Assembly (NCBI GenBank): GCA_052055015.1 | Contig: JBQJIT010000001.1 | DNA length: 64,000 nt | Strand: one strand, 5' to 3' | Source of the DNA: Malassezia furfur | Taxonomy: Eukaryota | Shown: positions 1 through 64,000 of the stretch, one piece after another | Numbering within the stretch: the first letter of the stretch is position 1 | Layout: every line of letters starts with the position of its first letter | Program-made: the position numbers and the translations under genes | Notes under the pieces: generated by a model | Database searches by the model: none | Told to the model about the DNA's origin: nothing | The model's input: only the letters and a program-made list of their open reading frames with translations

Positions 1-36
1 ACTCTGCCATGCCCATGACCGCAGCCGTCCATTCCA

Positions 37-960
37 TTAAGAGCATGTTCGCCAAATGTGTTCGGCCGGCTGGCCCTCGTTGGGTGGCCGTGCGCTCGAA
101 ATAGACTGGGAAAGGCGGATTACATCGTCAACCCAGTCACCCACGCGGTCCTTGGCGCCGACCTTGATGCGCTCGACAATCTGCCCCCAGTCTGCACGGA
201 GCTCGTCGAGGAACCGCTCGCTTGCCTCAGGAAACACCTGACGCAGTGTATACGCGGGGGTGTTGGTATGGGCGCACATTAGGTTGCGAGTTACGCCATC
301 GATGGTCCTGGGCCCCACCGACCAGTTGCGAGACTCGTGTGTGCCGCCCTGTTCGTGCTGGAGCGCCCAGGCGATCTCGAGGAGCATTGCCTTGTCGCCC
401 TTGGCATAGCTACGCAGGAATGTGGTCCATCCGGATCGTCGGCGTGTGTTGATGAACCACAAAACCGCCTGGTTGTACAAGAGGCACTCGGATTCGCTCT
501 TGGCCTCTGCGTTGGTCTCGGCGAGGATGCTCTTTTTCGCGCTGCGAGAGGGGAAGGGGTGTCCGAGATTCCGGAGGAACCATGCGCGCATGCGGCCCGC
601 GTTCAGCGAGGCGTCCCCCTTATCATGCTGTGCGTCGTGGGTCTCGTGGGGGACCATGGTGTTCTGGAGCAGTTCGTGCAGCTCATTTCGCGTCGTGGTG
701 CGCATGAGCGTCGTCTCTCGTTGCTCGGCACGCAAAAGGTGTGCGACTCGCTCAAGACGCTGTCCAACGCGCGCGCCGAGGTGGCGGGTCGCAGGAGCGA
801 GAGTGCCCTGCTGCTCGCTCTCGAGTATCGCGCAGCGTATACGCTCGGCGGCCGCGTGCATCTGCGTGAGCCGCGCGCCGTGAGTGTTGCTCGCGAGCGC
901 GCTGAGCAGCAGGTTCTCGAAGGCAAGCAAGTCCATACACAGCTCCTCCTGCGATCGCAT
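37..960 (-). CDS. bE: Mating-type b-locus HD1-class homeodomain protein (bE-like)
   Basis: Motifs WFLRNLGHPFPS and WFINTRRRSGW are typical of HD1/bE homeodomains; divergent from an HD2 gene. Start taken at ATG 960 (alternative 936). Confidence 0.88.
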   Translation of the reverse strand: MRSQEELCMDLLAFENLLLSALASNTHGARLTQMHAAAERIRCAILESEQQGTLAPATRHLGARVGQRLERVAHLLRAEQRETTLMRTTTRNELHELLQNTMVPHETHDAQHDKGDASLNAGRMRAWFLRNLGHPFPSRSAKKSILAETNAEAKSESECLLYNQAVLWFINTRRRSGWTTFLRSYAKGDKAMLLEIAWALQHEQGGTHESRNWSVGPRTIDGVTRNLMCAHTNTPAYTLRQVFPEASERFLDELRADWGQIVERIKVGAKDRVGDWVDDVIRLSQSISSARPPNEGQPAEHIWRTCS

Positions 961-1089
961 AGTGGGTCGGTTGCCTACCGATCGTTCCCTTGTCGCATTG
1001 GCCTTTGACACGACACACAAAGGACCTCCACTGTGGCAGCGCACGGACCCTACCATTTAAGGCGGCGGTGTGCCGCACCTGTATCCTGC

Positions 1090-2532
1090 ATGCGCGTCGA
1101 GCTCGACTTTCTCGATGGCTGCCTGGCCGTCCTGCAGGATCTGCGGGCGGGGGTGAGCCCTGCATCGCTCATTTCGCCGGCCTCGGGCGCGCCGAGCGCC
1201 ACGCTCAACCTGCGATCCATCACTGTCGACACCTTTGCCGTAGCGGTGCGCGAGCGTCCCTTGGCAAGTGACGTGCAGGACGCGCTCATCTCGCTGTTTG
1301 AGCGCGCGGTACAGCGGCTCAAGACCACCTTCTCGCAGCACTTTACCGACGCGCAGTCACGGTGGGGCGCGTCGCGCGCGCATGCCCTTCCTCTGCTCCA
1401 CGAGCTGTTCGAGACGCAGTGTGCCATGGCGGTGCAAGAGACCCAGGAGACAATTCTTGGCTTTGTCGACGAGCGCCTCGATGCATATATGGCCGAAGCC
1501 AATGCATCCCACCCCTGGCCGCGCCCACATAACGCCAAGGCGATCGCTATCCTCGAGACGGCTTTCCAACACGCACCCAACATCACCCAGGCGGAGAAAT
1601 ACAAACTTGCCGAAGCCACGGGGCTACAGCCGCGTCAGGTCACGATATGGGTACGTGTACACCTCACGCAGTTCCAAAACCGTCGCAACCGTCGCACGGG
1701 TTCGCGCCGCCCCCTGAAGCGTGTCGGAGGCCGAAGTCCTGCCGCCCGGCCACGCACCCCGCCTCGTCTTGCACCGGTGCCGCTGGCGCGGCGCAAGGAT
1801 ATGCCCGAGACGGTGGCTTCCTCGCAGGGCTCGAGTGAGCTAAGCGACGCGAGCGTGCCTGTCCCGCCGACATCTGCCGATGCCTCGGCCAAGGTCGAGC
1901 TGGGGCTTGATGCGCCGGGCGTGGAATGGGCTCCGTCGTCGCCAGAGCCGCTCGCACCGATGGATCTTCCGCTGCTTGGTCCACCGCCGCCTTGCCCCAT
2001 ACCTGAACCGGTCGCCAATGCCCCCGCGGCGCTATCGCTTGACGATCTCCTGGTGATGGACAATGCGCGGCAATGCCTCGTCTTTTCTCCGCTCGACCCC
2101 CTGCCGCGCCTCGACTTTGCCGACCTACATCTCGACTTGGAAACACTCGAACACGCACTTGGCCTCGCACGGCCCAGTCCATCGCTGCCATCGCTGTGCA
2201 CGATACCGAGCGTCCCTTACGACGAGCTGGCTGCCGCCCAGGCGCTCATGGCACAGCCACTCAGTGTCGCGGACGAAATCGTGGCGCATGCACAAGCGGA
2301 AGGCTGGTCGTTTGGCGATCTCGTGACTCCCATGCGTATGCCGCCCGGCCTGCACGCCACATCGGAGCTTGAGCGGCTCGCGGTGCACCTTGAGGGCCAC
2401 CTGCATTCGCCGCTGCGGCAGCGGTACGAGCCGATGCGCACCTCGGCACCGGTCACCGGTCCGCCGCGTTGGCTGCCGATGCAATGCTTTGGCGATCCAA
2501 GCGAGGCGGGTGTTGCTGCCACAGGCAAGTAG
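1090..2532 (+). CDS. bW: Mating-type b-locus HD2-class homeodomain protein (bW-like)
   Basis: ILETAFQHAPNITQAEKYKLAEATGLQPRQVTIW^FQNRRNR; removing the 21-nt intron 1651-1671 (GTACGT...CTCACGCAG) restores WFQNRR. Pro-rich C-terminus. Confidence 0.88.
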   Translation: MRVELDFLDGCLAVLQDLRAGVSPASLISPASGAPSATLNLRSITVDTFAVAVRERPLASDVQDALISLFERAVQRLKTTFSQHFTDAQSRWGASRAHALPLLHELFETQCAMAVQETQETILGFVDERLDAYMAEANASHPWPRPHNAKAIAILETAFQHAPNITQAEKYKLAEATGLQPRQVTIWVRVHLTQFQNRRNRRTGSRRPLKRVGGRSPAARPRTPPRLAPVPLARRKDMPETVASSQGSSELSDASVPVPPTSADASAKVELGLDAPGVEWAPSSPEPLAPMDLPLLGPPPPCPIPEPVANAPAALSLDDLLVMDNARQCLVFSPLDPLPRLDFADLHLDLETLEHALGLARPSPSLPSLCTIPSVPYDELAAAQALMAQPLSVADEIVAHAQAEGWSFGDLVTPMRMPPGLHATSELERLAVHLEGHLHSPLRQRYEPMRTSAPVTGPPRWLPMQCFGDPSEAGVAATGK

Positions 2533-2588
2533 GGTGTACGAGCTAGCGTGGGGGAATATGAATATGGCTACGGGTCACGAGCGTAGGC

Positions 2589-5500
2589 CTAGCGACGTGC
2601 GGCCGGGTCCTCTTTGCCGGTGCGCGCCATATGGCGCGACGCGCCGAGCGCTTCGAGTGTGAGGGCAAACAGCGTTTCCTCCTCCTTGTCCCACGGGAGC
2701 CCTGGGTTGTCGTAGCTTGCCTGAAGGCAGCGTGCGAGCTGCGTGCGGAGAATGCGGATCACCACAAGTGTCTTGGGATCGATCGTGGTCATGCGCACAC
2801 GGTTATGATCGATGTACAGCGAGCGGCTTGTGTGTTTGAACTCGGGCTCGCCGCCTGTGATGAGCACGTTGAGGTCGTCGATGTACGCCGTATCCCAGGC
2901 ATACAGGCGCTTGGACATCATGATGGAGTGGTATAGCAAAAAGTGCGTGGGTCCAAAGCGCGGACGCGTCTGGAAATTAACCGAAGTGGGGTGCACAGTG
3001 ACCAGCTGATTGTTGGTCATGGTGCGGATCGCACCGGTGCGCGTGTCGATCCAGGCGACCTTGGGGTACAGCGCGGCCACCAGCGCGAGCTGGATGGCCT
3101 GCGGGCATTCGGCGTACTTGTCGAGCTCCTGCGGCACCTCGATGAGGCGCGGACGTCCCTGGCGCGTGCGATTGCGCGCCAGATCGCGGCGCAGCTCCTT
3201 GCTGAGCGCCACAAAGCCCGTGTCGGCGAGGTAGCTGAGGTACTGCTGACGCAGCTCCTCCACCTGATAGAGGATGTCCTGCGACAGGCCGTTTACCGTG
3301 CACCACGGCACGCTGCGTTGCTGCCCCACCATGCGCCGCCAGGTGCGATACATCTGCACAAAACTCAAAAAGTCGCTGCGGTGCTGATTGAAGCGCGAGC
3401 GCGACGACGATAGGAATCGGTTGTTGGGTAGCCGCAAGAACGGCGTCTTGGAGTTGAGGATCGCGGCGATGGTTAGCGCCGCGTCCACACACCGGAAGCG
3501 CGTCGCGATCAGCAAAAATTTGCCGAGGTGCACGTCGAGCGGCATGTGGCACAGGTGGCGCCCAAGCGTGGTGATCTCCTCGTTTGGCGTGAGCGCCTGC
3601 ACCTCAACCAGCGAGGCCACTGCGCGCTGTACGTTGATCGCCTGGGGCGGATCAAGCGCCTGGCTGAGAGCATCCTCGATGCTGTCGCCCACCTTGATCT
3701 GCATCACTTTGAGCGTGAGCGCAAGCTCCTGCAGCGAGAGACGCAGCATCTCGGGCAGAGGGTGTGCATCCATAATCTCGTCGTGCCGCATCTTGGTAAA
3801 CAGGTGGAAGCACATGCCATGCTGTACACGGCCCGCACGACCGCGACGCTGCTTGGCGTTGCTGCGCGCAATGAAGCACTCCACCAGACGACTGATCTTG
3901 CGCTTCTCGTCGTAGCGCATTTCGCGGTGCCGACCCGTGTCGACGACGCACGTAATGTCGGGAATCGTAATACCGGTCTCGGCAATGTTTGTCGCGAGCA
4001 CCACTTTGCGCATGCCCTCGGGCGGCGGGTCAAATGCCGCCGCCTGGTCTTCGGGTGCAATGCTCGAGTGCAGAATGTGGATCTGGCACCGCTGCGGCGC
4101 AAACTCGGGCAGGCCCGAAAGCGCGCTCTCACAGTGCCGAATCTCACCGATACCGGGCAGGAACACAAGCACGGCGCGACTCATCGGCTCGAAGCGTGGG
4201 TCAGTGAAGAGCTTTTGAAGGAGCTTGGTGATCAGCTCGTAGTTGATCATGTACTCGTTCAGCTCCGTGAGTGTCTCGAGCGTTTGAGGGTTGTACGACT
4301 TGGCGTTCAATTGTACGTTCGAATGCTGTTTTTCCTCACCGTCGTCGTCGTTCATCTCAAAGTCAGAGTCGTCGTCGTCTTCGGTGCGAATTTTGACCTT
4401 GCCCTCTACCGGCTTTGGCAGCACGTAGGGCGAGTTGGGCTCCGGCTTGTACTCGCACAGCTCCACCACGTCCTCAAGGTAGTACTCGTCCACGGGGAAC
4501 GTGCGACCCGGCACCTGCAGCATCGGGCAGCCCCCAAAGTAATCACTGATCCGGCCCGCGTCGAGTGTCGCCGACATTAGCACCACCTTAAGGTTCGGCC
4601 GCTGCTGCATCAGCACCTTGAGCACCATCAGCAGGAAATCGGACTCAATCGAGCGCTCGTGCACTTCGTCGATAATGATGTGCGTAATCTCGTCAAACGA
4701 GCTCGACTCAAGCATGCGCAAAGCAATCCCGGTGGTGGCGTAGATCAGGCGCGCATTCCGGCCCACTTGGCTGTCCAAGCGGATGGCGTAGCCGACGTAG
4801 CTCTCCGGGCCTCCAATTGCGCCGCGTGCCTCACCGAGTTCTTGCGAGACGCGCTCCGCGAGCGAGATGGCCGAGATACGCCGCGGCTCGGTAACGTAGA
4901 TCTTGCATGGGCAACCGCGTCCCAGTGCGTCTTCGAGGAGGAAGGCGGGTAGCTGTGTCGACTTACCACACCCTGTCTCACCGCTCAACACCACCACCTG
5001 CGAGTGGGCGACGGCATCGAGGATCTCCTGGCGTGATGCGGCAATGGGTAGCTGCTCACGCCCAGGCACCATGGCCTGGTATGCGTCTGATGCGCGCCGT
5101 GCGTAGTACTCTTGCGCCAATCGATCGTCTGTCCGCAAGATCCGCTCGGCGCGCCGCTTGGATGGCGTCGCATCCGCCTTGATGGAGCGCGGCATGCGCC
5201 GCGGCACGACAGGATGCGTCGTGCGCCGCTCCAGGATATCCTGCATGCGTGCATAGTCGGAGCGCAAAAACGCCTGCTTCTCCTTGTTGCGTGCCGCCTC
5301 GAGTTCGTCCCAGAAAGCCCGAAAGCCAGCAGGGAGCAGGCGCTGAACCTGCTGATCGCGGACAAGGCAGTTGAGCGCAGCCGTGGCAATGAGGTCGTCG
5401 GCAAGTTGTTGCGTCTCGCACCCTTGGCTGGTCAGCTTAAACGTGTCAAACACTACACGCGCAGCCGACTGCCGGTTGGCCATGTTCCACCGGATCTCGA

Positions 5501-7374
5501 GTTGCGTGCGATGCACCGAACCACCCGAGATGGGCATGAACCGCTGCGTGGCGTACGGATCAGTGCGCCGCAATGCATCTGAGAGCAGCACTCGCGGGGA
5601 ACGAGGGCCCTGGCTCCCCGAAATGACGCGCAACTGTACCGTCTGCGTCTCGACCGGCTGAGGCTTCTCGTCTAGCAGCGAGCCCAAAATCGATTGGGAA
5701 TGGTCTTCCGAGTCAGAATCCTCCATTTCCGCCTGGTCGGTGGATTTTGTGTCGGGTTGGGCCGTGGACGGCTTCTTCTGAGGCGAGGACGGCATGTCAA
5801 AGATATCGTCCGCATCGTCCTGATTATTCTTATCGTCCCTGTCTTGGCTCCGGGCCGCGGGAAAGTGGCCCACAGGGTCATCGTCGCTCTCGTCGTCCAT
5901 GTCCCCCCTCATCGCCCGTTCGATCTCGGCACGACGGCGAGCGTGCACGTCCATTTGTGTGGATGCGGGCCGCTGTCCCTGCGGAGTATGGGTACCCGAC
6001 GTCCTACCCGCTGTCGCCGGGCTAGTAGACGCTTGCCGCATGCGTTCCTTGAACCGCTCTGCTGTAGCCTTCTTGTTGAACGACGGCTGCATTTCGGCCT
6101 GCTCCATCAGGTTGCTGGCATTGTGAGCGAGCTGCTGGAAAAGCCGCTTGCTCGTCCCTTCGTATGCAGCCTCCGCCAAATAGGGGTCCAAACGTTTGCC
6201 CAGGATCTTTTCACGGCGTTTCCGCTCTTGGTCAATGCGCACAAGGACGATGCGCGCCGTGCAGTACGCCTCGACGGGGTTTTCCACGGCATCTGCCAGT
6301 GGGTTCTCGGGATCCAGAATACTCTGCTGCTCTTTGATCATGCGCTCTGTCTCCTGCCACAGCTGCATTGGAAGCCCACGCGGGAGCGCGTCAAGGGTTG
6401 TCGGCGGCGCCAGGTCGGGGTCTCGTTTTTTTTGCTCCTGCTCCGCCATAAACTGCTCGCGAGTCTTTCGCTCGAAGGAAAATGCATTGTGGTGGGGGGC
6501 GATCGTCTCGTCCACCGCACTGGCAAACTCGGTCAGGTCCGTATCCCGTTTTTTCGGCTCTGGCGGCTCGAGCGAAAAGGTCGAAACACTGCGAATGTCA
6601 GAATCTGGAAGCTGCATGAAGAGATACGCAGCCGCCTCTTCAAACTCCAGATTGGGCGCATACTCGATGGCAATGTCTGCCTGTGCTGGTGTGAATCCAA
6701 TCGAGGTAAGAAGACTCCAGGTGGTCAACGCTGTTTCTAGCGTGCGGGTCTTTGAGTCCGCATAGGAGCCCATCCCGAGGGATTCCTGTACAATTTGGGT
6801 TGGGAGAAAGGGGTCCGTGACTTCTTTCCTCGCTTCTTTCCGGGGCGGCGCAGGCTCAGAAGATTCCACCTTGGGCACCTGTGGTTTGGGCGGCGGCGGT
6901 GACTCCCGTGAATGAATCGCCACACCGTCGGAAGGAGTCCGTGGTGCATTTGTCACACCGATGCTTGGTTCTTCCTCCTCGACGTATTCGCCTTTGGCAA
7001 ATGCCACGATCTGGTCTCGAATAGGACGAAATAGCCCATATGTAGGCAGCGATTTGGCGAGCCGCTGGTTGAACTCGATGGCCTGGGTCAGCACGAAGCG
7101 TACGCACCTTGAGCTTCCGTGGCGCTTCCTTTTCGACTTTGGGATTGATTAGGTCCACGAGCTTCTGCAGTTCCGAAGTCTCCTCTGACTCGGGCTCCAC
7201 CTCTGGCTCGGGCGCAGGGGCCTCGGGCGCGGAGGGCGGTGGGGTCACGGGCTTAGGCGCCGCAGCTGGCTTGGTGTCAGCCTCTTTTGGAGCGGGCTGC
7301 TCGCGTTTGGGCACCGAGGTGGTGGCGAACCCGCGCTGTACGTTCGATTTCAGCGAGGGTTTCTTCTTGCCCAT
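2589..7374 (-). CDS. DEAH/RHA-box RNA helicase (DHX29/DHX57-like)
   Basis: GETGCGKST, DEVH, SAT and QRRGRAGRV motifs plus HA2-like region; exon 1 MGKKKPSLKSNVQRGFATTS joined by a 25-nt intron 7083-7107. Confidence 0.9.
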
Positions 7375-7431
7375 GTCGTCGTAAGGGTGAGTGTGTGGAG
7401 CCGATTGCCCGATACGCTCCCTCTTCTCGCC

Positions 7432-9471
7432 ATGGGTGACAAGGACGTGGAGAGCGGTGGGACCGCGCATCCTGCCAGCAATAAGGCGTACGTGCAGCAC
7501 TGACCCAGGTCCAGCGCCATGCGCAATCAGCCCGTGAAACGGTACGACGGTGAGCCATTGACGCGCGTCGATGTACAGCACGCGATGCTGTGCCACCTCT
7601 TCTCGGACACACGCCGCGTCTTTACCAACCCGCGCCCTGGCCCTCGCGGTGCACCCACGTCCACGTTTGTGAATGCACTGGGAGATACGCCGCACAGCGA
7701 GGCGGACAAAGGGCTCGTCGCTAGTCAACCGCCGGCCGTGCAGGTGCAGGTCGCCGAAGCGATTAGTGGGCCATTCCCCACGCCGCTCTGGCCGTATGGG
7801 CAGTCGGCCGGCTCGGCGCGCCGCAGTGATGAGACGCCCGAAGAGCTCAAAGAGTGGGAGGTTCGGCGTGCTGCATACCTGGACTGGCGCAACGCCGAGT
7901 ACCCCAACTCGATCACGCCCGTCGCCGAGCTAGACCATCCGAATATGCAATGGCAGCATCCAGGCGCCGAGAAGCTCACGTTCAAGGAGCTCTACATTGA
8001 GGCGTTGATGAACAGCTCCAAATGCACCAAGAGCATGCGCGAAAAATGCTTACTTGATGAGGAATATGCCGAGGACTTTTCTAAGGTGTGTCTGCTGGTG
8101 AATGTGGGGCGCATCAACACGACGCTGGCATTCTACCCAGAAATGAAGACCATTCTCCGCTCCTACCACCCTGTTCCCTCGCTGCAAAAGTCGGAAAACA
8201 CGCGGCGCAACATGCAGGATGCCCCGCGCATGAAGTCATTGCTCAAGGCTGTGCTGCTGCCCTACGAGCGGCCTGGGCCGCCGGGCGGCACAGCGACGGC
8301 GTCCGCAGCAGCGCGCCACAATCCTAGCGAGGATACCGAGGAGGTGCCATCGGACCTGTCCGAGATCGCGCGCCGGCTTCGCCGCAATCATCTGCCGCCA
8401 ACCTCGGTGGTGACGCTCATCTTCTTGCTTACCCAACAGGCCAACGACGTGACAAGCCTGCACTTCCCTGCGCCCTACGACATCCACTCCCTCTTTTTCC
8501 CACAGGCATCGCATCCTATCTCGGCAAAACAGCGTGCCGAGGCATTCTTGTGGCTCATCTACCACTACCTCGAGGGCCCTGCGGCCAAGAACCCCGGCGA
8601 GCCTGGCTCAGAGAACCCGTTCGACGATGCTTTCTCGACTGCCGCGCGGGAACAAGCGCGCCGCGCCTGGGTCGGAGCCGGCTCGCCCCCGCTTACCGAG
8701 ACACAGCCGCTGTGGCGTGGCGTGCGCAATCCTGCGTACACCCACTGGAAAGAAACCCACGAGGTCGGTGCCACCGAAGAGGAGCGGAAAAAAGCGCGTC
8801 AGCGCGCCGAGCAGACCGACCCGTGCCCGGAGGCGTACTTGGACCGTGTGCTCATTCCTGGGTTTGTGCCAATCTCTGCCGAGGCGTTTGCCGCCGAGGA
8901 TGCCGATACGCCCGAGGAGATCGAATGGGGCAAGCAAATGCAGCAGGAGCGAGCCGCCTTCCTGGTCCGATTCCAGGAAGAGGAGCAGGCCAAAGTATTG
9001 GCCAATGGTGGCACGGTCGATGAGGATGCCGCGAGCGAAGAAGCCAAGCCCAAGCGCCGCATCCACGCGGGTACGCAGAGCTGCTACCCGCTTGCCAACA
9101 TCCTTGCGAATGCGGCAGCCGCGGGGTCAAACCAGGGCGCTTTGGCGCGCTCCCCGATCGGATTTGTGAAGCGTGCGCGCCTCTCGTCGCGGCAGACCCA
9201 CAAGGACTCGCGCGAGTCGTCGGTTGCTGTAGCAGAGGACGTGCCCGTGGATGAGGCGGAGCCCATGGATCGCCAGGGCTCGTCGCTGTGGGACCTCTCG
9301 CTGGAAGAGCCCGCGAGCCAGGCACAGACCTCGTTGGTGGAGGAGACGTGGCAGAGCATTCGCAACACCAAGGGCGATGAACTCGTCGACGAGCCGTTCT
9401 CCAATGCAAGTCTAGCGCGCGTCTTGTTGGTGCATCGCAACCTGCGCGAATTGCGCGAGGCCCCATTGTAG
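7432..9471 (+). CDS. IES1: INO80 complex subunit Ies1-like
   Basis: CLLVNVGRINTTLAFYPEMKTILRSYHPVPSLQ and MQDAPRMKSLLK motifs; ATG 7432 joined in frame by a 21-nt intron 7488-7508 that contains an in-frame TGA. Confidence 0.8.
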
Positions 9472-9507
9472 TAGACCCCGTAGCCTGCGCCCTCCACTTG
9501 GTTCACG

Positions 9508-11262
9508 ATGCCCTTGTTCCCGGTGGACAAGGCACAGCTTCGCCCGCAGTTTGCGGCGTATCGGCTGACTTCAGAGAATGGGCCCATGCAGCGGTGCCAT
9601 ATGCTTCCGGTGCGTGCAGCTGCACCGGGGAATACTGCCGCATTGGGCTACAAAGAGCTCAAGGCGCGCGCCATGCACGGCGCTTTGGTGCCGCTCCCTG
9701 CGTCAACGCTCTTTGCCTACATGGACGCCGAGGGGTGGGTAACGCTCGCTTCAATCGCGCCACTTGCATTTGAACGTGTGTTCCACGTAGGCGCGTATGC
9801 CACCTTGTGTGTGGCCGACGAACGCACGCTCGTGGTCTGCGATGGCGCCTTGGTCACCCACGTCATCATCGATGCTGCCTCTATGCGTGCACAAGAGAGG
9901 ACACGGTACGCGGCGCCCGATGTAGCGCTACAGGGAGATGAGCATGCGATGCCATGGCGCGTCATCGCGGCGTCCGGTGCGGATGTGCTTCTGGAACGTG
10001 CGCGGCGCAAGGCCCAAACGGGGGTTACCCCTGGCCTCGGTGCATCGTCTGGTACACGTCATGCGCAGACACAGACGCGCTTTGACGTAGCTATGCTGCG
10101 TGCTGGGCAGCTCGCGTGGCACTTTGTGGCCGACGAGCCCGTCTCGTTCGCATCGCTTGGCGACATCAGTATCCTGGGCGCCGAAACGCCGCTCGGGCCA
10201 CCTGCTGCACCTATTCAGCCCGGTGCGGCCCCTGTGAGCGACACACCGCCGTATACGTGGTCGCAGACCGAAGACACTGTCACTGTGGCACTGGCTCTGC
10301 CTGCGTCCATCACCAAGCATGATATCCGCGTGCACTTCTCGCCCAGGGGCCTGAGTGTCAGCCTCGCGATGCAGTCCGCCAAGATTATGGAGCTGGATGC
10401 TGCCTCGGAGCCACACTCAAACACCGAGGACGCACTGCGCAATGGTACCTATGAGTCGCGGGCATTATGGGACCAGATCAACGTTGCCGAGAGCCTGTGG
10501 ACATGGGAGCATGTACAAACGCGCACGGGCGGCGACACGCACGTCACCGGTCTCCTCACGCTCCACCTCGCCAAGGCCCATGAGGGTACGCGTTGGCTCC
10601 AGGTGCTCGAAGGAGACGACATTGCTGAGACGCTCGACCCTTCGGAAATGCTCATGATGCTCGAGGGGCTTGAAAAGTATACCGAGGGGCCGGGCTCGTC
10701 CAGCCTGCTCAACGATGGCCTCGAAGAGGAGGATGCCCTGGCCGGGACCCGATTCGTCCTGTCCGAGGTGCATGCCGATGGCTCCGTCACTCAGGCGGAG
10801 CCATCTGACGCCGGTGTGCTTCTTGCGCGCGCCGCGCCCTCCAACGTGCCCACATCACATCTCCTGCTCAAGTACGATGTTGATGGCATCGTCTACGCAC
10901 CGCCGTCATCGTCTACGCTCACGCCATGGACACCGGAGGAGGTCATCCCGGCAATCAGCTACGTCCTTGCCTCTAAACGCGATGCACACCCCGTGTACTT
11001 CTACAAGGACCCAGGTGCGGCAGCCACAAATGTATTTGCTTTTGAGCCGCGGCAGAGCGCTTCGCACAGCGGTCTGGGGCACAATGCGTTTGTGTACTAC
11101 ACACCGCCAGACTCTAACGACGGCGTCAGCCGCGTGTTCCGTTTGGCCGACGATGTGCAAGGTGCGGGGGCATTGCTGGGTGTCGGCGTGGCTCCGAATG
11201 CTCAGCTCGTGTGCCTCTTCGAGTCGATGCTGCTTGTGATCGACCATGCTCTATTTACGTAG
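9508..11262 (+). CDS. NudC domain-containing protein 1-like (CS/p23 domain)
   Basis: CS domain PPYTWSQTEDTVTVALALP...IRVHF...LWDQI...SLWTW; C-terminal AISYVLASK motif. Confidence 0.75.
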   Translation: MPLFPVDKAQLRPQFAAYRLTSENGPMQRCHMLPVRAAAPGNTAALGYKELKARAMHGALVPLPASTLFAYMDAEGWVTLASIAPLAFERVFHVGAYATLCVADERTLVVCDGALVTHVIIDAASMRAQERTRYAAPDVALQGDEHAMPWRVIAASGADVLLERARRKAQTGVTPGLGASSGTRHAQTQTRFDVAMLRAGQLAWHFVADEPVSFASLGDISILGAETPLGPPAAPIQPGAAPVSDTPPYTWSQTEDTVTVALALPASITKHDIRVHFSPRGLSVSLAMQSAKIMELDAASEPHSNTEDALRNGTYESRALWDQINVAESLWTWEHVQTRTGGDTHVTGLLTLHLAKAHEGTRWLQVLEGDDIAETLDPSEMLMMLEGLEKYTEGPGSSSLLNDGLEEEDALAGTRFVLSEVHADGSVTQAEPSDAGVLLARAAPSNVPTSHLLLKYDVDGIVYAPPSSSTLTPWTPEEVIPAISYVLASKRDAHPVYFYKDPGAAATNVFAFEPRQSASHSGLGHNAFVYYTPPDSNDGVSRVFRLADDVQGAGALLGVGVAPNAQLVCLFESMLLVIDHALFT

Positions 11263-12145
11263 TTCCTGTGCCCGGGCCTCCACAGCGCTCACCCAGCGCT
11301 GTTCCAGGTACTTCTTGAGCATGGGGAATGTCTTGAACGTTTGCTCCGTATCGAGGTCGACCAGTGGCCCTTTGAGCAAGTTTTCGTAGTAGGTGCGCGG
11401 GTGCGGCAGCTTCCGTATTCCGTCGCTGGCCATCTTTCGCGCCTCGGCGAGGGTCAGCCAATAGCCGACGCGCGGGTGGAAGGAGAGGTAATGCTACGTG
11501 AGCCACGCACGTACCTTTTTGTGTTTCATACGCTCCGAGACCAACTCGCCAGAGATGACCTGGGTCAGTAGGCAACCTACATGGAGATGAACATGCCGCA
11601 TCGACGGAATGGAGTGGAAGCCGCAACGAATGTCCCACTCCACACCTTGTGCCGCCTTGCCCTCGTGGGCGTAATCGCAGTCCAGTGGCTGCTCTGGAGG
11701 GATGACCAGCTGCTTCATAGCCTCGCGTATGCGCTTCACAAGCTGTGTCAGTACACTACGTACACGATCGCTCGCACGTTGGAGGCACTCGAGTATGAAT
11801 GGTGCATGCCGACTGGCCAGCACTGAGCTAATTGAGTCTAGCTCACGTGTGGGAACCTGGATACGTTTGCGCTTCCCATTGTCAAGCACTTCGTCACAAT
11901 ACAGCGGCAGCCGGGGGAGGACGAGGAAATGGAACTGCGCCTTGGGGTAGCCGTCGTAGATCGTGTAGGTGTGTTCGTCGGAGTCGATTAACACCCGGTC
12001 CGGGAGCGCTGCCTGGGTTACCTTCCTCACCCACCTCTTCCGTTCGTGCAATCTGCTTCAGTGCATCGGACCACGCGCCCGCGCCTAATGTCCAGGGACG
12101 CGTGTGTCGCGCAAGCTGCAGGCGTCCCTGCGCACGCGCCATCAT
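11251..12145 (-). CDS. HNT3: Aprataxin / HIT-family DNA 5'-deadenylase
   Basis: DGYPKAQFHFLVLPR, GFHSIPSMRHVHLH^VIS and KHKK^HYLSF after removing introns 12013-12034 (22 nt), 11743-11763 (21), 11560-11580 (21), 11494-11514 (21). Confidence 0.88.
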
Positions 12146-12294
12146 GGTCCGAGGCACGTGATATGCAAGCCGCGGTCGTGTTGATTTTCTACGCTCGCGG
12201 CGTGGTGCAGCGGACCCAGGGGGTCCCGGCATTGCTCACGATGCCGACCTGCGCTGGAAGCCATCGTGCCGTTCCGAGTGCACAGCAAGACACT

Positions 12295-13413
12295 ATGCCC
12301 ACTGCACCTGTCCGACGGTCTCAGCGTCTCGCACAGAAGAGCGAGGACGAGGCGTCCAAGTATACCCCGCCGCCTGCCCCCCAGCTGGACGCGTCCCCAG
12401 GCGCATTTGATGGTCCTCGACCGACTTGGGTGACTGGGGATGAACTTGAGCGAGACCGCCCGCATATGGCGCAGGAGGATGCCCCCGATCCCCATCATCT
12501 TCCCCCCCTTTCTTTGCACGCTCTCGATGCGATGCCCGCACAGCCTGGTGTTTGTGGGATGGGCATTGCCTTTGACGTGCCTAAATCGAACGCCACCCCG
12601 CCGTCCAAGCCCGGGACTTCAACATGCCGCTCTGGCTCCTCCAGGGCGTCCTCCGTGCGAAAGGAGTCAAGCGATACACTCCAGCCTTTGGCCAAGGACA
12701 CCCAAGCTCCTCGAGCCCCTCGTCTCTTGCCGTTGAATGATGGCAAGTTTCCGCCGGGCGACCTTCCGGCGCCAGATGGTGTTCTATGTCGTGCAGGTGA
12801 CAAGGAAGCGCTTGTCCCGAGTCGTGCGAACTTGGAGGCCGCGATGCCCAAGCGGACCAAGGCCCACCGGCCGCCGGCATCGTTTGATCATATGCCGCAG
12901 GAACGCGGTCTGACGGGGCTGGGCATATCTGTACCGAGCCAAGAGAACGAGACCCCAGAAGGTGGTGTTGCCGGCGTTCTGGCTCATTTGGAGCGTCTCT
13001 CGATCAAGGCCAAGCCGTCGAACCGGAAGCCTTTCGGTGAGCGCTCCTCGGATGTCAATGTGCCAACCGAACAGAGCAGCGCTACTAAGTCGCTGTCGAA
13101 GCTCAAACCGTCATCCACGAAGCTATCTGCGACGGCTCTGAAGCCCAAGGACACCGACGAAACACGCTTGCAGGACAAGACCTCCAAAGCGACATCCACG
13201 GGTGCCAGCGCGCCGTTGGGTATGCTTGACGAAAACGGGCGGCCTATCTCGTACATGGCACCGACAAAACGCTACCCTACTTTCTCGGATCGAAGGCCGC
13301 GGAGCAGTGTGTCTGCTCCTAGGCTCTCGCATGATCGTACGGCGTTTGCGGTGCACCGCAGCTACACGCGACCTGGTATGGGCGCTGCGCGTCCCCCACT
13401 TCTCCTCCGTTAA
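12295..13413 (+). CDS. Hypothetical low-complexity Ser/Pro/Lys-rich protein
   Basis: Long ORF filling the gap between recognisable genes; no recognisable domain; start uncertain. Confidence 0.55.
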   Translation: MPTAPVRRSQRLAQKSEDEASKYTPPPAPQLDASPGAFDGPRPTWVTGDELERDRPHMAQEDAPDPHHLPPLSLHALDAMPAQPGVCGMGIAFDVPKSNATPPSKPGTSTCRSGSSRASSVRKESSDTLQPLAKDTQAPRAPRLLPLNDGKFPPGDLPAPDGVLCRAGDKEALVPSRANLEAAMPKRTKAHRPPASFDHMPQERGLTGLGISVPSQENETPEGGVAGVLAHLERLSIKAKPSNRKPFGERSSDVNVPTEQSSATKSLSKLKPSSTKLSATALKPKDTDETRLQDKTSKATSTGASAPLGMLDENGRPISYMAPTKRYPTFSDRRPRSSVSAPRLSHDRTAFAVHRSYTRPGMGAARPPLLLR

Positions 13414-13542
13414 TCATGTATTATAGACATAGGCCAATGGTTTTTCATCTACGAGTTGCGCGCCCCTCACGACGCGAGGACCATCAGGGTGTCGCCTGCC
13501 CGTCTTGGCATCGCTGTTTCGTAGACCTCCGTAAAGAATGTT

Positions 13543-14829
13543 TTAGGCGGCGGGCAGCGGGCCCATGGGACACAACTGGAAGAAGCGCTCGCGGGGGATC
13601 CATACCAGTGCCGCACGCTTGTGCCCGAGATCAATCAGTTTTTCGACATGGCCACCGCACATGCATTCGTACTCCACCATCTTGGTGTTGCTCGCCCGGG
13701 GCTCACTGACCACGCGCATCGTGCGCGGGTCAAGCAAAAAGAGTAGGTGAATCACACCACCCATCCAGGAGCGCACGCGGTGCGGACCACGGAAACGCTC
13801 CTCGCCAACTAGCGCATGGAAGCCGCGATCGTAGTCGTTTGCATCGTAAAAGTCCCGCAGGTTGCTCTGCTTCGCGTGGTAAATTTCCAGGTACCCAAAC
13901 GGTTCACCGTCCCACTCGCCAATGAGCGCCGTGCAGTAGGGTGCGGCCTCCTGGGCTGCGAGGTACTCGCGGTGCTTTTCGCGGGGCATATCCTGCCGCC
14001 AGCCCGTATTGACACGCTCACTGGCGTGCCAACGATGGACCAAATCCACGTCCGTCTCAGAGGAGGAGCGCGCAAGACGGAGTGTAAGGGTCTGCTTCAG
14101 CTCGGGAATATAGCGGCGGTACAGCGGAACCTGGGCGTGCTGGACGCTCCACAGACCGAGCTTGGGAAGACACGCAGCGTACAGACTGCCGGGCGCGGAG
14201 CTATCCGGCGCAGAACGGAGCATCTCGGTGACGTTGGCTGCACGCGGGTCCAGATCAAGCGCAGGCACCCAGCCACCAGCAGGCAGCGGGCCGGCGCCCT
14301 GCCAAAAGGCCGCGCGCGACAACAGCACCGAGGCCGGTAGGGGTTCGGTGTCCGTGCATGCAGGATTCGGCAATGCAAGCTCAGATTGCAACAGTGACGT
14401 GACCCACGCGTCAGGCGTAATAGAAGGACGCGTGGCGAGCACAAAGTACTCTTGGTCTGGCCACAGCGTGAAGAAGACGTAGGCAAACGTCCAGACGTGG
14501 AGCAAGGTGAGCTGCGCTGCACCTGCGAGCTCGACGTGCGCAAAGCGTAAGGCACGTGCCTTCAGGGTATTGTCGTCCGGCTCCTGCGAGGGATGTGTGT
14601 AGGGAGCGGCCGGGGGCGCGACCTTCATGACGCCATCGTGCGCGATCAGTGCGGATGGCTGTGCAGCTGTCGGCGTTACGACGTGCAGGGGACCGTTTTG
14701 GTGGGCGGCGCTGCTCTCCGCGTGCGCGACGTGGATGGTGAGCGTGCTATCGCCATTCACCAAGAGTGGGTAAGATCCAGGTGCGATTGTCGTGGGCCAT
14801 ACGCCCTTCTTCGCAAGCCAGCCGGACAT
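13543..14829 (-). CDS. Siderophore N5-hydroxyornithine acyltransferase (IucB/AlcB GNAT domain; SidF/SidL/Fer5-like)
   Basis: C-terminal GYLEIY...DRGFHALVGEERFRG...LFLLDPRTMRVVSEPRASN...KRAALV; divergent from ornithine monooxygenase. Confidence 0.85.
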   Translation of the reverse strand: MSGWLAKKGVWPTTIAPGSYPLLVNGDSTLTIHVAHAESSAAHQNGPLHVVTPTAAQPSALIAHDGVMKVAPPAAPYTHPSQEPDDNTLKARALRFAHVELAGAAQLTLLHVWTFAYVFFTLWPDQEYFVLATRPSITPDAWVTSLLQSELALPNPACTDTEPLPASVLLSRAAFWQGAGPLPAGGWVPALDLDPRAANVTEMLRSAPDSSAPGSLYAACLPKLGLWSVQHAQVPLYRRYIPELKQTLTLRLARSSSETDVDLVHRWHASERVNTGWRQDMPREKHREYLAAQEAAPYCTALIGEWDGEPFGYLEIYHAKQSNLRDFYDANDYDRGFHALVGEERFRGPHRVRSWMGGVIHLLFLLDPRTMRVVSEPRASNTKMVEYECMCGGHVEKLIDLGHKRAALVWIPRERFFQLCPMGPLPAA

Positions 14830-15018
14830 GGTGATCTGCAGCAGTGTTGCTCCACTTGCCGTGCGCCAAGAATTTTTAGTGCGTTGAGGGACCCGGGTAG
14901 CCAAAAGTGGCATGCGACCGTGCGTAATCGATCAAGATTGAGCGAGTTACCGGACGTAGATCTGATGTGTGTCGCACAAAAGTCTGCGGACAAGTCGTCA
15001 GTTTCTTCTTACCGCAAC

Positions 15019-16756
15019 ATGGGAGAGCGCGTGTATGATCTCGTTGGCATCGGCTTTGGTACGTGAGCGCTGGACGCTTATCTAGGTCCGGCAAACCTGG
15101 CCCTGTGTATCGCGCTGCATGAGAGCGAAGAGGCCAAGATGAAAAACTTCTCCATGCTTTTCCTGGAGAAGCAATCGCAGTTTGCCTGGTACGTGGTCAA
15201 CTAACCCCAGGCATCCTTCGTTGCTCCTGCCTGGCGCGCAGCTGCAGGTATCGCCCATTAAGGACCTTGCGACCATGCGCGATCCGACGTCGGCCTACTC
15301 CTTCCTCAACTTTTTGCACACGCAAGGCCGCCTTGCGCAGTACATCAACCGCGAAGAGAAGGTGCCAAGCCGGCGTGAATGGAGTGCGTACCTCGCATGG
15401 GCCGCGCAGCGTATGGATTCATACGTGCAGTACAGCCGCGTCGTGACCGATATCGAGCCTGTCGAGCGGCACGGAAAAGTTGCGTTTCTCAAAGTGCTCG
15501 CCAAGAACCTGGCCACCGGCGCACAAGAGACGGTGCTTGCGCGCAACGTCACGACCGCGGTCGGTGGCAGTGCCAACGTCCCTGCCGTGTTCCGCGAGAT
15601 GTACCAGTGGCCGCCGAAGAGTGCCGACGAGGTTTCGCGCGTGGTGCATGCCTCGACGTTCCTGCCACAGATGGAGCGGCTCGATAAGGTGCTGCAGCGC
15701 ATCCAGCTCGACGAGCGCAAAGAACCGCTGCGTCTGGCGGTCGTGGGCGGAGGCCAGTCGTCTGCCGAGATGATGTGCTACCTGCGCGACCGCATCCCCG
15801 AGGCCGACCTGGACATGATTGTGCGTGCCTCGGCACTGGTGCCGTCAGACGACTCGCCGTTTGTGAACAGTGCGGCGTTTGACCCAGAGAGCGTCACAAC
15901 GTTCTGGGAGAGCAGCGCGCGCGCCCGCCGTGCGCAGCTGGACGAGTTCAAGCGCACCAACTACTCGGTGATCCGGAGCGACCTCCTGTCGCAGGTGTAC
16001 GAGATGGTGTACGACCAGGAAATTGACTATCACGACCCCTATATGGCGAAAAAGGGCATCGTGCGGGTCATGGCGAGCACGACACTGCTCGAGGCGGAGC
16101 AGCTCGGCAACGGCAAGATCCGCGTGACAACCGCTACGACGGCCGGCGACAAGGTTGTACGGACAGACGAGTACGATGCGCTGTTCCTCGGTACGGGCTT
16201 TGAACGCGCGGCCAGCACCCTCCCCTTTGTCCATACGCTCGCGGAGCACTTCCCGCTGCTTTCGGTGGAGGGTGTGCGGGAGCTGCGCGAGCGTGAGTTG
16301 GCCGAAGACGACCTGATTGCGACGTCGCCGAACCCCGATGCGGCGCGTGCGACGGCGCGCGGCATCACGCGCGACTACCGCCTCGTCCCGTCGAACCCCA
16401 CGCGGTGGCGCCACGATGCGACGTCGGCCGTATCGCTGCACCCGGCGGTGCTGGAGCGCATCCCACAGAGCCGAATGGGCCACGAGGGCAGCCGCGAAAA
16501 CAGTGTCGCATCGGCGCGCCGCGGCGACTCAGGGTACAGCTCGAGTCCGGTGCCCGGCTCGCCGAAGCACGAGCTGAGTGAGGCGCTGCACCGCCCCGGG
16601 GCGCCGGCGAACGTGTACGTGTTTGGGTGCAACGAATATACACACGGTCTGTCCGACAGCCTGATGTCCATGGTCGCGCACCGGGCAGGCGTAGTGAGTG
16701 CGTCGCTGCTGGCATCGACGCCGATGGCGGCTGACGCGAGCGCTGCCGAGAAGTGA
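15019..16756 (+). CDS. sid1: L-ornithine N5-monooxygenase (Sid1/SidA)
   Basis: DLVGIGF^GPANLAL (intron 15059-15085, 27 nt), FAW^HPS (intron 15189-15210, 22 nt), GGGQSSAE, TNYS, GTGF, THGLSDSL. Confidence 0.92.
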
Positions 16757-16899
16757 GGGTGGGGACCCCGCGCGCGGGCCCTGCGCGTGTCGGCGCGGGC
16801 TGGGGCCGTGGGATGCGTCCATAGAGGTACGGCCGAGTACGAATGCACCGCTTTCCCGGTCTCTGGTTTCGCGCCACGGCGCGGCTCTACATCACGTCG

Positions 16900-19800
16900 C
16901 TACTTGCGCCGGACGGCTGGCGGGGTCATGTGGAAGGGACGGCGCACGTCCTGCGAGGTATAGTCCACATGCAGCGCATCGCTGTAGCATGTCTTGAGGA
17001 TGCGCAGGAAACGGTCCGTCTCGCGCGCAAACGCGTCCTCGCTGGCACGCCACACCTGGCCGAGCACCTCGGCGAGCTCGTCACGATCGAGCGCCACGGG
17101 CGCTCCCGCGGCGCTCGTGTCATCGTCGTCGGCAAAGTGCTTTTGCACGCGCTTCGCGAGCGCCTCGACGGCCTTGCGCAGGTCCTTGGCGGTGTACTCG
17201 CGAACGAGCTTCTTGGCGGAGGACTTGGAGTAGGCGCTGTGCAGCGTCACCTCGTTCGCCGGCGTCGTCTGGAGGAGCGCGTCAATGCCGTTGCCAAAGT
17301 CGATCATTTTGCCGAGCGGACGTCGCAGCACGGTCTGCACGTAGCCGTGGAGCGCGTGTGTGTACATCGCCTGTGCCTGCTCGCGCACCTGCACAAGCGC
17401 CGCGTTGGGCGGCAGGCCCGGCTGGATGCGCGTATGGAGGTGGTGCGTGTTTTCGAGGAGGACAACGAGGTGGTGCAGCTGGCCCTTGTCGTCGTCCGCA
17501 CCGACTGCACCGGCACTCGAGAGCGACTGGAGCAGCGTGAACATGGCGCGTGCAATCCGCTCGTACGCCTCGTTGATCGTGGCGCGCACCGGCAGGTCGT
17601 CGGCGTCCACGAGCTGCGCCTCGATGCGCTGCACGAACGGGGCAAAGGCACGCACGAACGGCACGATGCCTTTGCGCTTCTTGAGCGCAACCGGCGTGTG
17701 CTCCACGGCGTGTAGCTGCTCGTCGATGAGGCGCGCGACGTCGGTGTGCATCCGCGTCAGCACCTTGCCGAGCGCCGGCACAAGGAACTCGCCGCTGCGC
17801 CGCGCAGCCGACTCGCGCACCACGCGCTCCGTCTCGGCAAGCATCCCGACTACGTGCACGCGGTCAGCCGCCGCGACGCTCGCGACAAACGCATCCAGCT
17901 CGGGCGTGAGCGCGGCAAACACCTGGCTGAGTGCGCGCGTCATCTCGGTGCCGTCCGTCGCGGGGGCCGACATGGTGATCACCGCGCGGTGGCGATAGTG
18001 CGCCTCGAGGTCCATGTAGTCCGCAAACGTCAGGTTGGAGTCGTTGATGTGCAGCAGGTCCGACAGGAACGCGTGCTCGTCCTGGATGCGCGCGACAAGC
18101 GCGGCGTACACACGCTGCAGCGCCTCCCATGGCAGGGTCTCTGCACCGCGGCTCGGGCCGAGCAGGCTCCGTTCGCGCTGCAGGCTGCCGCGGCGTGCGC
18201 GCTGCGCATCGTCGGCGAGCAGCTGGTGGCGCCACGCGGCCAGCACGCGCTGCAGCTCCACCTGGTAGAGGTACGCGGCGCTGCGCAGGTACAGTGCCGA
18301 GAGCTGCTCAAACAGCCCGGGCGTCGTCTCCTTCATGTAGAGCATCAGGCCGCAGTAGCGCCCCGCAGCCTGCTCGAGGCGCTCGTGCGGCGGCAGCGTC
18401 GCGTTCGGCGCCGAGAGCTGGCGCACCTCGTTCGGGTCCGCGAGCGTCGCCTTGACCTCGCGCTCAAGCACGTCGGCGACGCCGCGCACGACACGCGTAC
18501 TGAAGCGGTCCGCAAGCGTCTCGTACTGCCGCAGACGCGAGGCCATCGTGCTCAGCTCCGTGCCGGCCTGGCGCGTGTGCTGGTCGGGGCGCGTCTGCAG
18601 AATGCTCTTGTACAGCGTCGTGGCCGCCGCCTCGATCTGCGCCACGTCGGCCACCGACTCCACGTCGACGGTCGACAGCTGCCGCACGGTCTCGCTGTCG
18701 ACATTGTCGCTCGCGAGCATCGCCTGGATCTCGTGCAGCAGCACACGCTGGTTCGACGTCTGCACCTGCAGTCCGCGGTTCTGGCTCTCGACGTACGCAA
18801 TGTCTTCAGCGCGCGCGTTTAGCTCACGCTTGTACCCGGCGATGCTCCCGTCCAGCTGGTCCAGGTAGCTCAGCGCCGCTTCCATGCTGCGCAGCACCTC
18901 GCCCACGCGCTCGTCCGACTCGATCATCGCGTGGATGTTGGACGACTCAAGCGCCGCCAGCTCCTCAAGCAGACGCGCCTCGATCACGTCTGCGGTGCCC
19001 GCCTGGCTCTTCGCCGTGCGCACGTCAAGCGACAGCGTGCCGCCTTTCCACTCGAAGCCCTCGAGCATCTCTTCGACGTGCGTCAACGTGGGGTTCTCTT
19101 TCCCGCCCGCTCGCCGCGCCGCGGCACTCTCGGCAGCAGTCGGCGCCAGCGCCGCAGCAGGACGCGACAGCCCTGCAGGGCGGGCACTCGGCGAGGCACG
19201 CGCACTCGCTAGCTCGGCCTGTACAAGCGACGGGCGGCGGAAGACATCCGCCGCCGCGGCGGGCGGCGTAGCGGATACCTCGCGGTCGGGAACGACGCCC
19301 ATTTGGGCGAGGACGTCGGACGACACCGCGGGCGTCATGGGGGATTCCGTGCGGGCCACAGCGGGCCCCGGAGCAGGGGTGGGGACAGGCGCCAGCGTCG
19401 GTGCCGCGGGATCAGTGCGCAGCACGGGTGCCGGCGCCGTGCGCTCGGCCTTGGACACGGGCGCGGGCGCGGTCGGCTCTGCCTGGGGCACCGGCGCCGC
19501 CTGGGGCGCCGGTTCCGTCCGCCGGGGCGTCGCGGGCGACTCGGGCAACGCACTCCGGAAAGATGCAGGCATGCTCTGGGGCGGCGACTCAAGCGCCTGT
19601 GCGGGGGCGATCGGCGGCAGTTGCGGCGCCGCATGCACCGGCGAAGCGGACTGCGCCGGCGCTGGGTCGGCCTGCTCAGGCGCCGGGACGACGGGCGCGC
19701 GCATCTGCACCGTATGCGCAGGCTGCGACGCGACCATCTCACCAAACGTCCAGCCGACGCACCGTGGTGCGCGGCCCGTGATGCGCTTGAGCGTGCGTGC

Positions 19801-20154
19801 GACGCTTGTGAGAAACTCGGTGGGGTCCTGCGTCCTGTCCGCCTGCCAGCGGTACGACCGCGCCAGTGTGATCTTTACAAACGACTCGGGCTGCAGCTCA
19901 AGCTCCTTGAGTGTGGCCAGATCCCATTCCTTGCCGATACTAAACGAGCCGTTCGCGTTGCGCTTCGCCTTGTACAGCGCGGCCGACTGGGCGTCGGGCG
20001 ACTGGGCCACGAGCAGGTACCGCGTTTTGTGCGAGGAGGCAGGCGCCTTCTCATCCGGGTATTCGTACACTTTTAGGTGCGCCGTGTACTCGCGCGATGC
20101 GCCGCGGCTCTGCAGTGCCGCCGCGAACTGCTCGCGGAACGTCGCGGCGGACAT
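16900..20154 (-). CDS. SEC3: Exocyst subunit Sec3
   Basis: N-terminal PIP2-binding motif KAKRNANGSFSIGKEWDL; IESQNRGLQVQTSNQ-type coiled-coil motif; Pro/Ala-rich linker. Confidence 0.9.
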   Translation of the reverse strand: MSAATFREQFAAALQSRGASREYTAHLKVYEYPDEKAPASSHKTRYLLVAQSPDAQSAALYKAKRNANGSFSIGKEWDLATLKELELQPESFVKITLARSYRWQADRTQDPTEFLTSVARTLKRITGRAPRCVGWTFGEMVASQPAHTVQMRAPVVPAPEQADPAPAQSASPVHAAPQLPPIAPAQALESPPQSMPASFRSALPESPATPRRTEPAPQAAPVPQAEPTAPAPVSKAERTAPAPVLRTDPAAPTLAPVPTPAPGPAVARTESPMTPAVSSDVLAQMGVVPDREVSATPPAAAADVFRRPSLVQAELASARASPSARPAGLSRPAAALAPTAAESAAARRAGGKENPTLTHVEEMLEGFEWKGGTLSLDVRTAKSQAGTADVIEARLLEELAALESSNIHAMIESDERVGEVLRSMEAALSYLDQLDGSIAGYKRELNARAEDIAYVESQNRGLQVQTSNQRVLLHEIQAMLASDNVDSETVRQLSTVDVESVADVAQIEAAATTLYKSILQTRPDQHTRQAGTELSTMASRLRQYETLADRFSTRVVRGVADVLEREVKATLADPNEVRQLSAPNATLPPHERLEQAAGRYCGLMLYMKETTPGLFEQLSALYLRSAAYLYQVELQRVLAAWRHQLLADDAQRARRGSLQRERSLLGPSRGAETLPWEALQRVYAALVARIQDEHAFLSDLLHINDSNLTFADYMDLEAHYRHRAVITMSAPATDGTEMTRALSQVFAALTPELDAFVASVAAADRVHVVGMLAETERVVRESAARRSGEFLVPALGKVLTRMHTDVARLIDEQLHAVEHTPVALKKRKGIVPFVRAFAPFVQRIEAQLVDADDLPVRATINEAYERIARAMFTLLQSLSSAGAVGADDDKGQLHHLVVLLENTHHLHTRIQPGLPPNAALVQVREQAQAMYTHALHGYVQTVLRRPLGKMIDFGNGIDALLQTTPANEVTLHSAYSKSSAKKLVREYTAKDLRKAVEALAKRVQKHFADDDDTSAAGAPVALDRDELAEVLGQVWRASEDAFARETDRFLRILKTCYSDALHVDYTSQDVRRPFHMTPPAVRRK

Positions 20155-20220
20155 GGCGGGCGGTTCGGGAGGCAGTCGATGTGGAGGGTGGGGCATGGGG
20201 GCTCGGCAGAGCCGGCGCGG

Positions 20221-21993
20221 CTATGGGACACGGATGCTTTCGCCGTGATTGATCAGCGCAAACGTGGGCACGTCGGGCGCGCCATCGTAGTGGCGCGCAT
20301 AGTGGACATTCTGGATGGTACACGCGGCCTGTAGCCGGAAGATGGTCTCAGTGACTTCGTCGGCCCCGCCCACAAACGTGCCCCAGTGGATCGCCAGGCA
20401 CACGGGCGCGCGTGGGCCTTGGTGCGCACGCGTCATCACGCGGAACACATTCACAGCGTCCGCTGTCGTCATGTGGTTCGCACCGGTGAGCCCGTCCGAG
20501 AGCCGCGGGAACGGACTGAGCCAGTCGGGGAACACATCAAAACTTTTCAGGTACGCAAACGTCGCGCCCACCGAGATCGGCAACAGCAGCATGTCGGGCG
20601 GCCCAATGCGCTGCGCCACCTCGGCAAATGCGGGGCACGCGGGGTATTTGTGCGCACCCTTGCGTTTGCGCTTTCGATCAGCCAGACGGAAGGGCAGCGA
20701 CGACCGCCGCCCCGGTGACGGCGGGCGGTCTTCCTGCTTGCGCAGGTGCTCGAGCCGACTGCGTGCATCAAGGAAAGAGCGGGCCCACTCGGGCGGCCGC
20801 GGAAGCAGTTTTGGCGAGCTGGTGGGCGACGTCGTGAGCGTCGATGACGGCACGGGTGACGCGGGTCGCCCCGAGTCGGAGTTGGTGGCAGACGACCCCT
20901 CCTCGTCCGCACACCCATAGGTATCCTCACAACGGTCGTCACTGTCATGGAAGCGGTAGCCCGAGTCGCCACCGAAAAAGACACGGTAGGCGTCCTCGGG
21001 CTTGTCACCCGTGCGGTTCTCCAGCATCCAGCTGGACCACAACGTGCGGCCCGCGTCAGTCGCAGTGCGCCCCGAGCCATGTTGCGCCGGTGTGCACACA
21101 ATTCGCAGAGGCACATAGGCACTGGACGCCGGCGTCCCTGGCGTGCCCGACGTGGAGCCCCGCTCGGACACTGTGGATGCGCCCGACCTCGACGAGGGCT
21201 CCGACGGATCGCACACGGCCACGCTGTGCGGGAAAATGTGCGCCTCGTCCCACCAGTCCATCTCGGTTACGTGCTCGGGCGCTACGCCCGGTGAATCGTG
21301 GATGAACCACTTCTTGTTGCCGAGCGGCACAAAAAACTGGATGGTGTCGTAGAAGCGCTCCCAGAGCGCGACGATGGTGTTATAGTCAAGATGGTCGTAG
21401 TGGTTGTGCGAGATGAACACCGCGTCGATCGGCGGCAAATCCTCGACCGCACACGGCGCAGGGAAGAAGCGGTGCGGCCCCACGAGCTGCGACGGGGAGC
21501 ACCGTGCGGAAAAGATGGGGTCAAACAGGGCATGAAAGGGTCGCGATGTGCCATCGAGGCTGGGCAGCTGCACCAGCACGCCGGCGTGCCCCAGCCACGT
21601 CGCGCGTGCGCGGTCCGTGTCGCCAAACGCAAAGTCGGGTTTTTCGACGTGCAAGGGCAGCGACGGACGCCGGCGCAAGAAGTCCAGGGGCAAGAAGCCC
21701 GACTCCTTCTCTGGCGTTTCAGAGCGTGTATCCGGAGACGAGGGACGCAGCGAAAACGAGTGACGCAGTTGCGACACCCAGCTGGCGTGCTGCGTCTGGA
21801 CGGTGGAGCCATCCCGTTCGCCCCACTCGAGGCCCTGGACGACCTGCGCCGCAGACGGCTTCAGCCAGCTGTCCCATGGGTTCTGAAAGCCCACGGTCTC
21901 CGGCGCACGGCTGTCGTGGCGCTCGACAATGTGGTGGGCCGGCGGGTCAGCGTGTTGCACACGCTTCAGCTCGACCCGGAGCGGACTTGGCAT
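20221..21993 (-). CDS. N-acyl-phosphatidylethanolamine phospholipase D-like metallo-beta-lactamase
   Basis: FQNPW, TWLGHA, DPIFSARCSP, ISHNHYDHLD, PAQHGSGR, FFGGDSGY, AIHWGTF. Confidence 0.87.
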   Translation of the reverse strand: MPSPLRVELKRVQHADPPAHHIVERHDSRAPETVGFQNPWDSWLKPSAAQVVQGLEWGERDGSTVQTQHASWVSQLRHSFSLRPSSPDTRSETPEKESGFLPLDFLRRRPSLPLHVEKPDFAFGDTDRARATWLGHAGVLVQLPSLDGTSRPFHALFDPIFSARCSPSQLVGPHRFFPAPCAVEDLPPIDAVFISHNHYDHLDYNTIVALWERFYDTIQFFVPLGNKKWFIHDSPGVAPEHVTEMDWWDEAHIFPHSVAVCDPSEPSSRSGASTVSERGSTSGTPGTPASSAYVPLRIVCTPAQHGSGRTATDAGRTLWSSWMLENRTGDKPEDAYRVFFGGDSGYRFHDSDDRCEDTYGCADEEGSSATNSDSGRPASPVPSSTLTTSPTSSPKLLPRPPEWARSFLDARSRLEHLRKQEDRPPSPGRRSSLPFRLADRKRKRKGAHKYPACPAFAEVAQRIGPPDMLLLPISVGATFAYLKSFDVFPDWLSPFPRLSDGLTGANHMTTADAVNVFRVMTRAHQGPRAPVCLAIHWGTFVGGADEVTETIFRLQAACTIQNVHYARHYDGAPDVPTFALINHGESIRVP

Positions 21994-22033
21994 GGACGTG
22001 CTGACAAAACAACCCCGCAAGAGTGCTACCAGG

Positions 22034-23088
22034 ATGGAAACGCGGTGCATCGCAGGTGCACGGGCGCTCTTGTTCCGCAGCGCTCGGCCGCGCGCCGGCG
22101 TGCTGTTTGTTCCGGGTAGGCAGTCCGACTGATGCAGGCAACCCTGGCATGGCCGAGTACTATACGTCGTTTCTCGAGACGCTCTGTGCCCAATATGCAG
22201 AAACGACAGCGCTGTGCGTTTCCTCGTTGGGGCAGGATGTTGGCAACGGCGATATGGGTACACGCCTCGACGAAGGTATGGGCACGCTGCTGTCTCCGAC
22301 GGGCCGCGTTCGCGTCGCGGGCCGCACACGTCCATACTATGCGCTGCAGGACCAAATTGCGCTCCAGCGCCGTGCCTTGGACGTGTTGACGCGCCTCCTA
22401 CCATCCGATGCGCCCATCTTCGTGTTTGGACACAGCGTTGGTGCCTACATTGCACTGCAGCTCCTACAGCAGCACGATCGTGTCCGCGGCGTGTACCTCC
22501 TGTTCCCTACAATCAGCTACATCGCCAAAGCGCCGCGTGCTTCGTCGCTGCGCCTTGTCCTAACGCCATGGGGTGCATGGATCGCACAAGGCTTCGCCGC
22601 CTTCCTTGCCTTGTTCCCCTTTACATGGATCTGTGCGCTGATCTCGCTCGTGACACGCATGGATGTGCGGTCTGCTGAGGTCACCGCGGCCTTCGTCACG
22701 GGCCCTGGCGCCGCGTGGAATGCGCTGTGCATGGCCATGGACGAGATGCGCACCATCACGACGATCCCGCAGCACCTGGTTGAGCACCTCGATAAGCACC
22801 AGACGCTGCTACGTGCCTACTTTGGCCATGGCGAGACAGTACGTACGTCGCTGACCCAGGATACGTGGGTACCCTCGTGGCAGCGCCAGCATGCCGAAGA
22901 GGTGCTATCGCTTGCACCCGTGTCTGACCCTCTGGTTCCCCGCACATCCGCAGTGTGCGAGCTGGGCATGCCGCATGCATTTTGCCTACGTACGTCGCTC
23001 TGCTCACCCAGGGCACAGTCGCCCGATGGCCGAGATCGCGGCACGCTGGCTGGCGGCCGACATGGCCGGTGGAGGTAGTCGTTCCTAG
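22034..23088 (+). CDS. Lipid-droplet-associated serine hydrolase (LDAH/DUF2305)
   Basis: VP^GNPG...YY..FL, GHSVG nucleophile, D.WVP, HAFCL^RHS; introns 22116-22137 (22 nt), 22839-22859 (21), 22990-23011 (22). Confidence 0.85.
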
Positions 23089-23093
23089 AGACC

Positions 23094-26000
23094 ATGGCCA
23101 AGGCCTTGCCGACGCTGTCGCGCGACTGGGCGTCGCTGGGCGCGTCCAATGCGCCCAAGGCCAACGTTCCAGAAGACTCACCGCGCATCGCCACGGCGCT
23201 CAACACGTTTGCGTCGTACATTGATGCGGAGCGGCAGGTATACATCAGCGTACGTCACACGCCCCCTCACCCAGGCGCAAGCGAGCGGCCGCCGGATCAA
23301 TGTGTTTATGGGGCGCACGCGCACGATGCAATGCGTCTCGTTTGATGACGTGCCGGGCAGTGCCGGCCGATTGCGCAGTGCAACGGTTAGCAGCGTCGCG
23401 TTAGGCGCCGACGCCAAGGACTCGGACAACCTTTTGGTACGTGGTATGCCACTCACGCAGCTCGCGGCGTCGTTTGCAGGCATCATTGCGTTCTGGCGCC
23501 TGGATGCACTAAGTCGTGGAAAACATACCCAAACACCGACGTACACGCGCTGGCGCCTCGACGGCACACTGCCGATTCCCCACGAATTTGTCACCACGCT
23601 CGACATCCATGAGGGGCGCGTCGCGGTCGGTACAGACCGCGGCGTATGTGTGTACGAGCGTCCGCCGCGCACGGGTGCATCATGGCGCCGCGTCTTTCGC
23701 AAGAGGTACGTCTATGGGCTGACCCAGCGCGCCACGCTCCCTGTTGTCCGTGCGTTGGTCGCCCGACGGGCAATTCCTCGCGGCGGTGCCATTGTTCGAT
23801 CGGCGTGTCCTGGTGTGGTACTCGGACGTGTCTGAGGGTGCACAGATGCGGCTTGTTACGCGGCTCACACACACACGCGTCGTACACGCCATCGCATGGC
23901 GCTGGCCGCGCGTGGGCCATGAGCCACGGCCCGTGCTGGCGGTCATTACGTCGAACCGCGCGGCGTACATCTACTCGCCGGTGCTCGACGAGCCGCATGC
24001 GCTCCGGCAGTGGGCGGCCGTTGACCCTGCCATCGACCTGGGCCTTGAGACGACGTCCAAGCCCGTGGCCTTGATGTACTGCGACGCGTACCGCCTGTCC
24101 GTGGCGCTCCAACATGACATGGACCAGCTTGCGCACGCCGAGCAGCGCGCCAAGGCCGGGGTAGCTGGCGCCGCCCACGAAGACGTCGAGCGCTCACGGC
24201 GGCACCGCATCCAGCAGCTGCTCGACCATGCGCCGGATGTGTTTCTTGCGCTGCTCACGGATGGCAGCGTCGCAGTGTATGCACTGATGAACGTCGAGAG
24301 CAGCAGTCCCGTGCTGTGGCAGACTTACATTGTGCTTCAGCTACCCCAGAGCGTCGCGGTGGAGCCCTCCGCGGCGCCGACGCAATTGCAGTTCGTGCCG
24401 CTTGCGTACGGCGGCGCTCCGCCCAAAGGGGAGATGATGCCCACGGCGCTCATTCACGCACAGAGCGCCAACGGCATGCGTGGCGCGGCGGCTGTGTCGA
24501 TGGCACTGCTTCTTGATGGCGATCAGCGCGGCCTGTTTGTTCAGGACACGCTACTGACGAACGAGCGCGACGCGCCGACCGTGCCGACGTCCGGTGCGCC
24601 CGTGCGCTTCTTGCGCGCAGAGCACAAGACGGACATTGTTGCGCTGCATCCTACGCATAGTGGGCACGCTCTCGTCTCGCTCTCGCTCGACGGCGTGCTT
24701 ATTGGCTGGCACCTGCACGAGCGAGGGCATGCAGCACTTCTCTCGGAGCACCGCGTGCGCCTGCGCGGTGCAACAGCCGCCACCGTTCTTCGCACCGACG
24801 CACATGCAGCTATGCTGGTCGAGGGACGCATCGCGCTCGTCGCGATGAGCCCCAGCTCGGGCGGCGGTGGCGCCAGCTCCTACGCGACGACCGACATGTC
24901 GGTCGAGACCGAACCGCTGCCGTCCACCATCACCGAAGAGGCGCTGCTTACGTTTACGAGTGTCCAGCGTACTGATGGCACGTACGTAATTGTGGCATGC
25001 ACGCGCGATGCCCGCGTGTGCGTATGGCCCATTGCATCGGGGCCCGAGACGTGCCACCTCGAGGCGCCCGGCGTGCTTCAGCTCGAGAAAGAGGTGCCGC
25101 CGGAGCTGCGTGCCGCGGCAGTCCTCGACGCGCTGCAGCTTGGTGCGTACGCTGGCCCGGCACTGTGTACGGTCGACACACACGGCGAGCTTGTCGTGTG
25201 GGATTTGGAGGGACACGCGCACCTTCGCATGCCCACGGCACACACCGACGCCCGCGCGCTCGCCGCGAGTCGCACGGGCCACCTGGCGCTCGCCGCGTGG
25301 GAAGGCGGCGCCTGGCACGTGTCGGTGTGGGATGTGATGCGCGCGCCGTTTGCGTCCGCGCGCGTGCACGGCGCCGAGGTGCCGGGCGACGCGGCGCACT
25401 GTCCCGCATTGGCGTGGAGCGTGCCCGAGCGCGGCGGGGCGCTGCTCGCCATTGGCGCCGAGGCATCCGTGCAAATTTGGGCGCCTTGTACGCCATCAGC
25501 CGGCGTCGGGAGCCGTGGGGCGATGTGGGCGCCCCTGGCGCAGGTCAACCTTGAAGAGGGCGGCACCGGCACCGTGAGCCATGTTGCGTGGCTTGCTGGT
25601 GAGCGCCTGCTCGTTGCGTCGACGTGCCAGCTGTTCCTGTACGCGGCCGGCACCGATGCACACGATGTTGCTCACTGGCTCCCGGTGCTTGCTGCAGAGC
25701 ACGCGGCGCTTCTCCCGCCTTACCACCCGCGGCACCTGCAGTACTGTGTGCAGATGCGCCTCCTTGACGCGGCGCACACCATCGTGCGCGACCTCCGGCG
25801 TGCAATGGCCTCGTCGCTGTACAGCCCAGACGCGGTCGCCGACTGCTCGGTTGCGTGGGACACCTATCTCGTGCGCGCGCCGCCGGATACGCAGGGCACC
25901 AATGCCGTGCCAGACGAGCAGATCGCGGAGCTCGTCGGGACGCTCGGCGAGCGCCGAGCGCCGGGCCTTTCAGACGCTGATACCCGACAGCTGCGCGCGG

Positions 26001-27179
26001 TGCTTGCCTCGTTCCGCGCAACGCTGGCCGAGCCCGTGGATGAGTGTGGCAGGTTGTTCCTTACGTACCTCCACGCTGCGTTTGCCGAAGAGCCTGCGCC
26101 CGCGCCGACGCTGCCGCCCGGCGCGATGCTGTTCTGGGCGCAGCACAGCGCCACGCAAGAGATTCTCGTCGGCCGCGTGCTGGCAGCATGTGGTCAATCT
26201 ATGGCATGGCCGCAGCTTTGCACGTCAGGCGTGTTTGCATGGTCGCGCGACCGCGCGACACTGCTCCCGCTCATGGAGCAGGCGGCGCGTGTGGCCTATA
26301 CGGCGGGCGACGACATCGATCCGGTGCAAAGCACGCTCTTCTACCTCGCGCTCCGGCGCGAGACTACGGTGCGCTCCATCTGGCGGCGTGCACACGGCCA
26401 TCCCGACCAGGCCAAGATGAACCGCTTCCTGGCGAACGACTTTACTGTGGAGCGCTGGCGCATCGCCGCGCAAAAGAATGCGTTTGCGCTGATCAGCCAG
26501 CGGCGTTTCGATTTTGCCGCGGCCTTCTTCCTGCTGGGCGACGCGCTGCAGGACGCGGTCAATGTGTGCGTTCGTAACCTGCGCAACGTTCCGCTCGCGG
26601 TGGCGATTGCACGCGTGTATGAGGAGGAGGACTGTGGCCCTGTGTTCCGCCGGCTGCTTGAGCGGCACATTGTGCCTCACGCCGTGGAGCGCGGCGACCG
26701 CTGGCTCGCGTGCTGGGCACTGAGCGTGCTCCAGGAGCACGATGCGGCAATGCGCGTGGTCGAGGTAGGTACAAGGCTCACCCAGACCCCCCTGCGTGTA
26801 TTTGCCGAGGACGCACGGCATGCCCCGTGGCACGTTGCGGATGTTGAGTGCGTTGGGGCCGATGCGCCGGACCCTGCCCTGGCGCTCGCTGTAGAGTATG
26901 CACGGCAGCGTGGCTGGGCCTCGGTCGCGAACGAGCCGGCATTTGTGGCGCTGTGTGCGCGGCGCTGGCAGGAGATGGGTACGTGGTTGTGCTGACAGTG
27001 CAGGCTGTGACTACATTGGTTTGGGCGTGCTCGCTACGTGGTCGTTTGCACCGTGCGAAGCCCCTGCGTCGCCCCCCGAGGCACCCGTGCAAAAGATTGC
27101 GCCGCTGCTTGCCCCCGAGCACGCACCGCCCGCGTCGCAGGGCGCGGCCGAGTTCGACTTGGACGCCTTTGGTTTCTGA
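23094..27179 (+). CDS. RAV1: RAVE complex subunit Rav1 (WD40 + Rav1p_C)
   Basis: AAQKNAFALISQRRFDFAAAFFLLG...DAVNVC, M^GCD; introns 23250-23274, 23437-23460, 23706-23727, 26765-26785, 26979-27003. Confidence 0.88.
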
Positions 27180-27270
27180 CGCACAGGCCACCTGATTGTA
27201 TCGCACGTGGATAGATCCGTAAATAAGAGTCGGAGTGGCCGGAACGGTGCCTCCTCGTTGAAATTCCATC

Positions 27271-28545
27271 ATGAGTGCTCGTTTGTTGTCCCGCAGTGTG
27301 CGTCCGCTGCTGTCCATCCCCCGCGCCGTGCGCTTTGAGAGTGTCTGGGCAGGTGTCCAGGCGGGCCCGCCTGACCCGATTCTCGGTGTGACCGAGGCGT
27401 TCAAGCGCGACACGGACCCGCGCAAGATCAACCTCGGTGTCGGTGCCTACCGTGACGGCAACGGCAAGCCGTACGTGCTGCCTTCCGTGCACGAGGCAGA
27501 GGGCATCGTCTTTTCCGAGAAGCTCGACAAGGAGTACCTGCCGATCACTGGTCTTGCGCAGTTTGACGACCTCGCGGCGAAGCTCGCGTACGGCGAGCAG
27601 TCCAAGCCGCTTGTCGAAGGCCGCATCGCCACGACGCAGACTATCTCGGGCACGGGTGCACTGCGCACCGGTGGTGAGTTCCTTGCACACCACTACCCCG
27701 GCCCCAAGACGATCTACGTCCCGACGCCGACGTGGGGCAACCATATCCCGATCTTTAAGAACTCCGGTCTGGAGGTGAAGCACTATGCGTACTACGACAA
27801 GAACACGGTCGCGCTCGACTTTGAGGGCATGCTGCGTGACCTGCGCAATGCGCCGGAGAACAGTATTGTGCTGCTGCATGCGTGTGCGCACAACCCGACC
27901 GGTGTCGACCCGACGCAGGAGCAGTGGAAGCAGATCGCCGAGGTGGTCAAGGAGAAGAACCACTTCCCCTTCTTCGACATGGCCTACCAGGGCTTCGCGA
28001 GCGGTGATGCCGACCGCGACGCGTTCGCCGTGCGCTACTTTGTCGAGCAGGGCTTCGAGATTGCCCTCTCGCAGAGCTTTGCAAAGAACATGGGCATGTA
28101 CGGTGAGCGCACCGGTCTCTTTTCGCTGGTCACCGGCTCGCCCGAGGAAAAGAGCCGCGTCGAGAGCCAGCTCAAGATCACTGTGCGCCCGATGATCTCC
28201 AACCCGCCGCTGCACGGTGCGCGCATTGCCGCTCGCATCCTGAGCGACAACGCGCTCAAAGCGCAGTGGCTCGACGAGCTCCGCGGCATGGCTGACCGCA
28301 TCAAGTCGATGCGTGCGACGCTTCGCAGCCTGCTGGTTGACGAGTACGGTTCGAAGCGGAACTGGGACCACATCACCAACCAGATTGGCATGTTTGCCTT
28401 CCTCGGCATTTCGCCCGAGCAGGTCGAGAAGCTCAGCAGCGAGTACCACATCTACCTTACCAAGGACGGTCGTATCTCGGTGGCCGGTATCACCGAGAAC
28501 AACGTCAGGCACCTCGCCGAGTCGCTCGCCAAGGTCACGGCCTAA
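27271..28545 (+). CDS. AAT1: Mitochondrial aspartate aminotransferase
   Basis: Arg-rich presequence, GPPDPILG, LGVGAYRD, HACAHNPTG, SFAKNMGMYGER (PLP Lys). Confidence 0.95.
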   Translation: MSARLLSRSVRPLLSIPRAVRFESVWAGVQAGPPDPILGVTEAFKRDTDPRKINLGVGAYRDGNGKPYVLPSVHEAEGIVFSEKLDKEYLPITGLAQFDDLAAKLAYGEQSKPLVEGRIATTQTISGTGALRTGGEFLAHHYPGPKTIYVPTPTWGNHIPIFKNSGLEVKHYAYYDKNTVALDFEGMLRDLRNAPENSIVLLHACAHNPTGVDPTQEQWKQIAEVVKEKNHFPFFDMAYQGFASGDADRDAFAVRYFVEQGFEIALSQSFAKNMGMYGERTGLFSLVTGSPEEKSRVESQLKITVRPMISNPPLHGARIAARILSDNALKAQWLDELRGMADRIKSMRATLRSLLVDEYGSKRNWDHITNQIGMFAFLGISPEQVEKLSSEYHIYLTKDGRISVAGITENNVRHLAESLAKVTA

Positions 28546-28546
28546 A

Positions 28547-30399
28547 TTAGTCGGCATTGCGTAGACGCGGCGGCATCCGCGGCAAACCCAACAGGGCATA
28601 GCTGGGTAAGCTCGGCGACGTACATGCTTGCCTCGCTCGGCGTTGACATCAGGACGCCGTCTGCCTCACGCGTCACGCCCGTTGCGGCAAACTGCATCAG
28701 CACGGCACCTACCACATAGCCCCGCGTGCGCGCCCAGCGCCGCAAATCGCGCTCGTACAGCACACTCCCTGTCCAACCGAGCAGTGCCGAACCGTATTGC
28801 GCGCGGGGTGCGAACACGATGTCCACACGACGGTGCACGCTCGTCGGCGTCGCGCGGTACACGAGCTGTGCCACGTCGACGCCGTGGGTATGCGAGTGTG
28901 TATGCGCGCGACGTGCGAGCGACACAGTGTGGGTCACTCGCCCCGACGCACGCAACTCACGAACGAGGCGCGCAAGCGCATCGCCCGGTGAGACCTCATC
29001 CTCGCCCGCCGTCACAACCAGGTCTACGTCGCCGCTCGTCGGTAAGCCGCGCCGAAAACTCCCAGCGATCGTGCCGATGGCGTGCGGCAAAAATGCGCGC
29101 AGCTGGTGCATGATCTGGTCTGCAATGTGCACCACCTCAGCGCGAGGAATTCGCTGCTCAAGGTCGGGCAGCAGCGCGAGGCTCTCGACAACGCCCAGAT
29201 GTGTCGACAGCGCCGTCGACTTGTGCCGCGTCAGGTCCTCGAGCGTACGACACCCCGCATTGTAGGCACGCTCGGCTGTACGGGGACCGATACTGTACAG
29301 CGTCGTGAAGCGAAGCAGCGTCTGAACTGCAGGGTCCGCGCGCACCGTGTCCGCCTCGGCAATAGAGCCGCGCGCATAAAACTGGCGGATGACGTGTGCC
29401 ATCTTTCTCCCGATGCCTTTAAGGGCACATAGCGCCTCGTCATCAGCCGTGTCAAGTGCATAGGGTACGGCTTTAACGGCCGCTGCTGCACGCATGTATG
29501 CCATCTCGCTGTACATGTCGCTTGTAAGCCGCCGGTGCTGCCGGAGCAGCTGGAGCTCGTCGACCAGTGCCTGATTGTATGTACTTTGCAGCGGCGTGGG
29601 GCGGAATACGGCAAGCTCGGTGTTGGTCCATGCAGGTGCGTGTCGGTAGGCATCCGCGATGGTCTGCTCGTCGGGCACGTCGCCAGGCACGCCGAACCAG
29701 CCTGGCAGGGGTGGATCATGACAAGGGTGGTCCGAGCGCGGGTTGGAATTGGGTCGCTCGTAGGGTCGCAGCGAGCACGTTAACGAGGTACTTGTCGCTT
29801 CTTGTATAGCTTCATTCTCACTCCCACCCTCAGGACTCGGTGTAGCACTCGAGTCGCTGCGCACGGACGCTGGGGAAGTCCGAGTGGGGGATAGTTCTGG
29901 ACTGGGATCCGCCGACACTGCTGCGGTTGGCGATGCAGGGGCTTGTTTGACCTTCTTCTCGGCCGTTTCTTTCGCGTCTTCAGTTGGAGAGAGGCTCCGT
30001 TTGGTGGGTCCACTGACACTGGGATACACACGAAACGCGTCCGGGGACACGCTCACGCCCTCTTCTGCACACGCGTCAAGCCACGCGAGACTTGCGATGG
30101 GCTTGGTTTGCTGTGTCAGAGATTCACGTACTCGCTCGTCTGCAGATACATGTCGCTCCAATCGACGCGGCGCGCGCATGGCCGTCAGCAACAGGTTGGC
30201 ATCCTCGCGTGCGTCACAGACGACGGCGCCGAGCGCACGAGCGCGCTCATTCGCGCGCGCAAGCTCATCGCTTGTGAGAAGCTGCGGTAGTACGTAGATA
30301 CCTGGGTTAACACCTGCACATACGCGTCGCATGGCTGAGTATGCGCGATGGGGCGCGCACGGATCGCTGCTGCCGCCCAAAAACGTCGCGCGGCCGCAT
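28547..30399 (-). CDS. DNA polymerase X family, Pol mu/Pol4-like with N-terminal BRCT-like region
   Basis: GIGRKMA HhH, GSFRRG...GDVDLVV, RRVDIV, GWTGS (mu-type GW), C-terminal I^YALLGLPRMPPRLRNAD; introns 30302-30323, 30111-30131, 28692-28712, 28602-28623. Start tentative. Confidence 0.85.
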
Positions 30400-30655
30400 T
30401 CCTTCCTCCACACGGCCGTCCTCGTAGATGCATGGAAGGACGAGCGAGACGCGCCGTCCACGACCAGCAGCCTATTTTCAAGGCACGGAGGTCGATGCCC
30501 GCGGCACACATGCGAGAGATCCGACATTTGATGACTTGTATGTGACACCCTAATCCAGTTACCGCGCATTTGTCGGCTCGCAGCGAAGAAGCGTAACGCC
30601 AGCATCACGGCACGCGTCCCCAGCTCCCAGTACGAGCGCCGACGCAATTGTTCCC

Positions 30656-31624
30656 ATGCACTCGACCCCGGTGCGTGTCGCTCCTGTGATGCAGCCTGTC
30701 GCAGCGCGGCGCGAGCCCTTGCCGCCGGTGCCCTTTCCCCCGCCAAAACGACCCCGTGGGCGGCCGCGCAAATACCCCGCAGGGCCGTCAGCGTCGCAGC
30801 CCTCGCCGCAGCTCGAGCGCGACCGGAATGCATTCCGGGCCTCCCCCAGCATACCTGAGCGTGCGAATTCGTGGCCCGCGCCGTCGTCCGCTTCGCCATC
30901 TAACAGTACATTACCACCCGCAGGCGGCGTCTTTGACGATCCTCCTGCGCCACGCGCGTCGCCTGTGCCGTCCGATACATCTGCACCCAGACGCAAGCGC
31001 GGGAGACCGCGGAAATACCCTTACGATGCAAACAAAGAGGCTGCTCGTGCCGCAGCTAAAGCGGCCGCTTCCATCACGCCCTGGCGGCGGATTGCGATGG
31101 TGGAGCGGCCGCCAGTGTACCCAGAAACGCATGTGATGATCCCCGTGCGCCGTGCGCCGACTCGCTCGCTCTGGGACTCGCCTCAAAAGGCCCAAGCAGC
31201 GCCGCGACCGAGTTGGATGTACTATGAGCGACCGGTACGCCAAGACTTGGTCGGTAAGCGGCCCGACCGACAAGCGCCGGAGCCACTGCCACCGGCGCCC
31301 GTGGGACGGCGTGGCCGCACGCGCATTGATTACCATGAACTTGCACATTGGCAGCTCGCATGCCGCGCGCGGGGCGAACAGCTCGATCCCCGGGCGCTAT
31401 GGACCGTCTGTGTCGAGCGCTGGCGGCAGGCGAACGATATTTCTCTCCCAGAGGAGCGGGCGCTGAGCGAGGCCGATGCACAGGAGGCTTCCCGTGACAC
31501 ATCGCCAGCGCCCTCGTCAAGAGACCTTGAGGATATGCATTTGGCTCCGCCGGAAGACACCCTTCGAGCGACGGACGCTTATGTAGCGCAAGGTGCCACC
31601 GCCCCATCGCGGGCCGCCGCATGA
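30656..31624 (+). CDS. AT-hook DNA-binding protein
   Basis: Two AT-hooks, KRPRGRPRKY and RKRGRPRKY; otherwise Pro-rich. Confidence 0.7.
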   Translation: MHSTPVRVAPVMQPVAARREPLPPVPFPPPKRPRGRPRKYPAGPSASQPSPQLERDRNAFRASPSIPERANSWPAPSSASPSNSTLPPAGGVFDDPPAPRASPVPSDTSAPRRKRGRPRKYPYDANKEAARAAAKAAASITPWRRIAMVERPPVYPETHVMIPVRRAPTRSLWDSPQKAQAAPRPSWMYYERPVRQDLVGKRPDRQAPEPLPPAPVGRRGRTRIDYHELAHWQLACRARGEQLDPRALWTVCVERWRQANDISLPEERALSEADAQEASRDTSPAPSSRDLEDMHLAPPEDTLRATDAYVAQGATAPSRAAA

Positions 31625-31661
31625 CGATGCTATGCGCGATGTATTCCTCTAGTACTTGTAT

Positions 31662-32906
31662 TTATAGCCGAATCCGATGGAAAATGCGAAAGAGGGAGAT
31701 CTGTGTGAGTCGAACACATACCATAAAAACAAAGAGGTATACCACCACCGAGATGAACACGACACAGATCAGTGCGATTTGCAAGTCGCAAATCGAGTTC
31801 TTCTCATCCGGGTGGGTAAGGGTGGTACCAAATCGACTTGCATGTGCGTAGAAGGGCGACTTAGTGCTGACGCACACCACGTTTGAAGTAAAGTAGTTGT
31901 CCATCGACAGCGAAAGTTCCGCAGACCACAGACAGACGAATACGAGCTCGAGTGCCGTGTACCAAAGCTTAGAGCTCAGCTTCCACAGACCGATTGGCCG
32001 ACTCCGATATTCGATCCAGATCTGCGTCAGCGCGTACACAATTGACGGAGGCGAGAAAATAATGGCGGCTAGGGGACTGACGCCCACTGACATCTCGGCA
32101 TCGTTGTTTACCAGCCGCGTACGCAGGCGCACGCCAATGCCAAGGGTCGCAGAAAGTACGCCAACGTTCAGTGCACGACACAACAGCGGCACAAACACGT
32201 TGCGGAGCATAAACATGCGCACGCGGTAGCGACGGCGCTGCACGCGGTTCAGATTTGCCGTCTTTTCCTCACTGAGGCCCGCGATGGGAATAATCGGCTG
32301 CGCTGAGCCTGCACCAAGGGTCTCATCAAACTGCCACGGCTGATTCCACGCATCGTGCGGCGAGAGATGCATCGTTAGGGCCGCCTGAGCCTCAGTGTCT
32401 TCGGGATGGACATCGATGCGGCCCTCGCGCGCGGCAACGGCGGCCCAGCCCACCGTATCATGCATTCCCGGGTTCGGCACATCGGGTGCTTCACTCACCG
32501 AGTCCACCTGGGGGCGTGGCGCGACTTGCTCGTCTTCCCGCTCGGCGTCGTGGTTCGGCTGCTCGACCGTCTTGTAGTATCGATGCGCGACCTGTTCCTG
32601 CAGGTTGTGCCAAAACATGACTTCAGCACGACTGTAGTTTGCATGGATGGGCAGCATTGAGCCTGTAACCTCGGTGTGGAACGGCTGTAGGAGCTGTGGG
32701 GGACTCGTCTCGTGTAGCTCCTCTGAAACCGGCTTGATGTCCCTTAGGACTGGCTGGAGACGCGAACGCACCGGGTTTCCTGAGTACATCGGTGCCACCG
32801 CCGACTCTGCCCTATCTGCAGTCGACCCATGGCGCGTATGGGTCCCGCTAGGACCTTCGCCAAGCCGCAACGGCGACACCGGCGCCGGCGTCGGTGTCTG
32901 GGCCAT
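31662..32906 (-). CDS. Four-TM membrane protein, Srf1 (phospholipase D regulator)-like
   Basis: C-terminal hydrophobic helices with EY.SRPIGLW...LSLSMDNY; in-frame 21-nt intron 31701-31721. Confidence 0.6.
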   Translation of the reverse strand: MAQTPTPAPVSPLRLGEGPSGTHTRHGSTADRAESAVAPMYSGNPVRSRLQPVLRDIKPVSEELHETSPPQLLQPFHTEVTGSMLPIHANYSRAEVMFWHNLQEQVAHRYYKTVEQPNHDAEREDEQVAPRPQVDSVSEAPDVPNPGMHDTVGWAAVAAREGRIDVHPEDTEAQAALTMHLSPHDAWNQPWQFDETLGAGSAQPIIPIAGLSEEKTANLNRVQRRRYRVRMFMLRNVFVPLLCRALNVGVLSATLGIGVRLRTRLVNNDAEMSVGVSPLAAIIFSPPSIVYALTQIWIEYRSRPIGLWKLSSKLWYTALELVFVCLWSAELSLSMDNYFTSNVVCVSTKSPFYAHASRFGTTLTHPDEKNSICDLQIALICVVFISVVVYLFVFMVCVRLTQISLFRIFHRIRL

Positions 32907-32932
32907 GAAAGATGTCGATCGGGGGGATCGGG

Positions 32933-34140
32933 CTACGACCAACCGCTCAATTCTACGACAAACGCCATGCTGAGGCGCACAAAGCGCAGCAGGTGTGGGA
33001 ACGAAAACTCGGGTGCATCCGCCACGTCCTGTGCCGTATGGATACGTTGTTGGTTGCACAGCTCGAACGGCGCCTCAATCGCAAATGCGCTCTCGTAGCC
33101 CGCACGGCGCCAGCTGGCATGGTCGCTGCCGCCGTAGCCGAGTTGGGTATGCTTCGGCGGAATGTCGAGGTAGGCATGCACGAGGCGCTCGACGTAGTCC
33201 GTGAGCGCTGGGGAGACATAATCGGTCACAATACCCACCGACTCCTCAGTGCCTTGGCGCACAAATGCCGTCATGTCCTGCTGCAGCATCGCACGGACCT
33301 TGACAGCGTCCTCCTCGTAGCGTTCGGCAACCGCCTGAGAACCGAGCAGGCCACCCTCCTCTCCCGAGTACCAGTGCACCTCCACGCTCGACTCGGGCTG
33401 CCAGCCAGCCGCCGCAAGCGCACGCAAAGCCTCGAGAAGGGTCACAGTGCCGCTGCCGTCGTCATCGGCGCCAGGCGAGCGGAGGAAGGAGAAAAAGTTG
33501 GTGCTGTCGAGGTGCGCACCCAGGATCACTAGGCCGCGTTCACGCGTCAGCTGTGCGTTCGATCCCGGGATGTGCAACAGGATACTACGCTGCGCCCACG
33601 GGTGCTCAAACTCACGCACTGTCGCATTAGGGTGCAGCTGAGCCGATAGCGTCTCGACTTGTTCGAGCAGCCATTTTTGACTCTTACGACCAGACTCGCT
33701 CCGGTAGTAGCGCGTAAAGAACGACGTGAATCTGGCGAGATCCGCGCGCGGGCCGCGCTCGCTCACTTGCGTAAAGGCGGAGCGCAATTGCTTTTCGTAG
33801 TGGACGCTGTCCGGGAACGACGCCTTGGCTGCGGTAACGCGCATCGCATTTTTGGCACCCAGATCCGGGTGCTCCGTGACGTCCATAAACGTCTTGTGCT
33901 GCCAGCGGAACCACCACTTGTCCCACTCGGAGGCACGCACCTGCGTGTGGTCGTCGACTGGGTGAGCGGTGCCAACTTACGTTGGAGAATGCGGTCGCGG
34001 CGTGTCGATGGCCACCATGTTGCATGAGATAGTGTCTCTTGAGAATCAGGTGCGAGCGCAAACACCTGCTGCTCGCCAATGGGCGCCGCCGTGGCTACGG
34101 CCGCGGCCGTTGCCGCGCCGATCCACCACCCCAGACGCAT
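32933..34140 (-). CDS. Secreted M28 leucyl aminopeptidase
   Basis: Signal peptide, GAHLDS, PGADDDGSG, YSGEEGGLLGS, QQDMT, SDHASW, IHT; 23-nt intron 33958-33980. Confidence 0.9.
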
Positions 34141-34191
34141 CGGTCAATTGATAACGTAAGCGTGGCTTTTTTTTCCTTGCTTGGTGTCTTG

Positions 34192-37100
34192 ATGAAGCGC
34201 AGCAAGGCGAGTGCGCCCAGCGACGCAGCGCCGTCTGCGAAGCGCAAGGCGGACGACGCAGGGAGTATGCGGCGCAAGACGGCCGAAAATGGCACATCGA
34301 AGCGTGTGCGCACCGAATCGACGCCGGTTGCGCCGCACCTTGCGTCGCGGCCGCAGCTTGAAGCGTTCCCCCGTGGCGGCGGGACGGGCCTAACCCCCGC
34401 CGAATTCCGTCAGACGCTGCTCGAGGGCAGGCGCGAGACGGCAACGAGCGATGATCTGTTTGCCGAGTCAAACAGCAAGCCGTCGAAGCCCAAGGGCAAA
34501 AAAGGCAAGGCGCCGCGCAGTTCGTTGGCGACGCCGGAGCCGAAGGAAAAGACGCGCGTGGAAATGCTCAACTACAAGCGTCTAATCCCCGGTACCAAGA
34601 TGCTGTGCAATGTACTAGCCGTGCATCCGCTAGCGCTCGTCGTATCGATGTGCGACCAGCTGCTGGGCCATATTCCTGTGACGTCCGTCAGCGCACGGCT
34701 CACCGACCGGCTGCAGCGCGCGCTCGACGAAGAAGAGGACGAGGTGGAAGACGAGGCGGATGCACCCGAACACGACCAGTCCCCGCCCGAGTTGCGCGAC
34801 ATTTACGACGTGGGCCAATGGGTGATGGCCAGTGTGGAATCCGTCACGGCGCCCAATGCCAAGCGTCAGTGGGGCATGGGTCGCGAGGGCGGCGAGTACG
34901 AGCGCGAGAGCCAGCGTGTGCAACTCTCAATGGAGCCGAGCAAGGTGAACGCCGGCGTGCACGTCGGCGACCTGAGCAGCGGCTTTCTGCTGCCAGCTGC
35001 TGTGGCCTCGCACGAGGACCACGGCTATGCGCTCGACTTTGGCATCGACGTGCACGGCTTCTTGCCGCTCGACCAGGCCAAGATTCCGCTGCGCCTCGGC
35101 CAAGTAATCCTCGTGGCCGTTGACACGGTTGCAAGCAACGGCCGTGTCGTGCGGTGCATGTGGCCGAACGAAGTGCCGCGCCAGCTCCAGGTGCCTCCGA
35201 GCCAGTCGGCCCTGCTTCCCGGTGCATGCGTGCGTGCACTGGTGACATCGAGCACACCGCACGGACTGGGCGTCAAGCTGTTTGGCATGCTCGACGGCAC
35301 CGTCGACAACGCGCACCTGCCGCTCGTCGCGCGCGAAGATCCCGCGGCAGTGGATGTCGGGAAAAAAGTGATGCTGCGTGTGCTGTGGAATATGCCTGCG
35401 GATGCGCACGAGGCGCTTGCCGCTGACGACGCGGTGGGCGCGCGCCGTATCGGTCTGAGCGGCGCGCCGCACATCCTCGCGCTGCGGGCACCGCTTGCCG
35501 ACGGGCGCACGCTGCCCGATGCCTTCCCGATCGGTACCAAGGTCGAGGCGCGCGTCGTGCGCGTGGCAAGTGAATGGGGCCTACTCTGCGACGTGCAGGG
35601 CGAGGACGTACAAGGGTTTGTCCACATCTCGCGTGTGGCCGACGAGCATATTGATGCGCTGACGCCCAACGCGGGCCCGTACAAGATCGGCTCGGTGCAC
35701 CAGGCACGGGTCGTGGGCCATGCCATGACCGACCGCGTGCTGCAGCTGAGTCTGCAGCCAAGTGTGCTCGCGAAAGACTTTATGCGCGTGAGTGATGTGC
35801 CGCTCGGCAGCGTGGTGCGCGCGAGCGTGCGCCGTGTGACGCCCAAGGCGATCTTTTTGCGCCTGAGCGGCAACGTGGACGGCGTTGTGTTCCCGCTGCA
35901 CTACAGTGACGTGCACCTCAAGCACCCCGAGAAGAAGTACAAGCCAAACCTGGAGCTGAACGCCAAGGTGATCCACACGGACCCCGGCCAGAACCGCATC
36001 GTGCTCTCGCTGAAGCGCTCGTTGGTCGAATCGGAGCTGCCGTTTGTCGCGACGATGCACGACGCGCGTGTTGGTGTGGTGACGCACGCCGTGGTGATCA
36101 AGCACCTACAGAAGAGCTTTCTGGTCGAGCTTGGTGGCACGGTGCGTGCCGTTGTGCCGTTCACCGAGGCATCCGAGTCGGCGCTGAACGCGCGCCAGCT
36201 CGACGAGTTGTACCCCCCGGGCAAGGTCGTCAAGGTGCGCCTCACCCACGTCGAGCCGGACACGGGCCGCATCGTGGCGAGCGTGCGCCAGGCCACGGCT
36301 GCGTTCCTCGAGAAGCTCAACGTGGACACGGTCGAGATTGGCGAGCAGGTCGCGGCGCGCGTGGCTGCGGTGCGCGACGACGTCGTGATTCTTGTGGTTG
36401 AGCCGGCCGGCACCCGCGCGCTGTTGGCACTGCCGAGCTTGGCACGCCTGCGCAAGACAACGGTCGCGACGCTGCGTGAGGAGCTCGCGAACGGTGAGCT
36501 GATCGAGGGTCTCTATGTCCTCAACAAGGTCCCCGAAAAGGGCCTTGTGATCCTGGGCGACCATGCGCCGCACGCCAAGGCCAAGCTCGTGGCCGGCGCT
36601 CAGGCGACGGGCAAGGTGGCCGAGGTGCACGACAAGCAGCTCTTTGCAATCGTGCAGCTGCCGGGTTGTCGTGCGCGGCTCCACCTTACCGAGACCGCCG
36701 ACGACCTGAGCCAGGCGGCGCTCCCCGCGGTGGACGACGACGTTACCGCGACCGTCCTCGACGTGCGCCGCGACGGGCGCGATGCAGACCTGTCGATGCG
36801 TGTGTCGCGCGTGGATGAGCACATCGAGCCAGTCGACCCGGTGGTCGACGGCGCTGCGGCGCTGCAGGTGGGTGCACAGCTGCGTGGCTTCGTCAAAGCC
36901 ATCACCGACAAGGGTGTCTACGTCTCGCTGGGCCGCCGTACAGATGCCCGCGTGATGATCAAGGAACTGTTCGACGAGTACATCAAGGACTTCCGCGGAA
37001 AGTTCCAAGTCGGACAGCTTGTTCGCGGCGTAGTGCTGAGCGTCAATGGCGACAAGGTCGAGTTCTCGCTGAAAGCGTCGCGTCTTGCGCCCACAGCGAA

Positions 37101-38757
37101 GCGCACCACATCGACTCGCATCCGTGACTACCGCCCGGGAGACAAGGTGGATGCCGTGATCCGCGGTACGGCCGAGTACGGCGTGTTTGTGCAGATTGCA
37201 GGAACCGACATCAGCGGTCTCGCACACAAGAGCGAACTCAGCGACAACCCCAATGCGGACGCTGTGCGTGCCTTCGACGTTGGCGACCGGGTCAAGGCCG
37301 TGGTGCTTAAAGTGGACGCCGACAAGGGCCGCATCTCGTTTGGGCTGAAGCCATCGTACTTTGACGAGGAAGACTACGACGCGATGGACGACGAGGACGA
37401 CGAGGATGAAGATGACGTCGACCACGCGTTGGGCGCCGACGAGGATGACGGCGACGAGGAGGATGAAGAGGATGAGGATGACGACGACGACGACGACGAG
37501 GAGGAGGATGACGACGACGACCACGACGAGGACGAGGACGACGAACTCGACGGAGAAATCGACACGGCCAAGCTGCTGGACGATGAAGCTGAAGTGAGCG
37601 ACGACGACGAAGAAGAAGAAAGTGAGGAGGACGAGGACGAGGATGAAGTCGACGACGACGACGGCTTCATTAACGACGAGGAAGAAGACGAAGAGGAGGA
37701 CGAGGAAGCCGACAGCGATGCCGACGAGGACCAGACTGGCGATGCGGCGTCGGACCCATCCGAATCTGAGTCGGAGGATGCTTCGCCCACCCGGCCGAGC
37801 ATGTCGCTGCAGGACGGCATCCGGTGGGATGCGTCGGGACCTACAGGCATGGAAGAGGACTCGAGCGACGACGAAGAGTCGGCGCCCAAGCGCCGCCCCG
37901 GTGCCAAGGTCAGTGAGGACATCACGGCCGACTTGGACACCAAGAAGCTGGAGTCGTCGACCGACTTTGAGCGTTTGCTCCTCGGCTCGCCCAACAGCTC
38001 CTACCTCTGGATCCAGTTCATGGGCTTCCATCTGCAACTCGGTGACGTCGACAAGGCGCGGCAAGTCGCCCGACGTGCAATCCAGACGATCAACTACCGC
38101 GAAGAGCAGGAGAAACTCAACGTGTGGATCGCGCTGATGAACCTCGAGAACATGTACGGCACGCCCGATACGCTTTCCTCCGTCTTCCGCGAAGCGACGC
38201 AGGTGAACAACCCCAAGGAGGTGCACCTGCGCCTGATCGCGATCTACGAGCAGTCCGGCAAGGTCGACGAGGCCGCCGAGCTGTTCCGTCGCGCCGCGAA
38301 AAAGTTTGGATTCAGCACGGGGGTGTGGGTGCAGTGGTACCAATTTTACCTGCGCCACAACCGGCCGGACGATGCGCATGCCCTGGTGCCGCGCAGCCTG
38401 CAAAGTCTCGAGCGCCGCAAGCACATCAAGGCGCTCACGGCGTATACCCTGTCGGAGTACAAAATGGGCGACGTCGAGCATGCACGGACGCTGTTCGAGA
38501 CGCTCGTGGAGCGGTACCCCAAGCGCCTGGACCTGTGGTGGCAGTACATTGACCAGGAAGCGCGTCTTGAGAACATCTCGGGTGTCCGCATGCTGATGGA
38601 GCGCGCCATGACCGCGCGCCACAACTCTACGAAGCAGACCAAGGCGCTGCTGCAAAAGTGGCTCGTGCTCGAGAAGCGCATCGGCGATGCACGGGGCGTG
38701 CAAGCCGTGCTGGACCGCGCGCGGGCCTTTGTCGCAGAGGTGCAGGGCAGTTCATAG
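34192..38757 (+). CDS. RRP5: rRNA biogenesis protein Rrp5 (S1 repeats + HAT/TPR)
   Basis: FPRGGGTGLTP, multiple S1 domains, DFERLLLGSPNSSYLWIQFM, EQEKLNVWIA. Confidence 0.95.
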   Translation: MKRSKASAPSDAAPSAKRKADDAGSMRRKTAENGTSKRVRTESTPVAPHLASRPQLEAFPRGGGTGLTPAEFRQTLLEGRRETATSDDLFAESNSKPSKPKGKKGKAPRSSLATPEPKEKTRVEMLNYKRLIPGTKMLCNVLAVHPLALVVSMCDQLLGHIPVTSVSARLTDRLQRALDEEEDEVEDEADAPEHDQSPPELRDIYDVGQWVMASVESVTAPNAKRQWGMGREGGEYERESQRVQLSMEPSKVNAGVHVGDLSSGFLLPAAVASHEDHGYALDFGIDVHGFLPLDQAKIPLRLGQVILVAVDTVASNGRVVRCMWPNEVPRQLQVPPSQSALLPGACVRALVTSSTPHGLGVKLFGMLDGTVDNAHLPLVAREDPAAVDVGKKVMLRVLWNMPADAHEALAADDAVGARRIGLSGAPHILALRAPLADGRTLPDAFPIGTKVEARVVRVASEWGLLCDVQGEDVQGFVHISRVADEHIDALTPNAGPYKIGSVHQARVVGHAMTDRVLQLSLQPSVLAKDFMRVSDVPLGSVVRASVRRVTPKAIFLRLSGNVDGVVFPLHYSDVHLKHPEKKYKPNLELNAKVIHTDPGQNRIVLSLKRSLVESELPFVATMHDARVGVVTHAVVIKHLQKSFLVELGGTVRAVVPFTEASESALNARQLDELYPPGKVVKVRLTHVEPDTGRIVASVRQATAAFLEKLNVDTVEIGEQVAARVAAVRDDVVILVVEPAGTRALLALPSLARLRKTTVATLREELANGELIEGLYVLNKVPEKGLVILGDHAPHAKAKLVAGAQATGKVAEVHDKQLFAIVQLPGCRARLHLTETADDLSQAALPAVDDDVTATVLDVRRDGRDADLSMRVSRVDEHIEPVDPVVDGAAALQVGAQLRGFVKAITDKGVYVSLGRRTDARVMIKELFDEYIKDFRGKFQVGQLVRGVVLSVNGDKVEFSLKASRLAPTAKRTTSTRIRDYRPGDKVDAVIRGTAEYGVFVQIAGTDISGLAHKSELSDNPNADAVRAFDVGDRVKAVVLKVDADKGRISFGLKPSYFDEEDYDAMDDEDDEDEDDVDHALGADEDDGDEEDEEDEDDDDDDDEEEDDDDDHDEDEDDELDGEIDTAKLLDDEAEVSDDDEEEESEEDEDEDEVDDDDGFINDEEEDEEEDEEADSDADEDQTGDAASDPSESESEDASPTRPSMSLQDGIRWDASGPTGMEEDSSDDEESAPKRRPGAKVSEDITADLDTKKLESSTDFERLLLGSPNSSYLWIQFMGFHLQLGDVDKARQVARRAIQTINYREEQEKLNVWIALMNLENMYGTPDTLSSVFREATQVNNPKEVHLRLIAIYEQSGKVDEAAELFRRAAKKFGFSTGVWVQWYQFYLRHNRPDDAHALVPRSLQSLERRKHIKALTAYTLSEYKMGDVEHARTLFETLVERYPKRLDLWWQYIDQEARLENISGVRMLMERAMTARHNSTKQTKALLQKWLVLEKRIGDARGVQAVLDRARAFVAEVQGSS
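37361..37790 (+). repeat. GAC/GAG/GAA-rich coding low-complexity tract (poly-Asp/Glu linker of Rrp5)
   Basis: Runs such as gacgacgacgacgac and gaagaagaagaa encode an acidic stretch. Confidence 0.85.
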
Positions 38758-38914
38758 AAATGGGGCTAGTTTTACCCAATGCACAAGAGCTCCGGAAGGC
38801 CGTGCGCAAAGGCAGCACCGGGCGCCCTGCCGCACGTCGGGCAGCGCCCCTGACCCGCCTCGGAAGCGGGTCGCATGCCGCCGCACATCGTTCCTTACTC
38901 TCCTCTCTACGTTG

Positions 38915-41900
38915 CTACAGCTCGTCCTCCGTCGCATGGTAGCCCGCGCGGCGCATTGCGCCCAGCACGCGGCGCGCCTGCATCAGCTCCTTCTCGAGCT
39001 TGAGCACCTCGACCTGCTGCTCCATCTCGCGCACCTTGAACTCGTGCGTCGGCATCCGCGAGTAGTCCATATCACCCGTATCGGACTGCCGGTCGGTGAT
39101 GATGCGCACCTGGCGCACTAGGGCGCGGCACGCATCCGTCACCGCCTTGGCCGCGCGCTCCAAACGGTCCTGTGTCTTGGACATGAACTCGGCCTTGACA
39201 CGCGACGCGGCCACGAGCTGCACCGTCGCCGCGCTCACCTCGTTCGACGCGACGATCAGCTGCTCAAGGCTGTGCGAGCCCATGATGACGCCGTCGGCGG
39301 CCTCGATGAGCATGGTCGATGCAAAGGCGACCGCACGCGCCGCCGAGATCAGGCCCTCGGTCCAGCGGTTGTGCTTCTTGTAGAACTGCTGCACGCTGCT
39401 CGTCCCGCGTCCGCGCGCCACAATCTCCTCTTGGCTCTCGGTCGCAGCGCGGATCAGACCACCAATGGCACGCATGATGGCGAGCGCCGCCTCGAGGATC
39501 GTGTCGTGCACCTGCAGCTCGGTCGTAGAGAAGCGCGAGCCAGACTTTTCGCGCGACAGCAGCGCCTGGAGCCGCTGCGTAGCCTGCTCAATGGTCTGTG
39601 CGGCGCCGAGCATCTCGCGCTCGACCATGTCGCCAATGTCGCCGCTCGCCTTGATCTGCTGCCCGGCGGCGATGAGCGACTGCGCGGCGTCGGCGAGGCG
39701 GCCGAATGCCTGGTTCGCCTGCATGTTTTGCTGCGTCGCCACGTTGCTGCGCTGGGTCGGACTCATGCCGGCCAGGCGGAAGGACTGCAGGTTGAGGAAC
39801 ACACGGAGCAGCACGCCGCCAACGTCGATGCCGAGGTTCGTGAGGCGCTCAATCGAGTCCTCGTCACGCGCAAACCGCAGGATCCCCTTGTACGACGTGA
39901 GCGTCTCGGCGGCGGCCTGTGCAAGCTGGTTTGCGGTGCGGATCACATCGACGTGATCACCGCCCGCTTGCTGCTCAAGGTGCAGCGAAAAGACGGCGGC
40001 GAACTCGTTTGCCGATGCCTGGCCCTTTTCGATCATGGACAAGACGTACTCGGGCGTCGCAGCGGTGTTGCCCGAGGCGGTCGGCGCTTCGAGGCCGTAC
40101 AGCGCCTCGTCGATCTTGTCGGCACACGCCTGCAGAATCGAGTCGATGATCGCGCTTAGCTTCTTGGCATTGTCGAGGATCACCGTGTCGATCTGTGCGT
40201 TGAGCGCGTCGTCGTTCACGCCACGGTCGAGGCGCAGGTCGTTCAGCTCCCGGATGGTCGAATCCATGCCCTCCTGCACGATGAGCAGCTCGGCGTCCTT
40301 CGCCTCGAGCTGGCCCTTGTGCGCACGCAGCTCCTCCTCGAGCTCGGAAATCTGCGCATTCATGCGCGCCATGATTTGCGATACCTCCGAGCCGCGCGCC
40401 TGTGTCGCATCTTCGGCACGCTCTTCGGCAAAGCGCAGCTCGCGCTTGAGGCGCTCTACCTCTTCCTTTTGGCCGCCGCGCAGCCGGTCAAGCTCGAGCC
40501 GCGCACGGTCGCGCTCACGGATCATGTCGGAGAGCTCGAGGTTCTTGGCCTTGACGTCGCGTTCCATGCGCTCCATTTTATTGATCGACTCTTGGGCGCT
40601 GCCTGCCTTGAGCTGCACCTGCTTGTACTTGGCAAGCAAATCTAGATGCTCCTTACGCAGCTGCGAGTAGAGCTTGGCCAGCGCCTCGTACTTGCTGCGC
40701 CATGTCTCGGCCTGCTCTTGGAGTTGCGCCACCATCTCGTCTTTGCTTGCCATCTGCGCCGACGTATTCGTATGGATCGCTGTCAGCTCGGTCTCGAGCT
40801 GACGAACACGCCCGTCGTACTGCTGGAGCATCAGCTGGTCCCGCTCGTACTGCCCCCGCATAAGCAGCAGCTCACGCTCCATCTCGGCAACCCGGCCATG
40901 GATGTGGTTCATCTGCTGCGACCGCATCAGTTGCTCCTGCGCGGCGCGCTGCTGCTCGGCCTGCTCGGCCTGCTGCGCCTGGAACGCACGCTCCTGCTCT
41001 GCAGCACGCTCCATCAGGCGCCGCTGCTCGGCGGCCTCTGATTCCTTGAGCGCACGCTGCTTGTCCTCGTACTCTTTGAGCATGCGCGCCTGCTGATCGA
41101 TCTCGTCCTGCGTCGCCGTCGGCTCTTCAGGTGGCGGCGTCTCGGCGCGTGGCGCCTCGCGGGGCGGCAGTGCCGGCACGTCGGGTGGCGGTGCTAGCAG
41201 ACTCGGCGGATCGGTGTTAAGCTTCGGCACATTGATCAGGCTCGTGAGGAACTTGAGCGAGGCACACTCAAAGTAGAAGCGGCGCAGCTCGTGGTGCTGC
41301 TCGTTGTAGCGCCCGCGAAGTGGCTCGAGCGCATCCATCGCATCGGTGCGCCGGTGCATCGCACGGAGCATCGACGTAAGGAACTTGTAGATGCCATACG
41401 ACTCCTTCACGAGCGGCACCAGCGACGAAATCTGGCACTCGTTGTTCAGGCGGCCTCTCAGCGCGGAAAACACCTGCTTCTGAAAGCGTTCAATACGGTC
41501 CTGCAAGTTCATCAGCTCAATGATTGTTTCGTAGCCCTCGTCAGGGTTATCAATGTTCTTGAGCGAGATATACTCCTCGTACTCAAACAGGCCGTTGAAT
41601 TCCTTGTGGATGCGGTGGAACCGCAGCTTTGCATTGATGAACGACACGTACGCAGTGATCAGTGTGCCGTAACCACGGTGCACCGAGTTGCCCGACATGC
41701 GCGCGCACGTATCGAGCCAGTTGATCTGCGACTGCGCCTCACGCAAGACAATCGGGTGGCCTTCCTGGAGCACCTTGTGGACCAGGATCAGCGCCTTGAA
41801 CGTCTGCACCTCATCATTCAAGATGGGCAGCACACGCAGACCCGACCACACTGACAAGGACGATTTGTGGTCCCAGGTGTACACAATGCATTCTGTGTGA

Positions 41901-42054
41901 GCCAGGACGACGTACTCCGGACATGCTTCTGCTTCGGCGCAGTCTCTTCAGGGCTCGTCGCCTTTTTCAGATGCACTGCAAGCTCCTGCTCAGTCTTGTC
42001 GCGATCAAACGGGCGCGTCGCGCTACCCAGCAGCTGATCGGCGTACCGCGACAT
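38915..42054 (-). CDS. SLA2: Endocytic adaptor Sla2/End4 (ANTH + coiled coil + I/LWEQ)
   Basis: ETAPKQKHVR^KCIVYTWD (intron 41893-41915, 23 nt), FYKKHNRWTEGLISAA, EMEQQVEVLKLE. Confidence 0.95.
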
Positions 42055-42145
42055 CACAGCGGCGCTCTTCCAACGTCTGCGTACGCCCACTCCACCGGGG
42101 GCGGGTCGTGCGCAAGCTGACTAAGCAAACGGGACCGGGCGGGGG

Positions 42146-42154
42146 AAAAAGAAA
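42146..42154 (-). terminator. Pol III T-tract terminator of the tRNA
   Basis: TTTCTTTTT immediately 3' of the tRNA discriminator on the minus strand. Confidence 0.65.
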
Positions 42155-42237
42155 TGACCAAGGTGGGGATCGAACCCACGAATAACGGCGTGATAGGTAA
42201 CCTAAAGCCGTCGCAGTAACCACTTTGCTACTCGGCC
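42155..42237 (-). tRNA. tRNA with anticodon UAG (nominally Leu), 10-nt intron, short variable loop
   Basis: GGCCGAG/CTTGGTC-A acceptor, GCA-AAGTGGTTAC-TGC D arm, ACGGC-TT TAG G[TTACCTATCA]C-GCCGT anticodon arm, GTGGG-TTCGATC-CCCAC T arm, then TTTCTTTTT. Confidence 0.85.
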
Positions 42238-42278
42238 GCAAGATCACTGCTATGGTTGAAATGAACGCGTTTTGGAGT

Positions 42279-43653
42279 CTAAGCGACGGCCATCCGCAGT
42301 TCGGCGAGCACCGCATCCCAGAACAGCATCGCGTCGGGCACGAGGCCTACGTTGAACACGGTGTGCGGCGCAGGCGACTCTTGTCCCAGAGTGATCTCTG
42401 CCAGAGGGATGTCGCCAAGCTGCGGGTGCACCTGCGACGACCACAGCCGCCCGCTGGTGCCACGCACCGTGTCGCGGCCCTCGAGATAGAGCGAGGCGGC
42501 GCGCGCATTGTTGAGCTGCGCCACACGGTTGGCGTACACAAACGGACGGTCATTCGAGTCGTCAGTCGGCTTAAAGGAGGCGCGCAGGCTCTCGAGCAGC
42601 GCACGCACCGAGCCGTGCGCGTCCGGCGCCGGAAGCGGCAGGCTACGCCACGCAACACGCGCGTTGCCGACCGTTTTTTGCAGCGACGTAATCATGTCGA
42701 CAGTACGTGCGCGCCAGTTTTTGATGCGCTGCTCGGTAAGGTCCTGCGACGTGACGAGCCCCATCTGCGCGTCTTCCATGGCCCACGTTGCCAGGTCCCA
42801 CAGGCCCGACGAAAACACGGCCAGGTCCACGCCATTGCGGCGACGCGGCAGCGACGCGACGGAGCGTGGCGCGTTGAGCGACTGCAGGTACACACTCAGT
42901 AGCTCCTCCATGCGTGCCTCGAAGCGCTGCGGGGGGTAGAACGTCGGCTGCTTGTGCCAGACATTGGACGTCTCCACGCCGTAGTGGTAGAACGAGGTGA
43001 AGAGCGCGTCAAACTGGTCGATGTAGCAGTAGTCGGCCAGCAGCGTGTCTCCCGGCGGCGTCTCGCTGTCGACGTTCTTGAGCGCACCGCCGAACGCATG
43101 GTCGGCCGTGACGCTGACGCTCGACGTACCAAGCATTGTGCACAGGTTCTGCACCATGGCACGGTCCAAAGCGTCGCCGACAAGCAGCACTGTGCGGTTC
43201 TGCAGCACGCGCTCCAGTTCCTGCCGGTCCTGCGCCGACATGGACACGGGGCGGTTTGCGGCCACGGGCCCCGCGCCCGCGGTCGGCACGGCCGTAAGCA
43301 GGTGCGCAAACAAACGCGGGGATTCGCACGACTCGTCAAACGACTTCCACACAGGGTACGGATCGTGCGCAACGTAGCCTGGCTTCGTAAATGAGCTGCA
43401 GGCGCCGCTGCGCGCGACACGCGATGCCATCGAGTTCGGCACGGAGCTGTGGGGTAAGCACGATGCCCGCGACACCTACCCAGGTACCCCACCCAGCGAA
43501 GCGAGCATAGAGATAACGAAAAACACCAAGGACAAAACTGCGTCAGAATCAATTCAGCCTACCCGTCAGGATGTTGCCCAGGCGCTGCACCTGGGAGTCG
43601 CCACGCGCAGCGCGCGAGCCACCCGTCAGGGGACGATGCCCAGCGTCAGACAT
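42279..43653 (-). CDS. Type II membrane protein, Cap64/Cas3-like (SGNH/PC-esterase-like)
   Basis: N-terminal TM exon (introns 43538-43562, 25 nt; 43447-43479, 33 nt with stop), NRTVLLVGDALDR, SGLWDLA, WR, RVAQLN. Confidence 0.6.
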
Positions 43654-43702
43654 GGTCTATGGAGAACCAGGGAAGAGCGCGGCGCCGAGCTCCACGTGGC
43701 TT

Positions 43703-44542
43703 TTACGCGACGGGGCACCCCGGTCGGGGTGGCGCGTGCGCCGCGGCAGCGTCTTCGGCCATTTTTTGGGCGAGCACGAGCTGCTCAGACTCGGACAGGA
43801 GGCCACGCGCATGGCGTGCCTGCATTGCACGGATGGCTGAGCGGCGCTCCTCGGCGGCGCGGCGCTGAGTCGCGCGAGAGGCGCGGGCGGAGGGTGGCGC
43901 AGCTGCTTGGGAGGACGGCGGCGCGTCCACGGAAGGCGCGGCGGCGGCCGAGGGTATCGGTAAGGTGGCCAACTTGGCGCGGCCGGCGTTCCCTGCGGCA
44001 TGAATCTTGTCGCGGAGGGTGGTCATAGTGCCACGCGGTACATCGGAGCGCTCGTGCGCGGTTGAGGTCGCTGTGCGCGCGGCACAGGCGTGCTGCTGCG
44101 GTGCGCGGTGCTTGGCGCAGAGTCGTGCGTGACACTGGGGACATTCGATAGCGACATGGAGCACCGTAGTACATCTAGGAGCGGCGCACTGGCGTGTTGC
44201 GGATTGCACGGCCTGCTTGCCGTCCTCGGCGAGAACGACCTTACAGCCTCCGAGGGCGACCGTAGGCGCAGCCCAGTGCCGCTGGAGCTCGTGCTGAGTT
44301 TCCTGGGGCGAAGCGCCGCGCACCCAGCCGCGGGGCGGCTCGCGACACAGCGGGCACAGCGGTGCAAAAAATTCGCGCACCCCTTGCGGGCATGCATGAG
44401 CTTCCGGTGTGGCATGGTCGGCGCAGAACCGGTGCCGGCATGCCTGGCACATCAACGGGAGAAACTCTTCGCGCCGACATGCGAAGCAGGGCGCGCCGAT
44501 GAGCAGCATGGGCCCCCTGTCGCGCTCGGCGCGCGCGGCCAT
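43703..44542 (-). CDS. AN1-type zinc finger protein (ZFAND2/Cuz1-like)
   Basis: C..C....FLP..C..C...FC.DH.....HAC and a second C...C...CPQC....C.KHR...HAC finger. Confidence 0.8.
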   Translation of the reverse strand: MAARAERDRGPMLLIGAPCFACRREEFLPLMCQACRHRFCADHATPEAHACPQGVREFFAPLCPLCREPPRGWVRGASPQETQHELQRHWAAPTVALGGCKVVLAEDGKQAVQSATRQCAAPRCTTVLHVAIECPQCHARLCAKHRAPQQHACAARTATSTAHERSDVPRGTMTTLRDKIHAAGNAGRAKLATLPIPSAAAAPSVDAPPSSQAAAPPSARASRATQRRAAEERRSAIRAMQARHARGLLSESEQLVLAQKMAEDAAAAHAPPRPGCPVA

Positions 44543-44660
44543 GGCGTACCTGTTCGCCTGGGAAGTATGCGAAAGTTTGCTGGGGCGTGCGGGCTGCGGG
44601 GCCTAGTGACACACCGGGCGGCGCAGCGCGGTGCGCTCTTTCCTTCCTGCCAAGCCGGTC

Positions 44661-46861
44661 ATGGTAGGCGGATCCGCAGGCTCGTCGTGCGAGGTGCTTT
44701 TGCACCTCGCAAGCGACATAGTGTGGACGTGTCCACCGACGGCGGCCAATGTGCCCACACAAGACAAGATGCTCGATGGTGTCGTGGAGATCGAGTGCCC
44801 CGTACGTGTGGTGTCTAACCGCAGAGCGACCGGATGATCCACGGTGTACAGATTCATCTGCGCGGCACGCAGATTGTTGGGATTCCGCCGGATACGCCGA
44901 GTTCCAGCAGCAAAGAGCGCGGCCAGCTGCGGTGGGAAGAGCATGTCGTGCTCGATCGCACGCTGCGCTACCAGATACCCGGGAAGGACGGCCATACGGT
45001 GCACGACCAGCCCACGCGCTCGCGCTCGCTCAAGAATCGCGTGCGCGATATGACCCATGCGAGTGAAACCGAGAGTGGCGGCGGCGCGAGCGCCATGTTC
45101 CTCGAGCGCGGTTTTCACGACTTTGAGTTCCACTTTATCATCCCCGCATGGGCGGCACCGTACGAGCGGTGCCGGTACGGGCGTACGCGCTACCTCATCA
45201 CGGCGAGTGCGTTGGGCGCTGGGCGCAACGGCTCCAATGTGATTGCCCAGCGCGAGGCGTTTCTCGTGCAGCAACACACGGCCGATGGCGGGCCGCTCCC
45301 CGTCGAGATGCACTTCCACGACATGCACGATGCGCTGGGCCTGATCTCGATTGGTCTGACGAGCGCCTCGATCACGGTCGGCGGCATCGCGGCACTGGCG
45401 GTCGTGCACCCCAAGCCGCCGCCCAACGTCAACGTACACATGGTGCGCGTGTTTATCGAGCAGCGCTACGAGATCTACAACCACCGCACACAGTCAAACG
45501 TTGCGCCGCCTCCCGAGAAGCTCAAGGTGTGGGAGGTGGGCAGCCTACCGCGCCTCGGCACACACGGAGGCGCCATCACCACCCCGGCGCTCTGGGCGCA
45601 GGGCGTACTGAGTGCCGCGGGCGTCCAGCCAGGGCGGCGCCTGGGCAATGCGGCGATGCACGTCTACCCCACCGTTCAGCCGCTCGCCGAGTCGCTGCAG
45701 GTGGACGAGCGGCCACTGAACGAGATCCCCGACGCGGGGCGGTATGGCTACCGGATCAAGTCGGTGGTGCGCCTGCCGGACGACAACCGCCTGCGGCCCA
45801 CCACGGCGCGCGGAACTCGCACCGACATCCGCATCTCGCACGAGTTGGGCGTCGAGGTGCTCTTTTCGCGCACCGACGTCCTCGACCAGCGGCCGGACAG
45901 CGACCTGTACGGCCAGCCGAAGGTGCAGGTCTTCTCCGTGGCCAAGGCGGTGACGATCCCGTCGTGTGCATTCACCTTTGATGCCATCCACCTCCCACCG
46001 TACTCGCAAGAGTCGCCGGGCATCTCGCGGCCGCCGTCGCCGCTGCAGCACGGGCGGCGCTCCGAGACGTTCACGCCCCTCACGACGCTCACCGGCACTG
46101 CTGCACGCACGCCGCCGAGTGGGAGCGGCGGCAGCAGCGCCCGCACGCCGCCCCCCATGAGCAGCGGTGGCGCACTGTCCACCGAACCGGACTGGAACCG
46201 GTTTGTGCACTCGCTCACCAACTCGCTGTCCGCGACCAAGATCCGCTCGCACGGCTCGTCGCGTGCCGCGAGTCGCGACACGTCGCCGACACGCTTCGGC
46301 TTCCGCTCGCGTCCGTCGTCGCGTCCATCGTCGCGCCCGGCGTCGCGCCCACCATCGCCGCCGCCGGTGCATCACGAGGGGAGCGGCACGTCGACCCCCG
46401 TGGTCGCCGTACACCGCCCGAACGACATGGGTCCGCGCTCACGTTCCGGCACGGTCATGTCGGGCGACCGCTCGGCGCCGCGCAACCTCCCGGCCGGCAC
46501 GCCGTGGGCCGTGTCGAATCTGCCGCCGCGCGTCGGCGAGAGCCACGACATGTGCAACTGCGGCGAGACGACCGAGCACCTAGTGGAGGCGGAGGAGCGC
46601 TTCCTCGAAGGCGCGCCGACTGCGCCGGGCGCGTGGGTCGATACAGTGCCGCAAGGTGCGCGGCTTCCACCCTGGACACCGTCGTCGCGGCCCACGAGCC
46701 CAACCCAGGAGTGGCTCGCATCCTACGCGCAGAACTCGGCGCCCGCGCAGACACCCGTCAAGCGCGACACGCGGCGCGGGGCGCCCACCGCGCTGACCAG
46801 CATGAACACTTCCACAAGCCCTGCGGCAACAACAGAGACGACGCCGTACACGGGCAGTTGA
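44661..46861 (+). CDS. Alpha-arrestin-like adaptor protein
   Basis: GFHDFEFHFIIP...YGRTRYLITA arrestin-N-like segment, LPPY motif, Ser/Pro tail; intron 44802-44824 (23 nt) joins exon 1 in frame. Confidence 0.6.
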
Positions 46862-46875
46862 TGCGTGCTATGTGC

Positions 46876-49800
46876 CTAAAAGTAGAGACTCGCAGCAAAC
46901 ACAATATCGCGGCGGATCAGCTGCTGGCACGTTTCCATCTTTTGAAGCAGGTCCATGTCGCCAATCACGCGCGACGCATCACGCAGCTCGCGGAATGTCT
47001 CGTCGAGGCGCGTGATGCACCGCACAATGGTGCCCTCGCCGACGTCAGTGAGCTGCATAATCTCCTGGAAGTTGGTGCCGCGTGCCCACTCGTACACGAC
47101 GTGCACAAGACCCGTCTTGAGCGCGGAAGCGTCCTCCTCGGTGCTGATCTGGTGCGCGATCTGCACCGTCGACACACGCTCGGCGACTTGCACGATGCGT
47201 TGGAAGCCCTCGTGGAGGCGCGGCGCGAGCGGCGCCTCGGTGCTGGACTTCTCTTTGAAGTGGAACACGGTGAGGAGCGCGGCGATCTCTGCCGGCTCGT
47301 ACTCCATAAACATGTTGTCCAGCACCAGCTCGGTCAGGACCAACTCGTTGGCGCTGCGCATCTCGCACGCGACGCGTCCCTTGAGCAGCACCGTCTCCGA
47401 GTCCGGATCGATGAACCGCAGCGCCTTGAGCACCTCCACACGCTGATAGTAGTCGGGAAGCAGCTCGAGGTTCTGGTCCGAGAGCGAGGCAGCGACGCGC
47501 GCAGTCTGCTGCTGCAGCTGCCGATACTTGTGCATCATCTGATAGTCGCGCAGGAACGCCGGCTCGCGCTGCATGGCCTGCAGCGGAACCAGCTCACGAA
47601 GCGCCAAGTCGCGCGCGCTCTTGGCTTCCTGGAAGTCGAGGCGCCGCAGGCGCGTCCAGTCCACCTCGAGCGACAGCACCGCGACGGGCGCCTCGTCCCC
47701 GGACTGCTCAAGCAGCGTCGCAAGCGCGTTCATCGCGGGGCGCAGCTGCTCAAGCGCGCGCCGCATCGCCGACGGCCGCCGCGTCTCGATCGCCGGCACG
47801 GGGATCGACTCGCAGAAAGAGGTCACAAACGCGATGCTTGCCAGCGGCACCTCGCGGATCGCCGGCAGGATCTCGGCCGCGTGCAGCGTCGGCGCGACTG
47901 GCGCCGAGAGCCACGCGGGTGTCACCGCATCGGCCCGCAGGGTGCGCGCCGTCTTTTGCGCGGGGGTCAGCGCCGCAAGCACAAGGTAGTGCTCGCCCGT
48001 GACCGGGCGTACGATGAACGCGGGTGTGAAGTCAAAGAAGCCATCACGCAGCAGCACGACACGCCCTGCGCCAAGGCACTTGCTTCCTTGTGGATGGTTG
48101 TACGCGAGACCGAGCAGCGTCTGGTTGGACTGCACAGCGGCGCGCGATGCGTCGTAGAAGCACTCGAGCGTCGTGCGTGGCAGCGTGCACGATTTGAGGT
48201 CCTGTTCGACCTCGGCGATCCGCCCCTCGTAGTAGCGCAGCTTGTCCTGCTGCTGCGGCAGCAGGCGCTGCGTCGCGTTCTCGGAAAAGGAGCGCTTGAT
48301 CATCTCTTCGACCTTGAGTGCCTCGACACGGAGCAGATTGAGTACCATCGAGTAGGTGATGCGGAACTGCGACTGGAGCTTGCGCGACTGTCCCAGGATC
48401 ATCTTGTTCAGGCCGTTGACGTCGGGCAGGTCGTCCGAGTGCATCAGAATCACCACACCGGTGGCGTCCAGGCCACGGCGGCCCGCGCGGCCAGACATTT
48501 GCGTGTACTCTCCAGGGAGCAGGTTGCGGAAGCCCGTGCCGTCGTTCTTGCGCGTGCTTGCAAACACCACCGAGCGCGCGGGCATGTTGACACCCATGGC
48601 AAACGTCTCGGTGGCAAACAATACCTTGACCAGACCGCGCTGGAACAAGATCTCGACGAGCTCCTTGAGGATGGGCAGCAGCCCACTGTGATGCACGCCG
48701 ATTCCACGGCTCAGCAGATCGCGCATGCGCAGGATCTGTGGCAGTTCGCGGTCCGCGTCCTTAAGCCGCATCAAGCTGCGCTCCACCACGACATGCACCT
48801 CGCTCTTCTCCTTGGCGGTGGACAGGTCCGTGCTCGATAGGCTGTCGGCGTACTCTTCGCACTTGCGCTTCGAGAAGACAAACACCACGACGGGCAGCAG
48901 TTGCTTCTTCTTCAGCAGGCCCACGAGGTGCACAAACGCCGAGCGGTCGACACCCATGCGACGCGGCGCACCGACCGCACCGCCGCCACGCCCGCCGCCG
49001 CGTCCCCCGGCGCCACCGCCACGCCCACGCGCCGGTGGCTTGCCACGCTGGCCGTTCGCCTCGCGCTCGCGCACTTGCTTCGGTTTGGTGGCCTCCATGG
49101 CTTCGTGCGCGCCGTTCGACAGAAAGCGGCCATTGGCATCGACGATCTTGTACAGCTGCTTGCCCGCGTACACAAAGTGCTCAAGCGGCACGGGGCGTTT
49201 TTGCGTCGAGATAACAAACACGTCCTTCTTCTTCGTCCGGCCGACCCACCCGGCAAATTCTTTTGTGTTGGGCACCGTCGCCGAGAGCAGGATGATGGTG
49301 ATATGCGCGGGAAGCAAGATGATCACCTCTTCCCACACCACGCCACGCTCCTGGTCGTTGACGTAGTGTACCTCGTCAAAGATGACAAACTCCACGTCAC
49401 GGATCAGGTCGGCGCCGCGGTACAGCATGCTCCGCAGGATCTCGGTGGTCATGATCAGGCACGGCGCCTCGGGGTTGATCTGCACGTCGCCCGTGAGAAT
49501 GCCCACGTTCTCGGCGCCGAACGTCTTTTTAAACTCGCGAAACTTTTGGTTGGAAAGCGCCTTGATGGGCGAGGTGTAGATGCAGCGCGTCATGTGCTTC
49601 ATTGCAAGCGCAATCGCATACTCGGCCACCACCGTCTTGCCCGCGGATGTGTGTGCCGCGACAAACACCGACTCGCTGCGCTCCAAATGGTACACAGCCT
49701 GCTTCTGGAACGTGTCCAGCTCAAAGGGAAACTCGTGCGCCATGTCGGGCACAAGCTCGTGGAAGTTGGGCATCTCCTTTTGCGTATTCACCATACGCGC

Positions 49801-50569
49801 CCACTGCCGGCGTTCCTCGGGCGGCGCTTCTTGCACATCGTGGAACATGCGTGGAATCGACTCCACCGGCAGCATTTCATCGACCACCGCATCGTCGTTG
49901 CGTGGCGCCGGCGCCTCGTCGGGCATACGGTACAGCCCGTCGGCGTCCGCCGTGATCACCGTGCGCTCCTGCGCCGTATTCGCGGGAAGCCGTGCAGCCC
50001 ACTCGGGCACCGCATCGCCATGCACCGCCTCAGTGTCCAAGCCGCGCGTAAAGCCGGGCGGCACTCGTCGTAGCGCTTCGCCCTTTGCGCCGCCCGAGGT
50101 CGAGTCCTCTTCGACTGCATCCTCTTCGAGGCCACCAGGGCGGAACGGCGCCGCACCTGACTTGCCGCGTACAAACGTGTGTGCAGGGTTGATGGGACGC
50201 TGCATCGACATGTTGGGCGTTGCGCCTTGGCTCAGCTCTTGCAGCGCCGACGCGGTTGGCACCTCGCGGTAGCCCACCACGGCGCCATGCAAGCCGCTCC
50301 GCACAAACTCGAGCGTCGCAGTACTTGGCGATGGGTCCATCGCCAGCATTGAGTCGTAGCGCGGCTCGCGCGTCCAGTGCCTGGATGAGTGGGTGGGCAA
50401 CGTACGCTTGGTCCTGCACCATCCACGTGTGCTCCGGCTCCCATTTGGGCATCAGCAGCGTGTCCGCAATCTGCGCGCGGCATTTTTCGGCATCCGGGCC
50501 ACCAGGGCGCAACGCAAGGTCACGCAGCAGGGTATCCAGCGACGGCGCCTCGTCCAGTGCCGTGCCCAT
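46876..50569 (-). CDS. SKI2: Ski2 DExH RNA helicase
   Basis: AHTSAGKT, DEVHYVND, FATETFAMGVNMPAR, IRRDIVFAASLY; N-terminal FVRG...PFRPGG; 25-nt intron 50381-50405. Confidence 0.93.
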
Positions 50570-50645
50570 GGTCGAACGTCTGGAAGAAGTGGAGGGATAG
50601 GGGAGCGACCCCACGCCTACCTACGCTACACACGCCGGGGTATCC

Positions 50646-51267
50646 TTAGAAGCCTGCGTAAGCCCTCAACACGCACAGCAGTCGCAGTCAAATGGACAGA
50701 GCGGTGTACCTGGGTCAGTCGGGCAACGTACCTCCGCCTTGGTTCAGTTTCAACTCGTCCTCGGCAAAAATGCGGAAGCCTTCTTCGGTGCGTTTGCCTG
50801 CGTAAGTAGTGACACGTACGGTCCTTGCCGCGTGAGTCTGCAAATGCCGCGTCCGCCTCATCGAGCTTAGGGGGTCGCGGCTGCGATGGCGCGCTGCGCG
50901 TCTGGTTCGACGTGTCGTGCACCACGGTGGGTGCACGCGATTTGGGCTTGGTGGGCGCCGCGGCACCGCTCTTAGCCGGCGCGTCGCCTTTGCTGGGCTC
51001 AGATGCCGCACTCTTGCCGTTTCCTCCCTTGGCACGCACAGTCTCAGACGCATCGGGTGCAGTGACCCCGCCCGGTGCGCCCTTGGCGCTCTCTTGCTTG
51101 GAGCGTTTCTTGGTCTTTTTCGCGCGGGAGTCACTGGCCTCAGAGGTCTCTTCTAAGGTACGTTTGCTGTTCGCCTTCTTCTCTTTCTTCGTAGATGCTG
51201 GCTTGTCGTGCGACACCGGCGCAGACTTCCCACCCAGTGCGGCAAAAATCTCATCCATCTCACTCAT
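50646..51267 (-). CDS. DUF1764-like small basic protein
   Basis: MSEMDEIFA...FADSRGKD^RKRTEEGFRIFAEDEL...GG^GTPLCPFDCDC^CF* after introns 50798-50819, 50710-50731, 50654-50676. Confidence 0.8.
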
Positions 51268-51322
51268 TGTGGAATTGTGCCAAAATTCTTTGCTCGCCGT
51301 TGTGTGGAGGGTGTCGACGACC

Positions 51323-52953
51323 ATGGTCAACATTCCGGGCGTGCTGGCGGTGGCCAGCGCTCTGCGCCGTCCTGGGATCCTGCGACCGCACATCTCCGTG
51401 CACTGTAGGTCGGAATTTCTCACACAGCACTCGCCCAGGTCGACTGGAACAAGGTGTATGCGTCCGGCGTTCGTTTCCTGGTGTTTGACAAGGACAACTG
51501 CTTGGTACGGTCGCCGACTGACCCAGACACGACCGTATGATGACCACCTAGTTCCGGCGCTGCAGCACTCCTGGGATGAGTGCAAGCGCGTCTTTGGCTC
51601 GGAAAATATCTTGCTGGTAAGCAACTCGGCGGGTACGCGCAGCGATCCGCACGGCATCGCTGCTGAGAACGTCTCGACCGAACTTGGGGTGCCGGTGCTG
51701 CTGCACGCGTCCAAGAAGCCGGGCAAGGCATGTGCCAAACAAGTTGTTGACTACTTCCACGAAATTGTACAGCGGGGGCGCCAACCAGATACCATCCCCC
51801 ATGTGCTCGTTGTGGGAGACCGCACGACGACCGATGTGGTTTTGGCTTCGCGGATCGGAAGCCTGCTCAACGACGACGTCCGAACGACCGACTCAGACAC
51901 CGCAGTGAGCAACGACGATGCGCCCCGATTGCCCTTGTGCTCTTCTATGCTCACCACCCAGCTGTGGGCACCCGAGAAGCTGGGCACACGTTTTATGCGG
52001 GGTACCGAGAACCGCATTCTCCAAGCTGTCATTCGCTGCGGCATTCCACCCGGGGGTGGATGGCGCACCCGCGCTCATTTTGCCTCCCCGGCGTGGTTGC
52101 AGGATCTGCCGGAACCAGTACCGGTCACGCCGCCAGAGCCGACGCCACAGTCTATTGTGCTTTCAGCAGTGGCATCGTGCTTTCCGCCGCGCCTCGTGCG
52201 TTTTCTGCGCGCGTTTGCGCGCCTAGGCCTCCGCTTCATGCGAATCCGGCGCATTTCACGCGGCGTGCGTGCGCTCCGGTCAGGCTGGCGGATCATGGCG
52301 CAGGAGGTGTTTCGCACGGTGCGAAAGACGCGCACGGCATCCTGGTCGCTCCTTACCAATGCTCCTGCCGAGGGCTGGACGTCCACTTGGCGCACCCGTC
52401 GTCCAACCGTGTTTAAAGACGGCATGATTCCTCCCATGGGCCAGCAGCGGAGCGGCAAGCACAACCGCCTGTTTTCTTCGCGTCCTGCTGTACAGGCAGC
52501 CGAGCGTGCCCCGCATGAGCGTCCTGTGCGCCGTCGCACGCCGCAAGAAGCCGCGTCGCACCTACCGCCATCGGAGCCGTCAGTGCGGGCGCAGCGCTCG
52601 GGTCTCTTTGGCATCGGATGGCGCCAGTGGCTCATGGCGCTGGCCGCACTCATTATTTTGCCCTCTGGATTCATTGGTGGAATCAAGCTAAACGATGCCA
52701 TTACGCAGTGGAAGGAGGGCGATCTGTCCAACAAAGGGCACGCAGAGAGCATGGAGGACTTTGCGACGCCTCGCGAACGCGACGCCGTGGCTGCCGACAT
52801 GGCCAACGACACGGCCGCTGAGGTCTCTAAGAAAATTCAAGAGTATGTCCATGAGACTAACGCAGGTTGGAGCGCGACTACTTCTTCCTGACGCGGGAGC
52901 GCAACGACGTCCAGCACAAGCTCGAGCGCCTGCTCGCCCGCGATCGGGTGTAA
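51323..52953 (+). CDS. GEP4: Mitochondrial phosphatidylglycerophosphatase Gep4 (HAD IIIA) with long C-terminal extension
   Basis: FDKDNCL appears only after splicing 51405-51427 and 51505-51526; VSNSAG, KKP, VVGDR..TDV; third intron 52843-52865. Confidence 0.82.
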
Positions 52954-53017
52954 CCCGATGGCGATCGGGGCCGGGCCACATAGTTCCTCGATACCGCCCC
53001 GGGCGATCTCCACCAAC

Positions 53018-54017
53018 ATGATCCTGCTGGGTGCGGAGAACCTGTTGATCCGTGACCTGCTCACCAGCCGGTTCGAAACGTAGGTTGTCGCACACTGATT
53101 CAGCCCCGCGGCCGTCGACCAGGTCTTCAGCGACTTTGATGGGGTCGCATACCACATCGAGTCGACCAAGGAGGGTCCGTTGACCCTCTCGATGGACATT
53201 CGGTGCTGGCCGGAGCTTGTGCAGCAGGGCGTCGAAGAGTCGCTGCACAACGTATACGGTGGATGGATCCGCAAGGGCGCTGAGCCGGGCTACAATATCA
53301 CACTCGAGTTCAACTACCAGTCAATCCCTCCTCCGGGCGGTACGTGCGCCGACTGACGCAGCCGATCGCGATGCCTTGATTCATACCGTGTCGCTGTTGA
53401 AACGCAATGCGGTTGCCGCTCCGTTTGAGCGTGCGTTCGAGCAGCAGGCGCAGCTCGAGGCTCAGTACGATCCGTCGGGCCCACCGCCGCCGGGCTCGTT
53501 GATTCCCATTCACTACCGCCCCGGCGAGGGAATCTACATTCTTCCCGCGCACGATCGTGTCACGGTGGTGTTTAGCACGCGCTTTGAGGAGGAGGCCGAT
53601 CGCGTGTTTGGGAAGGTGTTCCTGCAGGAGTTTGTTGACGCACGACGCCAGCCATCCATCCAAAATGCGCCGCAGGTGCTGTACTCGTCGCGTGAGCCTC
53701 CGCTCGAAATTCGGAGCGTGCCTGGACTGCAGCGCGGCGAGGACACGGGCTACGTGACTTTCGTTCTGTTCCCTCGCCATTTTCAGCATCCCGACGTGCG
53801 CTACTCGACGATCTCGCATATCCAGCTCTTCCGGGATTACCTGCACTATCACAGTACGTCTTGTTGCGCTGACCCAGTCAAATGTTCCAAGGCCTATATG
53901 CACAGCCGAATGCGCTACCGCGTTTCCGAATTCCTCAAGGTGCTCAACCGTGCGAAGCCCGAGCACGCCGAAAAGCAGCGCAAGACGGCGAGCGGCCGGA
54001 CGTTCCGCCAGGCTTAA
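53018..54017 (+). CDS. ARC35: Arp2/3 complex subunit 2 (p34-Arc)
   Basis: MILL, SDFDGV.YH, DRVTVVFST.F, KVFLQEFVDARR, FRDYLHYH^IKCSKAYMHSRMR; introns 53080-53103, 53340-53361, 53854-53877. Confidence 0.95.
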
Positions 54018-55186
54018 ATAGAGTCCCAGCCAAGCTCTGTCCATATGTACTCGCCCTCGTCCTGGCGCCCAAGACCCGGGCGCCGGGGCAGCGTGCGTTT
54101 TGACCGGGTGCGCAGGACATAGCCGTGGTACGGTGTCGCCTCGGCGTCAATGGCATCGTCAATGGTCCGGTAGAGGCCGGCCAGTCGCCCCGCCGAGCGC
54201 ACCGGCACCAAGATGTGTGCACGAGCATCGGGGTCTGTTTCGGGCTGGCGCAAGAGGTACTTGATCGCGGCGAGGAGCCATGTTGCATGCAACGGGTCGT
54301 ACACCACGTCGGCCGCCAGCAACAGTGATGCGCTCTGCGGCGGAGGCACACGACACACCACGCCTTCTGCGGCCGCTTCCGGGTGCAACAGGGCATGCAG
54401 CGCACGCCAGTCCAGTGCCTCACATACAACACGCACGTTGGGCGTCGGCTCGTTCAGGAGATGGGTATCCAGATTGTAGCGCAGGTTGGACATGACGTCG
54501 TCATGGTAGTCAGTTATAAATACCTCCGACGCAAAGTCGCGTAGGGCCATGAGTTTCACAGCAATCATGCCGACGATTCCTGTGCCTGCACCCAATTCAA
54601 CAATCGTGAACGGATCCGTGCATGGCGCCCGGCTCCCGTCCAGTGCGGGGTGGAACGTGCGGGGCTCGGCCACGAGCAAATCACACATGATGACCGAGCT
54701 CGCATACGTTTGCACACCAACGGCAGCCGCAGCTTCTTTTGCCCCCTGCCGGCTGTGCGCATCTGAGGGCGGCAGCGGGGCATCGCGCACCGTGAGGGAC
54801 AGCGTAGGCGTCGCCTGGTCCATCGGGAAGGCAAATTCGCGCACAATTTCCCCAGCTTCGAGCGCCGAAGTACACCCTGCTAACAACTGCGCGGTACGCT
54901 CCATTGCCGCCGTACGCTCTGGACCCTCTTCCACCCATGCGAGCTCCGAGGCGAGCAACCGCGTAAGCCAATCCATCGCGTAGGCGCGTTCGGTGTGGTC
55001 CGCCGACGCGGCCTCCAGTGCGTCGCGCAGTTCGACCGGCCAATCTGCGGGTCGCGGCGCGAACAGACATGATAAGTATACGAGTGCATCCGCGATGACC
55101 TCGATGCTGGGCTCGCGCCGTAGCCGCGGTAGCGCCGCCGTCGGGGGCAGGCGCGCCGCCTGCTCGGCCTGCGCCGGCACTACCAT
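54014..55186 (-). CDS. Class I SAM-dependent protein-lysine methyltransferase (METTL21/Efm2-like)
   Basis: VELGAGTGIVG, ITDY, NL..N, LDW, LAADVVY. Confidence 0.82.
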   Translation of the reverse strand: MVVPAQAEQAARLPPTAALPRLRREPSIEVIADALVYLSCLFAPRPADWPVELRDALEAASADHTERAYAMDWLTRLLASELAWVEEGPERTAAMERTAQLLAGCTSALEAGEIVREFAFPMDQATPTLSLTVRDAPLPPSDAHSRQGAKEAAAAVGVQTYASSVIMCDLLVAEPRTFHPALDGSRAPCTDPFTIVELGAGTGIVGMIAVKLMALRDFASEVFITDYHDDVMSNLRYNLDTHLLNEPTPNVRVVCEALDWRALHALLHPEAAAEGVVCRVPPPQSASLLLAADVVYDPLHATWLLAAIKYLLRQPETDPDARAHILVPVRSAGRLAGLYRTIDDAIDAEATPYHGYVLRTRSKRTLPRRPGLGRQDEGEYIWTELGWDSI

Positions 55187-55243
55187 ACTTCGAAGTTTAT
55201 TATGTAAGCACGTGAAAGAGCGAGTGGCCCGTTCCTTACTACA

Positions 55244-56416
55244 ATGACGTTCGAGCAGGCTCCTCACAAGCTTTTGATGATTCCCGGCCCCATTGAGGTC
55301 GCGGACGATGTGCTGTACGCCAACGCGCACCATGCGATGGCGCACGTTGCGCCGCAGTTCGTGCCCGTGTTCGGCGAGGTGCTCACGAACCTCCGCAAAG
55401 TGGTGAATGCATCGAAGGATGCACAGCCGCTTGCGATTGCCGGCAGCGGCACGATGGGCTGGGACATGACGGCCCTGAATGTGCTCCAGCCCGGAGAGGA
55501 GGTGCTTGTGCTCCAGACTGGGTACTTCTCTGACGGCTTCGCCGATGCGCTCAACGCCTACGGTGTGAAGACCACCAAGGTCGAGGCGCCGGTCGGCAAG
55601 CGCCCGACGATCGAGGAGGTCAAGAGCGCGCTGAAGCAGAAGAAATACCGCGCTGTGACCATCACACACGTCGACACCAGCACGGGTGTGCTCAGCGACG
55701 TCAAGGCGATCGGAGAGGCGGTCCGTGAGGTGAGCCCCGAGACGCTTGTGCTTCTCGACGCCGTCTGCAGCGTTGCCTCGGAGCAGCTACGCTTCGACGA
55801 ATGGGGCGTGGACGTCCTGCTTACCGCATCGCAAAAAGGTCTGGGCTGCCCGCCTGGTATGTCGCTGATGATGGTCAGCCCGCGTGCGCTCAAGGCGTTT
55901 GAGTCGCGTTCGGCACCGCCGGCGACCTACTATCTCAGCTGGAAACACTGGATCCCCGTGATGAAGGCGTACGAGAGCGGATCGCCCGCATACTTTGGCA
56001 CTCCCCCCACGAACCTCATCTACGCGCTCAACCAGAGCCTCAAGACCATCCTTGAGGGTCCCGTGTCGCTGGAGCAGCGCATTCAGAAGACCAAGGAGGC
56101 CTCGGACAAGGTCAAGAAGTTCGTGGCTGACATGGGTCTTAAGCAGCTCGTTGCGGAGGACCTGCAACAGAGCAACGGTGCCGCGAACGGCATGACCGCC
56201 GTGCGCTTCCCTCCGGGTATGAAGGCGCCGGATCTGCTGCCCAAGGTGGCCGAGCGCGGTGTGGTGTTTGGTGGTGGTATTCACAAGGAGTGCAAGGACG
56301 AATACTTCCGCATTGGCCACATGGGTGTCTCGGTGGTGGATTCGTCGCGCAACGACGTCGACAAGCTGCTTTCTGCGCTTAAGGAGGCGCTTGCTGAGGC
56401 CGGCTACAAGCCGTGA
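55244..56416 (+). CDS. AGX1: Alanine:glyoxylate aminotransferase (class V)
   Basis: LMIPGP, GSGTMGWD, THVDTSTG, DAVCS, ASQKGL (PLP Lys), FRIGHMG. Confidence 0.92.
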   Translation: MTFEQAPHKLLMIPGPIEVADDVLYANAHHAMAHVAPQFVPVFGEVLTNLRKVVNASKDAQPLAIAGSGTMGWDMTALNVLQPGEEVLVLQTGYFSDGFADALNAYGVKTTKVEAPVGKRPTIEEVKSALKQKKYRAVTITHVDTSTGVLSDVKAIGEAVREVSPETLVLLDAVCSVASEQLRFDEWGVDVLLTASQKGLGCPPGMSLMMVSPRALKAFESRSAPPATYYLSWKHWIPVMKAYESGSPAYFGTPPTNLIYALNQSLKTILEGPVSLEQRIQKTKEASDKVKKFVADMGLKQLVAEDLQQSNGAANGMTAVRFPPGMKAPDLLPKVAERGVVFGGGIHKECKDEYFRIGHMGVSVVDSSRNDVDKLLSALKEALAEAGYKP

Positions 56417-56861
56417 CTCGCGCTTGAAGGTCGCTCGGATACGGCCTGGACATATGTGGCTGGTAAGAACGAGCCAGCACCGATGTATGTGGCGCGCTAC
56501 TAGATAAATTGCATATCGATAACTAGGAGGGCAACAGAGTTTTTTTTTTGCATCGTAACTTCTCGAGTTAGGCGAAGGTCCTGTCCAACAGCCGAGGACC
56601 ACGCAACTTGGGTACAAAGATATGTGAAAGGGTGTTGTGCGAATGTCCTGGCTGCTCTTATGGTATGACACTCTTGCCTCCGCTTTTTGCGGTGAAAAAG
56701 GCGCTACGTCGTGACTTGACCATGGTCGGCCAAATAGCCATGCGGACATATGCGCTTGTTCCAGAGTACTAGCCACAGTCATTGCACCGACACGCATGCG
56801 CTCTCAAGCTGGTATGATTATTGGTCTATTTTGAGCATCACGACCGCGCCTCCCTATACAT

Positions 56862-57385
56862 CTAAGCATTTCCCCGCTGCTGCAATGCTTTCTGGGTGAG
56901 CCATCCAACATACCACTTGCATCACCTCGCCGACAACACGAACATTATCCTGCTTGCGATGAATAGTGTCTTGCAACTGCTCCATGTTCTTGGTAACGTA
57001 GGCAATTTTGTCTTCGTAGTGCTTTTTCGCATCGGCACGCGATTTTTCCACGAAATAACCCGTCCCAACATCGACAATCACTCTTTCCGGATCGCTGAGA
57101 CGTCCCGGAACATACAAAGAAGACGTCAGGGGAAGTAGCGACACTTTGTCTGTACAGTGAGCCTGGGTGGCCTACCTTGATTTTCCGGTCCGATGCGTTC
57201 CACCGACTCGAGACAGCCTTGGAAGCGCGTCTGCGCAAGCTTCAGCTGACCAAACATGGTCGTGAACTGCTTAAGCTCAAGCTCCAGCTGCTTGCGCACA
57301 TCGAGAAGCTGTGTAAGCTTGCCTCACCTACTTGTGGTACGTCCAAGTCGGTCACGTCGACCTGTTGCGGCTGTGTGGAGGTCAT
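56862..57385 (-). CDS. GIM5: Prefoldin subunit 5
   Basis: LPLTSSLYVPG...VIVDVGTGYFVEK; introns 57309-57331 (23 nt), 57150-57175 (26), 56892-56913 (22). Confidence 0.92.
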
Positions 57386-57431
57386 GGCCAGAGTCACACT
57401 TTCCAAGTGACACGCGCCTTATCTCCCCACG

Positions 57432-58604
57432 ATGCCGTTTAAGCAGGCCCCGCACGACCTTTTGATGGTCCCCGGCTTCATCGAGTTCTCCGATGAGGTA
57501 CTGTGGGCCAACGCACATCCCGCCGTCGGCCTCATATCGGATGAGTTTGTGTCGGCGTTCGGCGAGGTATTGGACGGTCTCCGTAGGGTGATGTATGCCT
57601 CGAAGGACTCGCAACCAGTGGTGCTGTCCGGGAGCGGGAATATGGGCTGGGATTTGGCCACGCTAAACGTGCTTGAGCCTGGAGACAATGTGCTTGTATT
57701 GCAAACGGGCCACTTCTCAGATTTGTGGGAAGAGTCTCTCTTGCCGTATGGCATCAACGTCACGAAGCTGACAGCGCCAGTGGGCCAGCGTCCCTCGATT
57801 GAAGAGATCAAGGAGGCACTGAAGCAGAAAAAGTACCGCGCGATTACTATCACGCAGGTGGATACCAGTACGGGCGTGTTGAGCGATGTGAAGGCAATTT
57901 CCGCGGCCACGCACGAGGTGAGTCCGGAGACATTGGTGTTTGTGGACGGTGTGTGCAGCGTGGGCGCTGAGGAGCTGCGTGTGGACGACTGGGGCATCGA
58001 CTTTGTGTTGACGGCACCGCAGCAGGGTCTTGGATGCCCGCCTGGTGTGTCGATCATTTTGTTGGGCCCTCGTGCTCTCAGAGCCTGTGAGGAGCGCAAG
58101 GCGCCGGTCGAGTCCTACTTCTTGAGCTTGAAGCGTTGGATCCCCGTCATGCGGTCCTTTGAAGGCGGCAAACTTGCATACCTTGCAACACCTCCGACGA
58201 ACCTTATCTTTGCCATGCAGGTGAGCCTTCGGGACATGCTCAAAGGCCCTGTTTCGCTTGAGGAGCGTTTCGAAAAGACCAAGCAAGCTTCGGCCAAGGT
58301 CAAGGCGTTCGTTGCCGAAATGGGCATGCAACAGCTTGTGTCCGAGGAGCTGCAGCGCGCGCATGGCGCAGCGAACAGCATGACGACGGTGCGCTACCCC
58401 AAGGGTATCACGGCCGCCGACATTGTGCCCAAGATGGCCGAGCGCGGCGTGGTGATCGGTGGGGGCATCCACCACACGTGCAAGGACGACTACTTCCGCA
58501 TTGGGCATATTGGCATTTCGGTCACCGACGAGTCGCGCGGCGATGTCGACAAGGTACTGACCAACCTCCGCGAGGTACTGGCCGAGGCGGGCTACAAGCC
58601 ATGA
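57432..58604 (+). CDS. AGXT paralogue lacking the PLP-binding lysine (probable pseudoenzyme)
   Basis: 390 aa and colinear with 55244-56416, but APQQGL replaces ASQKGL. Confidence 0.85.
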   Translation: MPFKQAPHDLLMVPGFIEFSDEVLWANAHPAVGLISDEFVSAFGEVLDGLRRVMYASKDSQPVVLSGSGNMGWDLATLNVLEPGDNVLVLQTGHFSDLWEESLLPYGINVTKLTAPVGQRPSIEEIKEALKQKKYRAITITQVDTSTGVLSDVKAISAATHEVSPETLVFVDGVCSVGAEELRVDDWGIDFVLTAPQQGLGCPPGVSIILLGPRALRACEERKAPVESYFLSLKRWIPVMRSFEGGKLAYLATPPTNLIFAMQVSLRDMLKGPVSLEERFEKTKQASAKVKAFVAEMGMQQLVSEELQRAHGAANSMTTVRYPKGITAADIVPKMAERGVVIGGGIHHTCKDDYFRIGHIGISVTDESRGDVDKVLTNLREVLAEAGYKP

Positions 58605-58623
58605 TGCTACCGTACATAGGCTC

Positions 58624-59800
58624 CTACTTGGAGAACATCTTTGCATACGCAGCGCGCTGCTTGTCGAGACGGGCCTTGCGGCGCTGCTCGACGGCTGCCT
58701 GTTCCTTGAGAATGCCTGCATCGTTCGGGGCATAGCGCAGCGCGTCACTTAAGTCGGTCTTCGCCTCGTCATCACGCTTCATCGCCGAGCGCGCCAGCGC
58801 ACGGCGGAAGTGGGCCTTGGCGAGCTCCGCGGCGCTGGGCGCATGCGCCTGGCCGGCGCGCTCAATGACGTGCGACGCAAGCGACTCGGCAAGCGCGTTT
58901 TGCGACGTCTTGAGTGCACACAGCGCTCCATTGAGCTGGAGGGGTGTGCGCATCGCCATGTAGTCCTTGGCGAGCTGGGCGTCGGTCGACTCGGGGAGCT
59001 CTGGGTTCACCATGAGGTAGCGCAGCGCCTTTTGGTATTTCTCGAGCGCGGGCGCCCATTCCTGTTTGCCAACGAGGCCCGCGGCAAGGTTCTTGAGGTC
59101 GGTCGCAATGCGGAGCGCCTCCTGTGGCTTCTCCTCGAGGTCCACGTCGGCGTCCTCGGGGTAGTTTTCGTAGCGGTCGCCCGTCGCGTCCGGCGCAATA
59201 CCGTAATCAAAGTCCGGCACCGCGAGCTGCTCGGGGCTGAACTCGCCGCAGTCGGCGATGGTGACCGTGTGAACAGGCACGTCGTTGGCGCCTGTGGGCG
59301 CCTGCTCGATGCGGCGCACCACGTCCTTGCCGCGGAGCACACGGCCGAAAACGACGTGTTTGCCATCGAGGTGCGGCGTGGGCACAGTGGTGATGAAGAA
59401 CTGCGAGCCGTTGGTGTTGGGTCCCGCATTGGCCATGCTCAGCAGGAAGGGCACGTCGTGTTTCCCATCGAGCTTTTCGTCTTCAAACTTTTCGCCGTAG
59501 ATCGACTCACCGCCAGTGCCGTTGCCGTTGGTGAAGTCACCGCCCTGGATCATAAAGTGCGGGATGACGCGGTGGAACGTGCTGCCCTTGAAGGTCAGCG
59601 GTTTGCCGGATACGGCGCTCGCGCCCTTCTCGCCTGTGCACAGCGCACGGAAGTTTTCGGCGGTCCTGGGCACCTTGTCCGCATACAGCTCGAGCACGAT
59701 GCGGTTCTCGCCCGCCCGCACGGGTGCGGGTGCGTCGGCGATCGCGATGTCAAGGTCTGGGTGAGTGTGTGCGCGACGTACAAACGACGGGGTTGGGCAT
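58624..59800 (-). CDS. CPR6: Cyclophilin-40 (PPIase + TPR)
   Basis: MPNPVV^YLDI (intron 59757-59781), [26 protein letters not shown]-terminal TPR ending YAKMFSK. Confidence 0.92.
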
Positions 59801-59957
59801 CGGAAGGAAGCAGCACGCACCGTGCGCGCGTGCGCGTATTTAAGCGCCGTGCGGCCGAAAGCTCTGGAAGAATCGGGCGAGGGCCGTGCGCGGTCGGGGC
59901 GCCAGGGCGCGGGGGCAGAGGCAGAACGTGGACGTCGGACAGGTGGGTATCATTCAG

Positions 59958-62171
59958 CTACAAAGCGTGTCCTGTCTGCGTCTCGCTGCTGTAGTCGAGC
60001 GTGGCATGCACGTGGTCGGGCTGCGTCGCGTTGCTGTCCCACGACACGACCTGCCGGCGCCCCGAGCGCAGCGCAGGCTTTTCCGTGTCGTGCGGCACCG
60101 GGGGCAGCGGCGACTCACGCGCGGCGGGCATGGAGAAGATCTCGGCACAGTACACGATCAGGTCCTCCATCGTGCGGTCCTCCTCGGTGGCTGCCGCCAA
60201 ACTGGTTGTCTCGTGCGCGGTCTCCGAGAGGACGACGGGCGAGAAGATCACCGCAAGGTTGGCGACTGTCATCTTGTTCCGCTCGGCGTACGCAGCGACG
60301 TGGGACAGGTGGATAAGGAGTGCGCGCAGCGTCGCTTGGTGAATCGGCGGCATCCGACGGATGCGCGACTTGAAAATGGTGAAGCCGTTGCGGAGGTGCT
60401 CCTCGCGTTCGTGCGTGTAGCGCACGCGCTCCTCCCAGCGCATGGGCATGACCGGCTCGGGCAGCTGGCGCAGGTACAGCTTGAGGATGCTCGCGACCAT
60501 GACGGGCTCTTCACGGTCCGTGTCGAACTGGAAGCCCGCCTCGTCCTGCTCGATCCGGCTGTTGAGTTCCTGGATGCGCGAGTACTTGGCGCTCAGGCGA
60601 TAGATGCCCGGCGTCTGGATGCATCGCGGCTGCTCCATGAACTGGATGCACTTGGTCACGATCAGCGGCGGGCGCACCGCGGGCACAATCAGCCCCGAGT
60701 CGGTCATCGTCGAGGGTGTTGCCGCCTCGCCGTGCGAGAAGGCGTAGTCGACGAGGCCCGTGCCAAAGATCAGGTCCTTGTATGGTCCATGCCAGTAGTT
60801 GACGTACTGCACGCGCTGCTCTGGCACGAGCGAGCGCGTGCTCGGCAGCCAGTCCTCGCACATGCGCTGCTCCGCGTCCAGGCGGTCGAGCATGTGAAGC
60901 GCGATCTGCTCGTCCTGCTTGTGCACCGAGTCGATCGACGCACAGATCGCCATCGCGTCGCGCACCTGCTTGACGCACGCGCGGTGCATCACGGCGGCGA
61001 GCTCCTTGCGCCACTCGAGGATCGATGTGACCGCCGCGCCCAGCGTCTTGTTCAGCCGGATGCGCAGCGTCTCGAGGTCAAAGATCGCCTTGCGGTACGC
61101 CTTGTCCGCCTCGTCCACGTCACGCTTCGCCTTGGCCTGCTTCACGGCAAGCACCTGCTGCGACTTCTGCGATGTGGCGTGCGGCACCGCCTCAGGCACC
61201 GCCGCAGGCACCGTTGCCGCCGGCGCGTCGTGCACCGGCGCCGCCGCACCGAGTGCCGCCGCATCACCCGCGCTCCGCTCGGTCGAAACGTCAAGCATGC
61301 GCGTGAAGAGCGCGTTGAGGCGCTTGGGTGCGCCGTCCCACGCGTCCTTTTTCCGCAGACCGTCGAGGAAGTTGGAGCGCGACTGGCCGCCGCTTGCAAC
61401 GCCGCTCGGTGACGTCACGCCGCCAGGGCTGTTGGTCGCGTAAAAGTAGCCCGCCTGCGCCTCGGGGTTCGGCGACAGCATATTGGGCGTCGCGACGTGC
61501 GCCCGGTCCACAGGCTCGCCCGACTCGGGCATCGCACGGATCGACTCGGCACCGTACGCCTCCGTGGGGGTGCGCGGCTCCTGCGCCGCGGTGGACAGAA
61601 GCATGCGCTGCTCCTCGATCGCGCGCTGCTGGTGCCGGTAGAATTCGAGTTCTTCACAGCGCTTCTCGTACGCGCGCCGGATACGCGGCAGCGTCGTGAG
61701 GCGCATCTCGTCGTAGTCGCCCACACACGTGCGCAGATCGTCCTTGACACGGCGGCGGATGCGCTCCTGCGAGTCGCGGAACTGTACAATGGGTTGCAGC
61801 GTGCTCTTCTTCCACTCAAGCAGCGTCTGCAACCGCACATCGATCGCCCACATCTCGCTCAGGCGCATGTCGCCCCACGCGTTGCGCAGGCCGGAGAGGC
61901 TGTTGACGTCGGGCAGCAAGCCGGGCGTCACGGCAAGCTTGTGGTTGATACGCAGGTCGAGGTCGCGCTGCTTTTCAAGCATCGTTTTGAGGCCGCGCAG
62001 GTGCTCCTCTTCGATGCGGTAACGCTGCTCATAGTAGGACACGTAACTATCGCTCTCAGCCAGGAGCGTCTTGAATGTTTCGAGCAGCACGTTGGCCAGC
62101 TCATTGGGTGTGATGAGTGCACCGGGCGCAGCGCCGTGCGCGCTAAAGGCCCCTTTTCCGTCGCGCTCCAT
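59958..62171 (-). CDS. F-BAR + RhoGAP protein (Rgd1-like)
   Basis: N-terminal coiled-coil F-BAR-like region (R..IEE); Rho[23 protein letters not shown]...NLAVIFSP. Start uncertain. Confidence 0.8.
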
Positions 62172-62308
62172 GGTCGACAGCACCGTCACCGGGTCCGTCC
62201 ACACCCCAACGCTCACGCGCTCGTCGTTGGCGTGGTCGAAAGGCGCCACCCCCACGCTCGGCCGAAAAAGGGCGCCCCGCGCGCTCACCGCCCGTTCCCC
62301 CGGAAACC

Positions 62309-62957
62309 ATGTGGATGAACGTAGGTCGTGTGCTGAGCCTGCTCGCGCTCGTGTGTGCTACGGCGTCGCTCGCGCTGTCGCACAAGGACGCGAAGGTCAC
62401 CAACTACGTCTACTTTGATATCGAGCAGGGCGAAAAGACGCTCGGTCGCGTGACGCTCGGTCTCTACGGCGAGACGGCACCCAGGACCGTCGAGAACTTC
62501 GTGGCGCTGGCCCAGCGCGGCGAAGGCCGTGGCTACGCCGGCAGCAAGTTCCACCGCGTCATCAAAAACTTCATGATCCAGGGCGGAGACTACACGCGCG
62601 GCGACGGCCGCGGCGGTCTGTCGATCTGGGGCAAGAGCTTCCCGGACGAGACGTTTGCGTTGACCCACGAGGGCCCCGGCATCCTCAGCATGGTACGTCC
62701 CCTACGCCACGCTCACACAGGCAAACGCCGGCCCGGACTCGAACGGCTCCCAGTTCTTCATCACCACGGTCAAGACGCCGTGGCTCGACGGGCGCCACGT
62801 GGTCTTCGGCCGCGTCGTGGACGGCATGGACGTCGTCAAGGCCATCGAGTCCACCAAGACCTCCTCGGGCGACCGCCCGGTCGAGGACGTGGTCATCGCC
62901 GACTCGGGCATCCTTACCGATGTCGAGGCGGGCACGCCGTCCAAGGATGAGCTCTAA
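62309..62957 (+). CDS. ER cyclophilin B-type PPIase
   Basis: Signal peptide, [17 protein letters not shown]^ANAG (28-nt intron 62693-62720), [11 protein letters not shown]-terminal KDEL. Confidence 0.92.
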
Positions 62958-62964
62958 GTAGCGA

Positions 62965-64000
62965 CTACATACGCGCGCCGCCCTTGAACCAGCCCATCAT
63001 TGCCGGCTTCGTCTCGTTCCATAGGTGCTTGGTCTCGACATACTCGTCCAGGCCCTTGCTCCCGAGCTCGCGCCCGTTGCCCGACAGGCCGAAACCGCCC
63101 CACTCCGCCTGCGGCGTGTAGGCACCGTACGTGTTGACCCACACCGTGCCATGGCGCAGGCGCCGCGCGACGCGCTCTGCACGCGCCGTGTCCTTGCTCT
63201 GGACGCCGCCTGCAAGGCCATATTGCGTGTCGTTGGCAAGACGCACCGCCTCGTCCTCGTCGCCATCCTTGAAGCGCTCCACGGTCAGGATCGGGCCAAA
63301 GGTCTCCTCTTGCACGATCCGCATCGACCCGTTGCAGCGGTCCACGACGGTGGGCAGGAAGAAGTAGCCCTTGGAGAGCTCCGGGTGCTCCTTGGCATCG
63401 GGGCGGCAGCCGCCACACAGCACCTGGCCGCCCTCCTCGCGCGCGAGCTTCACGTAGCCCTCGACCTTGGCGAGGTGCTCTGCCGAGACCAGCGGGCCCG
63501 TCTCGCTCTCAGGATCCAGACCGCTGCCCATGCGAATCTGCTTGGCACGCTCCACGACGCCGGCGATGAGGCGGTCCGCAATCGAATCCTCGACAATGAG
63601 GCGCGCGCCCGACGAGCACACCTGGCCCGAGTGCGTAAACACGGCCGTGAGCACGTTGTCGATGGCCAAATCGAGGTCGCAGTCGGCAAACACCACGTTG
63701 GGGTTCTTGCCACCGAGCTCGACCGTGCACCGCTTGATCGTCTCGGCGCAGCTGCGGATGATGTTGCGGCCGGTCGACAGGCCGCCGGTGAAGGACACCA
63801 GGTCGACGTCCTTCGACTCGGTGAGCGTCGGTCCAACCGACGCGCCGGACGCCGTCAAGAGCTGCACGCTCTTCGACGGGAAGCCGGCCTCAAGCAGCAG
63901 CTTGACCAGGTAGATGGTGGAGAGCGGCGTGACCTCCGAAGGCTTCACAATCACCGCATTGCCCGTCGCCAGCGCGGGCGCAAGCTTCCAGCACAGCTGC
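62965..64000 (-). CDS. Aldehyde dehydrogenase, betaine-aldehyde DH-like (5' part outside window)
   Basis: WK.APALA.GN..IVKPSE, FTGG, ELGGKNP, GQVCSSG (catalytic Cys), EETFGP, WGGFGLSGNGRELG. Confidence 0.88.
   Translation of the reverse strand, partial: QLCWKLAPALATGNAVIVKPSEVTPLSTIYLVKLLLEAGFPSKSVQLLTASGASVGPTLTESKDVDLVSFTGGLSTGRNIIRSCAETIKRCTVELGGKNPNVVFADCDLDLAIDNVLTAVFTHSGQVCSSGARLIVEDSIADRLIAGVVERAKQIRMGSGLDPESETGPLVSAEHLAKVEGYVKLAREEGGQVLCGGCRPDAKEHPELSKGYFFLPTVVDRCNGSMRIVQEETFGPILTVERFKDGDEDEAVRLANDTQYGLAGGVQSKDTARAERVARRLRHGTVWVNTYGAYTPQAEWGGFGLSGNGRELGSKGLDEYVETKHLWNETKPAMMGWFKGGARM

Follow-up and report, generated by a model that had tools for sequence, protein, structure and literature searches.

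Near-minimal GT-AG introns with a sharp lower length edge in a 64-kb window of a Malassezia yeast

The stretch of Malassezia furfur DNA analysed here, called the window, is 64,000 nucleotides long. Between positions 1651 and 62720 it contains 42 GT-AG introns in a rebuilt inventory, each in the sense orientation relative to its host gene. Eleven of these are 21 nt long, eleven are 22, seven are 23, three are 24 and six are 25, with one each of 26, 27, 28 and 33 nt (median 22, mean 23.1). A preliminary description had given a nearly identical list, with ten 21-mers and twelve 22-mers. At 42 per 64 kb the density is 0.66 introns per kb, a count from which introns in untranslated regions and introns with weak signals may be missing. 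For M. sympodialis, 5350 introns in 7.79 Mb are reported, or 0.69 per kb, with RNA-seq support for 99% of them (PMC5389616).

Most of these introns can be recovered with a single strict motif, GT[AG]NGT..CTNA[CT]..YAG, searched on both strands with lengths down to 15 nt admitted. The motif has 41 matches, against 5.05 +/- 2.5 (maximum 12) in 100 dinucleotide-preserving shuffles, an eight-fold enrichment. Inventory introns make up 37 of the matches, and two more are 17-nt sub-matches inside 21-mers. The remaining two are chance-like: 50832-50870 lies antisense to a gene, and the 22-nt match 55857-55878 is a false positive that would disrupt the frame within an intact class-V aminotransferase domain. 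The latter may be one of the 22-mers listed earlier. Five slightly off-consensus introns complete the inventory, with GTAGGC at 22116, 43538 and 57150, GTACGG at 51505, and a TTAAC branch at 30302.

The earlier claim that these ultra-short introns are real is borne out at the level of homology for 36 of the 42. Such support takes the form of Pfam profiles that continue over the junction, alignments with homologues, or related contigs whose corresponding site has no intron or an intron of different length. These contigs (L001-L006) are Malassezia-like metagenome contigs. Four other introns are placed by frame logic alone and two by splice signals alone. In 26 cases the length is not a multiple of three and removal is needed for the frame; of the 16 whose length is a multiple of three, six contain an in-frame stop and ten are stop-free.

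Frame logic can be followed in the DEAH-box helicase gene (minus strand), where a 25-nt intron at 7083..7107 connects coding ORFs of different frames; a nested 21-nt alternative is unable to shift frame. On the plus strand, the 21-nt intron 7488..7508, with an in-frame stop, joins an exon with its ATG at 7432 to the 653-aa ORF at 7510-9468. The same logic gives the 22-nt intron 22990..23011 in the lipid-droplet hydrolase gene (plus strand) and the 23-nt intron 33958..33980 in an M28 peptidase gene (minus strand).

Elsewhere, removal of the intron restores a known motif or profile (a slash in a motif marks the junction). In the SidA-type ornithine monooxygenase gene (plus strand), splicing of the stop-containing 27-nt intron 15059..15085 restores GIGF/GPANLA, and the following exon begins at position 12 of the Lys_Orn_oxgnase profile, a weak match (E = 0.014). 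Over the 22-nt intron 15189..15210 the profile continues from position 39 to 41, and the middle exon aligns weakly with residues 40-70 of PvdA (3s5w). Splicing of a further 22-nt intron of the lipid-droplet hydrolase gene, 22116..22137, restores FVP/GNPG, where the M. caprae protein is uninterrupted. A conserved gene on the plus strand (ORF 30554-31621, with 14 relatives and an upstream ATG at 30428) has a 21-nt intron with an in-frame stop at 30538..30558, and a 52%-identical relative is uninterrupted over the junction.

In the related contigs the intron is either precisely absent or present at the same site and phase with a different length and sequence. An example is the 23-nt intron 41893..41915 of the Sla2 (ANTH/I-LWEQ) gene on the minus strand. 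In L005, L003, L006 and L002 the intron is missing and the Lys codon that it splits is whole, the L004 intron is 53 nt long, and the ANTH profile continues from 23 to 25. A membrane-protein gene on the same strand has a 33-nt intron with an in-frame stop (43447..43479) and a 25-nt intron (43538..43562); six of six related loci are uninterrupted at both. The 23-nt intron 44802..44824 of an arrestin-like gene (plus strand) is absent from L001, L005 and L004 with a junction gap of zero, and L001, L002, L003, L004 and L006 run uninterrupted over the 25-nt intron 50381..50405 of a Ski2 helicase gene (minus strand).

Three introns lie on the minus strand in a gene that ends in the conserved C-terminal motif ..CPFDCDC/CF. 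The first, of 23 nt (50654..50676), corresponds to a 25-nt intron between the same exon flanks in L001, L004, L006, L003 and L002. The other two, both of 22 nt (50710..50731 and 50798..50819), have orthologous introns of 24, 28, 25, 25 and 25 nt and of 23, 30, 26, 26 and 26 nt. The PGP-phosphatase gene (plus strand) also has three. The intron 51405..51427 (23 nt) is absent from L003, L006 and L002 and measures 24 nt in L001 and 27 in L004; after 51505..51526 (22 nt; 23 nt in L001) the next exon starts exactly at PGP_phosphatase profile position 53; and at 52843..52865 (23 nt), L002, L003 and L006 are uninterrupted and in L001 a 24-nt intron is read through as 8 residues.

In the ARPC2 (p34-Arc) gene, also on the plus strand, the stop-containing 24-nt intron 53080..53103 is absent from L004 and is 25 nt long in L001. 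The 22-nt intron 53340..53361 (P34-Arc profile 48 to 54) is absent from L001 and is 38 nt in L004; the stop-free, in-frame 24-nt intron 53854..53877 (profile 213 to 215) is 23 nt in L001 and 80 nt in L004. Three introns of a prefoldin alpha-type gene follow on the minus strand. For the frame-shifting 22-nt intron 56892..56913, the protein match in L004 breaks off at 792, and a motif intron of 33 nt occupies 793-825. At the site of 57150..57175 (26 nt), the intron is 26 nt long in L001 and 53 in L004, and the downstream exon matches Prefoldin profile positions 42-115; at that of 57309..57331 (23 nt), the lengths are 25 and 46 nt. The frame-shifting 25-nt intron 59757..59781 of a Cyp40-type cyclophilin gene (minus strand) was matched by eye to introns of 24 nt (L001) and 41 nt (L004) between similar exon flanks. 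Lastly, a 28-nt intron at 62693..62720 in a cyclophilin gene (plus strand) leaves the Pro_isomerase profile continuous from 93 to 94, exactly at the exon ends.

These comparisons also bear on whether the elements are introns at all, or chance motif matches, assembly indels or other insertions. That reading can draw only on the roughly five motif matches expected by chance and on the two chance-like matches among the 41. It is effectively refuted by the enrichment and sense-strand restriction, by the exactness with which frames, motifs and profile coordinates are restored, and by positions that are conserved among species while the length varies.

Some of the ten stop-free introns might be spliced in one transcript and kept in another. 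In the homeodomain (HD2/bW-like) gene on the plus strand, splicing of the 21-nt intron 1651..1671 restores W/FQNRR. Exon 1 ends at position 47 of 57 in the Homeodomain profile, and the unspliced ORF has 54 residues stretched across these 47 positions. The aprataxin/Hnt3 gene (minus strand) has three 21-nt introns. The first, 11494..11514, contains an in-frame stop, and homologues from Vanrija, Kwoniella and Malassezia are uninterrupted at KHKK/HY. The other two are stop-free: splicing of 11560..11580 restores the HIT motif HVHLH/VIS, where homologues are uninterrupted, and at 11743..11763 the homologue of Malassezia sp. CBS 17886 is uninterrupted. At each of these two an 86%-identical relative has a 7-residue read-through insert.

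The Rav1 gene (plus strand) has five introns, at all of which homologues are uninterrupted: 23250..23274 (25 nt; Malassezia homologues), 23437..23460 (24 nt), 23706..23727 (22 nt), 26765..26785 (21 nt) and 26979..27003 (25 nt, at M/GCD). A 20-nt alternative to the last opens into a frame without coding signal. The second and fourth are stop-free and in frame; a 10-residue 'VR..' insert occupies the former in the M. yamatoensis model, and ORF-style translations of relatives show a 'VR..' read-through at the latter. The family-X DNA polymerase (PolX) gene (minus strand) has two 22-nt introns, 28602..28623, where homologues from Pseudozyma, Jaminaea and ascomycetes are uninterrupted, and 30302..30323, where homologues are uninterrupted at SHA./R.Y.L. 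Its two stop-free 21-nt introns are 28692..28712, where non-Malassezia homologues are uninterrupted at GY./F and the M. japonica and M. vespertilionis models have 'VR..' inserts of 7-8 residues, and 30111..30131, where most Malassezia homologues are uninterrupted and the M. japonica model has the insert 'VRTTAH'.

If some of the ten were retained or alternatively spliced, part of the protein pool would gain 7-8 residues, and such transcripts would be expected to escape nonsense-mediated decay. Introns of 3n length are not depleted in the window (16 of 42), unlike in most ciliates as reported in PMC13685798. Two of the ten have no homology support, namely the 21-nt candidates 22839..22859 (lipid-droplet hydrolase gene, plus strand) and 31701..31721 (near the 3' end of a 463-aa ORF, minus strand). 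However, the other eight break conserved motifs or positions uninterrupted in homologues, including the homeodomain recognition helix, the HIT histidine triad and the PolX thumb, and a retained form would probably be non-functional. Retention is thus very unlikely.

The splice signals are highly uniform. GTRNGT stands at the 5' end of 38 of the 42 introns, and position +5 is G in all. The branch, whose adenosine was assigned by motif, reads CTNAC in 35 introns, CTNAT in six and TTAAC in one. Behind the branch A stand exactly 5 nt in 37 introns, 6 in two and 8 in three, and the acceptor is CAG in 40 and TAG in two. Branch and acceptor are contiguous as RCTNAC-N-CAG, as had been proposed, and there is no space for a pyrimidine tract between them. 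The 21-mers likewise imply a 16-nt distance from 5' splice site to branch: none of the 42 assigned branch adenosines lies before position 16, and 12 lie exactly there, those of the eleven 21-mers and of one 22-mer. Since the branch-to-acceptor distance is at its own minimum in nearly every intron, the length variation and the floor must reside in the distance between the 5' splice site and the branch.

Such crowding might call for a modified or reduced spliceosome, in which U2AF, SF1, SF3b or snRNA features are lost or changed and the fused branch and acceptor have dedicated recognition. The missing pyrimidine tract and fixed 3' spacing fit this model, and U1 and U2 sites some 6 nt apart would seem crowded for simultaneous binding. 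Giardia and Trichomonas are reported to pair fused branch-plus-3' splice site motifs with divergent spliceosomes (PMC6679479). Nevertheless, the window signals are textbook U2-type, and the related contigs carry same-site introns of 38, 46, 53 and 80 nt. The longest, in ARPC2 of L004, has a distal CTGAC branch motif and a pyrimidine-rich stretch. Because of these longer introns, the sequences suggest that Malassezia splicing machinery also copes with conventional geometry. For Stentor, whose introns are smaller still, the snRNAs and the majority of core proteins are described as conserved (PMC9505925). A modified spliceosome is therefore improbable.

The lower length edge is abrupt. With the 3' module fixed, spacers of 0 to 5 nt gave 0, 1, 3, 1, 0 and 0 matches, and spacers of 6, 7, 8, 9 and 10 nt gave 12, 9, 8, 3 and 5; each class averaged 0.08-0.23 in shuffles, so enrichment sets in at 6 nt. 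Four of the five matches below 21 nt are alternative 5' GTs nested within validated longer introns, and the fifth (32022-32037) lies within a continuous ORF. The scan down to 15 nt thus gave no supportable intron shorter than 21 nt in the window. Among the matches assessed in L001-L006 no supported intron is below 22 nt: a 19-nt match (L001) is nested, and the 21-nt match (L001, L005) lies inside a continuous protein match. A further motif match, of 20 nt, occurs in L002 and L006.

The hard 21-nt floor of the preliminary description therefore stands as a sharp edge in this sample of 42 introns from one 64-kb window, not as a genome-wide result. It is conceivable, though on balance unlikely, that the edge is a sampling effect, with 21-22 nt merely the mode and a thin tail of 18-20 nt introns across the genome. 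The sample is small, detection leans on a motif model derived from the same introns, and the M. restricta annotation is reported to have permitted minimum introns of 15-20 nt (PMC6473144). Against this, 22 of the 42 introns lie within 1 nt of the minimum and none to its left, no shorter match survived in the window or among those assessed in the contigs, and the 86%-identical relative has inserts of 7 residues (21 nt) at each of the three Hnt3 sites.

The elements are very probably genuine canonical (major, U2-type) GT-AG spliceosomal introns of near-minimal architecture, judging from their sequence; the earlier interpretation as a whole is partly supported. Each has four parts, namely GTAYGT or GTAGGT as the 6-nt 5' splice site, then at least 6 nt of spacer, the branch site RCTNAC, and N-CAG. 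The minimal parts sum to 6 + 6 + 5 + 4 = 21 nt, the observed minimum. A conventional spliceosome would remove such introns, with the CTNAC adenosine presumably serving as branch. The floor may have a steric cause, if the U6/5' splice site and U2/branch helices need a few linking nucleotides. Introns of 15 nt, their branch A at position 10, are reportedly removed in Stentor (PMC9505925), so on that account 16 nt does not hold as a limit everywhere.

Published Malassezia introns are already very short, with a reported mean of 30 bp in M. sympodialis and a median of 30 in M. restricta. The trait is thus known in outline for the genus, and the introns of the window are more extreme. Introns this small mislead gene annotation, as had been predicted. 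In-frame ones are translated as 6-10 residue 'VR...' inserts in NCBI proteins of M. japonica, M. vespertilionis and M. yamatoensis, an M. furfur HNT3 model breaks off at the first intron, and the Rav1 models of M. psittaci and M. caprae are fused with neighbouring genes.

In the window, 42 GT-AG introns of 21 to 33 nt are found in about 20 genes. They were placed by means of a codon log-odds score trained on long ORFs, from which gene models were assembled, with looser scans added. Eleven introns are 21 nt long, eleven 22, seven 23, three 24 and six 25, and lengths of 26, 27, 28 and 33 nt occur once each. The median is 22 nt, the mean 23.1 and the maximum 33, and the density is 0.66 introns per kb. 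The preliminary description had the same first and last introns (1651-1671 and 62693-62720) and the same number in every other length class, while its counts of 10 introns of 21 nt and 12 of 22 nt become 11 and 11.

The window has a G+C content of 63%, and its eukaryotic genes are densely packed. The host is a Malassezia of the GC-rich group, since the best relatives of long-exon queries belong to this genus. Among species-assigned relatives, the best is M. japonica for family-X DNA polymerase (PolX; 62%), M. psittaci and M. yamatoensis for Rav1 (43%), and M. furfur for Hnt3 (82% over half of the query). Further records match the long-exon queries at 85-99%. The evidence used here consists of the window, homologous proteins and six related metagenome contigs.

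The introns are real by every available sequence-based test. Their removal restores the frame or a homologous protein, as judged by homology for 36 of the 42 and by frame logic for four (at 7083, 7488, 22990 and 33958); two candidates, at 22839 and 31701, are placed by splice signals alone. In 26 introns the length is not divisible by three, and removal is needed to hold the reading frame. The remaining 16 have lengths divisible by three, six with an in-frame stop and ten with none. Such lengths are not avoided, and the 21-nt class ties for the highest count.

Comparison with protein families gives examples of restored continuity. Pfam profile coordinates at exon ends, two of them from weak short-exon matches (E = 0.014 and 0.031), run across the junction from 93 to 94 in cyclophilin, from 48 to 54 and from 213 to 215 in p34-Arc, from 23 to 25 in ANTH, and from 39 to 41 in ornithine monooxygenase. 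In PGP phosphatase, an exon starts exactly at profile position 53. Four motifs are regained on intron removal: W/FQNRR, which we take to be the homeodomain motif; HVHLH/VIS, presumably the HIT triad; GIGF/GPANLA, presumably an FAD-binding loop motif; and FVP/GNPG, presumably also a family motif. Likewise, the junctions of all four PolX introns are contiguous in Pseudozyma, Jaminaea and ascomycete homologues, those of three Hnt3 introns in Vanrija, Kwoniella and Malassezia homologues, and those of five Rav1 introns in other Malassezia. The junction of the intron at 30538 is contiguous in a 52% relative and that of the intron at 22116 in M. caprae.

The splice signals are highly uniform. Every intron begins with GT and ends with AG. 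The 5' splice site is GTACGT in 23 introns, GTAGGT in 7, GTATGT in 5, GTAGGC in 3, GTGCGT in 2, and GTAAGT and GTACGG in one each. It is thus a U1/U6-complementary site, reading GTRNGT in 38 of 42, with A at +3 in 40 and G at +5 in all. A branch motif, [CT]TNA[CT], by which the branch was assigned, is found in 42/42, preceded by a purine at -10 in 32. The 3' module R-C-T-N-A-C-N-C-A-G has C at -9 in 36/42, T at -8 in 37/42, A at -6 in 37/42 and C at -3 in 40/42. Twelve introns have the predicted branch A at position 16, twelve at 17 and seven at 18, and none has it before 16. The introns have 58% G+C.

By these signals, the introns would belong to the major (U2-type) class of GT-AG spliceosomal introns. 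Minor (U12-type) introns have a rigid RTATCCTT 5' splice site and a TCCTTAAC branch. This class is rejected by the 5' ends, of which none in 42 reads TATCC, and by the G at +5 in all. The absence of a polypyrimidine tract, reported from first inspection, is borne out: with only 5 nt beyond the predicted branch A in 37 of 42 introns (6 in two and 8 in three), none of the 42 has such a tract between branch and acceptor, and pyrimidines are preferred only at -5 and -3. The tract is a metazoan-type feature and not a universal one.

The abundance of these signals was compared with chance by scanning both strands for GT[AG]NGT, a spacer, CTNA[CT], 0 to 6 nt and YAG. The window has 41 matches, against 5.05 +/- 2.5 (maximum 12) in 100 dinucleotide-preserving shuffles, far more than chance would give; the original observation is correct. 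The spacer, or number of nt between the 5' splice site and the branch motif, was then counted with the 3' module fixed at exactly 5 nt after the branch A. Spacers of 0-5 nt give 0, 1, 3, 1, 0 and 0 matches, and spacers of 6-10 nt give 12, 9, 8, 3 and 5; no longer spacer has more than one match, and the shuffles give 0.08-0.23 per spacer class.

Four of the five matches with spacers below 6 nt are alternative GTs nested in validated longer introns, and the fifth (32022-32037, 16 nt) lies within a continuous coding ORF. The nested 17- and 18-nt GTs (11494-11510, 22843-22859, 23444-23460 and 53344-53361) are in the wrong frame or contradicted by homologues. Two other sub-21 candidates, 47329-47344 and 49372-49390, are within continuous coding ORFs, and at 26979-26998 an intron of 25 nt is preferred to the 20-nt alternative on coding frame and homologues. 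With all sub-21 candidates rejected, the lower edge at 21 nt, described earlier as a hard floor, is sharp in this window. It is a floor on the distance from 5' splice site to branch, because the distance from branch to acceptor is already minimal and nearly invariant. The exact geometry and sharp edge form a useful, possibly unreported quantification.

Candidates of other kinds were also discarded. Removing the strict-motif match at 55857-55878 (22 nt) would put an intact Aminotran_5 (class-V aminotransferase) domain out of frame, and the match at 50832-50870 is antisense to its gene. A scan for introns of 34-120 nt returned, among candidates with coding flanks, only in-frame stretches of continuing ORFs, though UTRs may contain longer introns.

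The six related Malassezia-like metagenome contigs (L001-L006) are syntenic with 37-60 kb of the window, and allow 18 of its intron sites to be followed. At these sites, relatives either have no intron, with the junction exactly as predicted, or have one whose site and phase agree but whose length and sequence differ. An automated test found paired matches at 11 of 17 junctions; the six missed junctions, whose flanks were short or poorly conserved, were resolved by longer peptides or by reading the flanks. An intron is missing in relatives from the Sla2, arrestin-like and Ski2 genes, from the membrane-protein gene (both introns), from PGP (introns 1 and 3) and from ARPC2 (introns 1 and 2).

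Where introns are shared, their lengths differ widely. In the following, lengths in nt are given for the window, L001, L004 and a third group (L002, L003, L006), 0 standing for an absent intron and a dash for no value. The three introns of the CPFDCDCCF gene (minus strand; intron 1 at 50798-50819, intron 2 at 50710-50731 and intron 3 at 50654-50676) measure 22, 23, 30 and 26 (intron 1), 22, 24, 28 and 25 (intron 2), and 23, 25, 25 and 25 (intron 3). Intron 1 of the PGP phosphatase gene measures 23, 24, 27 and 0. The ARPC2 introns measure 24, 25, 0 and – (intron 1), 22, 0, 38 and – (intron 2), and 24, 23, 80 and – (intron 3). The Sla2 intron measures 23, –, 53 and 0, and is also absent from L005; the prefoldin introns measure 23, 25, 46 and – (intron 1), and 26, 26, 53 and – (intron 2), and the Cyp40 intron 25, 24, 41 and –. 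At shared sites, the window introns are shorter than, or much the same length as, those of every related contig examined, L001 being 1 nt shorter at two. The 21-nt Hnt3 introns are present in an 86% relative as well, because it has 7-residue read-through inserts at all three sites. In relatives of roughly 52-53% GC, introns are generally 25-80 nt.

By these comparisons, the extreme shortness is specific to the GC-rich lineage, represented by the window and L001, and the pattern across relatives looks like progressive shrinkage. The L004 orthologue of the ARPC2 intron at 53854-53877 is 80 nt long and contains both a CTGAC in distal position and a stretch rich in pyrimidines; conventional geometry is evidently also spliced in the genus. 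A modified or minimal spliceosome had been proposed for these introns, and the longer orthologous introns in relatives argue against it.

Intron turnover in the genus is, on this sequence comparison, high. Single relatives lack introns at other sites independently, and L001 has two Ski2 introns not found in the window. Four introns (the pair at 43447-43562, 44802-44824 and 50381-50405) are missing from every related contig examined. Some introns may have been gained recently in the window's lineage, the membrane-protein, Ski2 and arrestin-like introns being in none of the relatives examined, but independent losses are clear at other sites.

The most likely mechanism is ordinary U2-type splicing, with the signals taking up almost all of a 21-mer. 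Six nucleotides would pair with U1 and then U6, and about seven (RCTNAC and a neighbour) with U2. NCAG would act as the acceptor, and the linker would then be about 4-6 nt long. The cause of the floor may be steric.

Other systems with tiny introns offer partial parallels. As in the heterotrich ciliates Stentor and Blepharisma (15-16 nt) and in Paramecium (about 25 nt; PMC5014332), the window's GT-AG introns are piled at a sharp minimum length. The 15-nt introns of Stentor have the branch A at position 10 followed by 5 nt (PMC9505925). The distance from branch to end is thus the same as in the window, whereas the 5' splice site and the branch are separated by 10 nt in Stentor and by at least 16 nt here. 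Since the Stentor introns also have them, 5 nt after the branch suggest a general minimum. A branch distance of 16 nt would be lineage-specific, perhaps because both the 5' and the branch signal are kept at full length. Introns of ciliates are rich in AT (75.6% AU in Stentor) and have a weak branch consensus (PMC9505925), and most ciliates disfavour introns divisible by three (PMC13685798). The 58% GC of the window introns, their strong CTNAC and their undepleted 16 of 42 lengths divisible by three rule out the ciliate-type class.

Another parallel is found in Giardia, Spironucleus and Trichomonas, which have fused branch/acceptor motifs (PMC6679479). They share with the window a contiguous 3' module at fixed distance, in their case VCTRACACRCAG or RCTAACAARYTAG, and an extended, rigid 5' splice site (PMC6679479). 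They differ in having very few introns, of 43 nt and more, with 7-8 nt after the branch A instead of 5, some trans-splicing and divergent snRNAs. In the window, the fusion of branch and acceptor looks like a by-product of shrinkage, because at shared sites the branches of relatives are distal. Chlorarachniophyte nucleomorph introns are 18-21 nt, and those of microsporidia are short; both genomes are compacted. These share extreme intron minimisation with the window, but their lineages are different ones, in which genome and spliceosome are strongly reduced.

That Malassezia introns are short was already in print. A review mentions "very short introns" (PMC7426719). M. sympodialis has 5350 introns with a mean of 30 bp, RNA-seq support for 99% and a density of 0.69 per kb (PMC5389616). 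In M. restricta, the mean is 37.2 and the median 30 (PMC9241646, Table 1), and its annotation used minimum intron lengths of 20 and 15 (PMC6473144). With a Malassezia host, canonical GT-AG ends, a median of 22 nt and a density close to that of M. sympodialis, the window introns belong to this very short class, and are shorter than in either published species. In literature mostly outside subscription journals, a Malassezia length floor, branch-acceptor spacing or 16-nt branch distance was not found, which is weak evidence that none has been described; the M. sympodialis length curve (PMC5389616, supplementary figure S8) may already show the lower edge. The window is a more extreme case of a published trait and does not overturn current understanding.

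Several other loci were noted in the window. Two divergent homeodomain genes occupy 40-2529, with an ORF at 40-1056 (minus strand) matching Homeobox_KN and the Ustilago B-locus mating-type family and one at 1009-2529 (plus strand) matching Homeodomain; this looks, from its sequence, like an HD (b) mating-type locus. The HD1 homeodomain (40-1056, minus strand) is 9 residues too long; a hidden in-frame intron was considered as the reason and rejected, there being no splice signals there. At 13546-16753, a GNAT Acetyltransf_8 gene (minus strand) diverges from a SidA-type ornithine N-monooxygenase gene (plus strand), a pair probably involved in siderophore biosynthesis. The tRNA-Pro(AGG) at 42155-42237 (minus strand) may contain a short tRNA intron, because its 83 nt exceed the standard length. 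On the plus strand at 51323-52950, the PGP-phosphatase domain takes up no more than about the first 150 of the 520 residues in the model, whose C-terminal part has a hydrophobic stretch and a coiled-coil-like end and is conserved in related contigs. Two class-V aminotransferase paralogues (55208-56413 and 57411-58601, plus strand) lie on either side of a small prefoldin gene. An ORF at 54017-55786 (minus strand) with a Methyltransf_16 match must have an internal start, since it overlaps the first paralogue by about 500 nt.

The prediction that gene finders would mis-annotate such genes can be seen to hold in public Malassezia protein models (P0004, P0007, P0058, P0073, P0057 and P0059 were examined). 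In-frame introns are translated as "VR..." inserts in M. japonica, M. vespertilionis and M. yamatoensis, and a 115-aa M. furfur HNT3 model stops at the first intron. In M. psittaci the Rav1 model is fused with the neighbouring aminotransferase, and in M. caprae with the neighbouring hydrolase. Skin-yeast proteomes thus contain systematic errors, because in-frame 21-nt introns are translated and tight gene spacing fuses models. Setting the minimum at 21 nt in a splice model would fix them.

Two distances can be read cleanly from the window for an apparently standard fungal spliceosome, namely 16 nt or more between the 5' splice site and the branch, and 5 nt between the branch and the intron end. 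Among related contigs, introns that share a site have lengths between 80 and 22-24 nt, so that shrinkage towards the limit can be traced within one genus. It is proposed, tentatively, that nearly all introns of a GC-rich lineage have been pressed as far as an otherwise conventional fungal spliceosome allows, up against a hard limit of geometry in which the branch A is no nearer than 16 nt to the 5' splice site and its distance from the 3' end is exactly 5 nt, and that they are maybe the smallest fungal intron set described. The lack of avoidance of lengths divisible by three would then imply very efficient splicing or tolerated retention. Malassezia is transformable and, if this proposal is true, would lend itself to mutagenesis and structural studies that define the minimal intron.
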